Source: a virus. Taken from it: a DNA stretch of 35,981 bases. The DNA is taken from the UHGV virus genome UHGV-0263263; one strand, 5' to 3'. Numbering within the stretch: position 1 is the stretch's first letter; each line of letters opens with the position of its first letter. Below are positions 1 through 35,981 of the stretch, piece by piece. Both the position numbers and the translations under genes were made by a program. The notes below the pieces were generated by a model. That model was not told the origin of the DNA and made no database searches. It was given only the letters and a program-made list of their open reading frames with translations.

Positions 1-607
1 ATTTTTTTTCTCTATGTTTAGCAAACATAACTGTAGATGCTAAAATCATAGGTATTATATAAATAAACATTGATATATTATCACTGAACAATGATAGGGC
101 GCTGATTATTGTAGCAATGATTAAGTTGACTATATTTTCTGTTGCATCGTATTTTTCAAGTAAAATTATTGACGCAAAAATGAAAGCATATGTCCCCATA
201 TGGATGCAAGCAGAAAGCATGGAAGTAACTGCCATATCAGCAGGAAAAACCACAAAAAATGTTAAGAGAGATATTGAAAGAAGCTTGTTTTTACTTAAGC
301 TAAACATTAGCCATATAATAACCACATATAGTATTGATGGTATTACAAAAGCCAATGATTTTGAGTACCCAACTATTAGTGAGGATAACGCATAAATCAC
401 AACCTCAGTAAAGTAAAAGGGCACCGTGGAAAGCTCCCACCCCCTTAACAATACATTTCCACCAGCCACCTCTTTTCCTAGCAGCAGGACTGTGGCCCCA
501 TCAGTTATAGTTGGGAAATTATTAAAACTAAGTGTGTAATATAGTTGGTATAATACACACGTTAATAAAACCGAGAACGGTATATATATTAAATATTTCT
601 TAAGCAT
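1..607 (-). CDS. gtrC: GtrC-family serotype-specific O-antigen glucosyltransferase, N-terminal 202 codons (polytopic membrane part); ORF runs off the window start
   Basis: Manual translation from ATG at 607 (4 nt overlap with gtrB stop) gives [28 protein letters not shown]..., very hydrophobic, with no stop down to nt 2. Low GC. Operon position downstream of gtrA-gtrB. Frame is continuous with minus ORF 35128..35981 if the sequence is circular. Confidence 0.6.
117..395 (+). other. Listed ORF that is antisense to gtrC; probably not a gene
   Basis: Lies fully inside the better-supported minus-strand gtrC reading frame. AT-rich region generates chance ORFs. Confidence 0.2.
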
Positions 608-1523
608 GTTTATCTCTTTTTAAAATGTACTTAGGGCGGTTTTTTACCTCAATATAAATCCTTCCGATATACTCTCCAAGAACACCGATCCCAATAAGTT
701 GAACGCCGCCTAGGAAGAGTACTGATACCAACAGAGAAGGATAACCGCGCACGGGATTACCAAATAAAAAAGTTCCAAGGATCATCCATGTTCCATAAAG
801 AAACGCTAATCCTGCAACTAACAGGCCGATATATGTCCATATACGAAGCGGGAATGTTGAGAAACTGGTTATTCCCTCGAGAGCCAGATTCCACAACTTC
901 CATCCGTTGAATTTTGTGCTACCAGCAACGCGTTCTGCGCGAGCATACTCAACGACATCGGTTATTCCTCCTACCCAACTCAATATACCTTTCATGAACA
1001 GGTTGCGCTCTGGCATGAGCTTGATGTTTTCGACTACTTCACGAGACATCAGTCGGAAATCGCCAACGTTCTCTTCAATCTGCGGATTACTGATTTTGTT
1101 ATGCAGCTTATAGAACCATTCAGCCGTCTTGCGCTTAAGCCTGCCATCTGTGGAGCGATCTGTTCTTTTAGCCAGAACCATATCCGCACCGGCAACCCAC
1201 TTATTGATAAGATGAGGAATTACCTCGATAGGGTCCTGCAGGTCCACGTCAATCGGTATAATCGCATCGCCGGTTGCATGGTCTAGCCCGGCGAATAGCG
1301 CAGGCTCTTTGCCGAAATTGCGCGTGAATGATAGCGGCTTGACGAGAGGGTCTGATATCGCAATTGAGTTTATGATCGCTTCCGTTGCGTCCTTGCTTCC
1401 GTCATTGATGAATACTATCTCTACTTCGTATTGCTGAAGGTCTTCAAACTCTCTGACGGTTTTGTAAAAAATTGGTATCGCGTCCTCTTCATTGAAGACT
1501 GGAACGACAAGAGAAATCTTCAT
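600..1523 (-). CDS. gtrB: Bactoprenol glucosyltransferase (GT2 family), GtrB
   Basis: 307 aa starting [13 protein letters not shown]...INDGSKD with DxD-type motifs and a C-terminal 2-TM anchor. Stop overlaps the gtrC start; start overlaps the gtrA stop. Confidence 0.9.
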
Positions 1524-1882
1524 TTTTCTTCCCTAAAGACAATGTGTTTTGAATAAAAGAACCCGCAAACCAGGCTTATCAGCGAGAATTCAACAAGGGT
1601 AATGATAGGTGCGATCTGATAATAATCAGACAATTTTCCTACCAAAACGCTCATAAGACCCATGAATGTAACAAAAAGAAAATACCCCTTGACATTAGGC
1701 CTTGACTTGAATGTAAAGGCGGCATTGGCAAAGAACGAGAACGTTACTGCAGTAGCGAATGCCAGCAGATTGGCCGTAGCCTGATTTACTGAGAACAAAT
1801 AGACACCTGTCGCAAATACGAGCCAGTGAATGGCTGTGTTTAAAACTCCGACAGTCAAATATTTTGAGAATAGCTTAAGCAT
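1520..1882 (-). CDS. gtrA: GtrA-family flippase for undecaprenyl-phosphate-glucose
   Basis: 120 aa with 4 TM segments, typical GtrA size and hydropathy. First gene of the gtrABC operon. Confidence 0.8.
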
Positions 1883-1990
1883 ATGAGTGGCTTGGTTGTT
1901 TTAGAATTTAGCTGAGTTTACCACCTAAGGCCCATCTGATCAGCACTTGCAGTACGGTACTTACTCCATGTAACTGCTCAAATACCATAT

Positions 1991-2006
1991 GGTCGGGATT
2001 CCGACC
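1991..2006 (+). promoter_or_regulatory. Late-element copy 1 (GGTCGGGATTCCGACC), 57 bp upstream of the holin start
   Basis: Exact 16-mer; forms a 6-bp stem with GATT loop. Followed by CGCCCGCTTACCC and TACTAT. Confidence 0.6.
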
Positions 2007-2062
2007 GGCTCGCCCGCTTACCCTCAGCCCACTACTATGATTTTCCCCACAGGGGGTGAGGC

Positions 2063-2299
2063 ATGAGGATGAATAACCTTTCAGACGTAGCGGCGGGACT
2101 GTCCTACGGTACATCTATCGGCAGCTTTGGTTACTGGTTACTGCAACTACTCGATAAAGTTAGCCCCAGCCAGTGGGCCGCCATCGGCGTTCTTGCCAGT
2201 ATTCTCTTTGGTCTGTTGACCTATCTGACCAATCTGTATTTCAAAATCAAGGATGATCGGCGTAAGGAGGCACGGGATAATGGCTTCCAGCAAGACTAA
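2063..2299 (+). CDS. Class II holin, phage 21 S21-like pinholin with dual start (M-R-M)
   Basis: 78 aa. Sequence [55 protein letters not shown] closely matches the remembered S21 sequence. Two TMDs. Two Met codons separated by an Arg codon, as in lambda S107/S105. Confidence 0.85.
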
Positions 2300-2819
2300 G
2301 CTCAGTGCTACTGTTCTGGGGCTGGTACTCGCTGGTGCACCAGCAACTGTCATTCTTGACCAGTTCCTGAACGAGAAAGAGGGAAACAGCCTAACCGCGT
2401 ACAGAGATGGTGGCGGAATCTGGACGATTTGCCGTGGTGCCACGATGGTTGATGGTAAGCCAGTGGTGCAGGGCATGAAGCTGACGCAGGCTAAATGCGA
2501 TCAGGTAAACGCCATCGAACGCAATAAGGCTCTTGCGTGGGTTGACCGCAATATCAAAGTTCCTCTGACCGAACCGCAGAAAGCCGGTATCGCATCCTTC
2601 TGTCCGTACAACATCGGACCCGGCAAATGCTTCCCGTCAACGTTCTATAAGCGAATGAATGCCGGTGACCGAAAAGGTGCATGTGAGGCGATCCGCTGGT
2701 GGATCAAAGACGGGGGCCGTGACTGTAGACTGACCAAAGGCCAGAAGAATGGCTGCTATGGTCAGGTTGAGCGCCGGGATCAGGAAAGCGCGTTAGCGTG
2801 CTGGGGGATAGACCAGTGA
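2280..2819 (+). CDS. SAR (signal-anchor-release) endolysin, T4-lysozyme fold
   Basis: AAGGAGG 9 nt before the ATG at 2280. N-terminal weakly hydrophobic SAR segment [18 protein letters not shown] followed by a lysozyme-like catalytic region. Pairs with the pinholin. Confidence 0.85.
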
Positions 2820-3178
2820 CGATAAAAGCAAAGCTGTTAGCGCTGGCCGTTCTGCTGGCGTTTTTTGTCGGTACCTTTTATGTAGGTTACCTCAAAGGGT
2901 GGTATGCGCACAGCGAGCACGTTAACAGCCAGGCAAAAGCGAAGCAGAAGAAAGCTGAGAAAGCCGTCGCCATCGGCGAGCAGAAAGCGGCGGCGGCCAG
3001 TGCAGAGGGTAAAGTGATTTACCGGACCATTTACCGAGACGTGGTGAAATATGTTAACGACCCGAATCATGTTAAGTGCGATTTTGACGATCACGCTGTG
3101 CAGCTGCGTCAGCGAGCCCTCGACGCGGCCAACTCCATCAGCGGATTTGATGCAGGAGCCGTGCAAGGGAGCGAGTAA
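2798..3178 (+). CDS. Rz-like inner-membrane spanin (i-spanin)
   Basis: N-terminal TMD (LLALAVLLAFFVGTFYVGYL) then a charged, coiled-coil-like periplasmic domain. GTG start overlaps the endolysin stop. Confidence 0.6.
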   Translation: MLGDRPVTIKAKLLALAVLLAFFVGTFYVGYLKGWYAHSEHVNSQAKAKQKKAEKAVAIGEQKAAAASAEGKVIYRTIYRDVVKYVNDPNHVKCDFDDHAVQLRQRALDAANSISGFDAGAVQGSE

Positions 3179-3293
3179 AGCTGGAACAGACAGCGACGAA
3201 GATCTGCAAGCAGACATCGAAACAGCGGAATGCCTGCGCCAGTTACGGCTGGATAAGTATCGTTGGCAAGCGTGGTACAGGGCTACGGAATAG
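3051..3293 (+). CDS. Rz1-like outer-membrane lipoprotein spanin (o-spanin), +1 frame overlapping Rz and extending past it
   Basis: MLSAILTITLCSC lipobox-like signal. Pro-rich mature part (PSTRPTPS). Position inside and after the Rz frame. Confidence 0.5.
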   Translation: MLTTRIMLSAILTITLCSCVSEPSTRPTPSADLMQEPCKGASKAGTDSDEDLQADIETAECLRQLRLDKYRWQAWYRATE

Positions 3294-3312
3294 CGTGTTT
3301 TGTTCCTCAATC

Positions 3313-3575
3313 GGGAGCGAAATTAAAACGGGTACCAATTCGGGTATCTGCCTTTTTTGTGAAAATAAAAAACAATAAATACAAATGGTTATTTATTGTG
3401 TTTTACTCCTATTATCGGCACCATCATTTCATCCAGTACCATCCCCAATCGTCCATTTTTCCTTGTTTTTCGCGGTGTTGACTGTTTTGTTTGTCCGCCG
3501 TTATCCACCTTTTACCGTTGCAATCCAAATTTAAAACGGGTACATAAACGGGTATCTGAGTTTGAGGCGGGTACC
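3313..3575. other. attP-like recombination site: arm-type direct repeats flanking a core inverted repeat
   Basis: TTAAAACGGGTAC-N5-CGGGTATCTG occurs at 3313-3340 and 3531-3558, plus GGCGGGTACC at 3566-3575. Between them is an AT-rich tract holding a perfect 10-bp inverted repeat, ACAATAAATA(3372-3381)/TATTTATTGT(3390-3399), with an 8-bp spacer. Lies directly upstream of int. Confidence 0.6.
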
Positions 3576-3576
3576 T

Positions 3577-4749
3577 ATGAAACTAAACGCACGACAGGTC
3601 GAGACGGCAAAGCCTGCCGAAAAAGACTACAAGCTGCCAGACGGTAACGGGCTTATTCTGCTGGTGAAAACCAGTGGGGCAAAATACTGGCGCTATCGCT
3701 ATACCTTCGCCGGTAAAGAAAAGATGCTGGCGCTCGGTGTGTACCCGGCTGTTTCGCTGGCGGCCGCTCGCGAAAAGCGAGACGAGGCCAGGCGGAACGT
3801 TGCAGCAGGTGTTGACCCGGTGAAGGTCAAAAGCCATGTTGCAGCTGCGGCAGCAAAGACGATCACGTTTAAAGAGATTGCCGCAGAATGGCACGAATTC
3901 AAGAAGCCGCGCTGGTCGCCTGGCTATGCCTCTGACATTCTCGAAGCGTTCAACAAAGATATTTTCCCAGCTGTGGGTAAGCTGCCAGTTGCTGAAATCG
4001 AACCGGTTCAGATGCTGGCGGCACTGCGCAAAATTGAGAATCGCGGCGCAACCGAGAAAGCAGCCAAAACGCGCCGGTGGTGCGGTGAAGTATTCAGCTA
4101 TGCAGTTGCGACCGGGCGCGCGAAGTATAACCCCGTCAGCGAACTGAACAGTGCCATGACCGGCCATAAGGGGGAGTCCTTTCCCTTCCTGACGGCTGAA
4201 GAACTGCCCGATTTTCTGGCGGCGCTTGAAGGTTACAAGGGGAGTCCGTTCCCCCGGTTGGGTTTGCAGATCATGATGCTGGCAGGGCTGCGTACTTACG
4301 AACTGCGGCATTCAAAATGGGAATGGGTAGATTTCGATAACCGGCTGTGGGAGATACCTGCCGAATTTATGAAGATGGACCGCCCGCACCTGGTACCGCT
4401 TTCCGATCAGCTTGTTGTATTGCTGAAAGAGTTGCACGGTCTGACAGGTCGATACGTGAATATGTTCCCCGGCAGGAATGACCCGTCAAAGGTAATGAGC
4501 GAGAACACAATAAACAGGATGATCCACACGCTGGGATATAAGGGGAGGGTAGTAGGGCATGGCTTCCGGCATACATTCAGCACCATCCTGAACGATAAAG
4601 GATTCAACTCAGACTGGGTTGAACTCCAGATCGCTCACGTGGATAAGAACAATATACGCGGGGTTTATAACCATGCCCTGTATATGGAAGGGCGTCGGGA
4701 GATGATGCAGTGGTATGCGGATCATATTGACCAGCTGCGTTTGATTTAA
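3577..4749 (+). CDS. int: Tyrosine integrase, P4-like family (DUF4102 N-terminal arm-binding domain plus catalytic domain)
   Basis: 390 aa. N-terminus MKLNARQVETAKPAEKDYKLPDGNGLILLVKTSGAKYWRYRY is typical of P4-type integrases. C-terminal R...HGFRHT...Y catalytic residues. Confidence 0.9.
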   Translation: MKLNARQVETAKPAEKDYKLPDGNGLILLVKTSGAKYWRYRYTFAGKEKMLALGVYPAVSLAAAREKRDEARRNVAAGVDPVKVKSHVAAAAAKTITFKEIAAEWHEFKKPRWSPGYASDILEAFNKDIFPAVGKLPVAEIEPVQMLAALRKIENRGATEKAAKTRRWCGEVFSYAVATGRAKYNPVSELNSAMTGHKGESFPFLTAEELPDFLAALEGYKGSPFPRLGLQIMMLAGLRTYELRHSKWEWVDFDNRLWEIPAEFMKMDRPHLVPLSDQLVVLLKELHGLTGRYVNMFPGRNDPSKVMSENTINRMIHTLGYKGRVVGHGFRHTFSTILNDKGFNSDWVELQIAHVDKNNIRGVYNHALYMEGRREMMQWYADHIDQLRLI

Positions 4750-4934
4750 AGAAACTGTTTTTTCCACTCTTCGACCTCGCCGCGTACCCAGCGGGAGGTT
4801 CGGCTCCCGAGCTTTTTAGGCTTCGGAAATTCGTTATTACTGATGCGCTCATAAATGCTGGATTTTTTCAGGCCAACAGAGCGCTCAACTTCTTTGATAT
4901 TAATCAGGTCAGTGTCAGAGATAACCTGTGTCAT
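4746..4934 (-). CDS. alpA: AlpA-family HTH transcriptional regulator / excisionase-like
   Basis: 62 aa (MTQVISDTDLINIKEVERSVGLKKSSIYERISNNEFPKPKKLGSRTSRWVRGEVEEWKK). GAGAGG SD. Start overlaps the upstream gene stop (ATGA). Convergent with int. Confidence 0.7.
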   Translation of the reverse strand: MTQVISDTDLINIKEVERSVGLKKSSIYERISNNEFPKPKKLGSRTSRWVRGEVEEWKKQFL

Positions 4935-6325
4935 GCTATACCTCTCTTTTTCATGGCATCGAGCAGGATGTCCTGCACCGTTCGTTTTGAGTTGCGCCGC
5001 TCCATCACCATTTCGTCCATAGTGTCGGCGGCGATAATGTGGTGAATGAACACCGGGCGGTTGTGTCCGGCCTGAATCTGCCGGGTTGGCCCGATGCGTT
5101 CGATAATTTGCTGGTACTGCTCCAGATCCCACCAGTGCGAGAAAAACACCAGAATGTTGCCGCCGTCCTGCATATTCAGGCCGTGGCCTGCGCTTGCCGG
5201 GTGCGCGAACAGGACCGGTATCTTTCCGGCGTTCCAGTCGCGCAGCGTCTGTGGATCCTGGTCGAGGTGGCGACCGCGAGGAAATGCTTTAAGCAGACGC
5301 TCAAGGTCGTGTTTCCAGTGGTAGGCCACCAGCACTGGTGCGCCAGCGGCTTCGGTGAGAATACTGTCCAGCGCCTGCAGCTTCGCGTCGTGCAGTTCGG
5401 ACCAGCTCCCTGCGTCGTCGGTGTATACCGCGCCGCTGGCAATTTGCAGACACTTCACTGTTTTTGCCGCGGCGTTCGGCGCTTCGATACCTTCGCCGTT
5501 CAGCTCGAGGAACATTTCTTTTTCCATTTCGCGATACTGCTGGCTGGCCTTCGGCGGCATGTCCACGCGGATCACGTTATGGATGGGCTCTTTGATATCG
5601 AACCAGTCGGCGGCGTCCAGGGAGATAGTCACGTCAGCCAGTGCACGCTGTATTTCGTCCTGCGAATGGGCGAACGGCTCCAGCTTCGTCCAGCTCTGCC
5701 CCGGAAACTGTATTGAGTTGAACCAGCGGGAAGTAAACGCGCCGTAGGTGCGCCCGAGGCGCTGCCCCTGATCCACAAACCACGCTTGCCCCCACAAATC
5801 TACCAGGCCGTTAGGCGCTGGCGTACCGGTGAGATTCATCCAGCGCCGGACGTGCTTATGTGCCACCTTGCCCAGCGCCGCCGCGCGCTTACCGCCACCG
5901 CGCAGCCGGAAGGATTTCAGCCGGGTGCTTTCGTCGGGAATGACGGTACCGAACGGCCAGCGGCCGCCAAGCTCTTCCACCAGCCAGACCAGATTGTCGT
6001 AGTTGATGGTAAACACGCTGGCGTTGCTGTTTGCCAGCGCCGCAGCGCGCGCTTTGGCATTACCGACAATCGGCTGCACCTCGATATTGCGCAGATGCCC
6101 CCATTTCACCGCTTCATCCGGCCAGGTACTGGCCGCCACGCGCAGCGGTGCGAGGACCAGCGCGGGCTGAGTCTCCGCTCCCGCCATAAAGAGATCTTCC
6201 AGCGTGGTGAGCGTCGCCACGGTTTTACCCATGCCCATGCCCGCCCAGATGTTGCAGCGCAGGATGTCGATTTCGTGGTTGATGATGAGGTCTTGATAAG
6301 GGCGGGGGGTAAATACTGAACTCAC
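4931..6325 (-). CDS. SNF2/DEAD-box family ATP-dependent helicase
   Basis: Walker A GMGMGKT, DEXH-like PDES, helicase C-terminal motifs. 464 aa. Confidence 0.8.
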   Translation of the reverse strand: MSSVFTPRPYQDLIINHEIDILRCNIWAGMGMGKTVATLTTLEDLFMAGAETQPALVLAPLRVAASTWPDEAVKWGHLRNIEVQPIVGNAKARAAALANSNASVFTINYDNLVWLVEELGGRWPFGTVIPDESTRLKSFRLRGGGKRAAALGKVAHKHVRRWMNLTGTPAPNGLVDLWGQAWFVDQGQRLGRTYGAFTSRWFNSIQFPGQSWTKLEPFAHSQDEIQRALADVTISLDAADWFDIKEPIHNVIRVDMPPKASQQYREMEKEMFLELNGEGIEAPNAAAKTVKCLQIASGAVYTDDAGSWSELHDAKLQALDSILTEAAGAPVLVAYHWKHDLERLLKAFPRGRHLDQDPQTLRDWNAGKIPVLFAHPASAGHGLNMQDGGNILVFFSHWWDLEQYQQIIERIGPTRQIQAGHNRPVFIHHIIAADTMDEMVMERRNSKRTVQDILLDAMKKRGIA

Positions 6326-6591
6326 AATATCCCCTCCAGATTTTTGCTATCCAGTACCACCACGGTAAAGCCCAGCGCGCGGAGCCGTTCGTGCTCGCGC
6401 AACTGGTCGGCGCGTGGTGGTTTGCCGGGTGCCTTGCATTCAACAAAGACGAGGCGGCCACCAGGTAGCAGGACAATGCGATCCGGTACCGAGCGGCGAC
6501 CGGGTGACACGAACTTAAAGGCGATCCCGCCAGCCTTTTTTACTTCGGTGACGAGGTGCTTTTCGATAAGGCTTTCACGTTCGTAGGCCAT
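6322..6591 (-). CDS. VRR-NUC domain nuclease
   Basis: 89 aa with the ...D...VECK... pattern characteristic of VRR-NUC. Translationally coupled to the SNF2 helicase. Confidence 0.7.
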   Translation of the reverse strand: MAYERESLIEKHLVTEVKKAGGIAFKFVSPGRRSVPDRIVLLPGGRLVFVECKAPGKPPRADQLREHERLRALGFTVVVLDSKNLEGIL

Positions 6592-6834
6592 TTACTTCAC
6601 CTGCTTTTCAGCCCTCAGTACCATCCGGCTACCATCATCAAGACCCCAGCTAATTTCGCCGCCTTCTGCCATTACCAGCTGCCAAACTAACTGCGCGGCT
6701 TCGTTCGTTACGTCACGCCCAGGGTCATTGCCAACACGCAAGCGACCGCCGTCAACATCGCGCATTTTTGCCAACATGATCTTTTTGGATAGCGGGGAGA
6801 ACCCCAGTTGTAGTTTCGCTGTATTACGCATCAT
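6592..6834 (-). CDS. Hypothetical protein
   Basis: ORF in operon context with coupled start/stop. No recognisable motif. Confidence 0.4.
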   Translation of the reverse strand: MMRNTAKLQLGFSPLSKKIMLAKMRDVDGGRLRVGNDPGRDVTNEAAQLVWQLVMAEGGEISWGLDDGSRMVLRAEKQVK

Positions 6835-7042
6835 TCACCTCCCTACGCTTTTCGCGCATGTTCTGCATCAGGCAAAAATCAGCACGGCGCTCGCTCCAGT
6901 CCTGATTAAGTTCGTTACGTGATTCGCGGTTGGCTTTGGCCCAGACTTTCGCCGCCCGGTCGTACTCGCCGGACTGCTCAAGGCGCAAAGCCTCCCGCGC
7001 AGTCCGGTAATAAAGCGGACTGTCCCGATATTTAAATGACAT
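6824..7042 (-). CDS. Hypothetical small protein (start at MSFKYRD with GAGGT SD)
   Basis: GAGGTAA 7 nt upstream of the ATG at 7042. The listed longer ORF (to 7069) would overlap the HNH gene. Confidence 0.4.
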   Translation of the reverse strand: MSFKYRDSPLYYRTAREALRLEQSGEYDRAAKVWAKANRESRNELNQDWSERRADFCLMQNMREKRREVNDA

Positions 7043-7052
7043 AGGGATTACC

Positions 7053-7532
7053 TCAGAGTGAGCTGGCAAACTCTCCTGCGTAAAGCTCCGCGCCTTTGGC
7101 GTAAGCCTCTGCTGCCTGCTCTTTTGTGGGGAAATACCCGAGGCTTTTAACTCGTCCTCGGATTACGATTTTTGCCTGCCACGGCTTTCGCGGGCAATTA
7201 GGGTGAAACACAACGCCTTTGAAACCGGATGTGTTGTGCCTACGCTTGGCAATGTTGTATTGATTCTGGGCGTTATTGCAGACTCTAAGATTTTCAATCC
7301 TGCAATCGCGCGGGTCGCGGTTTATGTGGTCCAGCATTGGCGGTATAACGCCGTGGTGGTAGAGCCAGACGAGTTGATGTAGGTAGTAGGTCTTTCTACC
7401 GATAGTAGTTGCCAGATACCGCTGATTCTTACCCGTACCGTGCCACGGGTAGGGCTTACGGCCGCCAACACGACGCAATAGCCCCGTCGGCGGTTCGTAG
7501 ACGAACAGCTCTTTAACTTCATCCTGTGTCAT
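7053..7532 (-). CDS. HNH endonuclease with AP2 DNA-binding domain (homing-endonuclease-like)
   Basis: HQLVWLYHHGVIPPMLDHINRDPRDCRIENLRVCNNAQN (HNH_3) followed by a FKGVVFHPN...WQAKI AP2-like segment. Confidence 0.8.
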   Translation of the reverse strand: MTQDEVKELFVYEPPTGLLRRVGGRKPYPWHGTGKNQRYLATTIGRKTYYLHQLVWLYHHGVIPPMLDHINRDPRDCRIENLRVCNNAQNQYNIAKRRHNTSGFKGVVFHPNCPRKPWQAKIVIRGRVKSLGYFPTKEQAAEAYAKGAELYAGEFASSL

Positions 7533-7535
7533 AAC

Positions 7536-9596
7536 TCACTCTTTTCTGTAATGGTACGCCTCGAAACCGCCTGCGTTCAGCGGGATATCGGGTGCCCATT
7601 CGGGGTTAGTGGAAAGCAGCGCGGAAAGCGCCTTATCGTTGAAATCGTCAGTATCCGGTGCTTCTGTGATCACTTCATCGTGTACTGTCAGCACAATGCT
7701 GTAACCGGCATCCTCGATCAGCGGCATGTTTCCGGCCAGAACGTCGCGGGCAGCCGCCTGAGTGACGTTTTCCACCAGCTTTCCGCCGTAGGTTTTGAGC
7801 CTCTGCCATTTGCGCGAGTAGGAGTTAACGCCCTGATAGGTGATGTTTCCCTTCTCGATTGACGGGGACGGGTAGCACAGCGCGCGCCCGGACGGCAGCT
7901 GGATGCGCAGCCATGCGCCATCACGACGGACTTTGAGATAACCGCAGTACAGCGTTTTTTGCGGGGTCGCGATGGCGGCGCGGACGGTGCGCTCGAGCTC
8001 GTACCAGAAATCGCAGGTCGCCGGGTGAGCTCTGCGCCACAGCCTCTTAAGCGAGTCACACGCGATGAATACGCGTTCTGACAGACCAAAGGTCGACTTA
8101 CGTTTAACCGATTCGTCGTACCAGCTTTTCGCCTCGCGGATGACATCGCGGGGAATGTTCGGTAGTGCGGCGTTTGCCAGCTCGTCGAGGTCGAGGCCGT
8201 AGACCAGAGCGAAGGTCAGGAACGCCGCAACACCACCGCCGAAGCCGAGGCCCAGCTCCATCACCTTGCCGATCTGACGCTGGTATTTATCAACATCGTC
8301 CGGCGAGATATTGAAGGCGCGGGCGTAGGCCAGTTTATACAGATCCGGCCCGGTCCCCTCGTCGTACTCCCGGAATGCGTCCAGCTTCCACTGTTCGCCA
8401 GCAAGCCAGGCCAGTTTTCGCCCTTCGATGTTCGACAGGTCGCTAACCACCAGCTTTTTGCCTTCCGGCGCCATGATGCAGCCGCGCAGCGCTGAGCTGG
8501 TCAGCTCCATGATGTTATCGAACAGCAGATCGGCGCATCCGGCTTTAAGCGCCTCGATGCCCTCGTCTATCTGGTCCTGCTCAAGTGAAGGGCGGGGCAG
8601 GTTCTGGGGCTGGAACAACCGCCCGGCCCAGCGCCCGGTTCGCGATGCGCCGCAGAACTGCAGTGTGCCGCGCAGACGCCCGTCACTGCTCACGCCCTTC
8701 ATCAGCGATTTGTACTTACTGGTGCTGGTGGTGCTGGCCTGCAGGCGGATAGCCAGCAGCTCTTTCACCGCAGACGGCAAATCAGGATCCGCCATACGGC
8801 GCTCCAGCGTGCTGCGCTGCATGTCCGGCAGCTCCACCCCGTACGATTCAACAATGTGCGTAATCAGCGCATCGCGCTGCGTGGCCGCCTGCACTTCGCC
8901 ATCGGTCATCACCTGCGTGCGTTTCGCCAGGCGTTTTTGCTCGAGGTCTACCGCCTCGATCGCCGCCTGCGCAAGCTGCACATCCATGCAAACGCCGCGG
9001 TCGTTGATCTGCTGGTCACGATGCCAGAGCGCCAACTCTGCACCCTTATAATTCCACTTCGGCAGGCGCTTATGCACTTCGCGCATGGCCTCGATATCAA
9101 GGCCAGCGTAAGCAACAAAGCGCCGCCATTCTTCCGGGTGGGTTTTGCTGGTGGCCCGTCGCAGTTTGCTGTTCTTCGGACGTGGCTTACAGAACAGCTG
9201 GATAAGCGCTTTACCTTCTTTGTCCTTCGCCTTGTCCTGCGGGACGCCCAGAACCTCGCAGAGCGCACCCAGCGCGCCGGGGAGGCCGTGCGCCAGCGCC
9301 TGCACCATCGTGTCGCGCCATTGTGCTACATCGGGGACCAGTTCCGGATGGTCATGCCGCATAACTGTACGGTCGAAATGTGAGTTATGCGCCCACACCT
9401 CAATCGCCGGATCGCCCAGAGCCTGATACAACATCGGCGGCATGACAGTGCCCGCCGTTAAATCCCAAACTCTGACGGGGCCATCGTCAATAGCCCAGGC
9501 CATCAGCATTACCTCCACCTTTTCAGCATAGGCATGGGTGCCGTTGTTAATAGGCACCTCGCTGAAGGTTTCGAGGTCAATCCATAATTTTTCCAT
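7536..9596 (-). CDS. Family A DNA polymerase with N-terminal 3'-5' exonuclease (T7 gp5-like)
   Basis: Exo motif WIDLETFS. Pol motifs include the C-terminal VHDEV. About 686 aa from MEKLW, which has a GAGGA SD; the listed ORF start at 9641 lacks an SD. Confidence 0.85.
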
Positions 9597-9635
9597 ACTC
9601 AATCCTCGCGGGTGCTTTGCGAAAAGGGACGCTCT

Positions 9636-9664
9636 TTGCAAAACACCCGGCGCATGGCCGGGTG
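9636..9664 (-). terminator. Intrinsic terminator/attenuator between the SSB and DNA polymerase genes
   Basis: Minus-strand CACCCGGC-catgc-GCCGGGTG (8-bp stem) followed by TTTTGC. A second imperfect hairpin follows (TTTGCAAAGAGCGTCCCTTTTCGCAAAG). Confidence 0.55.
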
Positions 9665-9673
9665 GGGGAAGGG

Positions 9674-10222
9674 TTAAACCAGATCGGAGGCGTCTGCACC
9701 TTCGCTGATATCGTCGAAGTCATCCGGCGCGGCCACACCGCCGCCAGCGAACGCGTCACCATCGCGCAGGAACTGGACACCTCCCAGCGATGCGTTAACA
9801 CGTTTGCCGAAGTTGTTGTCCTGCGCCCAGATGTCGATTACCGCGTTGACGTAGCAACCGGCGTAAGGACGGCCATCAGGCTGGATTAGCGGAGAACGGT
9901 CGCGATCGATAACTGCCGGGCGCGCTTTGTTGGCAGCATTCAGGAAGAAGTTACCCGGGAAGCCTTCGTATTCGGCTTTTTCGTCACCATCATGCAGGCA
10001 GAGGTTGAGCTTTTTCTCCAGCTGGCTGTAAATGGTTTCCCACTTCTCACCCCATTTTTCCTTCGCTACCTGCTTCAGCGCTTTGCGGACTTCGTCCAGT
10101 TGCGGGTGCTTTGGATCCATCAGGAAAACAGCAGAGAAGCGCGGGTCACCTTCGCCGTTCACGGTTTTTGCTTCGAACAGAGCAGGGAAAGCCAGACGGA
10201 CGTTGTTCAGTTTAATTTTCAT
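9674..10222 (-). CDS. ssDNA-binding protein, T7 gp2.5-like (DUF2815 type) with acidic C-terminal tail
   Basis: 182 aa ending ...[16 protein letters not shown]. Position next to the exonuclease and polymerase, as in T7-like replication modules. Confidence 0.6.
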
Positions 10223-10237
10223 GGAGTCGTTCCTTAA

Positions 10238-11539
10238 TCAGATGAGGTCTGCGGCGAGCGCGTCGTCGGACACGTCGTCGAAATCGTTAACAGGGTTGAT
10301 ATTGAGCGCAGGGCGCGGGTCGGATTCGGGGGCGACGGTAGGCTTACCGTCAGCGCGGGTGATCAGCGCTTCGACTTTCGTCCAGCGGCGAGGGCTGGCC
10401 TTTTTGATGAGCTTCTCGGCTTTGGTCGGGCTAATCAGCTTAAGGTCGAAAACCTCCTCAGTTTTATATCGGAACTGGTCTTTCAGCAGCGCGCGGGCGG
10501 CTTCTTCATCACTCCAGGCTCGATTACCCTGTTTACCAGTAACCAGCTTAAAGCCCGGTACCGGATGCCCGGCGTTCAGCTCACTGTTCACCCGGTCGCG
10601 CACAGCCTTTAGCCACGATTCGATAGCATCGGCCTGGCTGTAGATCTCCGCCAGTTCCTCGATGGTCAGAAGCGGTACACGCGAGCTGGCATCAGCGATA
10701 ATTTCACCGACCGGTTTCGTCAGGTCTTCGAAATCGCTGGCAGCAGTTTGCATGTGCTGCATTTTCTGAGCAGTGCAGACGGCTTTGGCTTTGCAGAATC
10801 GGCATTGTTTTTCGCCCGGTGTAAAGTTTTCCAGCGGCAGGGTTTCGACGCCTTCGCAATCGGCGATGTTGAATATCACGACCACACTGGCTGCCGCTTC
10901 CTGCGCCCGTTCGCCGAACGCCTGGAGCTCTTCCACCGTCAGGACCCACTCTGAAACGTGGTTAAGCCGCGGCTGGTGGATGAACAGGCGCACCGTCTCG
11001 AAGTCGTACAGCATGCTGAACTGTTCGAGCGCGCCCAGGGCATACAGCTGCAGCTGCTCGTTCTGCTCGGCATCGACGCGCACACCCTTACCGTATTTCA
11101 GGTCGTGGATCTGCAGCTCGTTGCCCGCGATGATTACGCCGTCGGCGGTGCCGAATGACTCGTCTACGCCTACGATGTGGGAGAAGTCGACACGCTGCTC
11201 GACCAGCAGCTCATTGCCCTGCGACAGCGCCCAGACGGTGTCGACGTAACGGCCAACGGCTTCGACCATTTCCTCATCTACCTGCGGGCCGGAAGTATCA
11301 TCCGGGTGCTCAGCAAGAGGATAGGAGCCGAGGAACATCGCGACGTTGCAACCCGCATAGTGCTCCGGGTGACTCTGGCGGTTGCGCAGCACCTTTTTGG
11401 CAAGTGCATGCGCTGCAGTACCTTCTAAAGCGAAGGACGTTTCTTTGTCTGGCTGAGTGGCCTCCAGCGCCAGACTACCGGGGCAGCGCATCCACCGATG
11501 CGCTGAAGACGGGGAAAGTCGTGCATGAACGTCTGGCAT
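10238..11539 (-). CDS. PD-(D/E)XK / Cas4-like exonuclease (DUF2800 type) with Cys cluster and acidic C-terminal tail
   Basis: N-terminal nuclease motifs (...D...E.K...). C-terminal [10 protein letters not shown] cysteine cluster. Tail [16 protein letters not shown]. Confidence 0.7.
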
Positions 11540-11541
11540 AG

Positions 11542-12462
11542 TTAACCCTCCAGTGCTTTTTCAGCCTGAGCGATCACGTCTGCGAGGTTCTCGTCAGCAA
11601 CTTCGCCGAGTTTTTTGGCACCCTGTTTTTCCAGAATCGCCACCGCTTCGGCGCGGTAACCACCTTTCGCCAGCTGGAGGATCATTCCTTCGGCCTGTTT
11701 ACGCAGCGCCGCAAAATCGGTCTGCGCGCCTGCATTATCCCCGGCATCATCACCCGTTTCGGTACCGCCTTTTGCCGCGTTTTTACGCGCAAAATCTTCC
11801 TGCAGCTGGAGGTATTCAACTTTGGTGATTTCGATATGGCCCTTTTTAAGCAGTTCGTTCAGCTTGCGTAGGGTATGAAGCTCGCTGGCGGCGGAGCCAT
11901 CAACGTTCTTGCAGTAGAAGGGCCCGGTGCGTTCTTCATCCTTACCGCTGGTTTTCGGCTTCACTTCATGGCGACCGTCTGCGGGTGCGTCCAGTAAACG
12001 CTCGGCAAACTCACGGCGTGCCGCGATGGTTGGTAAGTCGTCCCAGTAGCGCAGGATGTTACGCGACAGGTCAAGTAATGCTGGCTTGTTAAGATGGCCA
12101 GCGCGTTTAACACCCTGCAGGGCGCTGTCCAGCGCGTCGATCTGCACAACGCGCTTATCGCCTTCGGCGTCGCGATAATCAACAACGCGCTGAACCATCG
12201 TTTCGCTGAGCTCCTGCGCGTCCGGGTAGAATGCAGCCAGAGCGATAATGTCGCTGAACTCCAGATCATCCAGCGTAACCTTGCGGATAACGGTATTTTC
12301 CGCTTTGGTTTCCGGTACCGTTTCGCGGTATTCCTGAACCTGCGCCACGGTGTCCGGGCGAAGAGCGACACCAGAGGCCAGGGCAGTGATAAGGCGTTCA
12401 AGCAGGGCGTTATGCTGCGTCAGCAGTTGGTTGTTAAGTTCGAGACTGGTTTCTAAGCTCAT
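11542..12462 (-). CDS. Hypothetical early protein (306 aa)
   Basis: Long ORF in operon, coupled to neighbours. No recognisable motif. Confidence 0.5.
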
Positions 12463-12608
12463 ACTGCGGTCCTCGCTACAAGGAGAATGAAGGTAATAGC
12501 CAGGCCGAACGCAGTAGCGAGGGCCAGACCGGTAAAGATGTCGAAATGTTTGCGGCGCCAGCGGAGCACGTCGCGCCCCGTCAGCCGGTGGAGGTGTTCA
12601 GGTTTCAT
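12459..12608 (-). CDS. Small membrane protein (49 aa), first gene of the leftward early operon
   Basis: GGAG SD and ATG at 12608 immediately after the terminator. C-terminal TM (LALATAFGLAITFILLV). Confidence 0.5.
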   Translation of the reverse strand: MKPEHLHRLTGRDVLRWRRKHFDIFTGLALATAFGLAITFILLVARTAV

Positions 12609-12620
12609 CGGTAGTGCTCC

Positions 12621-12646
12621 AAAAAAGAGCCCCTCTTGCGAGGGGC
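12621..12646 (-). terminator. Rho-independent terminator in the PL leader, immediately upstream of the first early-left gene
   Basis: Minus-strand GCCCCTCGCAAGAGGGGC followed by TCTTTTTT. Confidence 0.8.
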
Positions 12647-12875
12647 AAAGACTACACACAGCAATGCAATGGACTTAATGAAGCGCCTGACAGACGCTTG
12701 ATAAGTTCACTCCGCCCCATCATCGGGGCGTTTCAACTTGCGTGACTTATCAGCTCGTCGCGGTGTGGTCCTCTACGCTTACCGTACGCATACGGACTCG
12801 GCGCTTACCTCGATCCCATCGGGTGCCATTTCGTTTTGCCAGGAGTACTGCGGCTTACCTGTCACGCGGTTCTGT

Positions 12876-12888
12876 TTGTTAAAGAGCG
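12876..12888 (-). promoter_or_regulatory. boxA antitermination element (CGCTCTTTAACAA) in the PL leader RNA
   Basis: 12/13 match to E. coli rrn boxA TGCTCTTTAACAA and to the lambda nut boxA core CGCTCTT.A. Lies about 45 nt downstream of the predicted PL start. Confidence 0.65.
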
Positions 12889-12929
12889 ATTGCTTAACCC
12901 GAAAATGCATTGAATTAAGCGATAACGCA

Positions 12930-12959
12930 TTTATATGCTAACTCGCATTATCCGGTCAA
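12930..12959 (-). promoter_or_regulatory. PL-like sigma70 promoter for the leftward early operon
   Basis: Minus strand TTGACC (12959-12954), 18-bp spacer, TATAAA (12935-12930). Flanked by ATGCAT/ATGCGTTATCGC operator-like repeats. Confidence 0.6.
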
Positions 12960-12980
12960 CCCAAAAATGCATTATATCGC

Positions 12981-13007
12981 AAAAAAGAAAGGCCGCTTTA
13001 TGCGGCC
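12981..13007 (-). terminator. Rho-independent terminator of the repressor gene
   Basis: Minus-strand GGCCGC-ataaa-GCGGCC followed by TTTCTTTTTT, 22 nt after the repressor stop. Confidence 0.8.
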
Positions 13008-13029
13008 TGTGTTTAACGCTTTGATTTTA

Positions 13030-13707
13030 TTAAGGACGCCATAGCGACGATTTAGCTATGCCTGCTATATACTGGATTTTAGTGACAGAACTCTTAGGTA
13101 ATCTGATAGGAGCGTGGTTTTCGTTTACCGGGAGTAAATGGTAAAAGCCGTCGCGTTCAAAAAGAAAAGTCTTGACCATTACTTCACCCTGTTCGGTGAC
13201 TACTAGCACTTCATCTCCTGGGTGGTAACCGTGGTTAGGTTCTATTATTACGAACTCACCTTCTTTGATACGAGGTACCATAGAATCGCCAACGCATTTT
13301 AGCGCGTATACATCTGCATCATATGAAGGCCATCTGATGTGGCCATCTCCATTACCAACCGGGTATTGCATATCCGTCCAGAACCCTCCATTACCCAGCT
13401 GGGTATTACCCAATACCGGTACTTCCCTGAATTCAAAATCATAAGGGTCACCGTCCACGTCAACTACTGTTCGTGGTTTTTCGGCTTGTAGGTCGCATTC
13501 CACCAGGTCCACAGGGGAAATTTTAAAAAACTCAGCAATGTGTTTCAGGGTAATGTACTTCGGATCTTTAATCTCTCCAGCAAGCATGCGCTGCAGCGTA
13601 GACTGCTGCATTTTTACTTTTCTGGATAGCTCCGTCACGCTAGAGATACCTGCTTTCTCCATTAGGTATTTGATGTTTTTCTGAACAACATCGTATTCGT
13701 ATGCCAT
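13030..13707 (-). CDS. CI-like repressor: N-terminal HTH (XRE) plus C-terminal S24 LexA-like autopeptidase
   Basis: HTH SSVTELSRKVKMQQSTLQRMLAG. C-terminal GDSM (Ser nucleophile) ... K dyad and an Ala-Gly-like cleavage region. Confidence 0.85.
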   Translation of the reverse strand: MAYEYDVVQKNIKYLMEKAGISSVTELSRKVKMQQSTLQRMLAGEIKDPKYITLKHIAEFFKISPVDLVECDLQAEKPRTVVDVDGDPYDFEFREVPVLGNTQLGNGGFWTDMQYPVGNGDGHIRWPSYDADVYALKCVGDSMVPRIKEGEFVIIEPNHGYHPGDEVLVVTEQGEVMVKTFLFERDGFYHLLPVNENHAPIRLPKSSVTKIQYIAGIAKSSLWRP

Positions 13708-13719
13708 GTCATTGAATCC

Positions 13720-13756
13720 TTGTTCGTTTAATGAACAAATATGCGTTATTGCATAT
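13720..13756. promoter_or_regulatory. Operator palindromes in the divergent repressor/cro control region
   Basis: TTGTTCGTTTAATGAACAA (13720-13738, one mismatch) directly abutting ATATGCGTTATTGCATAT (13739-13756, perfect 6-bp arms). The ATGCGTTAT half-site recurs at PL. Confidence 0.55.
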
Positions 13757-13848
13757 TTTAGCGCGTTTATTTAAAGCGTTTCTGGGTTGTTTATCAATGC
13801 GTTTTCGGATAGATTTGCTTCATAACATAAACGATGGAGCATTTCGCC

Positions 13849-14049
13849 ATGATTGAGTTAACTCCTAAAGACATGGTTCAGTCCCTGATTGATGCAGGGT
13901 ACACCCAAAGCCAGATTGCCGAAGCTACCGGTGTAGCGCAATCCTCAATTTGCCGACTGCTTACTGGTGTGCATACAGATCCGCGCATATCTACCGTCAG
14001 GGCTTTAGAGAATATGCTGCGTACCGTCGGCGAATCCAAAAAGGCGTAA
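13849..14049 (+). CDS. Cro-like HTH regulator
   Basis: 66 aa from the ATG at 13849 (GGAG SD); the listed ORF starts at 13834. HTH QSQIAEATGVAQSSICRLL. Divergent from the repressor. Confidence 0.6.
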   Translation: MIELTPKDMVQSLIDAGYTQSQIAEATGVAQSSICRLLTGVHTDPRISTVRALENMLRTVGESKKA

Positions 14050-14052
14050 CCC

Positions 14053-16221
14053 ATGCCAGAGAAAAAGATCTGGGGGGCGACGCCTGACGAATGGTTCCAC
14101 TTCGATCTGGTGCTGGGGCGTACTGACCAGCTGCTGCCGGTCGTGTGTAACCCGGGCGCGACCATATCCCCGAATAGCAAACTCAAAATGCTTGGCAAAA
14201 CGCCAAGCCTGTATAACCGCGACCGACTGGCTACCGGCATTGCTCAGTGGACCGAGCATGTTGTTACTGAGCATGACTTTGCCCGCTGGTCTAACGAACC
14301 GGATTACGGCATCTGCGTGCGCACGGGCCACGGCTGGCTGGCGCTGGACTGCGACAGCGAAGACGAAGATATCCAGGCCGATATTCACAAAACGCTGGTG
14401 CAGCTGCTGGGCGAGCTGCCGCCGCGTCGCTGGCGCGCTAACAGCAACAAATGCCTGTACCTGCTGGCCGTTGACGGCGATTTTCGTAAGCGCATCCACC
14501 GTCTGGCGGGTGATATGGGGATTATCGAGCTGCTGGCGAACGGCCAACAGTTCGTTGCCTGCGGTACGCACAGCAGCGGCTCACGTATTGAATGGGACGG
14601 CGGTCTGCCGGACGAGCCACCAGCCATAACAGCTGACCAGCTCGAAACGCTGTGGCAGCGCCTGGCGGATCAGCTGCCTGTGTCGGTCACCACCGAAGCG
14701 GGCAGCACGAAGATGCGCGACCGCTCAACGTTCACACCCGGTGCGACGGACGATACTGCCGATTACCTCGACGCCCATGGCTGGACGCTGCTTGATGGCG
14801 CGAACGGTGAGCGCTATATCCGCTGCCCGTTTGAGGACGGCCACAGCACCGGTGGCGACCCGACCAGTACGGTTTACTTTCCGGGTGGTACCGCGGGCTT
14901 TGAGCAGGGGCATTTTAAGTGCCTGCATGCCAGCTGCGCGCACCGCGATGACGGTGATTTCCTTAATGCCATCGGGATCCGCAACGACGATTTCGAAGAC
15001 CTGACCAGCACCGACGTTGCAGAGCCATTACCGCTGCCGGCGTTCGAGCGCGATAAGTGGGGCCGCATCGAGGCCACCATCAGCAACGCGGCCAAAGCGG
15101 TTGTGCGTCCTGACTTCGTGGACATCGATATCCGCTTCGACCAGTTCCGCGACGAAATCATGTTCGCCCAGGCGGGATCCGGCCAGTGGCAGGCATTCAC
15201 CGATGCGGACTATGCGCGCCTGCGCATCACGATGGAAAAGCGCGGCTTTAAACCTGTAGGGCGCGAGCTCATCCGCGACGTGGTGCTGCTGGCCGCTGAC
15301 GAACAGCCATTTGATTCGGCTACTACCTGGCTGAACGGGCTGGAGTGGGACGGCGTGCCGCGCATCGAATCTTTCTACCACACACACTTCGGTACCGCTG
15401 ACACGCCATACACCCGCGCGGTGTCCATGTACATGTGGACCGCGCTGGCGGGCAGGGTGCTGGAGCCCGGCGTTAAAGCCGATATGGTGCCGATCCTCGT
15501 CGGGCCGCAGGGCTGCGGTAAGTCCTCCGGCGTGGAGGCTTTATCACCCGACCCGGCATTCTTCACCGAGATCTCATTCGCTGAGAAAGACGACGACCTC
15601 GCACGTAAGATGCGCGGGCGCCTGGTGGCGGAGATAGGCGAGCTGCGTGGCCTCAACACCAAAGAGCTGGAAAGCATCAAGGCCTTCGTGACGCGCACGC
15701 ATGAGAACTGGATCCCTAAATACCGGGAGTTCGCTACCCAGTTCCCGCGTCGGCTGGTGTTCGTCGGTACCACTAACGAGGACGAATTCCTCGCTGACAA
15801 GACCGGTAACCGCCGGTGGTTGCCCGTGGAGGTGTCGAAAGTCGACGTGAAAGCGATAAAAACCGACCTCCTTTTGCTGTGGGCGGAGTCCCGCGAGACG
15901 TTTAAGCGTCTCGGCGGTATCCAGTTCCGCGATGCTGAGCGGCTCGGTGCGAGTGTCCATGAGCAGTACACCATTAAGGACGCTTGGCTCGAGACGGTAG
16001 AGAAGTGGCTCGACACGCCTGACCTGATGACTAACGACATTCCGCGAAATTGCGAATTTTTACGCGCTAGCGACGTTCTGCGCGATGCGATTGGCTTAAA
16101 CCCTGAGAAGGTATCAAGACGCGAACAAATGCGAATTAGCGGAGTTTTGCAAAATTGCGGGTATAAGGCCAGCCGCGAAACCATTAATGGTAAGCAACAG
16201 CGGGTTTTTATTAAGCAATAG
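14053..16221 (+). CDS. Primase-helicase: N-terminal prim-pol-like primase with zinc-binding CxxH..C..C region, C-terminal P-loop NTPase (VirE / P4-alpha-like)
   Basis: 722 aa. Cys/His cluster CPFEDGHSTGG...HFKCLHASCAHRDDGD. Walker A VGPQGCGKSS. Followed immediately by the iteron origin. Confidence 0.8.
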   Translation: MPEKKIWGATPDEWFHFDLVLGRTDQLLPVVCNPGATISPNSKLKMLGKTPSLYNRDRLATGIAQWTEHVVTEHDFARWSNEPDYGICVRTGHGWLALDCDSEDEDIQADIHKTLVQLLGELPPRRWRANSNKCLYLLAVDGDFRKRIHRLAGDMGIIELLANGQQFVACGTHSSGSRIEWDGGLPDEPPAITADQLETLWQRLADQLPVSVTTEAGSTKMRDRSTFTPGATDDTADYLDAHGWTLLDGANGERYIRCPFEDGHSTGGDPTSTVYFPGGTAGFEQGHFKCLHASCAHRDDGDFLNAIGIRNDDFEDLTSTDVAEPLPLPAFERDKWGRIEATISNAAKAVVRPDFVDIDIRFDQFRDEIMFAQAGSGQWQAFTDADYARLRITMEKRGFKPVGRELIRDVVLLAADEQPFDSATTWLNGLEWDGVPRIESFYHTHFGTADTPYTRAVSMYMWTALAGRVLEPGVKADMVPILVGPQGCGKSSGVEALSPDPAFFTEISFAEKDDDLARKMRGRLVAEIGELRGLNTKELESIKAFVTRTHENWIPKYREFATQFPRRLVFVGTTNEDEFLADKTGNRRWLPVEVSKVDVKAIKTDLLLLWAESRETFKRLGGIQFRDAERLGASVHEQYTIKDAWLETVEKWLDTPDLMTNDIPRNCEFLRASDVLRDAIGLNPEKVSRREQMRISGVLQNCGYKASRETINGKQQRVFIKQ

Positions 16222-16396
16222 ACAACCTGTAGACAACCTTCAGCGATAGGTTGTCTACAAAAACCTTATTGATATTTAAAGGAAAAAACAACCTAGACAA
16301 CCTAGACAACCTTTTTACTAAAAACCCCATATATATATATAAGTCGATTTAGGGAAAGGTTTAGAAATGGTTGTCTAGGTTGTCACAGGTTGTCTA
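16219..16396. repeat. Putative replication origin: (T)AGACAACCT iterons in direct and inverted orientation flanking an (AT)6 tract
   Basis: Direct copies at 16219-16228, 16230-16239 and a tandem 16288-16312. Inverted copies (AGGTTGTCT) at 16248-16257, 16369-16376, 16377-16384 and 16387-16396. ATATATATATATA at 16329-16341. Confidence 0.7.
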
Positions 16397-16498
16397 CCTC
16401 TGAAATTGAAAATTATTGCGGGTAGCGATATGCAAACACGATTCGGTTCCACCACGGCGATTAACGAGCGCCAGAAGCTCAATAAAATCACTCTCTAT

Positions 16499-16520
16499 GC
16501 TCGCGCGTGCGCGCGTTTTG
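16499..16520 (+). terminator. Weak hairpin plus T4 (CGCGCG-tg-CGCGCG TTTT) upstream of the HTH gene
   Basis: Perfect GC-only 6-bp stem followed by TTTT, then the GGGGGGTGA SD of the next gene. Confidence 0.35.
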
Positions 16521-16531
16521 GGGGGTGACCT

Positions 16532-16807
16532 ATGCCAGTTGTCGCGACGTTCAAAACAGACTGGTTCCGGGTGATTAACGACATCACGCGCAGCGGCATT
16601 CCCCTGCAGGAGATTGCCAGAGAGCTCGACGTGTCGAAGTCTGCTATCATCGGCTGGAAGCAGGGCGCAGCACCGAACCACCACACAGGCGAAGCGCTGA
16701 TAGATTTCTGGTGCTACGTCACACAGCGCCCACGCTCCGAACTGCCAGCACAGGTCACATCACGGCGATTCGTTTACGCCTGGCGTTCTAAGCGCCTGGC
16801 GCCATGA
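16532..16807 (+). CDS. Small HTH DNA-binding protein, candidate late-gene regulator (Q-like position)
   Basis: 91 aa. HTH IPLQEIARELDVSKSAIIGWKQG. Last gene of the rightward early operon, directly upstream of the late region. Confidence 0.5.
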   Translation: MPVVATFKTDWFRVINDITRSGIPLQEIARELDVSKSAIIGWKQGAAPNHHTGEALIDFWCYVTQRPRSELPAQVTSRRFVYAWRSKRLAP

Positions 16808-17020
16808 AAACTTGCAAAAACAGGGCGTTCATCGGTTAAAACCGCTATGCAAAAACCGCCCTGTTTTATGCACGATTTATGCAGTCCATTTTCACCACTT
16901 CCAGCCAGTAAACCGCAACAAATAACCGCTTCACGCTGAATCGTTAACGAGTGCCATTTCGCTGGTGCGCGTAACGTCCATTATGTTAAATCGGCCCTGT
17001 TTTTAACAAATCTTCCATTT

Positions 17021-17036
17021 GGTCGGGATCCCGACC
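17021..17036 (+). promoter_or_regulatory. Late-element copy 2 (GGTCGGGATCCCGACC, perfect palindrome), 48 bp upstream of the first head-module gene
   Basis: Preceded by a boxA-like CTGTTTTTAACAAAT 11 nt upstream. Followed by CCCCGTTTCACAC. Confidence 0.6.
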
Positions 17037-17084
17037 GCGACCCCGTTTCACACTTACGGCTCAATCATCACAGGAGCCACCACA

Positions 17085-17504
17085 ATGGGCCGACCAAAGA
17101 AACCTATCGAAGTACCTGGGCAGGAACCTGAAACGGGCGCAGAACTGATTACAGGTACCACCGGTGAAGCCACAGCACTGGGCCCACAGCGCGCAGAGCC
17201 TGAGATTATCCAGCAGCGCGTTGCCAGTCTGCTGGACGATGCCGCACTTGCTGAGCGCAATACTCTGCTGGGTACCATCAACGAGCAGGGCGCGGCCATC
17301 ATCGCCCGCTTTGAAACGCTGGGTTACACCGACCTTGCCGACCAGCAGCTCACCGACAATATCGAATTCCTCCAGCTCGTCAAAAAAGCCACCACGGCAG
17401 AGCCTGCCGCGCCGCTGGGCTACGTGACGAACGACGAGGGCAAGCGCCAGCCGGTTACGGGTAAGCCCGTTCTGACTGAGCACGGCTGGCACGTTCCGGG
17501 CTAA
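17085..17504 (+). CDS. Hypothetical protein, first gene of the late/head module
   Basis: 139 aa. GGAG SD. No recognisable motif. Confidence 0.5.
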   Translation: MGRPKKPIEVPGQEPETGAELITGTTGEATALGPQRAEPEIIQQRVASLLDDAALAERNTLLGTINEQGAAIIARFETLGYTDLADQQLTDNIEFLQLVKKATTAEPAAPLGYVTNDEGKRQPVTGKPVLTEHGWHVPG

Positions 17505-17516
17505 GAGGGGATCGCT

Positions 17517-17747
17517 ATGTGTGGAGGTGGAGCACCTAAGGTCGTACAGACCGACCCGCAGGCCGAAGCGGATGCAGCTGCCGACGCAGCGGCAAAAGCG
17601 GCAAACGCAGATGCAGCAGCGCGCAAGAAGCGCAAGAAAGGCTCGTCCCTTCTCGCCAGTGGTGCAGAGGGTGCAGCTGATTCGGGCAGCTCTCTGCTGT
17701 CCTCGGGTGCGCAGGCAGCGCAGCAGAAAAACACTCTGGGGGCGTAA
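17517..17747 (+). CDS. T7 gp6.7-like small virion protein
   Basis: 76 aa. MCGGGAPK N-terminus, like T7 gp6.7 MCFSPK. Ala/Ser/Lys-rich. Sits just before the portal gene as in T7. Confidence 0.5.
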   Translation: MCGGGAPKVVQTDPQAEADAAADAAAKAANADAAARKKRKKGSSLLASGAEGAADSGSSLLSSGAQAAQQKNTLGA

Positions 17748-17750
17748 CTG

Positions 17751-19376
17751 ATGGATGAACTCGCCGTTAAGCTGATTAAGCGTTCCGACACGCTGAAAGC
17801 CAACCGCCAGCAGCATGAAAGCGTCTGGCGCGAGTGCTATGACTACACCTATCCGCTGCGCGGCGCGGGATTCTCTGACGAAGTGCTCGATGCTCAGAGC
17901 GCAAAACACAAGGTGGCGAAGCTACTGGACGGCACCGCCACCGACAGCGCCCGCATGCTGGCCTCTGCGCTCATGTCCGGCATGACCCCGGCAAACGCGC
18001 AGTGGCTGAACCTCGACAGCGAATCGCTTCCGGACGATGCCAAAGCCTGGCTGTCTGAGTGCGCAACGCTGGTCTGGGAAAATATCCATGCGGCAAACTT
18101 CGACGCCGAGGGCTACGAGGCGAATCTCGACGTGGTGTGCGCTGGCTGGTTCGTCCTGTACATCGACGAGGACCGCGAAGAGGGCGGCTACACCTTTCAG
18201 CAGTGGCCGCTGGCGCAGTGCTATGTCACGTCCACCCGCAAAGACGGCATCGTGGACACGATCTACCGCCGCTACCAGCTGACCGCAGAGCAGGCCATCA
18301 AGGAATTCGGCGCGGACAAGGTCAGCGAGAAGATCCGCGACGCGGCGAAGAAAAAGCCCGACGATAAATTTGATTTCCTGCACTGCATTTTCCCGCGCGA
18401 AACCTACATGGTCGATGCTCGCCTGGCGAAGAACATGCGCTTTGCGTCGTACAACGTCGACGTGAGCAACAAGCAGATTGTGCGTGAATCTGGCTATCAC
18501 GAATTCCCGTGTTGCGTGCCGCGCTGGATGAAAATCCCCGGCGGCTCCTACGGCATCGGCCCGGTATACGACGCGCTGCCGGACTGCAAAGAACTGAACG
18601 AAACCAAACGCATGGAGAAAGCCGCGCAGGATCTGGCTATCTCCGGCATGTGGATTGCCGAAGATGACGGCGTACTTAACCCGCGTACGGTCAAAGTCGG
18701 CCCGCGTCGCATCATCGTGGCGAACAGTGTCGAAAGCATGAAACCGCTGCTAACCGGCTCCGATTTCAGCGTGGCATTCACCGCAGAAGAGCGTTTGCAG
18801 GCATCAATCCGCAAAATCATGATGGCCGACCAGCTGCAGCCTCAGGACGGGCCAGCCATGACCGCTACCGAAGTGCATGTGCGCGTTGCACTGATTCGCC
18901 AGCTGCTCGGCCCGGTGTATGGCCGCTTCCAGGCGGAATATCTCCAGCTGCTGGTGGTGCGCTGCTTTGGCATTGCTTTCCGCGCTGGCATCTTCTCCCC
19001 GCCGCCGGAGAGCCTGCAGAACGCCAATTTCAATGTGCGTTACATCTCACCTCTGGCACGCGCCCAGAAGCTGGAAGACGTGACGGCAATCGAACGCCTC
19101 GGCGCGAACGTGGCAAACCTTGCTGGTATCAGCCAGGACGTTGTTGACCTCATCGATACCGACGAAGCCACGCGCGTTGTGGCCGATGCGCTGGGGGTTC
19201 CGGCAAAAGTAATTCGCTCTTCCGATGCTGTGGCGGACCTCCGAGACCAGCGCCAGAAAGCACAACAGCAGGCCGCTCAGCAGCAGCTCATGATGCAGGC
19301 TGGCACCGAGGCGGCTGGAGCCGCAGGGCAGACCGCTGGCGCAGCGTTAGGACAACGACTGGCAGGTAACCAATGA
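17751..19376 (+). CDS. Portal (head-tail connector) protein, T7 gp8-like
   Basis: 541 aa (T7 gp8 is 536 aa). Conserved central GSYG region and a Q/A-rich C-terminal tail. Synteny. Confidence 0.8.
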   Translation: MDELAVKLIKRSDTLKANRQQHESVWRECYDYTYPLRGAGFSDEVLDAQSAKHKVAKLLDGTATDSARMLASALMSGMTPANAQWLNLDSESLPDDAKAWLSECATLVWENIHAANFDAEGYEANLDVVCAGWFVLYIDEDREEGGYTFQQWPLAQCYVTSTRKDGIVDTIYRRYQLTAEQAIKEFGADKVSEKIRDAAKKKPDDKFDFLHCIFPRETYMVDARLAKNMRFASYNVDVSNKQIVRESGYHEFPCCVPRWMKIPGGSYGIGPVYDALPDCKELNETKRMEKAAQDLAISGMWIAEDDGVLNPRTVKVGPRRIIVANSVESMKPLLTGSDFSVAFTAEERLQASIRKIMMADQLQPQDGPAMTATEVHVRVALIRQLLGPVYGRFQAEYLQLLVVRCFGIAFRAGIFSPPPESLQNANFNVRYISPLARAQKLEDVTAIERLGANVANLAGISQDVVDLIDTDEATRVVADALGVPAKVIRSSDAVADLRDQRQKAQQQAAQQQLMMQAGTEAAGAAGQTAGAALGQRLAGNQ

Positions 19377-19606
19377 GAATAAAACAGGCCACACCTCAGG
19401 ACTTTAAGCGCATTTTCGAAGAAATGCCTGGCGGTCCTCAGGTGCTGGAAGAATTAACACGCCGTTTCGGGCGTGCGGCGTATGTCCCCGGCGGTACCGA
19501 GGGCGACCGCGAAACGTGTTACAGAGCAGGGCAGCGATCCGTACTGGATTACATCCTGCGCGAAATCAACAAGGCCGATGGAGTAGAAGACGATGTGGAA
19601 GCTTAA
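19373..19606 (+). CDS. Hypothetical small protein between portal and scaffold
   Basis: ATGA overlap with the portal stop. 77 aa. Confidence 0.4.
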   Translation: MRIKQATPQDFKRIFEEMPGGPQVLEELTRRFGRAAYVPGGTEGDRETCYRAGQRSVLDYILREINKADGVEDDVEA

Positions 19607-20429
19607 ACACTTATTCATGAACGCTGAGCAGGGTGCAGAACAGCCAGGCGGCGGTAACGGAGGTGGTGAAGATGGCGGCAATAATCCGGGTGCTGGCGAA
19701 CCTTCTGGCAATTCTCTGCTCAGCACCGGTGCGGGCGAATCGGGTGCTAATGACTGGCTACCTGAGAAATTCCGCGTTATGGGCGAAGACGGAAAACTCA
19801 GTATTGAAAGCTCTGCCCGCAAACTGGCGGAAAATTACACTCACCTTGAAAAACGCATGGGTAGCGGCGACGCGCCGCCGAAAACGGCAGATGAGTATGC
19901 ACCTAAGGTAGAGATCGAGGGATTCAACTGGGAAGAATTCAAAGCCGATCCGCGCATGCAGGGCTTCATGAAAACTGCGCACGCCAAAGGCATCACCAAC
20001 GATCAGATGAGTTTTATCCTGGGTGAATATGCACAGCGCGCTCCTGAGCTGGTGGGCGGTGCCGCTGCTCTGGATGCGGAAACCGCCACCACGCAGCTGC
20101 GCGAGGTGTGGAAGACAGACGCAGAGTTTAAGCAGAATATCGGCCTGGCTTTCCGCGCGTTCAACTCTCTGGCGGACGACGCCGACAAAGGCCGAATTGA
20201 CGAGATCGGCAATAACCCGATGGTTATCCGCATGCTGGCTAAAGTCGGTGCGGAAATGCAGGAGGATGCGCCAGCGGGCGGCGATGTGAACCTCGAAGAG
20301 CAGCAGACCATTCGCGACCTGATGAAATCTCCGGCGTACATGGACCCGAAACACGCCGACCACGAACGCGTATCTGCGAAGGTCAAAGCGTATTACCAGA
20401 AGCGCTATGGCGATCAAACCGTAGCGTGA
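19593..20429 (+). CDS. Scaffolding protein (T7 gp9-position)
   Basis: Acidic, low-complexity Gly/Glu-rich N-terminus. Position between portal and capsid. Confidence 0.6.
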   Translation: MWKLKHLFMNAEQGAEQPGGGNGGGEDGGNNPGAGEPSGNSLLSTGAGESGANDWLPEKFRVMGEDGKLSIESSARKLAENYTHLEKRMGSGDAPPKTADEYAPKVEIEGFNWEEFKADPRMQGFMKTAHAKGITNDQMSFILGEYAQRAPELVGGAAALDAETATTQLREVWKTDAEFKQNIGLAFRAFNSLADDADKGRIDEIGNNPMVIRMLAKVGAEMQEDAPAGGDVNLEEQQTIRDLMKSPAYMDPKHADHERVSAKVKAYYQKRYGDQTVA

Positions 20430-20450
20430 CATGTCACAGTTCCAACATCA

Positions 20451-20478
20451 AAAGCCAGCCTAACCCGCTGGCTTTTTC
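20451..20478 (+). terminator. Rho-independent terminator after the scaffold gene
   Basis: GCCAGC-ctaaccc-GCTGGC followed by TTTTTCATTT. Confidence 0.8.
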
Positions 20479-20482
20479 ATTT

Positions 20483-20498
20483 GGTCGGGATTCCGACC
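20483..20498 (+). promoter_or_regulatory. Late-element copy 3, immediately after the scaffold terminator and 149 bp upstream of the capsid gene
   Basis: Exact 16-mer. Followed by CCTCGCTAACAATC. Confidence 0.6.
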
Positions 20499-20646
20499 GC
20501 ACACCTCGCTAACAATCTCCCCACAACCAGCCCGGCGGGGACGCCGGATAACTGAATTTTCCCGCAGTGCGTAAGCGCCACGCGCATTGTGTTAATCGGG
20601 CCGGGCAACCGACAACCCAGCAGGCGATATTTTCTGGAGTGATTGT

Positions 20647-21559
20647 TATGTCATTTGATGCCAATAAGAACATGATTACCGCTGCGTTTATCACGCAGTT
20701 TCATGATTCTTTCGAAATCGCCGCGCAGCAGAAGGATTCCCGCCTGCAGGCTGCGGTAAACGACCGTGGGATGATTACCGGCGAAGCATTCACCATCAAC
20801 GATATGGGCACCATCGAAATGACGCAGATCACAACGCGTTTTGGTGACACCGTATGGGACCTGCCAGAAGCCGGCACCCGTAACGCGTTGATGGCGGACT
20901 ACGCTGTATTCGTCCCAGTTGAAAAACGTGACCTGCGTAAACTGCTGGCCGACCCGCAGGGGCCATATCTGCAGCTCACCCTGGCGGCCTCCAACCGCAA
21001 AAAAGACGATGTTGTTTATCGTGCTCTGCTCGACCCTGTGATGCGTAAAACGTCCAGCGGCGGTGCGTATGCACCGGTGGCGCTCCCTGCGTCGCAAAAA
21101 ATCGTTGCGGGTGGCACAGGCATGACCAAAGCCAAGCTGATCGCAGCGAAAGCGATGTTCCGCCGCAACGAGTGTGACGAGCAGAACGGTGAAGAACTGT
21201 ATATCACCTACAACGCCGACATGCTGACGCAGATCCTCAGCGATACCACGCTGACTTCTGCCGACTTCATGGCGGTGAAAATGCTGCAGGAAGGCGCAGT
21301 GTCAGGGAACTGGCTCGGCTTTAAGTGGCTGGCATACGAAAAACTGGATTCTGCGACCGCAGGCGATCCGGCCGTTACCACCAAAACCGCCGTCGCATGG
21401 TGTAAATCCGCTGTGCATTTCGGTACCGGCGCTGAGTACAACGTCGATATCGGACCACGTCGCGATAAAAACAACACCATTCAGATCTCTGTTGATGCGT
21501 CTTATGGTGCTGGCCGCGCCAACGAGAAAAAAGTCGTCGCCATCGATTTTGTTGTTTAA
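20647..21559 (+). CDS. Major capsid protein
   Basis: 303 aa. GGAG SD. Position between the scaffold and a strong terminator, as for T7 gene 10/Tphi. Flanked by a late element upstream and a terminator downstream. Confidence 0.7.
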
Positions 21560-21574
21560 GCCGCTGGTGTGTTT

Positions 21575-21600
21575 GCCGGGGTATACCCCCGGCCTTTTTT
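21575..21600 (+). terminator. Strong rho-independent terminator after the capsid gene (T7 Tphi analogue)
   Basis: GCCGGGG-tata-CCCCGGC followed by TTTTTT. Confidence 0.85.
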
Positions 21601-21616
21601 CATCTGAGGTTCTGCC

Positions 21617-22180
21617 ATGACTTCGAGTGTATCGATCTGCTCAAACGCACTTCTGGCGCTGGGTGCTCACCCGATAAATGATTTCGACGAAGACACGGAT
21701 CATGCCCGTCTTTGCGCCAACCTTTACCCTACTGTCCGCAATAAAATACTCCGTGCTCACCCGTGGAACTGCGCGATAAAACGCGTTGTGCTCTCACCTG
21801 TCAGCGCCGCGCCTGTCTTCGGGTATGGTTATCAGTTTTCTTTGCCTGGCGACCTGATTCGCGTTCTCTCTGTTGGCGAACCACGTGACGATATTGATTA
21901 CCGGATTGAGGGAAGCCGGCTGCTGGCTAACGTCGATGTGATTCGCCTGCGTTATATCTTCCGTAATGAGGACGAGTCCACATGGGACGCCGCGCTGGTG
22001 GATGTTGCTGAAATGACGATGCAGTCCAAGCTGGCGTATGCAGTGACCGGGTCCACCAGCCTGCGCGATAGCCTGGCGCAGGAGGCTTCATTTCTGCTGA
22101 AACAGGCAAAAGCCGTCGATGGTCAGGAAGAACCGCCGGAAGAGCTGGGCGGCTATCCAACTTATGAGTCGAGGTTCTGA
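21617..22180 (+). CDS. Tail tubular protein A (T7 gp11-like)
   Basis: 187 aa (T7 gp11 is 196 aa). Synteny after the capsid gene. Confidence 0.6.
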   Translation: MTSSVSICSNALLALGAHPINDFDEDTDHARLCANLYPTVRNKILRAHPWNCAIKRVVLSPVSAAPVFGYGYQFSLPGDLIRVLSVGEPRDDIDYRIEGSRLLANVDVIRLRYIFRNEDESTWDAALVDVAEMTMQSKLAYAVTGSTSLRDSLAQEASFLLKQAKAVDGQEEPPEELGGYPTYESRF

Positions 22181-22181
22181 C

Positions 22182-24173
22182 ATGCGCGCGAACCTTATAA
22201 AAACCAATTTTACAGCTGGCGAAGTTTCCCCACGTTTGATGGGGCGCGTTGATATTGCCCGCTACGCCAACGGCGCGAAGATTATCGAAAACGCGGTAGT
22301 GGTCGTGCAGGGTGGTGTTGTCCGCAGACCTGGTACCCGCTTTGCGGCGGCCACGAAATTCGGCAATAAAAAATCCCGCCTTATTCCCTACGTGTTCAAC
22401 CGTTCTCAGGCCTACATGCTTGAATTCGGCGACGGCTACATGCGTATTTATCAGAACGGTAAGCAGCTGGTTAACGGCGACAATACGCCTTATGAAATCG
22501 CCAGCCCATACACCGCCGATATGCTGCCCGCTGTAAATTATGTCCAGGGCGCTGACACCATGTTTCTGGTTCATCAGTCTGTGAAGCCTCACCGCCTCCA
22601 GCGCCGTGGTCAAACCGACTGGGTGCTTGAACCGGCACCGTTCATCGTTGAGCCATTCGACGAGGTGCGCGATACACCGCAGAAATGGTGTAAGCCCTCC
22701 GTCAAAGAGTTCGTGGGCTCTGAAATTACGCTGACCCTGAGCGACGCTGACCCAGGCACCAACCCAACACCTCCATTTACGGGGGGCGGCTGGGTTGCTC
22801 AGGACGTTGGCTCATACGTTCGCCTTAATGGCGGTCTGGTACTGATTAAAAGTATCACCAGCCCGCAGGTTGCCGTTGGTACTATCCGCAGCGACTTAAC
22901 CGCCACGCAGGCGGCATCACCGGGTTCATGGACGCGTGAGGACACTGTCTGGACCGATGAATTTGGGTACCCTGGCGCGGTGACGCTATACCAGCAGCGC
23001 CTTGTTCTGGCTGGGTCTCCGAAGTACCCGCAAACAATCTGGTGGAGCGAAACGGGCGTTTATCTGTCCTTTGAGATTGGTACCGAGGATGATGACGCGA
23101 TCAGCTTCACACTGTCTTCTGACCAGCTCAACCCGATTGTGCATCTGGCGCAGATGAATACCCTGATTGCGCTGACCTACGGTGGCGAGTTTACGATCAC
23201 CTCCGGCAATGATGCGGCCATAACACCGACCAATATTTCGGTGAAAAATCCGAGCCCGTACGGCTGCAACGGGATCCGCCCCGTGCGCGTTGGTACCGAA
23301 ATCATGTTCGTTCAGCGCGCTGGCCGCAAGCTCTACGCAGTAGCGTACGATCCCGACAGCTTTGTTTCCTATTCCGCCAACGATATGACGGTGCTGGCCG
23401 AGCACATCACCGCTGGTGGCGTGCTGGATATGGCATACCAGCAACAGCCGGATGCGTTTATCTGGATGGTCCGGGCTGATGGTGCTGCGGTCACGATGGC
23501 TATTGACCGTGGTCAGGATGTAATTGCATGGTCACGTCAGGTCACAGATGGCGCGTTTGAGTCGCTGGCGACCATCCCATCGGAAGCTGACGATGTGGTT
23601 TATGCGATCGTCCGTCGCGAGATAAACGGCCAGACCGTACGTTATGTTGAGGTGTTCGACAGCAAACTCTATACGGATTCAGCCATTACAGGGTTCAGCG
23701 GCGGCGATGGTGCTACGACATGGTCGGGGCTTTCGCATCTTGAGGGGCAGACGGTTGATGTGGTGGCCGATGGTGCAGTTATGCCGCAGTACACCGTTTC
23801 CTCTGGTCAAATCACCCTGTCACGTAAGGCTAAAAGCGTTGAGATCGGCCTGCACTTCGAAAGCACGATCGAAACGCTATCGCCGGAGGTTTCCACTACC
23901 GAAGGTACCACCCAGAACGCGAGAAAACGCACCAGCGAAGTGACAATGCGTTTTCTCGATACAACTGGCGCGGAGTGCAACGGCCAGGTTATTCCGTTCC
24001 GCCGCTTCGGGCCAAAAATCCTCAACCAGCCCGCACCGCTTTTCACCGGCGATCACTACTGGGGAAAACTTGGCTGGGAGCGCGGGGAAGACACCCTGCT
24101 TATTCAGCAGCGCCAGCCGCTGCCATTCCATCTTCTTGCAATTATTTTCACTTTCACCAGTAACGGGGGCTGA
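22182..24173 (+). CDS. Tail tubular protein B (T7 gp12-like)
   Basis: 663 aa. ATG at 22182 is 1 nt after the gp11-like stop. Synteny. Confidence 0.65.
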   Translation: MRANLIKTNFTAGEVSPRLMGRVDIARYANGAKIIENAVVVVQGGVVRRPGTRFAAATKFGNKKSRLIPYVFNRSQAYMLEFGDGYMRIYQNGKQLVNGDNTPYEIASPYTADMLPAVNYVQGADTMFLVHQSVKPHRLQRRGQTDWVLEPAPFIVEPFDEVRDTPQKWCKPSVKEFVGSEITLTLSDADPGTNPTPPFTGGGWVAQDVGSYVRLNGGLVLIKSITSPQVAVGTIRSDLTATQAASPGSWTREDTVWTDEFGYPGAVTLYQQRLVLAGSPKYPQTIWWSETGVYLSFEIGTEDDDAISFTLSSDQLNPIVHLAQMNTLIALTYGGEFTITSGNDAAITPTNISVKNPSPYGCNGIRPVRVGTEIMFVQRAGRKLYAVAYDPDSFVSYSANDMTVLAEHITAGGVLDMAYQQQPDAFIWMVRADGAAVTMAIDRGQDVIAWSRQVTDGAFESLATIPSEADDVVYAIVRREINGQTVRYVEVFDSKLYTDSAITGFSGGDGATTWSGLSHLEGQTVDVVADGAVMPQYTVSSGQITLSRKAKSVEIGLHFESTIETLSPEVSTTEGTTQNARKRTSEVTMRFLDTTGAECNGQVIPFRRFGPKILNQPAPLFTGDHYWGKLGWERGEDTLLIQQRQPLPFHLLAIIFTFTSNGG

Positions 24174-24174
24174 C

Positions 24175-24624
24175 ATGGTACGTAATGCAACGGCCGGGGA
24201 TATCCCGGCGCTGATCGAGCTGGGGGCGCGGATGTATATCGAGTCCCGCTATTCGCAGAATTCGCCCTTTGATGAAGAAAAATGCGCAGATCTCGCCCGC
24301 ACTCTTATTTCATCACCTGCTGGCTGTCTGCTGGTGGCCGAAAAAGACGGTGCGGTAATTGGCTGGCTGGCCGGGGGGATTGCTGAGCAGTGGTTCAGCC
24401 GCCAGTTAATGGCGTTTGAGTATGGGCTGTTTATCGCGCAGGAGCATCGCGGCGGCACAGCTGGACCGCGTCTTGCGAAAGCATTTATCACCTGGGCGGA
24501 AGAGCACGGCGCCGCGATCATAAACATGGGTATAACCACGGGCGTGCATGAAGAGCGCACCGGCGAAATGTATTCCCGTCTTGGTCTGAAACGTTCCGGC
24601 CTGCTGTATTCAATGGAGGTTTAA
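24175..24624 (+). CDS. GNAT-family N-acetyltransferase, occupying the T7 gp13 slot
   Basis: 149 aa. Acetyl-CoA motif A QEHRGGTAGPRLAKAF (R-x-x-G-x-A/G). GNAT-like beta-strand pattern. Translationally coupled to virion genes on both sides. Confidence 0.7.
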   Translation: MVRNATAGDIPALIELGARMYIESRYSQNSPFDEEKCADLARTLISSPAGCLLVAEKDGAVIGWLAGGIAEQWFSRQLMAFEYGLFIAQEHRGGTAGPRLAKAFITWAEEHGAAIINMGITTGVHEERTGEMYSRLGLKRSGLLYSMEV

Positions 24625-24626
24625 AA

Positions 24627-25094
24627 ATGTGTACTGGCGTGGAAATTGCGGCTATTGGCGCATCCGTGCTTGCCGCCGGTGGCGCGGTTTATAGCGGGCA
24701 GCAGCAAAAGAAAATGTCCAACTATCAGGCTGCACAGGCGGAAGCTGATGCCGAGGCTGCACAAGCAGCTGCACGGGTGGAAGCCGATCGCATCCGTAAA
24801 GCCGGACGGGCACAGGCAGCTGCAGCGCGAGCTTCTCTTGCCGGGTCTGGTGTGGACACGGGGGAAGGCACAGCGCTGCGTATTCAGTCCGATATCGTTG
24901 GCGATGCTGAGCAGGATGCTTACCAGACCATTCTGAACGGTACGAACCAGAGCGCCAGACTGAATGCGCAGGCGTCCGCTGACCGTATCTCTGGCCGTAA
25001 CGCTTCAACATCTGGCTACATCAGCGCGGGTAGCTCTGTGCTTAGCGCGGGCGGTACCGCATATAACGGCTGGAAAAAAGCAGGGAGTAAATAA
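24627..25094 (+). CDS. Internal virion protein (T7 gp14-like)
   Basis: 155 aa. Ala/Gln-rich. GGAGG SD. Synteny. Confidence 0.55.
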   Translation: MCTGVEIAAIGASVLAAGGAVYSGQQQKKMSNYQAAQAEADAEAAQAAARVEADRIRKAGRAQAAAARASLAGSGVDTGEGTALRIQSDIVGDAEQDAYQTILNGTNQSARLNAQASADRISGRNASTSGYISAGSSVLSAGGTAYNGWKKAGSK

Positions 25095-25096
25095 CC

Positions 25097-27805
25097 GTGA
25101 GAATTCCAACGGGTAATTTTGGTAACGTTACGCCGCAGGCGAATCCTACCCGCGTCAGTGTCAGCAGTGTCGGGCAAATAGGTAACGCAGTTGCAGGTCT
25201 GGGGGCAGCTTTAGGTCAGACTGCTGATGAGGTACAGCGCACGCAGGATAAAGCGGATGTGGCGGCAACCCAGGCTATCCTTACCGATCTTGATGCGAAA
25301 TCCAGTGACCGCTGGGAAAACCCGGAGACCGGCGCGCTGGTAACCCGGCAGGGGTTCAAGTCTTCCGGCGTTGGTCTGGACATGGATAAGCAGGACTCTT
25401 CCGACTATGAAGAGGCCCGTAAACGCGTACCGCAGAGCCAGCTGCAGTATTTTGACGCGCAGTGGAAAGCGGGTCAGATCCGCCGAGCCAGCACTTATAA
25501 CAGCTTTGAGCGTAGCCAGACAGAACAGGCGCAGCGCCAGCAGCTCGACGCGACGGTTAAATCGTCCGTTGAACAGGAAGCGGGGGCGTTTGACGATCCG
25601 CAGGCTGCCGCATTGATTCGCAGCGCCCGGCAGCACTCAATTTCATTGTATGGCCAGGCGCAGGGGTGGTCACAGGAGCAAATAGACCAGGCTGTTTCTG
25701 AGGCCAACTTACGCGCTATGGATCAGCGAGCCCAGAACTATGCGGTAACCAATCCTCAGGGCTGGTTAAATGGCGATTTTCCTGTGAAAGACACCGGTGC
25801 GCTGGATATGCGCGCTATCGGCATCGTTGAATCCGGCGGTAAGCATTTTAATGCTGACGGCAGCATTATCACTTCGCCCGCCGGCGCGCAGGGAAAATAT
25901 CAGCTGATGCCAGATACGGGCAAAGAGCTGGCGGCGAAGCGCGGAGTTGAATATAACCCGGCAGATGAAGAACAAAATGCCCTGCTGGCGAGCGATTACG
26001 CAAATCAGCTGTACGGTAAATATGGCTCTGAAATGCTGGCGGGTGCTGCCTATAACTGGGGTATGGGTAACGTTGACAAGCTGATCGCGAAAGCCGGAGA
26101 CCCACGTAAAGGCGAAATATCTGAGGCTGATTTTGTTCGGCAGCTACCTGCGGAAACTCGCGGGTGGCTGGCCCGGTACCGTAAAAATAAAACCGGTCTC
26201 GATCCTGTATCGGTTAACAAAATCGATAACATCGCTGAGTCGAAAATCCGGGAGCAGCGTACGGCGCTGCGCGAGCAAATTGACCCCATCCTGAATAATA
26301 CGATGGCGCAGCTGTACAACGGGGAAGTGCCTGACGCGATGCCCGATAAGGCATCAATTATGTTTGCGTACGGTGAACAAGGGGCAAAGGCAGTTAAGCA
26401 GCTCGATATCGCGATCAACAACGCCAAAACCTTCCAGGCGATACAGTACGTATCCCCGGAACAGCAGCAGGCAGAAATCGTAAAGCTAAAGCCTCAGGCA
26501 AATGACCCTGATTATGCGCTCAAGCTCGATGCGTATGGCAAGCTCGGCGCGCTGGTGCAGAAAAGTAACGAGGCGATACAGGCGCAGCGTGATACCCGTC
26601 GTTTTAACGAAGCGCTGTCTATGGGCGAGAAACTCGACCCTACCAATAAATCCATGCAAAAAGCCGCCGACGCCACGCCAACGGCGCAAAACTTCCGGAT
26701 TAACGACGCCACCACCCATGACGGTATTGTGCAGCAGGTGGCCCAGACCGGGATCATTCCTTCGCAGGTAACCACCCAGTTATCGGCGATTTCCCGCGCG
26801 CGCAGTCCTGAGGCGGTCCGTCAGGGAGCCGAGTTATTTAATCGTCTCTATGACACAGATCCCGCGTCTGTTGGCGACATGCCAAAGGATATGCAGGGAT
26901 TTTATCTCACCGTTAAACAGCTTACCGATTCTGGTATGGCGTCCGAAACTGCTATCGAGCAGGCGCAGAATCTGACCTACAACCAGACCGATGCGCTCAA
27001 AGCGCAACTGGCCTCAACCCAGAGCACCAAGGAGTACAAAAAAGACCGCAGCAAAGCGATGGATTCTGCTGTGAGCAGCATGTCGGGCTTCTTTAGCTGG
27101 GGAAATCCATCTGCCGACGATCAGACGCCGGAGGCCGCACGTTTTCGCAATGATTATCAGTCGCTGTACGACATCAATTACCGCACTACCGGCGGTAATG
27201 CGGATGCGGCCAAAAAAATGACCAACCAGCAGATCGCCCGCACCTGGAGTATCAGCGAGGTTAACGGCGACGCAAAACTTATGAAATACGCGCCGGAGGC
27301 ACTCTATAACTACGGCCCATCGGGGTGGCAGGCGGCGCAGTGGAAAGAAGAAAAAGAAAACCTGATGTACGGCGAGCGCAAGGGCGAGATCACCACCAGC
27401 CCGGCTCAGCTTGGGATCACTTCCGGTAACGCGGCACCTGTCACCAGTAAAACGCCGGAGTCGCGTATTGGCGGTGATCTGGAAATTACCCCTGATGTGC
27501 TGACGGCCCGTAATGGCGATTACGCCATCATGGTGCGAACAAAAGATAAGGATGGTATCGAGGCGGTACAACCGTTCTACGATTCTTACGGCAGGCCGAT
27601 GCGCTGGAAACCGTCACTGGAAGAGTGGGCGCCATACAAAAAAATGCAGGAAGAGCGCGAAGAACATGATCGCAATGAGCTGCAACGCGGGCAGGATATT
27701 CGTGGGTTCAAAGATAAACACCGTGCGCTCGATGAGCAGTACAAGCGCCTGCATAACGAGCGCATGGACAGGGTTAAAAATTACTTTTCGTGGAGCACTG
27801 AATAA
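25097..27805 (+). CDS. Internal virion (ejectosome/core) protein with soluble lytic transglycosylase domain
   Basis: SLT motifs ...GIVESGGK...AGAQGKYQLMPDTG...AYNWG. 902 aa. GTG start with AGGGAG SD. Confidence 0.75.
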   Translation: MRIPTGNFGNVTPQANPTRVSVSSVGQIGNAVAGLGAALGQTADEVQRTQDKADVAATQAILTDLDAKSSDRWENPETGALVTRQGFKSSGVGLDMDKQDSSDYEEARKRVPQSQLQYFDAQWKAGQIRRASTYNSFERSQTEQAQRQQLDATVKSSVEQEAGAFDDPQAAALIRSARQHSISLYGQAQGWSQEQIDQAVSEANLRAMDQRAQNYAVTNPQGWLNGDFPVKDTGALDMRAIGIVESGGKHFNADGSIITSPAGAQGKYQLMPDTGKELAAKRGVEYNPADEEQNALLASDYANQLYGKYGSEMLAGAAYNWGMGNVDKLIAKAGDPRKGEISEADFVRQLPAETRGWLARYRKNKTGLDPVSVNKIDNIAESKIREQRTALREQIDPILNNTMAQLYNGEVPDAMPDKASIMFAYGEQGAKAVKQLDIAINNAKTFQAIQYVSPEQQQAEIVKLKPQANDPDYALKLDAYGKLGALVQKSNEAIQAQRDTRRFNEALSMGEKLDPTNKSMQKAADATPTAQNFRINDATTHDGIVQQVAQTGIIPSQVTTQLSAISRARSPEAVRQGAELFNRLYDTDPASVGDMPKDMQGFYLTVKQLTDSGMASETAIEQAQNLTYNQTDALKAQLASTQSTKEYKKDRSKAMDSAVSSMSGFFSWGNPSADDQTPEAARFRNDYQSLYDINYRTTGGNADAAKKMTNQQIARTWSISEVNGDAKLMKYAPEALYNYGPSGWQAAQWKEEKENLMYGERKGEITTSPAQLGITSGNAAPVTSKTPESRIGGDLEITPDVLTARNGDYAIMVRTKDKDGIEAVQPFYDSYGRPMRWKPSLEEWAPYKKMQEEREEHDRNELQRGQDIRGFKDKHRALDEQYKRLHNERMDRVKNYFSWSTE

Positions 27806-30696
27806 TGCCGGTATACGCCACCCCTGAAGAACTGAATAACGGATTCACTCCGGCGGGTAATGTCCTGGCTGCACCTACCGGATTTGATGTGCCTTTGCCT
27901 GAAGGTACCAACCCGGCACCTCAGCAGGATGAGCCGTCTGTGTGGGGCGCTGCATTTCGTCAGAATAACCTGCTTGGCGAAATGTTCCGCCCGGCCAAAC
28001 AGTTTGAGCCGGTAGAGGGTTATAACCCTTATGCGGATAAAACCGAGCTGCACGGGTACGAACAGTGGGGCTCGGCGTTTGCTGATTCCCGATCGCCGGA
28101 GGAGACCGCCTGGCTGAAACAACAGATTGACGACGAAAACGAGGACCGCAGGGTACTTTCCGAGGCGGGCGGCGAAGGTGTCCTTGCCAGCATTGCAGCC
28201 GGAGTGGTAGACCCTGTCACCGTAGCTTCCATGTTTATCCCCGGTGCGCAGGGCGGCGCGGTTGCCCGTATCGCGTCGCAGGCTGCAATCGGTGCAGCTG
28301 CAACAGCAGCGAGCGAGGTTGTCCTGAATAACCAGCAGATCACCCGCACATGGGGCGAAAGTGCTTCCCACGTGGCAGCCGGTGCGTTGATGAGCGGTGT
28401 ATTTGCAGCAGCCGGCGCAGCGCTGTCACCCTCTGTTCGCACTGCTGCCACGCGCGAAGTGGCTGATGCGCTCGATAATATGAGTATCACGTCAGCGACG
28501 GACACCGCTGCTGCATCGCTCCCCGAAGGAGGTAGCGTCGGCGCGGCGAGAATCAGTGAGGCAACGCTCGAGGATCTCACTCCGGCAGCTGGCGGTCCGG
28601 TCGGTAAACTGGCACGTAAGGCGGGCAGTTATCTGACGCCGTTTACCCGTCTTATGGAGTCACCGTCGAAAACCTCCCGCCGTACGGCGCTGGAGCTGGC
28701 GGAGAATAACTACACCCTGCAGGGTAATGCCCGGGGTATCGAGACGCCCGTCGCGGCAGAAACCCGCGTGCGCGGGTGGCGTCGTGAAGAGGCTGCCGTC
28801 GTGGTGACGAACAAACAGGCCTACAGCCAGTACAAAGCGGCTGGCGGTGACCTGAGCTTTTCACAGTTCCGTGAGGAAGTTGGCAACGCCATGCGCAGCG
28901 GCGATGTGCATGCTAATCCGGTGGTGCAGGAAGCGGCACAGGCAATGCGCACCGTGGTTAACCGGGTGAAAGTGGCGCAGCAAAAGCTTGGCCTGTTGCC
29001 GCCTGACGAGGAACTGAAAGCCATCGGTCAGGAGAGTTATTTCCCGCGCGTGTACAAAGTCGGCAAGATCGTTAACGAGCGCGATAAATTCCGCGACATG
29101 CTGGTCGACTGGTGGTCTCGCGGTGAGAAAACCATGTCTCGCGAAGAGGCTGAAATTACGGCTGATGCCACGATCAATAAAATTGTCGGCGCAAAAATAC
29201 CGCAGGATTTTGCGAACGTCTTTATGGTGAAAGCGGCTGGCAGCACCCGGTCGCGTACGCTCAGCGTTCCCGATCGCCTGATGAAAGATTATCTGGAGAG
29301 CGACGCCAATTATGTGCTGCAGCGTCATATCCGCGAGGCGTCAGCAGAGGTTGAGCTGACGCGCGCATTCGGTAATAAATCGCTGGAAAAGCAGCTCAAG
29401 GATATTCAGGATGAATACGATGCGCTGATGCGCCAGAACCCCAAAGACCAGGCGAAGCTGGCGAAAGCCCGCGATAACGATATTCGCGACATCACAGCGC
29501 TGCGCGACCGCCTGGCGGGTACCTACGGCATGCCGGACGATCCATCATCATTTTTCGTACGCGCCGGTGCGTTCCTTCGCAGCGCTAACTTTGTCACCAA
29601 GCTGGGCGGTATGACCGTTTCCGCTATTCCTGATCTCGCGCGTGGTGTGATGGTTAACGGGTTTGGCAATACCATGCGCGGTTACTCTGCGCTGATAACC
29701 CGGTCGCCGGCATTCAAGGCTAGTCGCGCCGAACAGTTAAAAATGGCCGTCGGGCTGGAGACCATACTCCATACCCGTGCGCGTACGATGGGGGACCTGG
29801 TGGACAGTTCCGCACGAACCACGGCGGTAGAAGCGGGTATGGAGCGCGTCACCGATGCGTTCGGCAAGCTCACGCTGATGGGCCACTTCGACGATATGAA
29901 CAAATCTGTAAACGGCATGATCACCTCCGACGGCATTTTGTCCGGCGCGTTCACTGGCCGCCGCCTTGCCAAGCTCGGCATTAACGACAATATGGCCGCG
30001 CGTATCCGCAGCGAATTCGAAAAGCACGGCGAGGTAATCAATGGCTGGCATATCGGCAATTTTGAAAAATGGGACGATCAGCATGTGGCTGGTGTCTTCC
30101 AGTCGGCGGTGCTCAAAGACGTTAACAATACCGTTATCACACCGGGGATCGGCGATACACCACTGTGGGCCAGCACGCCGCTGGGTAAAACTATCTTCCA
30201 GTTTAAATCGTTCGCTACCGCGTCCTACAACCGTGCAACGCTGGGCGGCCTGCAGGAAGGAACCGGTCAGTTTTATTACGGTACCGCTTTCCAGATTGGC
30301 CTCGGCGCACTGACGTACGCGCTGAAACAGTCTGCAAACGGTAAAGAGGTTGACTGGTCGCCTCAGAAACTCGCCATTGAAGGTATCGACCGTTCCGGTA
30401 TTCTCGGCCCTCTGATGGAATATAACAACATGGCAGAAAAAGCCTCCGGTGGTATGGTGGGGTTGGGTGCACTGCTAGGTACCGGAACACAGTCACGTTA
30501 TGCCAGCCGTGGTTTTATCGGCTCTGCGCTTGGGCCAACGTTCGGCCTGCTCGATACCGTTACCGATGTGACCGCTGGCGTGCTCAACGGTGATGCTGGC
30601 GATCGGGTACTGCATAACGTGCGTACGCTGCTGCCGGGTAATAATCTTTTCTGGATAGCACCGCTGATAAATCAGGTTGATCCCGGTATGAAATAA
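27805..30696 (+). CDS. Internal virion core protein (T7 gp15/gp16-like large ejection protein)
   Basis: 963 aa. ATG overlaps the upstream stop (TAATG). Synteny. Confidence 0.6.
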   Translation: MPVYATPEELNNGFTPAGNVLAAPTGFDVPLPEGTNPAPQQDEPSVWGAAFRQNNLLGEMFRPAKQFEPVEGYNPYADKTELHGYEQWGSAFADSRSPEETAWLKQQIDDENEDRRVLSEAGGEGVLASIAAGVVDPVTVASMFIPGAQGGAVARIASQAAIGAAATAASEVVLNNQQITRTWGESASHVAAGALMSGVFAAAGAALSPSVRTAATREVADALDNMSITSATDTAAASLPEGGSVGAARISEATLEDLTPAAGGPVGKLARKAGSYLTPFTRLMESPSKTSRRTALELAENNYTLQGNARGIETPVAAETRVRGWRREEAAVVVTNKQAYSQYKAAGGDLSFSQFREEVGNAMRSGDVHANPVVQEAAQAMRTVVNRVKVAQQKLGLLPPDEELKAIGQESYFPRVYKVGKIVNERDKFRDMLVDWWSRGEKTMSREEAEITADATINKIVGAKIPQDFANVFMVKAAGSTRSRTLSVPDRLMKDYLESDANYVLQRHIREASAEVELTRAFGNKSLEKQLKDIQDEYDALMRQNPKDQAKLAKARDNDIRDITALRDRLAGTYGMPDDPSSFFVRAGAFLRSANFVTKLGGMTVSAIPDLARGVMVNGFGNTMRGYSALITRSPAFKASRAEQLKMAVGLETILHTRARTMGDLVDSSARTTAVEAGMERVTDAFGKLTLMGHFDDMNKSVNGMITSDGILSGAFTGRRLAKLGINDNMAARIRSEFEKHGEVINGWHIGNFEKWDDQHVAGVFQSAVLKDVNNTVITPGIGDTPLWASTPLGKTIFQFKSFATASYNRATLGGLQEGTGQFYYGTAFQIGLGALTYALKQSANGKEVDWSPQKLAIEGIDRSGILGPLMEYNNMAEKASGGMVGLGALLGTGTQSRYASRGFIGSALGPTFGLLDTVTDVTAGVLNGDAGDRVLHNVRTLLPGNNLFWIAPLINQVDPGMK

Positions 30697-30733
30697 GTAG
30701 CAATATCCGGTAAAACAAAACACGGTGATAAAA

Positions 30734-31054
30734 ATGCGCAAACTTTCTTTTATGTTAACTGGGTTTATTCTGGCCTACTCAACTGTCGCGAGTGCTACGG
30801 TATTTGGTGGCTCGAATCTAGGCTTTAGTGGTTATCCTGAGTTTTCGGATTCGGAGCCGACACCTCCTTATGATCGCAATGAATATTCAATGCAAGCGTA
30901 TAAAAGTGAGGTTGAAAGGTATATCCAAAATGCGAAGGATTATACCGAAAACGCTGGTAACGATATGAAACGTATTCAGGAATCCCAGGACGATGCGATT
31001 CAAAAAGCAAACCGCGTTGTAGAGGAATATAACCAAACAGCAAGGGGGTATTAA
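30734..31054 (+). CDS. AT-rich moron: secreted/periplasmic small protein with Sec signal peptide
   Basis: MRKLSFMLTGFILAYSTVASA|TV signal peptide. Lower GC than its neighbours. Inserted between the core-protein and terminase genes. Confidence 0.55.
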   Translation: MRKLSFMLTGFILAYSTVASATVFGGSNLGFSGYPEFSDSEPTPPYDRNEYSMQAYKSEVERYIQNAKDYTENAGNDMKRIQESQDDAIQKANRVVEEYNQTARGY

Positions 31055-31056
31055 TC

Positions 31057-31072
31057 GGTCGGGATTCCGACC
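31057..31072 (+). promoter_or_regulatory. Late-element copy 4, 46 bp upstream of the terminase small subunit gene
   Basis: Exact 16-mer starting 3 nt after the moron stop codon. Confidence 0.6.
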
Positions 31073-31118
31073 TTAAACCCACGCCATCATAGCCCTGTAT
31101 TCACTACGGGGCTTTTTT

Positions 31119-31460
31119 ATGCATCAGGATTACAAAACACGCCTTACCGCACTGAGTGATAAACTCACCGATGTGGTGCTCGAAGAAGCCGATCCGGAAA
31201 ACTGGCCGGGGGCGGGAAAGAAACCGAGCGAACTGACCAAGGATGAACGTGGCGATCGCTACTGGGATAAGAAGAACGCAGCCGCATCCCTGACGCTGCT
31301 GATTAAGGTTCACTCCCTGATTGGCATGCAAACGCGCGGCGGTACGCCATCCGATAATCCCGGTCAGGATGATGAAGCCTTTGCGCTGGGCAAGCAGGTT
31401 TCAAAAGCTGAGCGAGAGGCGGCCGCCATTATTGAGCGCCTGCAGAAAGGGAAAAAATGA
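31119..31460 (+). CDS. Terminase small subunit (candidate)
   Basis: 113 aa, charged. Directly upstream of, and overlapping, the large terminase gene. No SD; preceded by a hairpin plus T6. Confidence 0.45.
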   Translation: MHQDYKTRLTALSDKLTDVVLEEADPENWPGAGKKPSELTKDERGDRYWDKKNAAASLTLLIKVHSLIGMQTRGGTPSDNPGQDDEAFALGKQVSKAEREAAAIIERLQKGKK

Positions 31461-33067
31461 TTTCGTTCCTCGCCTTCTTCTTAATGTGGGCGGAGCGAAT
31501 GAACTGGGACGTTCCGGACTGCCACTATCAGGCCTGCCACTGGCTGGAGCATCGCGGAAATCTCGCGGTGCTTCGCTGTTTCCGTGGTTTCGGTAAATCA
31601 ACGATCCTCGCTGTCTATAACGCCTGGCGGTATTACTGTGATCGCCAGTACCGCATTCTGCATCAGTCTGAATCAGACGGAACCGCGTATAAAACCAGCC
31701 GTGACACTCAGAACGTCCTGCGTAACCATCCGCTGACCAAAGGCATGCTTCCTGACGGGCAGGGAACCGTTGAGCAATGGTGGGTTAATGGTGCGCTGGA
31801 TTTACGTAACGGCAGCATGTACGCAAAAGGCATCCTGTCTAACGTAACCTCAGCGCGCGCCAACGAATGCCAGAACGACGACGTAGAGGTACCACGTAAT
31901 ATCCAGACTCCGGAGGCACGCGAAAAGCTGCGCTATCGCCTGGGAGAGCAAACCCACATCCTGATCCCCGGCGGACGCAAACTTTATATCGGTACACCGC
32001 ACACGCATGACAGCCTTTATGATGAGGTGGAGTCTATGGGCGCCGACTGTCTTACCATCCGGTTATTTGATAAAGAAAAGCGCATTGAAGCGAAAGAGGC
32101 CTCGCAGCTGCGCTACGCAGTGCCTTTTCGCCCGGATTATGTTTTTGCTGGCATCCACAAGGCGGCGCGGCTGTTGGTCGAAAACGTGGATTATAAGCTG
32201 ACCGCCGACGGCGTTGAGTTTGCGGACGCACCGGACACGGTTATCGATTTTTATGCAGACTGCGCCTGGCCTGAACGGTTCACCCGTGAAGAAATGGAGA
32301 ACCGCCGTAAAGAAACCCGCACGATTAACGAGTGGGATAGCCAGTATCAGCTGCACAGTAAACCCGTCGGAGACGTTCGCCTCGACCCTGACCGCATCCG
32401 GGAATACAACATTCATCCACAAATTCGCTATGCGAACCGTACGGCTTCGCTGTGGCTGGGTAACGTGCAAATCGTTGGTGCTGTTGCCTGGTGGGACGTG
32501 GCCACTGGCAAGGTTAAAGCTGACGCCTCTGCATTCTCTCTGATGCTTACGGATGCCAGGGGGCATTTGTACTGGCATATCTGCCAGGAGCTTACCGGGG
32601 AGCTGGCAGAGTTCGACGATAACGACAAAATCGCCGGCGGGCAGGTAGCGCAGATCAGAGAGCTGGTGCTCAAATATCAGATCCCCGTGGTTTGTGTCGA
32701 AGTAAACGGCCCGGGCAGCTTCGCGGGTAAATTACTGCGTCAGGCGCTCAAGGGGACGGGCTGCGGCGTCCGGGAAGAGTTCAGTATCACCAACAAGCAG
32801 AAACGCATCCTCGATGCGTTTGAAGCGCCGCTGTCCTCGCGGTTCCTGTGGGCTCACACCGACGTGCTCGACGGTCCTGTCTATGACCAGATGCGCGACT
32901 TTAACCCCGCACTGACCAACCAGACAGACGACTTTATCGACTCCGGCGCGGGAGCAATAAGTCAGACCCCAGTACGCATCGGGAAAGTGGTCGGGATTCC
33001 GACCGGACATACGCGCGAAGATTGGCAGTTAAGTGACGGAGATCATCTGGTCGACGTCGATTACTAA
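31457..33067 (+). CDS. Terminase large subunit (T7 gp19-like)
   Basis: 536 aa. Walker A-like FRGFGKST. C-terminal nuclease-like acidic residues. Synteny. Confidence 0.8.
   Translation: MISFLAFFLMWAERMNWDVPDCHYQACHWLEHRGNLAVLRCFRGFGKSTILAVYNAWRYYCDRQYRILHQSESDGTAYKTSRDTQNVLRNHPLTKGMLPDGQGTVEQWWVNGALDLRNGSMYAKGILSNVTSARANECQNDDVEVPRNIQTPEAREKLRYRLGEQTHILIPGGRKLYIGTPHTHDSLYDEVESMGADCLTIRLFDKEKRIEAKEASQLRYAVPFRPDYVFAGIHKAARLLVENVDYKLTADGVEFADAPDTVIDFYADCAWPERFTREEMENRRKETRTINEWDSQYQLHSKPVGDVRLDPDRIREYNIHPQIRYANRTASLWLGNVQIVGAVAWWDVATGKVKADASAFSLMLTDARGHLYWHICQELTGELAEFDDNDKIAGGQVAQIRELVLKYQIPVVCVEVNGPGSFAGKLLRQALKGTGCGVREEFSITNKQKRILDAFEAPLSSRFLWAHTDVLDGPVYDQMRDFNPALTNQTDDFIDSGAGAISQTPVRIGKVVGIPTGHTREDWQLSDGDHLVDVDY
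32989..33004 (+). promoter_or_regulatory. Late-element copy 5, inside the terL 3' end, 84 bp upstream of the tailspike gene
   Basis: Exact 16-mer. Encodes VVGIPTG within TerL. Confidence 0.5.
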
Positions 33068-33087
33068 CTTGCCAGAGGTTTCGCATC

Positions 33088-34782
33088 ATGTCGGTACCGA
33101 ACCAGACTCCATATATAATTTATAACGCCAACGGCCTGACCACCGTTTTTCCCTTCGAGTTCTATATCATCAACTCCGGTGATATTCAGGTCACAATTAA
33201 CGGCACCGTTATTACTAGCGGGTACACGGTGTCCGGGGTAGGGAATATCGGCGGCGGGGATGTGATTTTTATCACCCCGCCAGCCAGCGGATCGGTTGTG
33301 ATGCTGGAGAGGGTAGTGCCAATGTACAGGCTGACCGATTATCAGGATAACGGTGACCTCCTGGCCGACACGGTTAATAAGGATTTTGACCGCCTCTGGA
33401 TGGCGATACAGCGTTACGGTATACATCTCGGTCTGGCACTTCGCCGCCCGCTGTTCGGTGGTCCCTTTGATGCAGAGGGTTATCGTATTGAGAAACTGGC
33501 AGATCCGGTAAATGCGCAGGACGCAGTGACTAAAAAGTATTTAGAAAGCGTATCGTTAGCCCGGGTGCTTCGCGTTCCAGAGGCATCAGTTGGGTTAGTA
33601 CCTTCGCTGGATCTGCGTCGCAATAAACTGCTGGCATTCAATAATTCAGGTGACCCTATTCCGGTGTTGCCAGAATCAGGGTCTGCCTCTGATGTGATGA
33701 TAGAACTGGCGAAGCCCACAGGATCTTCACATATCGGATATCAGTATCCTGCGGATGGCAGTGTGCCAAGAACGGTAGAAGATAAACTTGGAGATTTCGT
33801 TAGTGTGCTGGACTTTGGCGCAAAAGGCGATGGCGTAACAGATGACTCTATAGCCTTTCGAGATGCCATTGCTACTGGAAAAACGGTGTATGTCCCTGAT
33901 ACATCAGGTAACAACTTGGGGTGTGTTTATAAAGTAAGCGGTATTGATGTAACAACTATTAAACTTGTTGGAGAGTCTCAGCGCGTCGAAATACAACCAG
34001 TATCAACGGCAACACGAATATTAAACTTAAAAGGTACATCCCCAGCATCACCGGCAAGAGGATGTTTTATACGAAATATTACGTTTTCTTCCCCAGCAAC
34101 TTCTGAAGGTCTCTTTCATGATGCTGTGCTTTTGGAGAACACAAACCAGTGCGACGTATCAAACGTCACTCTATACCTAGTTCAGTTGACAGTGCTCGGG
34201 CATAATTACCTACGGCTTGATAAAATTAATGGTATAGGAGCGAGGTTATCTGTTTCAAGGCACAGCGGAGATAGCATTGACAATGCAGTAGGGTTATTAC
34301 TTAAAGACTCGTTTTTAGCCTACAACAGCGAAGTTGACATAAGGAATAGTACAGACACAAGAATAGTTGATACATATATCGCAAACAGCAAAAGTGACGG
34401 TAGAACAGGACTAAATCACGATTATGACGCTGAGTTTTTGCCAGGAGGTTCAGTATTCTTTGGCGGTGTCTTGATGATTACAAACGTAATTTGCGAATGC
34501 GTGTGCGTAATCAAATATACAGCACTATCTAAGTTTACAGGATTCTGGGCTGGCGCCTTTTATGGTAACGGACTGACGTTACTTAACTCATACGGCTTAC
34601 TTGCAACAAACTGTACTTTTCACTACAGCACAGGCGCGGGTGTTTATGCCAGAAATCTTACAGATTGCACATTTGTTTCAAGCAGTTTTACCAACTCAGA
34701 GGGCGGAGGGTTTGATCTTGATGAATCAGTAAGAACAACATTTGTAGCTTGCACCTTCAGCAAATTTGAACTTTACGAATAA
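33088..34782 (+). CDS. Tailspike/tail fibre: T7 gp17-like N-terminal tail-attachment domain plus right-handed beta-helix (pectate-lyase-like) receptor-binding/depolymerase domain
   Basis: N-terminal ~200 aa resemble the conserved gp17 adaptor domain. VLDFGAKGDGVTDDS motif. Repeated x-C-T-F beta-helix rungs. GC drops sharply after about nt 33720. Ends at a TAA that is in frame with the next ORF. Confidence 0.8.
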   Translation: MSVPNQTPYIIYNANGLTTVFPFEFYIINSGDIQVTINGTVITSGYTVSGVGNIGGGDVIFITPPASGSVVMLERVVPMYRLTDYQDNGDLLADTVNKDFDRLWMAIQRYGIHLGLALRRPLFGGPFDAEGYRIEKLADPVNAQDAVTKKYLESVSLARVLRVPEASVGLVPSLDLRRNKLLAFNNSGDPIPVLPESGSASDVMIELAKPTGSSHIGYQYPADGSVPRTVEDKLGDFVSVLDFGAKGDGVTDDSIAFRDAIATGKTVYVPDTSGNNLGCVYKVSGIDVTTIKLVGESQRVEIQPVSTATRILNLKGTSPASPARGCFIRNITFSSPATSEGLFHDAVLLENTNQCDVSNVTLYLVQLTVLGHNYLRLDKINGIGARLSVSRHSGDSIDNAVGLLLKDSFLAYNSEVDIRNSTDTRIVDTYIANSKSDGRTGLNHDYDAEFLPGGSVFFGGVLMITNVICECVCVIKYTALSKFTGFWAGAFYGNGLTLLNSYGLLATNCTFHYSTGAGVYARNLTDCTFVSSSFTNSEGGGFDLDESVRTTFVACTFSKFELYE

Positions 34783-34794
34783 AGGAGTTTTAGG

Positions 34795-35094
34795 ATGGCA
34801 TCGTTAAATCAAGCATATGGACTGAACTGCGGGAGTAATAGCAGCCATACTAAGATCATAGGGTGTAACTTTACAGGTAATACCAGCGATAAAAACATAA
34901 TTGGGGTAGGAAGTTACAAAACATGGTTCTGCACCGGGGTTCCTGACACATTGCTGTCAAATTATGGTAGCACCGCAGAAAGACCATCTAGCCCACCACC
35001 AGGATTTGAATTCTTTGACACTCAAATTGGATTGCCTATATTTTGGAATCCAGTTACTAACCATTGGATAAGGGCGGACGGAGTTGATGTATAA
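34795..35094 (+). CDS. C-terminal tailspike segment or separate small tail protein (same frame as the tailspike, separated by a single TAA)
   Basis: Own AAGGAG SD. Continues the beta-helix-like rungs (IIGCNFTGNTSDKNIIGVG). Low GC. Confidence 0.5.
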   Translation: MASLNQAYGLNCGSNSSHTKIIGCNFTGNTSDKNIIGVGSYKTWFCTGVPDTLLSNYGSTAERPSSPPPGFEFFDTQIGLPIFWNPVTNHWIRADGVDV

Positions 35095-35097
35095 GCA

Positions 35098-35119
35098 AAT
35101 GGCGGCATTTGCCGCCATT
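35098..35119. terminator. Hairpin between the convergent tailspike and gtrC genes (possible bidirectional terminator)
   Basis: AATGGCGGC-attt-GCCGCCATT in an AT-rich context. No clean U-tract. Confidence 0.4.
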
Positions 35120-35127
35120 AAATATCA

Positions 35128-35981
35128 TCATTCTATATTTATATTCTTATCATATGTTAAAATGAAGACATTACAAACATATTCTATTGAATGGGGAGTT
35201 CCAAACTCGGTTTTTACTATGTTAACCTGAGTATCGTCAGGTAATATAAAAAAATTGTTTCCTTTGTTGTACCATTCATTGTTTGTAAGCCATCTATCTC
35301 TTACAACCTTACCATTTTCAAACTTAATGTTAGCAATTTTTAAAGTTGAGTCTATGCCGACTGAGTTTGTATAGTCAAAGGTGGCATACCCAAACTCCCC
35401 GCCACTTTGTTTTATCTTTTCGCTTATGCAAGCAAACTGATCGTGCTTCTCATTTGATTCTTGTATGTTTATTGTTGAAACTCCAGATGCCATTCCAGCA
35501 AAAAATACGGAAAGAAGTATATATTTATTTTCATATTTTTCTCTTGATACAAAAATTACTAGCATTAAATATACAGGCACAAGGTATCTAATAGTCCAAA
35601 TATTTCTAGGTAGGTTGCTTCCGACATATGCCGCCAACATAAGCACAATTGAAGAAATTATCAGTATATCAGTGAATGATAAACATCTAAATCTTAATGC
35701 CCTTTTAGCGGCAAAATAGATAAGAGCAAGGAAACCTAAAAACCTAGAAAATATAGAAAATGTGTCATAGGATAACTTTAATGGCTGCCCAAATATGTTG
35801 GCATTAAAGAATAGTAATGTACCCTGTATGGCTGTATTTATGTTGTTTGATATGTTCTCATACGTCACCACCCTTATGTCGTTTATTCCAGGTAAGTGGA
35901 ACCCGTTTTGCACTGAAAATCCATATTTAATAAGTTTTGATATCAAAATTGATACCACAGCACTAAATGCTAGCGTTAAAT
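35128..35981 (-). CDS. gtrC: GtrC-family glucosyltransferase, C-terminal part (last TM segments plus periplasmic domain); open to the window end
   Basis: No in-frame stop between the listed GTG (35958) and the window end. Frame and composition are continuous with the minus ORF at 1..607. Joining the two gives a 486-aa polytopic protein with a C-terminal soluble domain. Confidence 0.55.
   Translation of the reverse strand, partial: LTLAFSAVVSILISKLIKYGFSVQNGFHLPGINDIRVVTYENISNNINTAIQGTLLFFNANIFGQPLKLSYDTFSIFSRFLGFLALIYFAAKRALRFRCLSFTDILIISSIVLMLAAYVGSNLPRNIWTIRYLVPVYLMLVIFVSREKYENKYILLSVFFAGMASGVSTINIQESNEKHDQFACISEKIKQSGGEFGYATFDYTNSVGIDSTLKIANIKFENGKVVRDRWLTNNEWYNKGNNFFILPDDTQVNIVKTEFGTPHSIEYVCNVFILTYDKNINIE

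What the first reader, a model, noticed from the sequence alone, without database searches (positions are those of the whole stretch)
1..35981. Unusual modular hybrid: T7-like replication and virion genes under lambdoid/P4-like temperate control
The portal, scaffold, capsid, gp11/12, core proteins, gp6.7-like protein, family-A polymerase and gp2.5-like SSB are T7-type. There is no single-subunit RNA polymerase. Lysogeny is run by a CI/Cro switch, a P4-family integrase plus AlpA, a prim-pol primase with iterons, and boxA/terminator control. The lysis cassette is a P21-type pinholin and SAR endolysin, placed next to attP and away from the head genes. This is a coherent temperate T7-like lineage, not a decayed prophage.
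Basis: partly seen in the sequence, partly recalled or inferred. Interest (0 to 1): 0.55.

Follow-up and report, generated by a model that had tools for sequence, protein, structure and literature searches.

The report
Temperate T7-like-virion phage of Enterobacter
The window is the complete circular genome of an intact temperate short-tailed phage of Enterobacter hormaechei, and it belongs to a very common, already sampled but unnamed group of prophages, so it is coherent and real but not unusual.

Summary
The window is one complete 35,981-bp circular phage genome. Joining its ends restores a gtrC-like gene, and an identical circular contig and integrated copies exist in public assemblies. 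It integrates at tRNA-Thr thrW of Enterobacter hormaechei through a P4-family integrase plus AlpA/Vis.

It has a T7-type virion module, no phage RNA polymerase, a CI/Cro switch, a Prim-Pol/VapE primase with an adjacent iteron origin, a perfect boxA followed by a terminator, and a P21-type pinholin/SAR-endolysin/Rz-Rz1 cassette beside attP.

Two points fail. The replication genes are not T7-like. They form the Enc34/Nazgul-type cassette, and an E. coli myovirus carries the same cassette at 82% DNA identity. The 'gp6.7-like' protein could not be verified.

The combination is not rare. Yersinia phages YeP4-6 (induced podoviruses) have the same architecture. Alcaligenes phage Piluca and E. coli dusA prophages share the virion module and layout. 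The portal has over 2,000 protein clusters and prophage relatives in at least 72 bacterial species. Across these, the virion block with a small upstream HTH regulator is constant, while replication, immunity and integration modules swap.

Verdict: a new member of a known, unclassified kind, of modest interest.

The parts
35128..35981 (-). gtrC-like polytopic membrane protein, C-terminal part. The ORF continues across the circular junction into 1-607.
   Evidence: Joining the window end to its start gives one 486-aa ORF. A 486-aa gene is called at this place in the circular contig L004. GC is 37-42%. There is no Pfam hit.
1..607 (-). gtrC-like gene, N-terminal part
600..1523 (-). gtrB bactoprenol glucosyltransferase
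   Evidence: PF00535, E 9e-32. 77% nucleotide identity to the gtr genes of phage HF4s.
1520..1882 (-). gtrA flippase
   Evidence: PF04138, E 5.6e-14.
2069..2299 (+). S21-type pinholin
   Evidence: PF04971, E 4e-33. Two TMDs in the sequence.
2280..2819 (+). SAR endolysin
   Evidence: PF00959. The N-terminus has K-rich residues followed by the Gly/Ala-rich [22 protein letters not shown], and the E-8-D-5-T triad is present.
2816..3293 (+). Rz (2816-3178) with overlapping Rz1 lipoprotein candidate (3051-3293)
   Evidence: PHROG 2536, E 2e-45. The +1 frame holds an ORF with a lipobox-like ...TLCSC... and a Pro-rich region.
3323..3558 (.). attP. Arm-type direct repeats at 3323-3350 and 3531-3558, with the core ACTCCTATTATCGGCACCA at 3405-3423.
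   Evidence: The core equals the 3' end of tRNA-Thr(CGU). attL identity starts at 3405 and attR identity ends at 3424.
3577..4749 (+). P4-family tyrosine integrase
   Evidence: Arm-DNA-bind_3 + Phage_int_M + Phage_integrase. 39% identity to P4 Int, E 4e-102.
4746..4934 (-). AlpA/Vis-type excision/regulatory protein, last gene of the leftward operon
   Evidence: PF05930, E 6.6e-14. 36% identity to P4 Vis.
4931..6591 (-). SNF2 helicase (4931-6325) and VRR-NUC-like nuclease (6322-6591)
   Evidence: PF00176. PHROG 93 endonuclease, E 1e-30.
6592..7532 (-). DUF7446 protein, ANR-family small regulator (6824-7069) and HNH endonuclease (7053-7532)
7536..9596 (-). Family-A DNA polymerase, not T7-type
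   Evidence: PF00476. Best PDB matches are bacterial Pol I. Against T7 gp5, E 0.16.
9674..10222 (-). DUF2815/Enc34-type SSB (structural class of T7 gp2.5)
   Evidence: PF10991, E 3e-44. PDB 5odj and 4jg2. PMC5686142.
10238..11539 (-). DUF2800 PD-(D/E)XK nuclease
   Evidence: PF10926, E 1e-109.
11542..12608 (-). orf306 (11542-12462) and orf49 (12459-12608), the first genes of the leftward operon; function unknown
   Evidence: PHROG 6784 and 11981. Conserved in the E. coli B379 prophage and in phage 606R2.
12620..12975 (-). Leftward early control region. It holds the PL-like promoter with operator-like repeats (12896-12975), boxA CGCTCTTTAACAA (12876-12888), a roughly 230-nt leader, and an intrinsic terminator (12646-12620).
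   Evidence: boxA is invariant in 7 diverged relatives. There is no N-like ORF.
12990..13707 (-). cI repressor (13030-13707) and its terminator (13008-12990)
   Evidence: HTH + Peptidase_S24. Terminator.
13708..14049 (+). OR-like operator/promoter region and cro (13849-14049)
   Evidence: Repeats complementary to the left operator region. HTH_3.
14053..16221 (+). Prim-Pol + VapE (SF3 helicase-type) primase/initiator
   Evidence: PF05272, E 3e-59. PF09250, E 1.3e-10. PDB 7pds.
16219..16397 (.). Origin-like iteron array around an AT-rich centre (16314-16357)
   Evidence: 7 copies against 1.1 expected. The same layout occurs in relatives, with an iteron sequence that differs between the four relatives compared.
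16532..16807 (+). HTH91, an XRE/C-protein-like small regulator conserved upstream of the virion operon; candidate late regulator
   Evidence: Present in most of the 72 related loci. AF2 pLDDT 88, with an XRE-type fold.
16816..17084 (+). Terminator-like hairpin (16816-16867), a conserved promoter-like block CATTATGTTAAAT (16979-16991) and a 5' leader hairpin
17085..17747 (+). orf139 and orf76.
   Evidence: PHROG 17476 and 9015. orf76 against gp6.7, E 0.52.
17751..19376 (+). Portal, T7 gp8 family
   Evidence: PF12236, E 3.4e-120. PDB: Carin-1 8ck0 at 1.4e-53 and T7 6r21 at 2.7e-8.
19373..20429 (+). Bbp19-like protein (19373-19606) and scaffold-position protein (19593-20429)
   Evidence: PF25181. 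PHROG 3742. The scaffold role is inferred from position.
20567..21559 (+). Major capsid protein
   Evidence: PF19821, E 7e-68. 82% identity to YeP5 and about 30% to HTVC010P-type pelagiphages.
21617..24173 (+). gp11-like adaptor (21617-22180) and gp12-like nozzle (22182-24173)
   Evidence: PHROG 394 and 376. PF25675. PDB 8ck1.
24175..24624 (+). GNAT acetyltransferase at the position of T7 gp13
   Evidence: PF00583. Conserved across the lineage.
24627..30696 (+). Internal/ejection proteins: gp14-like (24627-25094), SLT-domain protein (25097-27805) and gp16-like (27805-30696)
   Evidence: PHROG 418, 1044 and 342. PF01464.
30725..31113 (+). orf109, a secreted-protein-like moron with its own terminator
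   Evidence: Sequence. Terminator. Absent in B379 and YeP4.
31119..33067 (+). TerS candidate (31119-31460) and T7-type TerL (31457-33067)
   Evidence: TerL against T7 gp19, E 2e-21. PF22530.
33088..35094 (+). Tail fibre/tailspike (T7 gp17 N-terminal domain plus beta-helix) and orf99
   Evidence: PF03906, E 9e-13, with PF12708 and PF13229.

Best explanation
The window is the complete, circularly closed genome of a functional temperate podophage of Enterobacter hormaechei.

**How it most likely works** (steps marked inferred were not shown here)
- In the lysogen it sits at the 3' end of tRNA-Thr thrW. It is inserted there by a P4-family integrase acting on an attP that lies just upstream of int.
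- A CI repressor with an S24 self-cleavage domain holds two divergent early promoters off (inferred).
- After SOS-type induction (inferred), host RNA polymerase reads rightwards through cro and the Prim-Pol/VapE initiator. That initiator fires the adjacent iteron origin (inferred).
- Host RNA polymerase also reads leftwards, through a boxA-containing leader and a terminator, into an Enc34/Nazgul-type replication cassette that ends with AlpA/Vis.
- There is no phage RNA polymerase. The roughly 18-kb late operon is therefore read by host polymerase. It covers the T7-type portal, capsid, adaptor, nozzle, internal proteins, terminase and tail fibre, and then the pinholin, SAR endolysin and spanins.
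- The late operon is probably switched by the small XRE-type regulator encoded just upstream (inferred).
- A low-GC gtrABC cassette modifies the host O-antigen in lysogens (inferred from family membership).

**Evolutionary placement**
It is one member of a large, unclassified lineage defined by the virion module. The early, replication and integration modules are exchanged with other phage types.
For: **One closed replicon**
- A junction-spanning gtrC ORF forms when the ends are joined.
- The window is 100% identical to ENA contig NODE_12_length_36036 across the junction.

**Integrated copies**
- attL lies at thrW downstream of proBA, and attR lies after Rz.
- The host is named by exact-match proteins.

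**Gene content**
-.
- No RNAP.

**Regulatory and replication elements**
- P4 Int and Vis homology.
- Iteron origin, with an iteron sequence that differs between the four relatives compared.
- boxA invariant in diverged relatives and followed by a terminator.
- HTH91 is syntenic with the portal in most of the 72 species loci and has an XRE fold.
- A conserved promoter-like block lies 174 nt downstream of HTH91.

**Relatives**
- YeP4 has the same architecture at 43-82% amino-acid identity and was induced as a podovirus (PMC6548840).
- Piluca has the same virion module, with CI/Cro and an integrase (PMC9022569).
- The E. coli B379 dusA prophage is 88-99% identical in its virion and replication proteins, but has a different integrase and CI.
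- Myovirus 606R2 shares the early module.
Against: - No experiment on this phage exists here. Induction, virion morphology, promoter use and the roles of HTH91, boxA and GNAT are all inferred.
- HTH91 matches known regulators only weakly (Foldseek E about 0.03), and PHROGs labels its family 'repressor'.
- The leader RNA shows no significant structure (z = -1.3), and no antiterminator protein was found, so the way boxA acts is open.
- The capsid, gp11 and gp12 have no pairwise-detectable similarity to T7. 'T7-type' rests on profiles and gene order.
Confidence: 0.88

Rival explanations
1. One reading: a rare hybrid that bridges T7-like (Autographiviridae) replication and virion genes with lambdoid/P4-like control.
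For: T7-family portal, TerL and tail-fibre N-terminus, and T7 gene order from portal to gp16. CI/Cro and P4 Int/Vis. A T7-class SSB fold (PMC5686142).
Against: - The replication genes are not T7-like. A myovirus and Nazgul-like siphoviruses carry the same cassette (PMC5686142).
- The combination is common: 72 species-level loci and over 2,000 portal clusters.
- Sequenced, induced or isolated relatives exist.
Confidence: 0.07
2. Two elements side by side: a P4-like satellite or island (int, AlpA, primase with iterons, CI/Cro) next to a podophage remnant.
For: P4-type int and Vis, and a primase with an adjacent iteron origin, resemble satellite replicons.
Against: - There is a single attL/attR pair around the whole 36 kb, and a single circular contig.
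- There are no host genes inside.
- The same contiguous layout is packaged in induced YeP4 virions (PMC6548840).
- The primase is not homologous to P4 alpha.
Confidence: 0.02
3. A decayed, non-inducible prophage that assembles as a circle only through an assembly artefact.
For: Some genome copies show split TerL or gtrC genes (L082 and L084). The attR core copy differs by one base.
Against: - All 41 genes are intact in the window.
- Identical copies occur in four independent samples.
- The 36,036-bp contig equals 35,981 bp plus a 55-bp overlap, and many relatives also assemble as contigs of about 36 kb.
- Close relatives are inducible.
Confidence: 0.03

Closest known systems
Yersinia phages YeP4/YeP5/YeP6 (MK733262-4; Liang et al. 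2019, PMC6548840)
   Same: - Same circular gene order: tail fibre, lysis genes, attP/int, SNF2, PolA, DUF2815, DUF2800, CI, cro, primase, portal through to TerL.
- 43-82% amino-acid identity for 28 of the 41 proteins.
- Same iteron sequence and the same boxA.
- Mitomycin-induced podoviruses.
   Different: - No gtrABC, orf109 or HNH, and no detectable homologue of the window's P21-type holin or Rz.
- The internal proteins at the gp15/16 positions are different.
- The integrase is only 43% identical.
- The receptor-binding part of the tail fibre differs.
E. coli dusA-integrated prophages (e.g. strain B379, NZ_CP090456)
   Same: Virion and replication proteins are 88-99% identical, with about 90% DNA identity over 84% of window 11000-35981.
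   Different: - A DusA-type integrase on the other strand, and a PrtN-family protein instead of AlpA.
- CI only 26% identical, so a different immunity.
- The iteron is TAGACCACCT.
- An acyltransferase moron replaces gtrABC.
Alcaligenes phage Piluca (MZ326864; PMC9022569) and E. coli phage vB_EcoM_APEC (MT664721)
   Same: - Same virion module, including the GNAT gene (annotated in Piluca), with capsid identity of 41-47%.
- In Piluca: CI/Cro, a tyrosine integrase, an AlpA-like gene, and a SAR endolysin at the end of the late operon.
   Different: - Replication and recombination genes are lambda-like (Bet/Exo, DnaA/DnaB-like or O/helicase) instead of the PolA cassette.
- No integrase is annotated in vB_EcoM_APEC.
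Phage T7 / Autographivirales, including temperate members (Boeckman et al. 2022; LUZ100, PMC10134795)
   Same: - Portal, TerL and the N-terminus of the tail fibre are homologous.
- The order portal, scaffold, capsid, gp11, gp12, internal proteins is shared.
- The SSB belongs to the gp2.5 structural class.
- An identical boxA lies downstream of the early host promoters (T7 positions 813-824).
   Different: - No single-subunit RNAP, no gp4 primase-helicase and no gp5-type polymerase.
- Three divergent transcription units instead of one direction.
- CI/Cro instead of the MarR-type control reported for temperate T7-likes.
Enc34/BcepNazgul-type replication cassette, and E. coli myovirus vB_EcoM-606R2 (ON470579)
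   Same: - The cassette is DUF2800 nuclease, DUF2815 SSB, PolA, VRR-NUC, SNF2 helicase and VapE primase, with CI/cro.
- 82% DNA identity with 606R2 over 4931-12990.
- The origin layout is the same.
   Different: Those phages have siphovirus or myovirus virion modules, and 606R2 has a Q antiterminator.
Solved structures: Cobetia phage Carin-1 (8ck0/8ck1) and the Legionella temperate phage LME-1 (9efk)
   Same: These are the closest solved portal, nozzle and adaptor structures. Sequence E-values are 1.4e-53, 4.8e-105 and 6.8e-11 for Carin-1, and 3e-16 (portal) and 4.8e-12 (nozzle) for LME-1.
   Different: Different hosts. The rest of their genomes was not compared here.

Membership tests
Autographivirales / Autographiviridae (T7-like in the strict sense) | Phage-encoded single-subunit RNA polymerase | tested here: not met
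   No Pfam or PHROG hit on any ORF, and all ORFs over 400 aa are otherwise assigned. T7 gp1 tblastn gives only chance hits, E >= 0.56. None of the 72 related loci has one.
Autographivirales / Autographiviridae (T7-like in the strict sense) | All genes on one strand in a single left-to-right programme | tested here: not met
   There is a leftward operon (12608 down to 4746), a rightward early plus late operon (13849 to 35094, then 2069 to 3293), and an inverted gtr cluster.
T7-type head-tail (morphogenesis) module | gp8-family portal, gp11 adaptor, gp12 nozzle, internal core proteins, gp19-type TerL and the gp17 N-terminal domain, in T7 order | tested here: met
   PF12236, E 3.4e-120. PF25675 at 33 bits. 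PF03906, E 9e-13. TerL against gp19, E 2e-21. PHROG 418 and 342 internal virion proteins. The tail fibre lies after the terminase rather than before it.
T7-type head-tail (morphogenesis) module | Major capsid protein homologous to T7 gp10 | tested here: inconclusive
   Pairwise E 0.7. No PDB sequence hit. The family is PF19821, and the nearest phages are the HTVC010P, VP2 and Liberibacter types.
P4-family integrase system | Arm-binding (DUF4102) + central + catalytic domains, with homology to P4 Int | tested here: met
   39% identity over the full length, E 4e-102.
P4-family integrase system | attP next to int, with arm repeats and a core identical to the 3' end of a tRNA gene | tested here: met
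   The core at 3405-3423 equals the 3' end of thrW. Arm repeats at 3323-3350 and 3531-3558. attL and attR were mapped.
P4-family integrase system | AlpA/Vis-type partner | tested here: met
   PF05930, E 6.6e-14. 36% identity to P4 Vis. An excision role was not tested.
Lambdoid phages | CI (HTH + S24) and divergent Cro, with operators on both sides of cI | tested here: met
   Complementary operator-like repeats at 12896-12975 and 13741-13807. Binding is not testable here.
Lambdoid phages | N- and Q-type antiterminator proteins; lambda-type O/P replication | tested here: not met
   No N-like ORF in the boxA leader. No Q hit. Replication is by Prim-Pol/VapE plus PolA.
P21-type pinholin / SAR endolysin lysis | S21-family holin with two TMDs; endolysin with an N-terminal SAR domain and the E-8-D-5-T triad; spanins | tested here: met
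   PF04971, E 4e-33. Sequence features. PHROG 2536 Rz. Membrane behaviour is not testable here.
Enc34/Nazgul-type replication cassette | DUF2815 SSB + DUF2800 nuclease + PolA + VRR-NUC + SNF2 helicase | tested here: met
   PMC5686142 describes the cassette.
Prim-Pol/VapE iteron replicon | AEP Prim-Pol domain fused to a VapE/SF3 helicase domain, with a cognate iteron origin adjacent | tested here: met
   PF09250 and PF05272. 7 iterons against 1.1 expected. The iteron sequence differs between the four relatives compared while the layout is kept. Origin firing is not testable here.
gtrABC serotype-conversion cassette | GtrA flippase, GtrB glucosyltransferase and a serotype-specific GtrC | tested here: inconclusive
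   GtrA and GtrB are met. The third gene is a 486-aa polytopic protein in the expected position, but it has no family hit.

The most novel reading that the evidence does not exclude
This phage and its thousands of prophage relatives could form an unnamed, family-level clade: the RNA-polymerase-less temperate sister group of the T7 order.

Three mechanistic features would come with that reading:
- The whole virion operon would be switched on through host RNA polymerase by one conserved XRE-type regulator (HTH91), acting at a conserved promoter.
- The replication operon would be gated by an N-independent, rrn-type boxA upstream of a terminator.
- A conserved GNAT acetyltransferase would occupy the gp13 slot as a virion or ejected protein.

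If so, the clade would be a living model for how the T7 lineage looked before it acquired its own polymerase.
Probability: 0.3. Interest if true: 0.5.

Novelty: new member of a known kind. Interest (0 to 1): 0.27.

Why it matters
**Practical**
- It gives a clean, complete reference for a prophage type that is very common in Enterobacter, Klebsiella, Raoultella, Serratia, Yersinia and E. coli but has no taxonomic home.
- It carries O-antigen-modifying genes that can change serotype and phage susceptibility in a clinically important host.

**Conceptual**
- The lineage shows that the T7-type virion module circulates widely in temperate, host-polymerase-dependent phages with freely exchanged early modules.
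- That bears on current ideas that T7-like phages descend from temperate ancestors.
- None of this is surprising to a phage genomicist.

Tried and rejected
- **mEpimmI phages.** The Nus-dependent non-lambdoid mEpimmI phages (PMC11893012) looked relevant to boxA, but they are siphoviruses of another group.
- **Rfam.** A scan of the whole window found nothing at gathering thresholds.
- **Leader RNA.** Folding the boxA leader gave no significant structure, z = -1.3. No N-like ORF was found there.
- **Promoter and terminator scans.** The sigma-70 and terminator scans were near chance overall. Only individually conserved sites were used.
- **Wrong ORF for AlpA.** The ORF at 4604-4852(-), initially taken for AlpA, has no family hit and a junk-like sequence. 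The real AlpA is in another frame.
- **Portal model.** The AlphaFold model of the portal was poor, pLDDT 44. Its Foldseek scores are not used; only the entry titles are.
- **Literature look-ups.** Searches for CP020525 and 8CK0/8CK1 found nothing useful.
- **Primase versus P4 alpha.** No homology was found, so 'P4-like' applies only to int and Vis.
- **gp6.7.** No statistical support.

Full report
**What the window is.** The 35,981-bp window is a closed phage genome. Its two ends are low in GC (37-42%, against 55-60% elsewhere). When the end is joined to the start, a single 486-codon ORF for a polytopic membrane protein forms on the minus strand, directly downstream of gtrB and gtrA. An ENA contig named NODE_12_length_36036 (35,981 bp plus a 55-bp assembler overlap) is 100% identical across this junction. 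The same sequence also occurs integrated. In several assemblies identity begins exactly at window position 3405, inside tRNA-Thr(CGU), downstream of nqrF-nqrM-dinB-pepD-gpt-frsA-crl-phoE-proB-proA. In closed chromosomes such as CP102612.1 identity ends at 3424, after Rz. The attP core is therefore ACTCCTATTATCGGCACCA (3405-3423), the 3' end of thrW. It is flanked by two 28-bp arm-type repeats at 3323-3350 and 3531-3558. Exact-sequence look-ups name the integrase and the flanking ProA as Enterobacter hormaechei proteins. There is one att pair, no host gene inside, and one replicon.

**Checking the gene calls.**
- Lysis: a P21-family holin (E 4e-33); a lysozyme whose N-terminus is a typical SAR domain with the E-8-D-5-T triad; Rz with an overlapping Rz1 candidate.
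- Integration: an integrase with the arm, central and catalytic domains, 39% identical to P4 Int. A 62-aa AlpA/Vis protein lies at 4746-4934(-), not in the 4604-4852 ORF, which is spurious.
- Leftward operon: SNF2 helicase, VRR-NUC-like nuclease, an ANR-family small protein, an HNH endonuclease, a family-A polymerase, a DUF2815/Enc34 SSB and a DUF2800 nuclease.
- Immunity: CI with HTH and S24 domains, and a divergent Cro.
- Replication initiator: a 722-aa protein with an N-terminal Prim-Pol domain and a VapE domain.
- Rightward virion block: a gp8-family portal, a Bbp19-like protein, a scaffold-position protein, the capsid, a gp11-like adaptor, a gp12-like nozzle, a GNAT acetyltransferase, gp14-like, SLT-containing and gp16-like internal proteins, TerS/TerL and a tail fibre with the T7 gp17 N-terminal domain.
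- No ORF resembles a single-subunit RNA polymerase.

**How 'T7-like' it is.** Against T7 itself, only three proteins match clearly in pairwise comparison: the portal (E 4e-12), TerL (2e-21) and the HNH endonuclease. The gp15-, gp16- and gp17-position proteins match weakly. The capsid, gp11, gp12, PolA and SSB do not match. The virion module is thus T7-type at profile and gene-order level, not a close relative. Its nearest capsids are YeP4-6 (82%), Acinetobacter and Alcaligenes temperate podophages (47-53%), an E. coli phage (41%), HTVC010P-type pelagiphages (about 30%), and Liberibacter, Ralstonia and Vibrio VP2-type phages. The nearest solved portal, nozzle and adaptor are those of Cobetia phage Carin-1, then the Legionella temperate phage LME-1, then T7 (entry titles). 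The polymerase matches bacterial Pol I better than T7 gp5. No gp6.7 homologue could be shown. orf76 shares only position, size and an N-terminal 'MC' with gp6.7.

**The replication and control region is a separate, mobile module.** The block from orf49 to SNF2, together with CI-cro-primase, is 82% identical in DNA to E. coli phage vB_EcoM-606R2. That phage has baseplate and tail-fibre genes and a Q antiterminator. About 200 E. coli genomes carry this block, but only three carry it together with the podovirus virion module. PMC5686142 describes the same cassette in 'Nazgul-like' siphoviruses.

I then took the portal as a marker in one genome per bacterial species, which gave 72 loci. They come from Enterobacter, Pluralibacter, Trabulsiella, Raoultella, Serratia, Pectobacterium, Symbiopectobacterium, Pantoea, Pseudomonas, Stenotrophomonas, Burkholderia, Cupriavidus, Acinetobacter and others. 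In these loci the block HTH91, (orf76), portal, Bbp19, scaffold, capsid, gp11, gp12, GNAT, gp14 is nearly always present. The PolA/DUF2815/DUF2800/primase genes are present in only six loci. None has a T7 RNAP, and a few have a gp4-like helicase instead. Piluca and vB_EcoM_APEC combine the same virion module with lambda-like recombination and replication genes. A wider protein search found 2,289 portal clusters at E <= 1e-10. Many are from Klebsiella, Raoultella and Serratia, and several sit on contigs of about 36 kb. So the lineage is defined by its virion module, its early modules are exchanged, and the combination in the window is ordinary phage mosaicism.

**Control elements.**
TAGACAACCT occurs seven times (0-1 mismatch) and only within 16219-16396. 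The copies run in both orientations around an AT-rich centre, immediately after the primase stop codon (chance expectation 1.1). The same layout follows the primase in YeP4 (same iteron), in E. coli B379 (TAGACCACCT) and in myovirus 606R2 (AGGTGACGG). A layout that is kept while the iteron sequence changes between relatives is what an initiator and its cognate origin would give.
- *boxA.* The boxA is also real. The single perfect CGCTCTTTAACAA lies at 12876-12888(-). It sits just downstream of a TTGACC-18-TATAAA promoter-like site embedded in operator-like repeats, and about 230 nt upstream of a strong intrinsic terminator that immediately precedes the first gene of the leftward operon. The 13-mer is the only invariant block in an alignment of this region from seven diverged relatives, including B379, whose CI is only 26% identical. 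T7 has the same 12-mer after its early host promoters. No N-like ORF, Rfam family or significant RNA structure was found in the leader. How the terminator is passed is therefore unresolved. Nus-factor-dependent antitermination is the best guess.
- *Late control.* A 91-aa protein (HTH91) lies between the origin and the virion genes and is conserved at that place in most of the 72 loci. Its model (pLDDT 88) has an XRE/controller-protein-like fold, with weak matches to C.BclI, CapH and P22 c2. After it come a terminator-like hairpin and, exactly 174 nt past the stop codon in seven relatives, the conserved block CATTATGTTAAAT. I infer a host-polymerase late promoter under HTH91 control. This is not shown.

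**Comparison with what is known, and novelty.** Temperate T7-like phages are an established topic, but the described ones keep the RNAP and use MarR-type control (PMC10134795, citing Boeckman et al. 2022). RNAP-less relatives of the present kind are in GenBank. YeP4-6 were induced from Y. enterocolitica O:9 and seen as podoviruses (PMC6548840). Piluca was described as a podophage with T7- and epsilon15-like tail proteins, CI/Cro, an integrase and a SAR endolysin (PMC9022569). Both remain 'unclassified Caudoviricetes'. The window is therefore a new member of a known but unnamed kind. It fails the defining test for Autographivirales, because it has no RNAP and no single transcription direction. 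It also fails membership of the lambdoid phages, because it has no N, Q or O/P, although it works like them at the immunity switch. Interest is modest. What remains open is the late-gene switch, the boxA mechanism and the conserved GNAT, plus formal taxonomy.

Noticed in passing
window 35128-35981 + 1-1882 (minus strand): A low-GC gtrA-gtrB-gtrC-like O-antigen glucosylation cassette lies between the tail fibre and the lysis genes and runs across the window ends. It is absent from YeP4. In the E. coli B379 prophage an acyltransferase takes its place.
   Followed up: partly
window 24175-24624 (+); also L008-L079: A GNAT acetyltransferase sits between the nozzle and the gp14-like protein, in the slot of T7 gp13. 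It is conserved in most of the 72 related loci (25-93% identity) and annotated in Piluca. It may be a virion or ejected enzyme; its function is unknown.
   Followed up: partly
window 16532-16807 (+) and 16979-16991: A small XRE-type HTH protein is conserved immediately upstream of the virion operon in most of the related loci. A CATTATGTTAAAT block lies exactly 174 nt after its stop codon in seven relatives. This is a candidate late switch that would stand in for the T7 RNAP.
   Followed up: partly
window 12640-12875 (minus strand): The leader between boxA and the terminator is almost identical in the window, E. coli B379 and Trabulsiella, and partly conserved in YeP4 (CCTGGCAAAACGAAAT). It holds three GGTAAGC(G/C) repeats. 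It has no ORF, no Rfam hit and no significant fold.
   Followed up: partly
window 6824-7069 (-): An ANR (AraC-negative-regulator) family small protein (NF033650, E 1.9e-20) is encoded inside the replication operon.
   Followed up: no
window 7053-7532 (-): An HNH endonuclease lies next to PolA. It is 29% identical to T7 gp3.8 and absent from B379 and YeP4. It is probably a mobile insertion.
   Followed up: no
window 30725-31113 (+): orf109 has a signal-peptide-like N-terminus and its own terminator, between the gp16-like gene and TerS. It is absent in B379 and YeP4 and is probably a moron.
   Followed up: no
L080 (T7) 813-824: T7 carries the identical GCTCTTTAACAA boxA downstream of its A1-A3 host promoters, mirroring its placement after the early promoter here.
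   Followed up: no
L081 11130-11150 (CP102612.1 attR): The attR copy of the core lacks one G (ATCGCACCA against ATCGGCACCA in attP and attL). This is either a real difference in the displaced tRNA end or a sequencing error.
   Followed up: no
L082 and L084 (BRHC01000001.1, BRHQ01000001.1): Some chromosomal copies show split TerL and gtrC genes. These are either decaying prophage copies or long-read assembly frameshifts.
   Followed up: no

Follow-up and report, generated by a model that had tools for sequence, protein, structure and literature searches.

Several activators bind at a site that replaces the -35 hexamer of the promoter, namely PhoB at pho boxes, lambda CII at pRE, pI and paQ, and T4 MotA at middle promoters. 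The classical phage late activators are Mu C and Mor, P2 Ogr and P4 Delta, and P1 Lpa, with sites centred at about -43.5 for Mu C and Mor, at -55 for Ogr and at -22 for Lpa. In the T7 map the capsid gene is preceded by a class III promoter and followed by the T-phi terminator, and the tail-fibre gene has a promoter of its own.

We note that the late genes of the temperate phage analysed here (UHGV-0263263; the window is the entire stretch of 35,981 nucleotides) are headed by a 16-bp dyad, which most likely forms, in five late-gene promoters, the half that a protein binds. As at the sites of PhoB, CII and MotA, two recognition blocks about one helical turn apart would lie about 10-12 bp upstream of the -10, roughly at -40 to -25, with no usable -35; their sites, however, are direct repeats or a single box, whereas the dyad is an inverted repeat. 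The candidate activator, like CII (97 aa), is a small phage HTH protein, but CII establishes lysogeny and the dyad heads virion and lysis genes. Membership of the CII family found no support: a PDB sequence search returned a non-significant E of 0.4-0.5, there was no match to Phage_CII in Pfam, and the repeat is inverted, unlike the TTGC-N6-TTGC direct repeats of CII.

The likeness to the classical late activators is that a small early or middle phage protein would switch on several late promoters that share a conserved upstream site and have no -35. These activators, in contrast, have other folds and belong to other families, with no Pfam, PHROG or NCBIfam match of the 91-aa protein to theirs, and their sites are centred elsewhere than the dyad, whose centre would fall near -32.5. 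As in T7, a promoter would stand directly before the capsid gene, with a strong terminator directly after it, and the tailspike gene, like the tail-fibre gene, would have a promoter of its own. Unlike T7, this phage has neither its own RNA polymerase nor the 23-bp promoter, and the host polymerase together with an activator apparently recognises the sites.

A 16-bp dyad ahead of the late genes

Scanning both strands of the window yields five copies of the dyad, all on the plus strand: GGTCGGGATTCCGACC is found exactly at 1991, 20483, 31057 and 32989, and a GATC variant at 17021. Copy 1 (1991..2006, GGTCGGGATTCCGACC, with equivalents in relatives), the candidate lysis-cassette promoter, stands 72 nt ahead of the holin ATG (2063), and the region 5' of it is a divergent minus-strand gene. 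Copy 2 (17021..17036), the perfect palindrome GGTCGGGATCCCGACC, precedes the ATG of the first head-module ORF (17085) by 64 nt. Copy 3 (20483..20498), the most conserved copy among relatives, stands 165 nt before the capsid ATG (20648). Copy 4 (31057..31072) lies 62 nt ahead of a small ORF (31119-31460, probable TerS) that precedes TerL and would serve both genes. Copy 5 (32989..33004), the candidate tailspike promoter, precedes the tailspike ATG (33088) by 99 nt and lies within the 3' coding end of TerL (31457-33067), in whose reading frame it is read as VGIPT.

No further site was found on either strand of the window at up to three mismatches, where chance would give 0.27 matches (0.03 at up to two mismatches); minus-strand "matches" are the same palindromes in reverse, and the minus-strand early genes hold no copy. 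The five coordinates of an earlier note on this DNA were thus all correct, the GATC variant included, and its statements that the minus strand and the early genes are free of copies and that there is no phage RNA polymerase gene agree with what we find, the latter among the ORFs scanned. The element is, as that note had proposed, reserved for late genes and orientation-specific, with one copy before every plus-strand late transcription unit.

Layout downstream of the dyad

A hexamer of the form NANNNT follows exactly 12 nt after the dyad in all five copies, and among the offsets scanned (0-40) 12 is the only one that gives NANNNT throughout (p about 2e-5); counting all contexts collected, 225 of 243 have NANNNT at that spacing. 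The plus-strand hexamers are TACCCT at 2019..2024 (predicted transcript start about 2031; TACCCT or TAAAAT at equal offset in relatives), CACACT at 17049..17054 (about 17061), AACAAT at 20511..20516 (about 20523), CATCAT at 31085..31090 (about 31097) and GAAGAT at 33017..33022 (about 33027-33029; GAACAT or GACCAT in relatives). The capsid transcript would thus carry a structured leader of 125 nt. None of the five promoters has a -35 hexamer (GGATTC matches TTGACA at 0/6 positions) or an extended -10 (TGn), the spacers ending in gct, ttt, gct, cgc and cgc.

Conservation is confined to the 16 bp and two bases of the hexamer. The 5' flank is A/T-rich; in 44 of 53 non-redundant contexts the 16-mer is immediately preceded by T. 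There is a Y-R preference at the predicted -1/+1. The shared flanks remarked on previously (CATwT before, CGYTWAC after) are real, but the first is this A/T-rich flank and the second is the spacer end plus the -10-like hexamer. The centre of the dyad is directional, being GATT, GAAA or GAAT and never the mirror image.

Two marks of activator-dependent sigma-70 promoters are present, namely a hexamer with A2 and T6 at a fixed distance and the absence of a usable -35 or extended -10. We infer that the hexamer is the -10 and that transcripts start as placed; the promoters would then be of the sigma-70 type with a weak -10, and the dyad would cover about -40 to -25. Promoters of the T7 type, read by a phage polymerase, were considered and rejected: the ORFs include no single-subunit polymerase, and no conserved promoter of roughly 23 bp is present.

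Terminators and transcription units

Four terminator-like hairpins lie on the plus strand. A hairpin with a U-run after the regulator gene (16813..16872; -24.2 kcal/mol, z -3.9) is a probable terminator, and a terminator hairpin at 20450..20476 (-14.3 kcal/mol) closes the head-module unit directly 5' of copy 3, 6 nt before it. Folding places another directly 3' of the capsid gene (21575..21593); no dyad stands before the tail and internal-protein genes, which must be reached by read-through. The long structural unit is closed by a terminator hairpin at 31091..31113, with compensatory changes in two relatives, L001 and L002. The predicted copy-4 start falls in the 5' arm of this terminator, and the copy-4 transcript would therefore be unable to form it. 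The terminators between late units appear to be respected, and the dyad-headed units are out of reach of read-through because terminators or minus-strand cargo genes intervene.

Conservation in related prophages

The suggestion that related prophages might carry the motif at the same positions was borne out, the dyad, the 12-nt spacing and NANNNT being found at the same five module starts. Ahead of the holin gene, L001 and L002 both carry AGTCAGGATTCCGACC and YeP4 carries GGTCAGGATTCCGACC, and an equivalent of copy 5 occupies the same place in all three. The layout also occurs in phages of 44-67% G+C, with regulator homologues that are just 35-46% identical. At the dyad junctions relatives differ in their tailspike, in their cargo genes and in what is inserted between the head module and the regulator gene. 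Neither of two apparent cases of a regulator without the motif held as an exception: L068 has a truncated regulator gene, lying among repeated 307-aa ORFs taken as insertion-sequence transposases, and the L032 contig stops inside an insert ahead of the first promoter.

An exact-motif scan of GTDB genomes returned mostly single chance matches in unrelated high-G+C genomes, and a full-text literature search for the 16-mer found just unrelated primers matching a 12-mer sub-string. Literature searches on YeP4, BcepC6B, Xfas53 and VvAW1 found no promoter or regulator analysis of this phage group.

The 91-aa protein

The best candidate regulator is the 91-aa HTH protein (16532..16807, plus strand) already named in the earlier note, on grounds of fold, context and co-inheritance. 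It alone among the regulators stays with the late module where early regions differ, and its gene, last before the late genes, occupies the slot of Q in mosaic relatives. It has the XRE/Cro-C1-type HTH fold, with a lambda-repressor-type helical core, and its predicted model has extra N- and C-terminal strands. Searches of Pfam, NCBIfam and PDB sequences gave nothing above threshold and no curated family (Pfam HTH_3 matched below threshold), so that its function rests on context; a BFVD fold search returned only XRE proteins without names. The family counts 836 cluster representatives and is labelled "transcriptional repressor" in PHROG 16553.

Burkholderia phage BcepC6B encodes a distant homologue, gp01 (34%), in the same slot; the dyad is absent from this phage, and a search for a cognate site of gp01 did not find one. 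The surroundings of two distant homologues are degraded or satellite-like and contain no late genes, and several others, on contigs too short, were left out. Bbp27 of BPP-1, in the equivalent slot, belongs to another family, the profile matching the Cro-like Bbp31 only. The immunity repressor was rejected as a reader of the dyad: the CI/Cro operators (13708-13833 and 12890-12975) consist of ATGCRTT-type words unrelated to it.

Discussion

We consider it probable that five activator-dependent late promoters, used by the host sigma-70 polymerase, have the dyad as their upstream half, with the 91-aa protein as the putative activator. The late promoters are probably turned on by this small uncharacterised phage protein encoded just upstream. 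It would be expressed from the last part of the rightward early region and, as a dimer on two half-sites one helical turn apart, would recruit RNA polymerase. Each promoter would consist of an A/T-rich 4-nt flank, then RGTCRG-GAWW-CYGACC at about -40 to -25 in the place of the -35 hexamer, a G+C-rich spacer of 12 nt (rarely 11), a weak -10 NANNNT and, 7 nt on, a Y-R start context. Five units would start in this manner, each from its own promoter: the capsid and tailspike genes, the head module, the lysis cassette and the terminase genes. The regulator gene holds the same slot as the genes for lambda Q and APSE Q; Q, however, acts at a single promoter plus qut and antiterminates one long transcript, whereas this phage would have five separate promoters, with terminators between the units.

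Some observations stand against the model. A dyad with its centre near -32.5 would overlap the DNA where sigma region 4 sits, and a symmetric dimer alone leaves the directional asymmetry of the centre unexplained. BcepC6B has the homologue in the same slot without this motif, and the PHROG label speaks of a repressor.

That the 91-aa protein binds the dyad, as a dimer, is what we infer from these genomes, and the late-promoter dyad might be read by something else, whether a host factor, some other product of the phage or a polymerase with a different or remodelled sigma. The directional asymmetry suggests contact beyond a symmetric dimer, and the centre, GGAAAC or GGAATC, loosely recalls what we take to be ECF-type -35 words, a lead only. 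The hexamers, however, resemble -10 elements of sigma-70 and not of ECF factors, no sigma-like or RNA polymerase gene occurs among the ORFs scanned, and no other regulator is common to phages with different early regions. The keeping of the motif in hosts at 44 to 67% G+C likewise argues for a phage-borne reader, and we think a reader other than the 91-aa protein unlikely.

Alternatively, the dyad might be an operator at which a repressor, be it the 91-aa protein or some other factor, covers the -35 region and keeps the late promoters off or limits them. The site does overlap the -35 position, the PHROG label would fit, and in the C.Esp1396I switch OR, which lies over the -35, represses when occupied (PMC2504287). 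There would be little activity to repress, however, at promoters with no -35 match, no TG extension and -10s as weak as TACCCT and GAAGAT, where the dyad is the lone conserved upstream element; the gene also sits in the slot of late activators and Q. A repressing role is in our judgement quite unlikely, and the 91-aa protein would presumably activate, not repress, late transcription by the host RNA polymerase. The restriction-modification C proteins are 13-14% identical to it, they activate from a site upstream of the -35 and repress from one over it, and they control one autoregulated operon as against five target promoters here. The protein lacks an HTH_3/XRE match above threshold and the sites lack a GACT...AGTC C-box, so that we do not place it among them.

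The earlier note had offered two readings of the 16-mer, of which the promoter-proximal activator site fits and the RNA hairpin does not. In the latter, an RNA or single-stranded DNA hairpin would act as a boxB-like antitermination, stability or processing site in late leaders. Most copies do form a perfect 6-bp stem (-9.5 kcal/mol), the YeP4 loop GAAA is a GNRA tetraloop, and a boxA-like word, TTTAACAA, lies ahead of copy 2. The stem, however, is not under pairing selection: pairing is 86.5% as against 84.9% in shuffles (57 of 500 reach the observed value), and in natural variants pairs 1-16 and 5-12 are each unpaired six times and compensated twice. For some variants at functional positions the folding energy is 0 to -2.1 kcal/mol. 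Natural variants thus break the stem, and some are unable to fold, which makes the element a DNA site and not a boxB-like hairpin. The fixed NANNNT downstream also puts the 16-mer upstream of the predicted transcript start, the gene upstream of copy 1 is divergent, and an Rfam scan of the whole window found no family at threshold. TTTAACAA is confined to copy 2 and missing at the equivalent site in YeP4 and the mosaic E. coli prophage L002, so that neither a nut-like element at copy 2 nor a transcribed leader with a conserved boxA is upheld. We regard a hairpin function as very improbable. Least credible of all is that the dyads, which do lie at junctions where relatives differ, are module-boundary sequences kept for phage recombination, packaging or replication with no role in transcription, since 16 bp is short for homologous exchange and fixed orientation, fixed NANNNT spacing and conservation in very distant phages would be left unexplained.

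Returning to the activator model, it offers a concrete late-gene regulon in which a single small regulator would act through a 16-bp site on five promoters, for each of which a start is predicted. We would put forward only tentatively, as a wider possibility that we do not hold to be likely, that the 91-aa family comprises widespread, hitherto unrecognised late activators whose symmetric dimer sits at the -35 position, with sigma region 4 displaced, re-seated on the activator or bypassed, and that homologues in P4-like elements may switch on helper-phage late genes. In that case an XRE-fold protein would have reached a PhoB-, CII- or MotA-like solution.

The phages concerned are common, unstudied temperate podophages of Enterobacterales and other Proteobacteria that have T7-like virion genes and no phage RNA polymerase, and the model shows a way for the host polymerase to run a T7-like structural module. 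It would give a likely function to a protein family labelled just "hypothetical" or "repressor", and a compact candidate pair of inducible promoter and activator whose site is kept across this wide range of host base composition. In annotating these prophages, the motif is useful for marking where late operons start and where cargo is inserted.

A probable shared upstream element in the late promoters

The window is a temperate podophage in which a LexA-like CI repressor (13030-13707, minus strand) faces a Cro-like gene (13834-14049), with a primase-helicase gene at 14053-16221, an integrase at 3562-4749 and a leftward early operon of exonuclease, Gp2.5-like SSB, family-A DNA polymerase, VRR-NUC and SNF2 helicase genes. 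T7-like late genes occupy the plus strand: the portal (17751-19376), capsid (20648-21559), tail tube and internal virion proteins, TerL (31457-33067) and the tailspike (33088-34782). The lysis cassette lies at 2063-3300, and the gtrA/gtrB cargo genes are on the minus strand. As the earlier note had stated, no RNA polymerase gene was seen in the window. Its close relatives are E. coli prophages, including one that sits in dusA, and the Yersinia phages YeP4 to YeP6. APSE, BPP-1, BcepC6B and Xfas53 share its type of early module (PMC8579659).

Searching both strands of the window at up to three mismatches, we recovered a 16-bp dyad as GGTCGGGATTCCGACC at 1991, 20483, 31057 and 32989 (copies 1, 3, 4 and 5) and as GGTCGGGATCCCGACC at 17021-17036 (copy 2), all on the plus strand, and at no further site; shuffled sequences yielded 0.03 chance matches at up to two mismatches and 0.27 at up to three. 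The five positions that had been reported by eye are thereby verified, as are their common orientation (5/5) and the lack of copies in the minus-strand early region. We note that copy 2 is a perfect palindrome and hence holds GATC, a Dam site, within GGATCC, a BamHI site, where the other four read GATT; among close relatives GATC and GATT alternate only at copy 2.

All five copies are followed, after 12 nt, by a hexamer (TACCCT, CACACT, AACAAT, CATCAT and GAAGAT) whose second base is A and whose sixth is T, the best conserved bases of the sigma-70 -10 element. When the 41 offsets from 0 to 40 downstream of the 16-mer were scanned for this NANNNT pattern, which occurs at 5.3% of window positions, only offset 12 scored 5/5 and every other offset at most 2 (p = 4e-7, or 1.7e-5 corrected for 41 offsets). 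If the hexamer is a -10 element, then the 16-mer covers -40 to -25; the expected -35 place reads GGATTC, matching TTGACA at zero positions, and the TG extension is absent from these promoters. Among 53 contexts with mutual flank identity below 70%, a T directly precedes the 16-mer in 44, with A/T-rich bases further 5', and mostly G follows it, so the flanks are asymmetric. Six nucleotides past the hexamer, C occurs in 39/53 and the next base is A in 26/53, the usual pyrimidine-purine start context, which places predicted transcript starts near 2031, 17061, 20523, 31097 and 33029. The earlier note had offered a promoter-proximal site as one of two readings, and the fixed 12-nt spacing of copies lying upstream of late units supports it: the 16-mer is probably the upstream element of the late promoters.

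Conservation in relatives

The search of related prophages for the same motif at the same positions, which the earlier note had suggested, was positive. The motif occupies these five places in L001, the nearest of the E. coli prophages (95% identical), and L002, a mosaic prophage joining a lambdoid early region to the same late module, has five sites, some of them AGTCAGGATTCCGACC or GGTCGGGAAACTGACC, each followed after 12 nt by CACAAT, AACAAT, CATCAT, GAACAT or TACCCT. In YeP4 the variant RGTCRGGAAACCGAAY stands ahead of the head module and the capsid gene, and again ahead of the small terminase ORF and the gene for the tail fibre, the last site likewise lying within the TerL 3' end, and GGTCAGGATTCCGACC precedes the holin gene; all have CACACT, TAGCCT, GACCAT, GACCAT or TAAAAT at 12 nt.

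Across 243 distinct motif contexts from 187 loci, NANNNT stands at 12 nt in 225 and at 11 nt in four, the others being wrong-direction reads of the perfect palindrome or isolated hits on unrelated contigs of high G+C. For instance, contigs of 67% G+C have GGTCGGGAATCCGACC 12 nt before GACACT and GGTCGGGATTCCGACC 12 nt before GACCAT, one of 61.5% has GGTCGAGAAACCGACC 12 nt before GATACT, and one of 44.6% has AGTCGGGAATCCGACA both 11 nt before AAGAAT and 12 nt before GATCAT. Judged by these sequences, the layout of dyad, spacer and hexamer outlasts large shifts in base composition.

A candidate regulator

The best candidate reader of the dyad is the 91-aa XRE-fold HTH protein encoded at 16532-16807 (plus strand), since it travels with the motif, its gene sits in the slot of the late regulator Q and its recognition helix is invariant. 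Identity to its homologues is 60% in L002, 46% in YeP4 and 35-45% on contigs of 44-67% G+C. In each such phage the gene is the last before the T7-like head module, and no second regulator is common to these phages, whose early regions are of polymerase-A, lambdoid or RecT/YqaJ type. APSE has the same early module with P22-like late genes, and there Q occupies this slot (PMC8579659). Close homologues do not differ in the recognition-helix residues (SKS..GW), which fits a DNA site that itself hardly varies. The family is large (836 cluster representatives at E <= 0.001); it has neither a Pfam nor an NCBIfam assignment, and its database names are all "hypothetical". Its profile matches the Cro-like Bbp31 of BPP-1 (E = 5e-6), which makes an origin among Cro-type proteins probable.

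In the scheme we propose, the 91-aa protein would bind the dyad at -40 to -25 as a dimer and recruit sigma-70 polymerase to a promoter having only a weak -10. The asymmetric centre always runs in one direction (GATT, GAAA or GAAT, never the mirror image), as does the A/T-rich flank, and this suggests an additional, directional contact. Alternatively, and this is a real caveat, the protein might act as a repressor at an operator overlapping -35: PHROG 16553 labels the family "transcriptional repressor", and in C-protein switches the -35-overlapping operator is the repressing one (PMC2504287), but nothing else in these promoters could make them active. Activation of the late promoters by the 91-aa protein through the dyad, with both the identity and the sign of the regulator included, seems to us likely.

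Several further observations concern this gene. The stretch 13-30 nt upstream of its start codon holds a conserved palindrome of alternating GC with a T-run, TCGCGCRYGCGCGCGTTT(T), at 16501-16519 in the window; it is also found in L001, L002, L003, L052, L053, L057 and L319, even where the early region is unrelated or the homologue has just 38% identity. Its possible roles are a small terminator, an attenuator or an operator timing expression of the regulator. In the window the fold also pairs upstream CACUCUCU with the GGGGGG ribosome-binding site. A fairly close homologue (E = 7e-32) lies on an integrative element (L187-L189, 10001-10339) with a P4-like or satellite-like set of integrase, Phage_ASH, AlpA and DUF927 primase, and with neither late genes nor the dyad near it; by analogy with P4 Delta, it might activate the late promoters of a helper phage. 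In L068 (same IMG genome as L052, L054 and L055) the gene is truncated past residue 53, amid repeated 307-aa ORFs resembling insertion-sequence transposases, which points to prophage decay in a genome rich in insertion sequences, probably that of Sodalis.

A DNA site rather than an RNA hairpin

The observation in the earlier note stands, as does the promoter half of its interpretation; the other half, an RNA hairpin acting as a boxB-like antitermination or stability element, does not. A 6-bp stem with a folding energy of -9.5 kcal/mol is possible in the perfect copies. Among 21 distinct 16-mers compared with 500 shuffles, however, pairs 1-16 and 5-12 are each unpaired in six and compensated in two, and total pairing is 86.5% versus 84.9% in shuffles, 57 of which attain the natural value: pairing is not protected among natural variants. 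At a functional position AGTCAGGATTCCGACC folds with just -2.1 kcal/mol, and AGTCAGGAAACCGAAC, from the YeP4 terminase site, does not fold at all. The invariant bases (G2, T3, A8, C11, G13 and A14) fit two RGTCRG half-sites that a dimer would read independently. Since the 16-mer lies upstream of the predicted start, it would be absent from the RNA of its own promoter, and Rfam gave no match anywhere in the window. The boxA-like TTTAACAA, which had been likened to a nut-type signal, precedes copy 2 only and is missing at the equivalent sites of L002 and YeP4. On these grounds we reject the boxB, boxA and stability-element readings.

Architecture of the late units

A hairpin with a U-run (16813-16872, -24.2 kcal/mol) follows the regulator gene; in L009, L012 and L032 some 2.3-2.5 kb of unrelated DNA separates this terminator from the first late promoter, which looks like another cargo insertion point. 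The terminator at 20450-20476 closes the head-module unit six bases before copy 3, which would give the capsid gene a separate promoter and a structured leader of 125 nt; a strong terminator (21575-21593) lies directly past the gene. That leader (20523-20647) is highly conserved and holds a hairpin, CCGGCG-GGGA-CGCCGG, and the block GAATTTTCCCGCAG, which resembles GATTTTCCCCACAGGGGG at 2040-2062 ahead of the holin gene; a role in controlling translation or stability is possible.

The genes for the tail and internal proteins lack a dyad of their own and so need read-through. The terminator closing this long unit (31091-31113) starts directly after the copy-4 hexamer (31085), and RNA initiated at about 31097 would lack its 5' arm and be unable to fold into it (0 versus -13.7 kcal/mol with the arm), so the same DNA could halt upstream transcripts yet pass new ones. 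Relatives retain this hairpin with compensatory changes. Copy 5, within the TerL reading frame, would serve the tailspike gene, which is exchangeable between relatives, and copy 1 the lysis cassette, which minus-strand cargo genes separate from the other late genes.

Other features of the genome

The tailspike gene and the lysis cassette are separated by a gtrA/gtrB O-antigen conversion cassette (600-1882 and 35128-35958, minus strand) with a probable third, serotype-specific gene, and a near-consensus sigma-70 promoter (TTGACA-16-TATATT, 11/12 matches) lies at 35015-35042 (plus strand). Between the primase-helicase and regulator genes, about nine copies of a 10-mer (TAGACAACCT / AGGTTGTCTA) in both orientations surround an (AT)n run (16329-16345); this region, 16215-16400, looks like an iteron-type replication origin, and BcepC6B has ACGATAGGGACGATAG-type repeats at the equivalent place. 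An HNH endonuclease gene (7053-7532, minus strand) between the ANR-like and DNA polymerase genes has no counterpart in L001 and is probably a mobile homing-endonuclease insertion. A 109-aa ORF (30725-31054) lies upstream of copy 4, past the last of the internal virion protein genes, and has a signal-peptide-like N-terminus, MRKLSFMLTGFILAYSTVASA; it is missing from L001, L002 has an unrelated minus-strand ORF there, and it is probably a cargo gene.

Relation to known systems

On the T7 map the capsid gene is flanked by a promoter and, downstream, a terminator, and the tail-fibre gene has a promoter to itself; the layout here is alike, with signals of host-polymerase type instead. PhoB at pho boxes, lambda CII at pRE and T4 MotA are activators that work from the same -40 to -25 position, but none is related to the 91-aa protein (for lambda CII, E = 0.4-0.5, not significant). 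Mu C and Mor, P2 Ogr and P1 Lpa drive the classical activator-dependent late promoters sharing an upstream site, from which the present case differs in protein family, site sequence and site position. In the literature searched we found no paper on the 16-mer motif or the 91-aa protein.

What the first reader, a model, noticed from the sequence alone, without database searches (positions are those of the whole stretch)
12607..12960. PL leader carries an rrn-type boxA and an intrinsic terminator ahead of the first early gene, with no N-like ORF: candidate factor-independent or host-Nus antitermination
The leftward early promoter (TTGACC, 18 bp, TATAAA) is followed about 45 nt later by CGCTCTTTAACAA. 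That is a 12/13 match to the E. coli rrn boxA and to the lambda nut boxA core. Strong hairpins follow (CGCCCC-gatgat-GGGGCG; AAGCG…CGCTT). A canonical terminator (GCCCCTCGCAAGAGGGGC plus T6) sits immediately before the SD of the first gene. A second terminator lies between the SSB and polymerase genes. Expressing the roughly 8-kb replication operon therefore requires processive antitermination. No Arg-rich N-like ORF exists between PL and the first terminator; the largest leader ORF is 23 codons without an SD. That points to an RNA-based (HK022 put-like) or rrn-like, host-Nus-factor-dependent mechanism.
Basis: partly seen in the sequence, partly recalled or inferred. Interest (0 to 1): 0.75.

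Follow-up and report, generated by a model that had tools for sequence, protein, structure and literature searches.

The report
BoxA-led antiterminator-like leader RNA cassette
The leader of this temperate phage's leftward early operon carries an undescribed, conserved ~175-nt structured RNA that starts with a ribosomal-type boxA, sits exactly where sister prophages carry the HK022 put antiterminator RNA, and is followed by a terminator that is really the 3' half of an RprA-like small RNA.

Summary
The sequence features are real. The promoter, an exact rrn-type boxA (12888-12876, minus strand), the hairpins and a strong terminator just before gene 1 are all present.

BoxA is the first 13 nt of a ~175-nt RNA cassette (12888-12713). 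About 75 distinct versions occur in enterobacterial prophages, including 104 E. coli genomes. Five sequence types keep the same helices through compensatory changes: 26 of 35 pairs, with 97% of cells paired.

The cassette always follows the repressor gene at the head of the leftward operon, in at least three unrelated phage backbones. No N-like protein is present, and none travels with it.

In two different backbones, sister prophages with homologous flanks carry an HK022 putL homologue in the same slot. The cassette itself matches neither put, lambda nutL nor any Rfam family. Intrinsic terminators lie 0.24-3 kb downstream.

The best reading is an N-independent, probably Nus-factor-assisted, processive antitermination RNA. 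This is inferred, not demonstrated.

The "terminator" is also the seed and terminator of an RprA-like sRNA: 24 nt are identical to E. coli rprA.

Two details were corrected. The largest leader ORF is 43 codons, not 23. The second terminator has only four U.

The parts
13030..13707 (-). CI/LexA-type repressor gene (HTH + peptidase S24), same strand as the leader
   Evidence: Pfam Peptidase_S24 at 7.7e-16, plus HTH_26 and HTH_3.
12990..13008 (-). Intrinsic terminator ending the repressor transcript
   Evidence: AGGCCGC-ATAAA-GCGGCCT followed by TTCTTTTTT.
12960..12973 (-). Operator-like repeat overlapping the -35
   Evidence: AATGCATTTTTGGG. Four of the five window matches cluster at PL and at PR/PRM.
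12930..12959 (-). Early leftward promoter: TTGACC, 18 nt, TATAAA
   Evidence: Read. The same hexamers occur in Yersinia phage YeP4.
12898..12911 (-). Second operator-like repeat, just downstream of the start site
   Evidence: AATGCATTTTCGGG.
12876..12888 (-). boxA CGCTCTTTAACAA, the 5' boundary of the conserved cassette
   Evidence: Unique exact match in the window. It matches 12 of 13 bases of rrnH boxA. Conservation among homologues begins exactly here, whereas the upstream flanks fall into 15 or more classes.
12740..12867 (-). Structured domain closed by helix P1. Its parts are: P1 12867-12861/12746-12740; P1b 12859-12857/12754-12752; P2 12854-12847/12764-12757; conserved single strand CCUGGCAAAACGAAAUGGC 12843-12825; hairpin Pa 12821-12811; hairpin Pb 12804-12775; conserved AGAGGAC 12774-12768.
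   Evidence: Covariation counts. RNAalifold recovers the helices without my structure as input. Covariance model R1 scores 231 bits here.
12713..12730 (-). Hairpin P3 (CGCCCC-GAUGAU-GGGGCG), the 3' boundary of the cassette
   Evidence: Five of its six pairs show compensatory changes across the types. Homology with put-bearing sister prophages resumes immediately after it.
12619..12720 (-). RprA-like sRNA module. It comprises the hairpin at 12699-12681, the seed plus terminator at 12665-12621, the terminator stem at 12646-12629 and the U-tract at 12628-12621.
   Evidence: Rfam RF00034 scores 52.1 bits, E = 1e-5, below the gathering score of 70. It is 87% identical to chromosomal rprA in 5424 E. 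coli genomes. A 24-nt stretch is identical. Across 48 phage versions the seed is nearly invariant while the stems covary.
12459..12620 (-). SD GGAG (12620-12617) and gene 1 (ATG 12608; 49 aa, small membrane protein, phrog_11981). This is the first gene of the replication operon.
   Evidence: No promoter-like site lies on this strand between 12930 and 4750.
9640..9664 (-). Terminator-like hairpin between the Enc34-type SSB gene and the DNA polymerase gene (8-bp stem, then UUUU)
   Evidence: SSB family assignment.

Best explanation
The promoter at 12959-12930 is the repressor-controlled leftward early promoter. Its transcript begins with a mobile RNA cassette (12888-12713). The cassette consists of a consensus boxA, an 8-nt spacer, a 128-nt multi-helix domain closed by a 7-bp helix, and a terminal GC hairpin.

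I propose that this cassette is a cis-acting, N-protein-independent processive antitermination signal.

Proposed mechanism (inferred, not shown):
- BoxA recruits host NusB/NusE, and through them NusA, NusG and SuhB, to the elongating polymerase.
- The structured domain takes the place of boxB plus N. It either contacts RNA polymerase or a Nus factor directly, as put RNA does.
- The modified polymerase reads through the strong RprA-like terminator 65 nt downstream.
- It also reads through Rho-dependent sites in the untranslated leader and the weaker hairpin before the polymerase gene.
- The ~8-kb replication operon is then expressed.

Shown here: sequence, structure, conservation, genomic position, cassette exchange with put, absence of N, and downstream terminators.

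Inferred: Nus factor binding and antitermination activity.

Transcripts that do stop at the terminator would release an RprA-like sRNA.
For: 1. The cassette is a discrete conserved unit.
- Conservation starts at boxA and ends at P3, while both flanks vary.
- It occurs in 104 of 5426 E. coli genomes and in many IMG/VR phage contigs (51 alone, more).
- It also occurs in Citrobacter, Pseudocitrobacter, Trabulsiella and Pluralibacter.

2. The RNA structure is real.
- In a model-fitted alignment of 42 distinct sequences of five types, 97% of cells pair and 26 of 35 pairs show double compensatory changes. Slid controls give at most 6 pairs and 19-43% pairing.
- Whole hairpins are replaced by different sequences that still pair.
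- RNAalifold on a plain MAFFT alignment recovers P1, P2, Pb and P3.
- The G-U pairs fix the strand as that of the PL transcript.

3. The position is constant. The cassette always lies downstream of an S24/HTH repressor gene on the same strand. The backbones differ and share no protein with the window within +-5 kb: a lambdoid type with O/P and gam-bet-exo and no N, and a type with CII-like and ParB-like genes.

4. The cassette exchanges with put.
- Lambdoid prophages L259 and L260 share L004's leader start (46 of 46 nt) and downstream sequence (93%). They carry an HK022 putL homologue instead of the cassette.
- E. coli O55:H7 CB9615 has the window-type backbone with a put homologue. ETEC H10407 has the same backbone with the cassette.
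- Flank homology breaks exactly at boxA and just after P3.

5. Intrinsic terminators lie downstream at variable distances, from 0.24 kb to about 3 kb, in all three contexts examined. In the window no promoter-like site follows the terminator.

6. No N-like ORF was found.
Against: - There are no expression or functional data.
- By established knowledge, rrn-type boxA/Nus complexes counter Rho-dependent termination much better than intrinsic termination (background in PMC7665894). BoxA alone would therefore not explain read-through.
- There is only one copy per phage, and no boxA or cassette in the rightward operon. This differs from both nut and put.
- Single-sequence folding energy is not unusual: z = -0.74 and -1.31.
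- One natural variant, L119, lacks hairpin Pb.
- Efficient antitermination would reduce production of the RprA-like sRNA from the same transcript.
- An intrinsic terminator may simply be leaky.
Confidence: 0.6

Rival explanations
1. BoxA acts only as a Nus-factor anti-Rho device, as in rRNA and CRISPR-array leaders. It protects the long untranslated leader, which is about 300 nt here and up to about 900 nt in relatives. The structured domain would have another role, such as RNA stability or processing of the RprA-like sRNA. The intrinsic terminator would simply be partially leaky.
For: BoxA fits the Nus consensus perfectly (PMC5725501). BoxA near the 5' end of long non-coding transcripts is an established anti-Rho arrangement (PMC7665894). 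The leader is untranslated.
Against: This does not explain why 160 further nucleotides covary and travel with boxA as one cassette. It also does not explain why the cassette swaps precisely with put, a proven suppressor of both intrinsic and Rho-dependent termination (PMC9378689).
Confidence: 0.17
2. The cassette is a nut-type site for an unrecognised phage-encoded antiterminator protein encoded elsewhere in the genome.
For: BoxA followed by RNA structure is the nut layout. N-like proteins are small, divergent and easy to miss. For example, Gp17 of the mEp021 group was recognised only recently (PMC11893012).
Against: No protein is shared between the window and 18 lambdoid or 3 type-E loci that carry the cassette. 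No ARM-like ORF lies near the cassette. No N family appears among the window's small ORFs. The same slot is filled by put, which needs no protein, in sister phages.
Confidence: 0.1
3. The ~175-nt RNA is mainly a trans-acting or sequestering RNA, or a precursor scaffold for the RprA-like sRNA. It might, for example, bind a host RNA-binding protein through its conserved GGA and A-rich single strands. It would not be an elongation-control element.
For: The single-stranded motifs CCUGGCAAAACGAAAURGC and AGAGGA are invariant, and the Pa loop always contains GGA. An Hfq-type sRNA module follows in most window-type phages.
Against: The cassette occurs without any RprA-like module in the lambdoid, type-E and YeP4 contexts. 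It is always at the very start of the early operon. It exchanges with put.
Confidence: 0.1
4. The cassette is a local attenuator or riboswitch-like leader. Its alternative folding would decide whether the adjacent terminator hairpin forms.
For: A structured leader lies upstream of a terminator.
Against: The distance from the cassette to the first terminator varies from about 65 nt to about 750 nt in window-type phages and reaches about 3 kb in YeP4. Whole ORFs are inserted between them. No conserved anti-terminator pairing is possible across such spacing.
Confidence: 0.03

Closest known systems
HK022 put RNAs (putL/putR), cis-acting factor-independent antiterminator RNAs
   Same: Both are RNA elements immediately downstream of the early promoter in temperate phages that lack N. 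Both are followed by terminators. The cassette occupies exactly the same slot, between homologous flanks, in two different backbones.
   Different: No sequence or structure similarity: model R1 scores at most 8 bits on the HK022 early region. The cassette is about 175 nt with a multi-helix junction, whereas put is about 70 nt with two stem-loops. The cassette carries a consensus boxA and put has none. There is one copy per phage, with no rightward copy.
Lambda-type nut sites with N protein
   Same: Both have boxA (CGCTCTT..) early in the PL leader, downstream of the repressor gene and operators. Both have an RNA structure shortly after boxA.
   Different: There is no 15-nt boxB hairpin and no N-like protein. 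There is a single site only. Model R1 gives no real hit on the lambda PL-N region.
rrn leader antitermination and other cellular boxA leaders (suhB, CRISPR arrays), which use the NusB/E/A/G/SuhB complex
   Same: BoxA matches rrnH at 12 of 13 bases and fits GYTCTTTAANA perfectly (PMC5725501). No dedicated phage protein is needed. BoxA heads a long untranslated RNA.
   Different: The cellular systems lack the 128-nt domain and are known mainly to counter Rho. Here strong intrinsic terminators follow.
RprA sRNA (Rfam RF00034), relevant to the terminator module only
   Same: A 24-nt stretch, ATTGCTGTGTGTAGTCTTTGCCC, is identical, and an intrinsic terminator with a U-tract follows. Identity is 87% over 45 nt.
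   Different: The score is below Rfam's gathering threshold (52 versus 70 bits). The 5' two-thirds of RprA are not conserved. The module is embedded at the end of a phage operon leader rather than being a free-standing gene between ydiK and ydiL.

Membership tests
Lambda-type nut site | boxA motif in the early-operon leader | tested here: met
   CGCTCTTTAACAA at 12888-12876. Lambda nutL has CGCTCTTA.
Lambda-type nut site | boxB: a short hairpin with a purine-rich pentaloop a few nt after boxA | tested here: not met
   After an 8-nt spacer comes the 7-bp helix P1, which closes a 128-nt domain. Model R1 gives no match to lambda nutL.
Lambda-type nut site | Cognate phage N-family (arginine-rich motif) protein | tested here: not met
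   None appears in Pfam or PHROGs scans of the window's small ORFs. None appears among the leader ORFs or downstream in lambdoid carrier L004. No protein co-occurs with the cassette.
Lambda-type nut site | Sites in both the leftward and rightward early operons | tested here: not met
   A single boxA and a single cassette occur in the window and in L004.
HK022 put RNA | Homology to the ~70-nt two-stem-loop put sequence and structure | tested here: not met
   Model R1 scores at most 8 bits on HK022 24-34 kb. By contrast, true put homologues in L259 and L262 align readily with HK022 putL.
HK022 put RNA | Location just downstream of an early promoter in a phage lacking N | tested here: met
   The cassette occupies the same slot as put in sister prophages.
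HK022 put RNA | Antitermination without any protein factor, through the beta-prime zinc-binding domain | not testable with these tools
   Requires in vitro transcription and rpoC mutants.
rrn-type Nus-factor antitermination leader | boxA matching GYTCTTTAANA | tested here: met
   Perfect match. It is identical to MG1655 rrnH boxA at 12 of 13 bases (consensus from PMC5725501). At least 60 of 75 distinct homologues match perfectly.
rrn-type Nus-factor antitermination leader | boxB hairpin upstream of boxA and GU-rich boxC just downstream | tested here: inconclusive
   The window has no hairpin directly upstream of boxA. Type B (L004) has one at 4979-4996. The only GU-rich run, GCUGUGUGUAG, lies 210 nt downstream and belongs to the RprA-like module.
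rrn-type Nus-factor antitermination leader | NusB/NusE binding and dependence on Nus factors | not testable with these tools
   Needs nusB, nusE and suhB mutants, or binding assays.
RprA sRNA (RF00034) | Score at or above the Rfam gathering threshold (70 bits) | tested here: not met
   52.1 bits in the window and 46-54 bits in relatives.
RprA sRNA (RF00034) | Conserved 3' single-stranded region plus an intrinsic terminator | tested here: met
   A 24-nt identical stretch and a terminator. The seed is nearly invariant across 48 phage versions while the stems covary.

The most novel reading that the evidence does not exclude
The cassette is a third, previously undescribed class of phage early antitermination device. 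It would be a self-sufficient leader RNA that fuses a Nus-factor loading site (boxA) to a ~130-nt folded domain replacing boxB and N. It would be interchangeable in nature with put RNA. It would convert E. coli RNA polymerase to a form resistant to both intrinsic and Rho-dependent terminators. In this phage family it would also gate the release of a phage-borne RprA mimic.
Probability: 0.45. Interest if true: 0.85.

Novelty: new variant of a known kind. Interest (0 to 1): 0.75.

Why it matters
Only a handful of cis-acting RNAs are known to make bacterial RNA polymerase terminator-resistant. Put is the only one characterised in enterobacterial phages.

How the many N-less lambdoid and non-lambdoid prophages express their early operons is an open question. 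These include Stx-converting types such as the Stx2b prophage of STEC435. One recent paper simply guesses 'put-like' for such a phage (PMC12315714).

A compact, well-delimited cassette makes the question directly testable with simple reporters, because:
- it carries a perfect boxA;
- its helices are defined by covariation;
- put-bearing sister prophages provide a natural counterpart for swap experiments.

The cassette could show how Nus factors and a folded nascent RNA cooperate without N. It is present, unannotated, in about 2% of complete E. coli genomes.

The attached RprA-like module suggests that phages tap into an Hfq/RprA regulatory network on induction.

Tried and rejected
- Rfam at gathering thresholds found nothing in the window. 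The permissive scan gave only the sub-threshold RprA hit and noise.
- Single-sequence folding of the leader and of the cassette is no more stable than shuffles. The case for structure therefore rests on covariation alone.
- Model R1 found no second copy in the window. It found nothing in HK022, lambda or the rrnH leader.
- The Nus-dependent non-lambdoid mEpimmI phages were considered. They use an N-like protein, Gp17, with boxA/boxB nut sites, and are a different group.
- King et al. 2011 (J Bacteriol 193:5784, 'Newly discovered antiterminator RNAs') could not be read. I cannot exclude that it mentions this cassette. Its sequence strings occur in no held paper.
- The genome contigs and metagenome pattern scans returned mostly chance matches in unrelated phyla that lack boxA. 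These served as negative controls.
- Coding explanations were rejected. The 43-codon leader ORF and the Arg-rich 61-codon ORF inside the type-E cassette are not conserved between types, whereas the helices are.
- A local attenuator was rejected because the spacing to the terminator varies.
- A degenerate put remnant downstream of the cassette in L004 was considered. BLAST does not support it.
- A CsrA-binding reading of the conserved GGA motifs was noted but not tested.

Full report
**1. What is in the window**

The window is a temperate phage. On the minus strand, a CI/LexA-type repressor gene (13707-13030; HTH plus peptidase S24) ends at an intrinsic terminator (13008-12990).

Then comes a promoter: TTGACC, 18 nt, TATAAA (12959-12930). 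It is bracketed by two copies of AATGCATTTTYGGG. Two more copies lie in the divergent cro/repressor control region. Four of the five window matches cluster at these two places. This is therefore a repressor-controlled 'PL'.

The rightward arm encodes cro (13834-14049) and a large primase (14053-16221). The leftward operon encodes:
- a 49-aa membrane protein;
- a protein of unknown function (phrog_6784);
- a DUF2800/PD-(D/E)XK nuclease;
- an Enc34-type SSB;
- a family A DNA polymerase, followed by HNH and helicase genes.

The closest relatives are Escherichia phage vB_EcoM-606R2, Yersinia phage YeP4 and many E. coli prophages. These include the Stx2b prophage of STEC435. Its layout fits the 'Eru10' replication type described in PMC8951638.

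**2. Checking the observation**

- BoxA CGCTCTTTAACAA (12888-12876) is the only exact copy in the window.
- It matches 12 of 13 bases of the MG1655 rrnH boxA, which I read directly.
- It fits the published consensus GYTCTTTAANA (PMC5725501).
- Lambda nutL has CGCTCTTA.
- The terminator GCCCCUC-GCAA-GAGGGGC plus UCUUUUUU (12646-12621) abuts the SD and ATG of gene 1.

Two details were wrong.
- A 43-codon ATG ORF (12910-12779) exists in the leader. It has no SD and is not conserved.
- The 'second terminator' between the SSB and polymerase genes is a strong hairpin followed by only four U (9664-9640).

No promoter-like site lies on this strand between 12930 and 4750. Expression of the operon from PL therefore requires passage through the 12646 terminator.

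**3. BoxA is the first 13 nt of a mobile, structured RNA cassette**

BLAST against 5426 complete E. coli genomes found a ~185-nt unannotated module in 104 of them. It begins at boxA and ends at the CGCCCC hairpin. Identity is 87-97%, and the promoters and downstream sequences differ.

Pattern scans that did not include boxA, together with one that did, gave about 75 distinct versions. Sources were IMG/VR phage contigs, Citrobacter, Pseudocitrobacter, Trabulsiella, Pluralibacter and two metagenome contigs. All real hits carry boxA at a fixed distance. Upstream flanks fall into at least 15 unrelated classes. Chance matches to the internal motif in unrelated phyla never have boxA.

**4. Structure**

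Five sequence types exist:
- A, window-like;
- B, lambdoid;
- C;
- D, YeP4-like;
- E.

I derived a structure by hand from types A to C.
- P1: 7 bp, closing a 128-nt domain.
- P1b and P2: extensions of P1.
- A conserved single strand, CCUGGCAAAACGAAAURGC.
- Two hairpins, Pa and Pb.
- A conserved AGAGGA.
- A terminal hairpin, P3.

On the plain MAFFT alignment of 31 sequences, 97% of cells pair and 6 pairs show double changes.

A covariance model built from this (R1) then detected the divergent types D and E. In these, P1, Pa, Pb and P3 have different sequences but still pair. For example, P1 is GCGUGAC/GUCACGC in the window, GCAUGAC/GUCAUGC in type E and GCACUG/CAGUGC in YeP4.

In the 42-sequence model-fitted alignment, 26 of 35 pairs have compensatory double changes. 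Slid controls give at most 6. That alignment leans towards the model. As a check, I ran RNAalifold on an independent MAFFT alignment of 11 sequences, with no structure supplied. It recovered P1, P1b, P2, the Pb hairpin and P3, with 11 covarying pairs.

G-U pairs place the structure on the PL transcript strand.

ORFs overlapping the cassette are not conserved between types. Single-sequence folding energies are unremarkable.

**5. Context**

The cassette always lies downstream of an S24/HTH repressor gene on the same strand, at the head of the leftward operon. The backbones are otherwise unrelated:
- the window type;
- true lambdoid prophages with O/P replication and gam-bet-exo, exactly where lambda has nutL-N (L004);
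- a third type with CII-like and ParB-like genes.

tblastn of all window ORFs against 18 lambdoid and 3 type-E loci found no shared protein apart from pseudo-ORFs over the cassette itself.

No N-like protein was found in the window or downstream in L004.

There is one cassette per phage, and no boxA on the rightward side.

**6. The decisive comparison: natural exchange with put**

Lambdoid prophages of E. coli L73 and EF7-18-51 share L004's PL leader start (46 of 46 nt) and downstream sequence (56 nt, 93%). They lack the cassette. In its place they have 92 nt that contain a clear homologue of HK022 putL. I located putL in the HK022 genome using the primers given in PMC9378689.

The same holds independently in the window-type backbone. 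E. coli O55:H7 CB9615 has a putL homologue between the promoter and the RprA-like terminator. ETEC H10407 has the cassette, scoring 230 bits. Flank homology breaks immediately before boxA or put and resumes immediately after P3 or put.

Put homologues occur in 133 E. coli genomes and the cassette in 104. The window-type backbone occurs in 153.

Put is an experimentally proven, factor-independent suppressor of intrinsic and Rho-dependent termination (PMC9378689). Precise replacement of put by the cassette in two backbones is the strongest available evidence that the cassette performs the same task.

The cassette is not a put homologue. R1 scores at most 8 bits on the HK022 early region. It matches neither lambda's N leader nor the rrnH leader.

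**7. Terminators**

Intrinsic terminators follow the cassette at variable distances.
- In window-type phages the distance from boxA is 0.24-0.93 kb, often with ORFs inserted between.
- In lambdoid L004 the distance is about 1.3 kb.
- In YeP4 there are two terminators about 3 kb away.

This fits a processive mechanism, not a local attenuator.

**8. The terminator is part of an RprA-like module**

A permissive Rfam scan matched window 12720-12619 to RprA over the full model. The score was 52.1 bits against a gathering score of 70, with E = 1e-5.

The last 45 nt (12665-12621) are 87% identical to the annotated chromosomal rprA of 5424 E. coli genomes. The stretch ATTGCTGTGTGTAGTCTTTGCCC is identical.

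In 71 loci (48 distinct versions) this seed is almost invariant. The upstream sequence varies freely, and the terminator stem changes by compensatory substitutions. This indicates selection on the seed rather than only on a terminator.

The 5' two-thirds of RprA are not conserved. From my own recollection of the RprA-rpoS pairing, the region that pairs with rpoS lies there, so I make no claim about targets.

The module always sits just before gene 1 of window-type phages, sometimes as the 3' end of an inserted small gene (L005). It is absent from the lambdoid, type-E and YeP4 contexts, so it is separable from the cassette.

Erwinia N4-like phages carry a similar module.

I found no paper describing phage RprA-like RNAs.

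**9. Mechanism and rivals**

Best-supported model (confidence about 0.6): the cassette is a cis-acting, N-independent processive antitermination RNA. BoxA loads NusB/E and its partners. The folded domain substitutes for boxB-N. The modified polymerase reads through the RprA-like terminator and later signals.

Binding and activity are inferred. Anatomy, conservation, context and the put exchange are shown.

Rivals:
- BoxA as a pure anti-Rho device with an unrelated domain (0.17).
- A nut-type site for an unrecognised protein (0.10).
- A trans-acting or sequestering RNA, or an sRNA scaffold (0.10).
- A local attenuator (0.03).

Main caveats:
- There are no functional data.
- Nus/boxA complexes are known mainly to counter Rho.
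- There is only a single copy per phage.
- One natural variant lacks Pb.

**10. Novelty**

The cassette is absent from Rfam 15. It is unannotated in every record examined. Its sequence appears in no held paper.

I classify the cassette as a new variant of a known kind, namely leader RNAs that make RNA polymerase terminator-resistant. It combines a nut or rrn feature (boxA) with the put-like property of needing no phage protein.

Noticed in passing
window 12619-12720 (-); also L005 5487-5584, L003 5421-5530, L224 2960-3073: An RprA-like sRNA module lies at the end of the PL leader. A 24-nt stretch is identical to E. coli rprA and is followed by a terminator. Across 48 phage versions the seed is nearly invariant while the terminator stems covary. 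Its targets and its biogenesis (termination versus processing) are unknown.
   Followed up: partly
L236 541-647 (Erwinia phage Ea9-2, between the thymidylate synthase gene and gene 47A): Lytic N4-like Erwinia phages (Ea9-2, Frozen, Rexella, Gutmeister, Tellus) also carry an RprA-like seed plus terminator (47 bits). Phage capture of this sRNA domain is therefore not limited to the window's family.
   Followed up: partly
L259 3098-3196, L260 3648-3746, L262 2030-2106: Unannotated HK022 putL homologues occur in E. coli prophages, including a non-lambdoid (primase/PolA) backbone in O55:H7 CB9615. BLAST finds such sequences in 133 of 5426 complete E. coli genomes.
   Followed up: partly
L119 6469-6626 (-): This natural variant of the cassette lacks hairpin Pb. 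The deletion lies exactly between two GGTAAGCG direct repeats. Either Pb is dispensable or this copy is defective.
   Followed up: no
window 12859-12853, 12809-12803, 12783-12777 (-): GGUAAGC occurs three times in the type-A cassette, at the 5' side of P1b/P2, before Pb and at the 3' side of Pb. The Pa loop always contains GGA, and a single-stranded AGAGGA is invariant. These could be protein-binding or tertiary-contact motifs. They remain unexplained.
   Followed up: no
L004 4979-4996: In the lambdoid (type B) version a GC hairpin, GGCGGACAGCAAGUCGCC, lies immediately upstream of boxA. This is the boxB-boxA order of rrn leaders. The boxA there is slightly off consensus (CTTCTTTAACA).
   Followed up: no
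L003 9146-9340 (Stx2b prophage of E. coli STEC435): A P1/P7-type immunity module is inserted between the SSB and polymerase genes of a window-type prophage. It comprises C4 antisense RNA (70.6 bits), an isrK-like RNA and an Ant antirepressor gene. The window has only the terminator-like hairpin at that position.
   Followed up: no
window 9595-9641 (-): The mechanical ORF for the DNA polymerase starts at TTG 9641, inside the U-tract of the hairpin. An ATG at about 9595, preceded by GAGGA, is the more likely start. That leaves a ~78-nt intergenic region containing the hairpin.
   Followed up: no
window 12779-12910 (-): A 43-codon ATG ORF spans boxA and half of the domain. It has no SD, its start codon lies in the variable promoter flank, and it is absent from other contexts. 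It is most likely not a gene.
   Followed up: yes

What the first reader, a model, noticed from the sequence alone, without database searches (positions are those of the whole stretch)
33700..35981. Low-GC host-range cassette: swapped tailspike receptor-binding domain, small tail ORF and gtrCBA lie in one compositionally foreign block
GC falls abruptly about 210 codons into the tailspike gene, after the conserved gp17-like anchor domain. It stays low through the beta-helix domain, the 99-aa ORF and gtrC, which wraps to 1-607, then rises gradually through gtrB and gtrA. The receptor-binding depolymerase and the O-antigen-modifying (superinfection-excluding) genes are adjacent and convergent. 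A module exchange would therefore change adsorption specificity and the lysogen serotype together.
Basis: seen in the sequence. Interest (0 to 1): 0.55.

Follow-up and report, generated by a model that had tools for sequence, protein, structure and literature searches.

The report
Portable tailspike plus O-antigen-modification cassette
A 4.2-kb low-GC block in this Enterobacter prophage carries both the part of the tailspike that recognises the host surface sugar and the genes that alter that sugar in the lysogen; the same block sits in an unrelated phage type, so it moves as one unit, and its tailspike is unusually split into two genes.

Summary
The window is a circularly permuted 36-kb temperate phage with T7-like structural genes, 99.99% identical to an Enterobacter hormaechei prophage. 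GC3 falls from 0.55 in the tailspike anchor to 0.34 in the beta-helix, 0.37 in the 99-aa ORF and 0.30 in gtrC. It is 0.47 in gtrB and 0.45 in gtrA, against 0.60-0.73 in backbone genes.

The low-GC block (33709 through the window junction to 1949) is one gapless 4,222-bp match to contractile-tail-type Enterobacter prophages. The central ~3.2 kb of that match shows 100% identity in every 100-bp bin. A second cassette (a different beta-helix plus a different gtrC) also occurs in both backbones, so the specificity pair is exchanged together. The conserved flanks are the tailspike linker on the left and gtrB/gtrA on the right.

- The block is not compositionally uniform.
- gtrB and gtrA act as conserved arms rather than swapped cargo.
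- GC does not rise steadily through gtrB and gtrA.

New point: the 99-aa ORF is the tailspike's own C-terminus, encoded as a separate gene. It covers the last beta-helix rungs, a linker and a beta-prism. This split is conserved, under purifying selection, in five phage backbones. The sugar specificity remains unknown.

The parts
33088..33699 (+). Tailspike N-terminal anchor (aa 1-204), T7 gp17-like. This is the backbone-specific part.
   Evidence: Pfam PF03906 matches aa 8-153 at 48.7 bits against a cutoff of 25.2. It is 98-100% identical in same-backbone prophages. E. coli relatives stop matching at 33526-33539. GC3 is 0.549.
33709..33937 (+). Left homology arm: the conserved linker and start of the beta-helix (LAKPTGSS...VLDFGAKGDGVTDDS).
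   Evidence: This is the only left-side match between the window and L041, which has a different backbone and a different cassette: 229 bp at 83.4%. Exchange breakpoints fall at 33702/33709 (L009, L045), 33826 (L005-7), 33896 (L004) and 33937 (L003). The same peptide is present in tailspikes anchored by PF18668.
33088..34782 (+). Tailspike large subunit gene (564 aa): anchor, linker and right-handed beta-helix, ending ...FELYE-TAA.
   Evidence: Pfam PF12708 and PF13229 match. CBA120 TSP3 (6NW9) matches aa 218-337 directly, and the family profile matches TSP3 at E 2e-106. The identical protein is listed on 941 contigs, named Enterobacter hormaechei by its sources.
34780..34797 (+). Split junction: TAA stop, AAGGAG Shine-Dalgarno sequence, 7-nt spacer, ATG.
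   Evidence: Read directly from the sequence. The same junction occurs in L008 and L009. L009 has a 1-nt deletion in the spacer that changes the relative reading frame.
34795..35094 (+). Tailspike small subunit gene (99 aa): last beta-helix rungs, linker and a three-stranded sheet of a beta-prism II.
   Evidence: It is collinear with the last ~95 aa of one-chain homologues. Residues 42-99 match TSP3 residues 572-627 at E 3.6e-12. In the AF2 model residues 54-99 have pLDDT about 80 with three strands, while residues 1-53 are below 50. dN/dS against L009 is 0.05.
35098..35119 (.). GC-rich hairpin between the convergent small ORF and gtrC; a likely terminator.
   Evidence: The inverted repeat AATGGCGGCA/TGCCGCCATT is read directly. 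The scan flags a terminator-like site on the minus strand.
35128..35981 (-). gtrC, 3' part (continues at 1-607).
   Evidence: The ORF is continuous across the junction, 486 aa. Hydropathy shows about 10-11 hydrophobic segments followed by a hydrophilic C-terminal ~110 aa. It is 98.8% identical to L008 gtrC but only 29-33% to the gtrC of cassettes B and C.
1..607 (-). gtrC, 5' part. The start codon is at 607 and overlaps the gtrB stop by 8 nt.
   Evidence: PHROG matches cover the C-terminal region only, and there is no Pfam or NCBIfam model hit.
600..1523 (-). gtrB (bactoprenol glucosyltransferase family). Its 3' part lies in the identical core; the rest forms part of the right homology arm.
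   Evidence: Pfam PF00535 at 110.7 bits; PHROG GtrB at E 4e-176. It is 89-96% identical in amino acids across cassettes A, B and C.
1520..1882 (-). gtrA (flippase family), right homology arm.
   Evidence: Pfam PF04138 at 52.8 bits; PHROG GtrA at E 1e-49. It is 85-100% identical among relatives.
1883..1949 (-). Region upstream of gtrA; the right end of the shared cassette.
   Evidence: The 4,222-bp match to L045-L047 ends at 1949. GC returns above 0.5 here. The match to L041 also ends at 1949.

Best explanation
The block 33709-35981 plus 1-1949 is a portable 'specificity pair' cassette carried by temperate Enterobacter phages. Its variable core encodes two things. The first is the O-antigen-recognising beta-helix of the tailspike, built here from two polypeptides of 564 aa and 99 aa. 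The second, convergently transcribed, is the serotype-specific membrane transferase GtrC.

The core is flanked by two conserved stretches: the tailspike linker on the left and gtrB/gtrA on the right. Homologous recombination in these two arms, most plausibly between co-resident prophages, replaces helix and gtrC in one double crossover. The recombinant phage then adsorbs to a new O-antigen, and its lysogen modifies that same O-antigen.

Shown: the anatomy, the composition, the co-variation, and the presence of the identical cassette in two unrelated backbones.

Inferred from P22, BTP1 and epsilon34: that GtrABC glucosylates the O-antigen and thereby blocks this tailspike.

Inferred from homology to CBA120 TSP3: that the 99-aa protein completes the helix and forms the trimeric beta-prism cap of the mature spike.
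For: Identity of the window. It is 99.99% identical to an E. hormaechei prophage from 27088 to 3425, after which host genes follow.

Same backbone, different cassettes:
- L003 has helix B and a 492-aa gtrC.
- L005/L006 have helix C and a 489/484-aa gtrC.
- L004 has helix D and an acyltransferase.
- L008 has helix A' and a gtrC 98.8% identical to the window's.
- gtrB stays at 89-96% amino-acid identity while the gtrC types are only 29-35% identical to each other.

Homology to L006 stops at 33826 and resumes at 649, then runs at 97.5% through gtrB, gtrA and the lysis genes.

Different backbone, same cassette. L045, L046 and L047 have contractile-tail baseplate genes and a PF18668 anchor, and L046 lies on a 4.9-Mb isolate contig. 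All three match window 33709 to 1949 without gaps over 4,222 bp with 167-169 mismatches. Every 100-bp bin from about 33760 to about 978 is 100% identical.

Cassette B behaves the same way. L003 (podovirus-type backbone) and L041 (contractile-tail type) share 3,858 bp at 96.6%, and the bins are mostly 99-100% identical from the helix through gtrC into gtrB.

Arms only. The window and L041 match only at 33709-33937 (83%) and 595-1949 (82%). L045 and L041 are 98% identical up to the tailspike linker and 93% identical from gtrB onward.

Linkage within hosts. All 8 distinct contexts of the exact 564-aa protein carry the 486-aa gtrC or a disrupted copy of it.

The split tailspike. A small ORF follows the tailspike in L004, L009, L011 (P22-like) and the virulent Kagunavirus AV104, in different relative reading frames. 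dN/dS is 0.05.

Functional precedent. A convergent tailspike/gtr pair in which GtrC protects the O-antigen from the phage's own tailspike is described for BTP1 (PMC4413052).
Against: - Glucosylation, blocking of adsorption and the target O-antigen are not shown.
- GtrC has no curated family hit. It is assigned by position, size, membrane topology and 29-33% identity to the gtrC genes in the same position of cassettes B and C, themselves unannotated.
- The units can separate. L009 carries helix A'' and the small ORF with an acyltransferase instead of gtrC. Against L008, the helix core (33852-34651) is only 68-85% identical while gtrC is 97-100% identical.
- Several cross-species relatives have no modification gene next to the tailspike.
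- The composition is not uniform, so the cassette was itself assembled from parts with different histories.
- Catalytic residues could not be transferred from TSP3 with confidence.
Confidence: 0.85

Rival explanations
1. Adjacency without linkage. The site between the tailspike and the lysis genes is simply a place where accessory genes accumulate. The receptor-binding domain and the modification gene are replaced independently, and they look linked only because both are selected by the same host O-antigen.
For: - L009 pairs helix A'' and the small ORF with an acyltransferase.
- Against L008, the helix core has diverged while gtrC is nearly identical.
- Helix and gtrC differ in GC (0.41 against 0.33), and each gene class has its own characteristic GC in all relatives.
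- Some relatives have nothing at this site.
Against: - A single gapless segment spanning helix, small ORF, terminator, gtrC and part of gtrB is 100% identical in every 100-bp bin between two unrelated backbones. The same holds for cassette B at mostly 99-100%.
- All four backbone-by-cassette combinations keep the helix and gtrC together.
Confidence: 0.12
2. The tailspike is a nonsense-truncated pseudogene in a decaying prophage. The 99-aa ORF is its dead remnant, noticed only because the TAA happens to be in frame.
For: - In the window the stop is in frame with the downstream ORF.
- Many E. hormaechei copies are deletion derivatives lacking head and tail genes.
- Gene callers often omit the ORF.
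Against: - The stop falls after the same ...FELYE motif in helices only 35-38% identical and attached to four other anchor types.
- A small ORF follows in L004, L009, L011 and AV104 in frames +2, +2 and +1.
- AV104 is an isolated virulent phage.
- dN/dS is 0.05 with pS 0.52.
- An AAGGAG sequence lies 7 nt before the ATG.
Confidence: 0.04
3. The low GC does not mark recent foreign origin. It is the steady-state composition of gene pools (surface-glycan enzymes and spikes) that circulate among many enterobacterial hosts, or it results from amino-acid and membrane-protein constraints.
For: Every helix type in the relatives has GC 0.41-0.47 and every gtrC or acyltransferase 0.29-0.37, whatever the backbone or host (E. 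coli, Salmonella, Enterobacter, Trabulsiella).
Against: - The deficit is strongest at third codon positions (0.30-0.37 against 0.60-0.73), so amino-acid content is not the main cause.
- This view explains the composition but not the shared cassette, so it complements the main explanation rather than replacing it.
Confidence: 0.3
4. The 99-aa protein is a transient assembly chaperone for the 564-aa spike, analogous to tail-fibre assembly proteins, and is absent from the mature virion.
For: - C-terminal trimeric domains act as auto-chaperones in the K1F, phi29 and P22 spikes (PMC3357383 abstract).
- The N-terminal half of the protein is not autonomously folded in the AF2 model.
Against: - It is homologous to parts that stay in the mature TSP3 crystal structure: beta-helix up to residue 574, a linker, and subdomain D4 at 598-627.
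- Residues 1-44 correspond to beta-helix rungs, which need to stack on the helix.
- No peptidase or chaperone family matches.
Confidence: 0.2

Closest known systems
Convergent tailspike-gtrABC pair of P22-like Salmonella phages (P22, BTP1, epsilon34)
   Same: The tailspike and gtr operon are adjacent and convergent. gtrA and gtrB are conserved, and gtrC is a variable polytopic membrane protein. In BTP1, GtrC protects the O-antigen from the phage's own tailspike and blocks superinfection (PMC4413052; PMC2629481).
   Different: The backbone here has T7-like structural genes with a gp17-type anchor (PF03906), not the P22 head-binding domain. The host is Enterobacter. The tailspike is encoded by two genes. 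The whole pair is shown here to be shared as one segment with contractile-tail-type prophages.
CBA120 tailspike protein 3 (ORF212; PDB 6NW9/5W6F)
   Same: Same design: a beta-helix (D3), a linker of about 23 aa, and a three-stranded sheet forming a trimeric beta-prism II (D4). The family profile matches TSP3 residues 75-627 at E 2e-106, and it is the Foldseek best hit at E 8e-28.
   Different: TSP3 is one chain, about 25% identical in the Foldseek alignment to the one-chain homologue P0033, with a different specificity. In the window the chain is cut about two rungs before the end of the helix. Equivalents of the catalytic residues Glu362 and Asp426 could not be assigned.
O-acetyltransferase genes next to the tail spike gene in temperate phages (e.g. 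Sf6 oac and phiV10, recalled from my own knowledge)
   Same: Sister loci L001, L002, L004, L009, L011 and L015 carry an acyltransferase-3 family gene in the same position, where the window has gtrCBA.
   Different: The chemistry differs (acetylation against glucosylation), and it is a single gene rather than a three-gene operon with conserved gtrA and gtrB.
Two-gene tail-fibre modules (fibre plus downstream assembly or adhesin protein, e.g. T4 gp37/gp38 and Mu/P2 Tfa) and C-terminal auto-chaperone domains (K1F endosialidase, phi29 gp12, P22 spike)
   Same: A small downstream gene, or a C-terminal domain, is needed for trimer assembly and travels together with the receptor-binding part.
   Different: There is no sequence relationship to these proteins. 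Here the small protein is demonstrably the detached C-terminus of a spike that is otherwise a single chain, and it has no autoproteolytic domain.

Membership tests
GtrABC O-antigen glucosylation operon | gtrA (small flippase-family membrane protein, PF04138) followed by gtrB (GT2 bactoprenol glucosyltransferase, PF00535) in one operon | tested here: met
   PF04138 at 52.8 bits and PF00535 at 110.7 bits, both above their cutoffs. PHROG GtrA E 1e-49 and GtrB E 4e-176. The genes overlap by 4 nt.
GtrABC O-antigen glucosylation operon | A third gene immediately downstream that is similar in size but highly variable in sequence, encoding an integral membrane protein with 9-11 transmembrane helices (criteria as in PMC2629481) | tested here: met
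   486 aa, overlapping the gtrB stop by 8 nt. About 10-11 hydrophobic segments plus a hydrophilic C-terminal domain. It is 29-33% identical to the gtrC of cassettes B and C, while gtrB is 89-96% identical. No curated model matches it.
GtrABC O-antigen glucosylation operon | Adds glucose to a defined position of the O-antigen repeat and converts the serotype | not testable with these tools
   This needs LPS chemistry or serology on lysogens.
T7 gp17-type tail fibre/spike anchor | N-terminal domain PF03906 that docks the fibre to the tail | tested here: met
   aa 8-153 match at 48.7 bits against a cutoff of 25.2. The structural genes are T7-like: PHROG head-tail adaptor (portal position), major head protein, tail protein, and a T7-type terminase domain just below the Pfam cutoff (26.6 bits against 27).
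Beta-helix tailspike depolymerase (CBA120 TSP3-like) | Right-handed parallel beta-helix followed by a C-terminal trimerising beta-prism | tested here: met
   PF12708 and PF13229 are above their cutoffs. The profile matches TSP3 at E 2e-106. The AF2 model of the one-chain homologue best matches 6NW9. In the window these parts lie on two polypeptides.
Beta-helix tailspike depolymerase (CBA120 TSP3-like) | Pair of catalytic carboxylates in the inter-subunit cleft (Glu362/Asp426 in TSP3) | tested here: inconclusive
   The profile alignment places acidic residues within one position of both sites, but the register is uncertain and the window differs from the family consensus there.
P22/BTP1-type tailspike-gtr superinfection-exclusion pair | Tailspike gene and gtr operon adjacent and convergent in a temperate phage | tested here: met
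.
P22/BTP1-type tailspike-gtr superinfection-exclusion pair | The Gtr modification blocks binding or cleavage by the phage's own tailspike | not testable with these tools
   Supported only indirectly, by strict co-inheritance of helix type and gtrC type.
Self-cleaving C-terminal intramolecular chaperone domain (endosialidase/T5 pb1 type) | Peptidase S74-type domain at the C-terminus that is autoproteolytically released | tested here: not met
   The 99-aa ORF and the end of the 564-aa ORF have no Pfam match. The small ORF is instead homologous to retained structural parts of TSP3.

The most novel reading that the evidence does not exclude
The cassette is a self-contained 'plug-in' for host range plus lysogen immunity. 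It has built-in recombination arms (the tailspike linker and gtrB/gtrA) that let it hop between podovirus-type and contractile-tail-type prophages of one host species. Its tailspike is an obligate two-chain enzyme in which the last helix rungs and the trimerising beta-prism cap are supplied in trans by a 99-aa protein. I found no description of such a spike architecture, yet it has persisted across helices that have diverged to about 35% identity and across five phage backbones, one of them a virulent siphovirus.
Probability: 0.55. Interest if true: 0.6.

Novelty: new variant of a known kind. Interest (0 to 1): 0.5.

Why it matters
The principle that a temperate phage modifies the receptor it uses is old. 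Here the comparison shows the receptor-binding enzyme and the receptor-modifying enzyme physically travelling as one 4.2-kb unit between unrelated phage backbones, and the conserved arms that could mediate the swap can be read directly from the sequence.

Three consequences follow. First, it gives a concrete rule for predicting both host range and serotype conversion of Enterobacter prophages from a single locus. Second, it suggests natural junctions for engineering chimeric tailspikes. Third, annotation pipelines that skip the 99-aa ORF will describe these spikes as truncated.

The split spike also offers a natural system for asking what the C-terminal beta-prism contributes to tailspike folding.

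Tried and rejected
- Megablast of 28000-35981 against the phage collection found nothing. tblastn of GtrC against phages also found nothing.
- NCBIfam gave no hit for GtrC, the spike or the small ORF.
- The word-indexed protein search with the 99-aa ORF returned only two proteins. The exhaustive HMMER search was needed. It showed that the ~45-aa terminal motif is widespread, while full-length stand-alone matches are rare.
- Stop-codon readthrough or frameshifting to make a fused spike was considered and rejected. The frame relation differs among loci: 0, +1 and +2.
- Dam/OxyR-type phase variation of gtr was checked. Only one GATC was seen in the 200 nt upstream of gtrA, so there is no evidence for it.
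- No tRNA is present in the window or at the prophage ends examined.
- Transfer of the TSP3 catalytic residues was inconclusive.
- Sugar specificity could not be inferred. The closest phage-borne spikes are only about 38% identical (AV104, phiKDA1).
- An assembly chimera was considered as an explanation for L045 and rejected after finding the same arrangement in isolate genomes L046 and L047.
- Literature searches for split or two-gene tailspikes found nothing. This does not prove absence, because subscription journals are not covered.
Full report
WHAT THE WINDOW IS

The 35,981-bp window behaves as a circle. A 486-aa ORF on the minus strand runs from 607 to 1 and continues from 35981 to 35128 without a stop. 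Related genomes are contiguous across that junction.

Gene content marks it as a temperate podovirus-type phage. It has T7-like structural genes: a PHROG head-tail adaptor protein at the portal position, major head protein, tail protein, internal virion proteins, and a terminase with a T7-type RNaseH-like domain (26.6 bits, just under the Pfam cutoff of 27). It also has a CI-like repressor, a tyrosine integrase, a DNA polymerase and a primase-helicase.

It is 99.99% identical to a prophage in an Enterobacter hormaechei assembly from window 27088 to 3425, where host genes begin. The identical tailspike protein is listed on 941 contigs, which the sources name E. hormaechei.

LAYOUT OF THE REGION

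- terL: 31457-33067 (+)
- tailspike ORF: 33088-34782 (+, 564 aa)
- 99-aa ORF: 34795-35094 (+)
- GC-rich hairpin: about 35098-35119
- gtrC: 35128..35981 joined to 1..607 (-)
- gtrB: 600-1523 (-)
- gtrA: 1520-1882 (-)
- holin, lysozyme and Rz: 2063-3178 (+)
- integrase: 3562-4749 (+)

CHECKING THE OBSERVATION

The compositional anomaly is real and large. Windows of 500 bp outside the block average GC 0.557 (sd 0.044), while the block reads 0.30-0.47. The signal lies at third codon positions, so it does not come from amino-acid content:

| Feature | GC3 |
|---|---|
| tailspike aa 1-204 | 0.549 |
| aa 205-253 | 0.367 |
| aa 254-564 | 0.337 |
| 99-aa ORF | 0.370 |
| gtrC | 0.302 |
| gtrB | 0.468 |
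| gtrA | 0.446 |
| backbone genes | 0.60-0.73 |

The best single changepoint is 33776, with support 33462-33927. This agrees with 'about 210 codons', although the fall is a slide over 400-500 nt.

Two details are wrong. The block is not homogeneous: GC is 0.41 in the helix, 0.33 in gtrC, 0.45 in gtrB and 0.40 in gtrA. GC also does not climb steadily through gtrB and gtrA. gtrB peaks at about 0.52, gtrA drops again, and the return above 0.5 comes at about 1950.

THE TAILSPIKE IS MOSAIC

Same-backbone Enterobacter prophages are 95-98% identical over the 963-aa internal protein gene and over the region from upstream of terL into the tailspike. They carry four helix types:

- L003: type B, one chain of 659 aa
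- L005/L006: type C, 664 aa
- L004: type D, 561 aa plus a 103-aa ORF
- L008: type A', 91% identical in amino acids

Nucleotide identity to the window stays at 95-100% and then collapses at 33937 (L003), 33896 (L004) and 33826 (L005-7). E. coli relatives stop earlier, at 33526-33539, which is the end of the Pfam T7-tail domain.

The helix family is also found fused to at least three other anchors: the P22 head-binding domain PF09008, Tail_spike_N PF18668, and an unrelated second T7_tail (PF03906) anchor.

THE MODIFICATION GENE CHANGES WITH THE HELIX

- Helix A goes with the 486-aa gtrC. L008 gtrC is 98.8% identical, and all eight distinct contexts of the exact spike protein carry this gtrC, two of them disrupted.
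- Helix B goes with a 492-aa gtrC.
- Helix C goes with a 489/484-aa gtrC.
- Helix D and both E. coli relatives go with acyltransferases.

The gtrC types are 29-35% identical to each other, whereas gtrB is 89-96% and gtrA 85-100% identical. Against L006, homology resumes at 649, about 16 codons before the gtrB stop, and continues at 97.5% through gtrB, gtrA and the lysis genes. The variable segment is therefore helix, small ORF and gtrC, bracketed by the conserved linker and gtrB.

THE DECISIVE COMPARISON

Prophages of a different kind carry the same cassette. These have Dit-like, sheath-initiator and Gp10_C baseplate genes, a tailspike anchored by PF18668, and no other similarity to the window in the 10.9-kb segment compared (window 30000 to 5000).

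L045, L046 (a 4.9-Mb isolate contig) and L047 each match window 33709 to 1949 in one gapless alignment of 4,222 bp with 167-169 mismatches. Every 100-bp bin from about 33760 to about 978 is 100% identical. Identity then declines to 75-89% through the rest of gtrB, gtrA and its upstream region. Both ends of this match fall at the compositional boundaries.

Cassette B behaves the same way. L003 (podovirus type) and L041 (contractile-tail type, from a complete chromosome) share 3,858 bp at 96.6%, with most bins at 99-100% from the helix through gtrC into gtrB.

The window (podovirus type, cassette A) and L041 (contractile-tail type, cassette B) match only in the two arms: 33709-33937 at 83% and 595-1949 at 82%. 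L045 and L041 are 98% identical up to the linker and 93% identical from gtrB onward.

All four backbone-by-cassette combinations therefore exist, and helix and gtrC stay together in each.

LIMITS OF THE CASSETTE VIEW

- The helix plus small ORF also travels alone. L009, a third prophage type, shares 33702-35082 at 81% and then carries an acyltransferase.
- Within the cassette, the helix core of L008 (33852-34651) is only 68-85% identical to the window, while 34652 to 770 is 97-100% identical.
- Every helix type in the relatives has GC 0.41-0.47 and every modification gene 0.29-0.37. The low GC is therefore a property of two gene pools rather than a mark of one donor.
- Cross-species relatives in Raoultella, Pluralibacter and Rosenbergiella have no modification gene at this site. 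E. sichuanensis has gtrCBA there, and Trabulsiella has an acyltransferase-like gene.

THE 99-AA ORF IS THE DETACHED C-TERMINUS OF THE SPIKE

In the window a TAA follows ...FELYE, then AAGGAG, a 7-nt spacer and ATG, in the same reading frame.

One-chain homologues at 37-42% identity (30% for one distant cluster) cover 95-100% of a query made by joining the two ORFs. Small ORFs from five loci align collinearly with the last ~95 residues of those homologues, and the cut falls in a loop that reads GEGGIANDGP in the fused forms.

The stop after FELYE or FEVYE recurs in helices that are only 35-38% identical to the window's and that sit on different anchors. A 99-105-aa ORF follows in each of these:

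- L004
- L009
- L011, a P22-like Salmonella prophage
- AV104, a virulent Kagunavirus, where it is annotated as hypothetical

The relative reading frames are 0, +2, +2 and +1. This excludes readthrough and argues for independent translation initiation.

Between the window and L009 the small ORF has pN 0.043 and pS 0.516, giving dN/dS 0.05.

Residues 42-99 match CBA120 TSP3 residues 572-627 at E 3.6e-12. In the TSP3 crystal structure the beta-helix ends at residue 574, a 23-residue linker follows, and residues 598-627 form a three-stranded sheet that makes a trimeric beta-prism II with an Asn/Trp/Pro core (PMC6517402).

AF2 of the 99-aa protein alone gives a confident three-stranded sheet for residues 54-99 and no confident fold for residues 1-53. 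AF2 of the fused homologue P0033 shows a lower-confidence loop (mean pLDDT 67 for residues 491-500) at the equivalent of the split. Five more rung strands, the linker and the sheet follow it. The best PDB match for that model is TSP3, and the family profile aligns to TSP3 end to end at E 2e-106.

My reading is that the small protein stacks onto the end of the large subunit's helix and forms the trimeric cap, giving a 3+3 spike. A purely transient chaperone role is the main alternative. I found no paper describing such split tailspikes.

HOW IT MOST LIKELY WORKS

The spike docks to the T7-like tail through aa 1-204. The helix binds, and probably cleaves, an E. hormaechei O-antigen.

After lysogeny, GtrA, GtrB and GtrC add a glucose to that O-antigen so that the spike no longer recognises it. 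This is the mechanism established for P22 and for BTP1, where gtr and the tailspike gene are likewise convergent (PMC4413052; the gtrA/B-conserved, gtrC-variable rule is in PMC2629481). That step is inferred here, not shown.

Exchange is by homologous recombination in the linker and in gtrB/gtrA, plausibly between co-resident prophages. The arms and the recombinant products are observed; the event itself is inferred.

NOVELTY

The tailspike-gtr pairing and modular tailspikes are known. Three things appear to be new:

- the pairing in a temperate Enterobacter phage with T7-like structural genes;
- the demonstration that the whole pair is one mobile segment with readable arms, shared between podovirus-type and contractile-tail-type prophages;
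- the conserved two-gene spike.

The sugar specificity remains unknown. The closest phage-borne spikes are about 38% identical.

Noticed in passing
window 30691-31051 (ORF 30725-31054, +): A 361-bp low-GC insertion (the ORF itself has GC 0.42) encodes a 109-aa protein with a signal-peptide-like N-terminus. It lies between the 963-aa internal virion protein gene and the small ORF upstream of terL. It is absent from L001 and L003-L008 but present in L033-L040 and in the E. coli EC2 remnant (L002). No family hit was found. It is probably a separate accessory gene (moron).
   Followed up: partly
window 10682/27812; loci L033, L034, L037: Several E. hormaechei assemblies carry a deletion derivative that joins window 10682 to 27812. 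About 17 kb of replication, head and tail genes are lost, but the internal protein gene, terL, the tailspike, gtrCBA and the lysis genes are kept. This is consistent with host retention of the conversion genes.
   Followed up: partly
L037 about 10264-12844 (equivalent to window ~1370, inside gtrB): A 420-aa DDE transposase gene and a 291-aa beta-lactamase gene are inserted in gtrB of one prophage copy. The sizes are typical of an ISEcp1-blaCTX-M unit, but that identification rests on my own knowledge and was not tested.
   Followed up: no
L034 and L038, 8041-9500: In two otherwise identical prophage remnants, gtrC is broken into 261-aa and 203-aa ORFs. The serotype-conversion gene is therefore sometimes inactivated.
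   Followed up: no
window 3405-4704 against L002 6934-8233: The integrase region is 95% identical to that of an E. coli EC2 prophage remnant sitting next to tRNA-Thr, whereas the rest of that element is only 82-87% identical. This indicates a separately exchanged integration module. Homology to Enterobacter prophages ends at window ~3423-3426, which is the likely attachment-site core.
   Followed up: partly
99-aa ORF residues ~54-98 (window 34954-35088): The ~45-aa motif G.T..RP...G..Y.DT.LG.P.WWN...W..A.G is widespread, with 134 representative hits. It occurs at the C-termini of 500-1100-aa proteins, in up to 7 matched stretches within one 1,373-aa protein, and as 50-120-aa stand-alone proteins, including the Bacillus SPO1 gp18.5 virion protein family.
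   Followed up: partly
window 2071-2270 against L008 and L004: The holin gene is replaced (46-51% identity to L008; L004 has a different 107-aa holin) while the flanking sequence is 80-100% identical. The lysis cassette is therefore mosaic as well.
   Followed up: no
window 1883-2062: Only one GATC was seen in the 200 nt upstream of gtrA. The four-GATC Dam/OxyR phase-variation signature described for many Salmonella gtr operons is therefore not evident here.
   Followed up: partly
L003 14305-14860 and L041 10299-10854: A 556-bp stretch downstream of the podovirus-type prophage and downstream of the contractile-tail-type prophage is 99.8% identical. It may be a shared integration locus or another shared module.
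   Followed up: no
window 12651-14150 and 15851-16650: There are two further low-GC patches. The first covers the CI-like repressor gene (GC 0.445, GC3 0.434). These suggest additional exchanged modules in the regulatory region.
   Followed up: no
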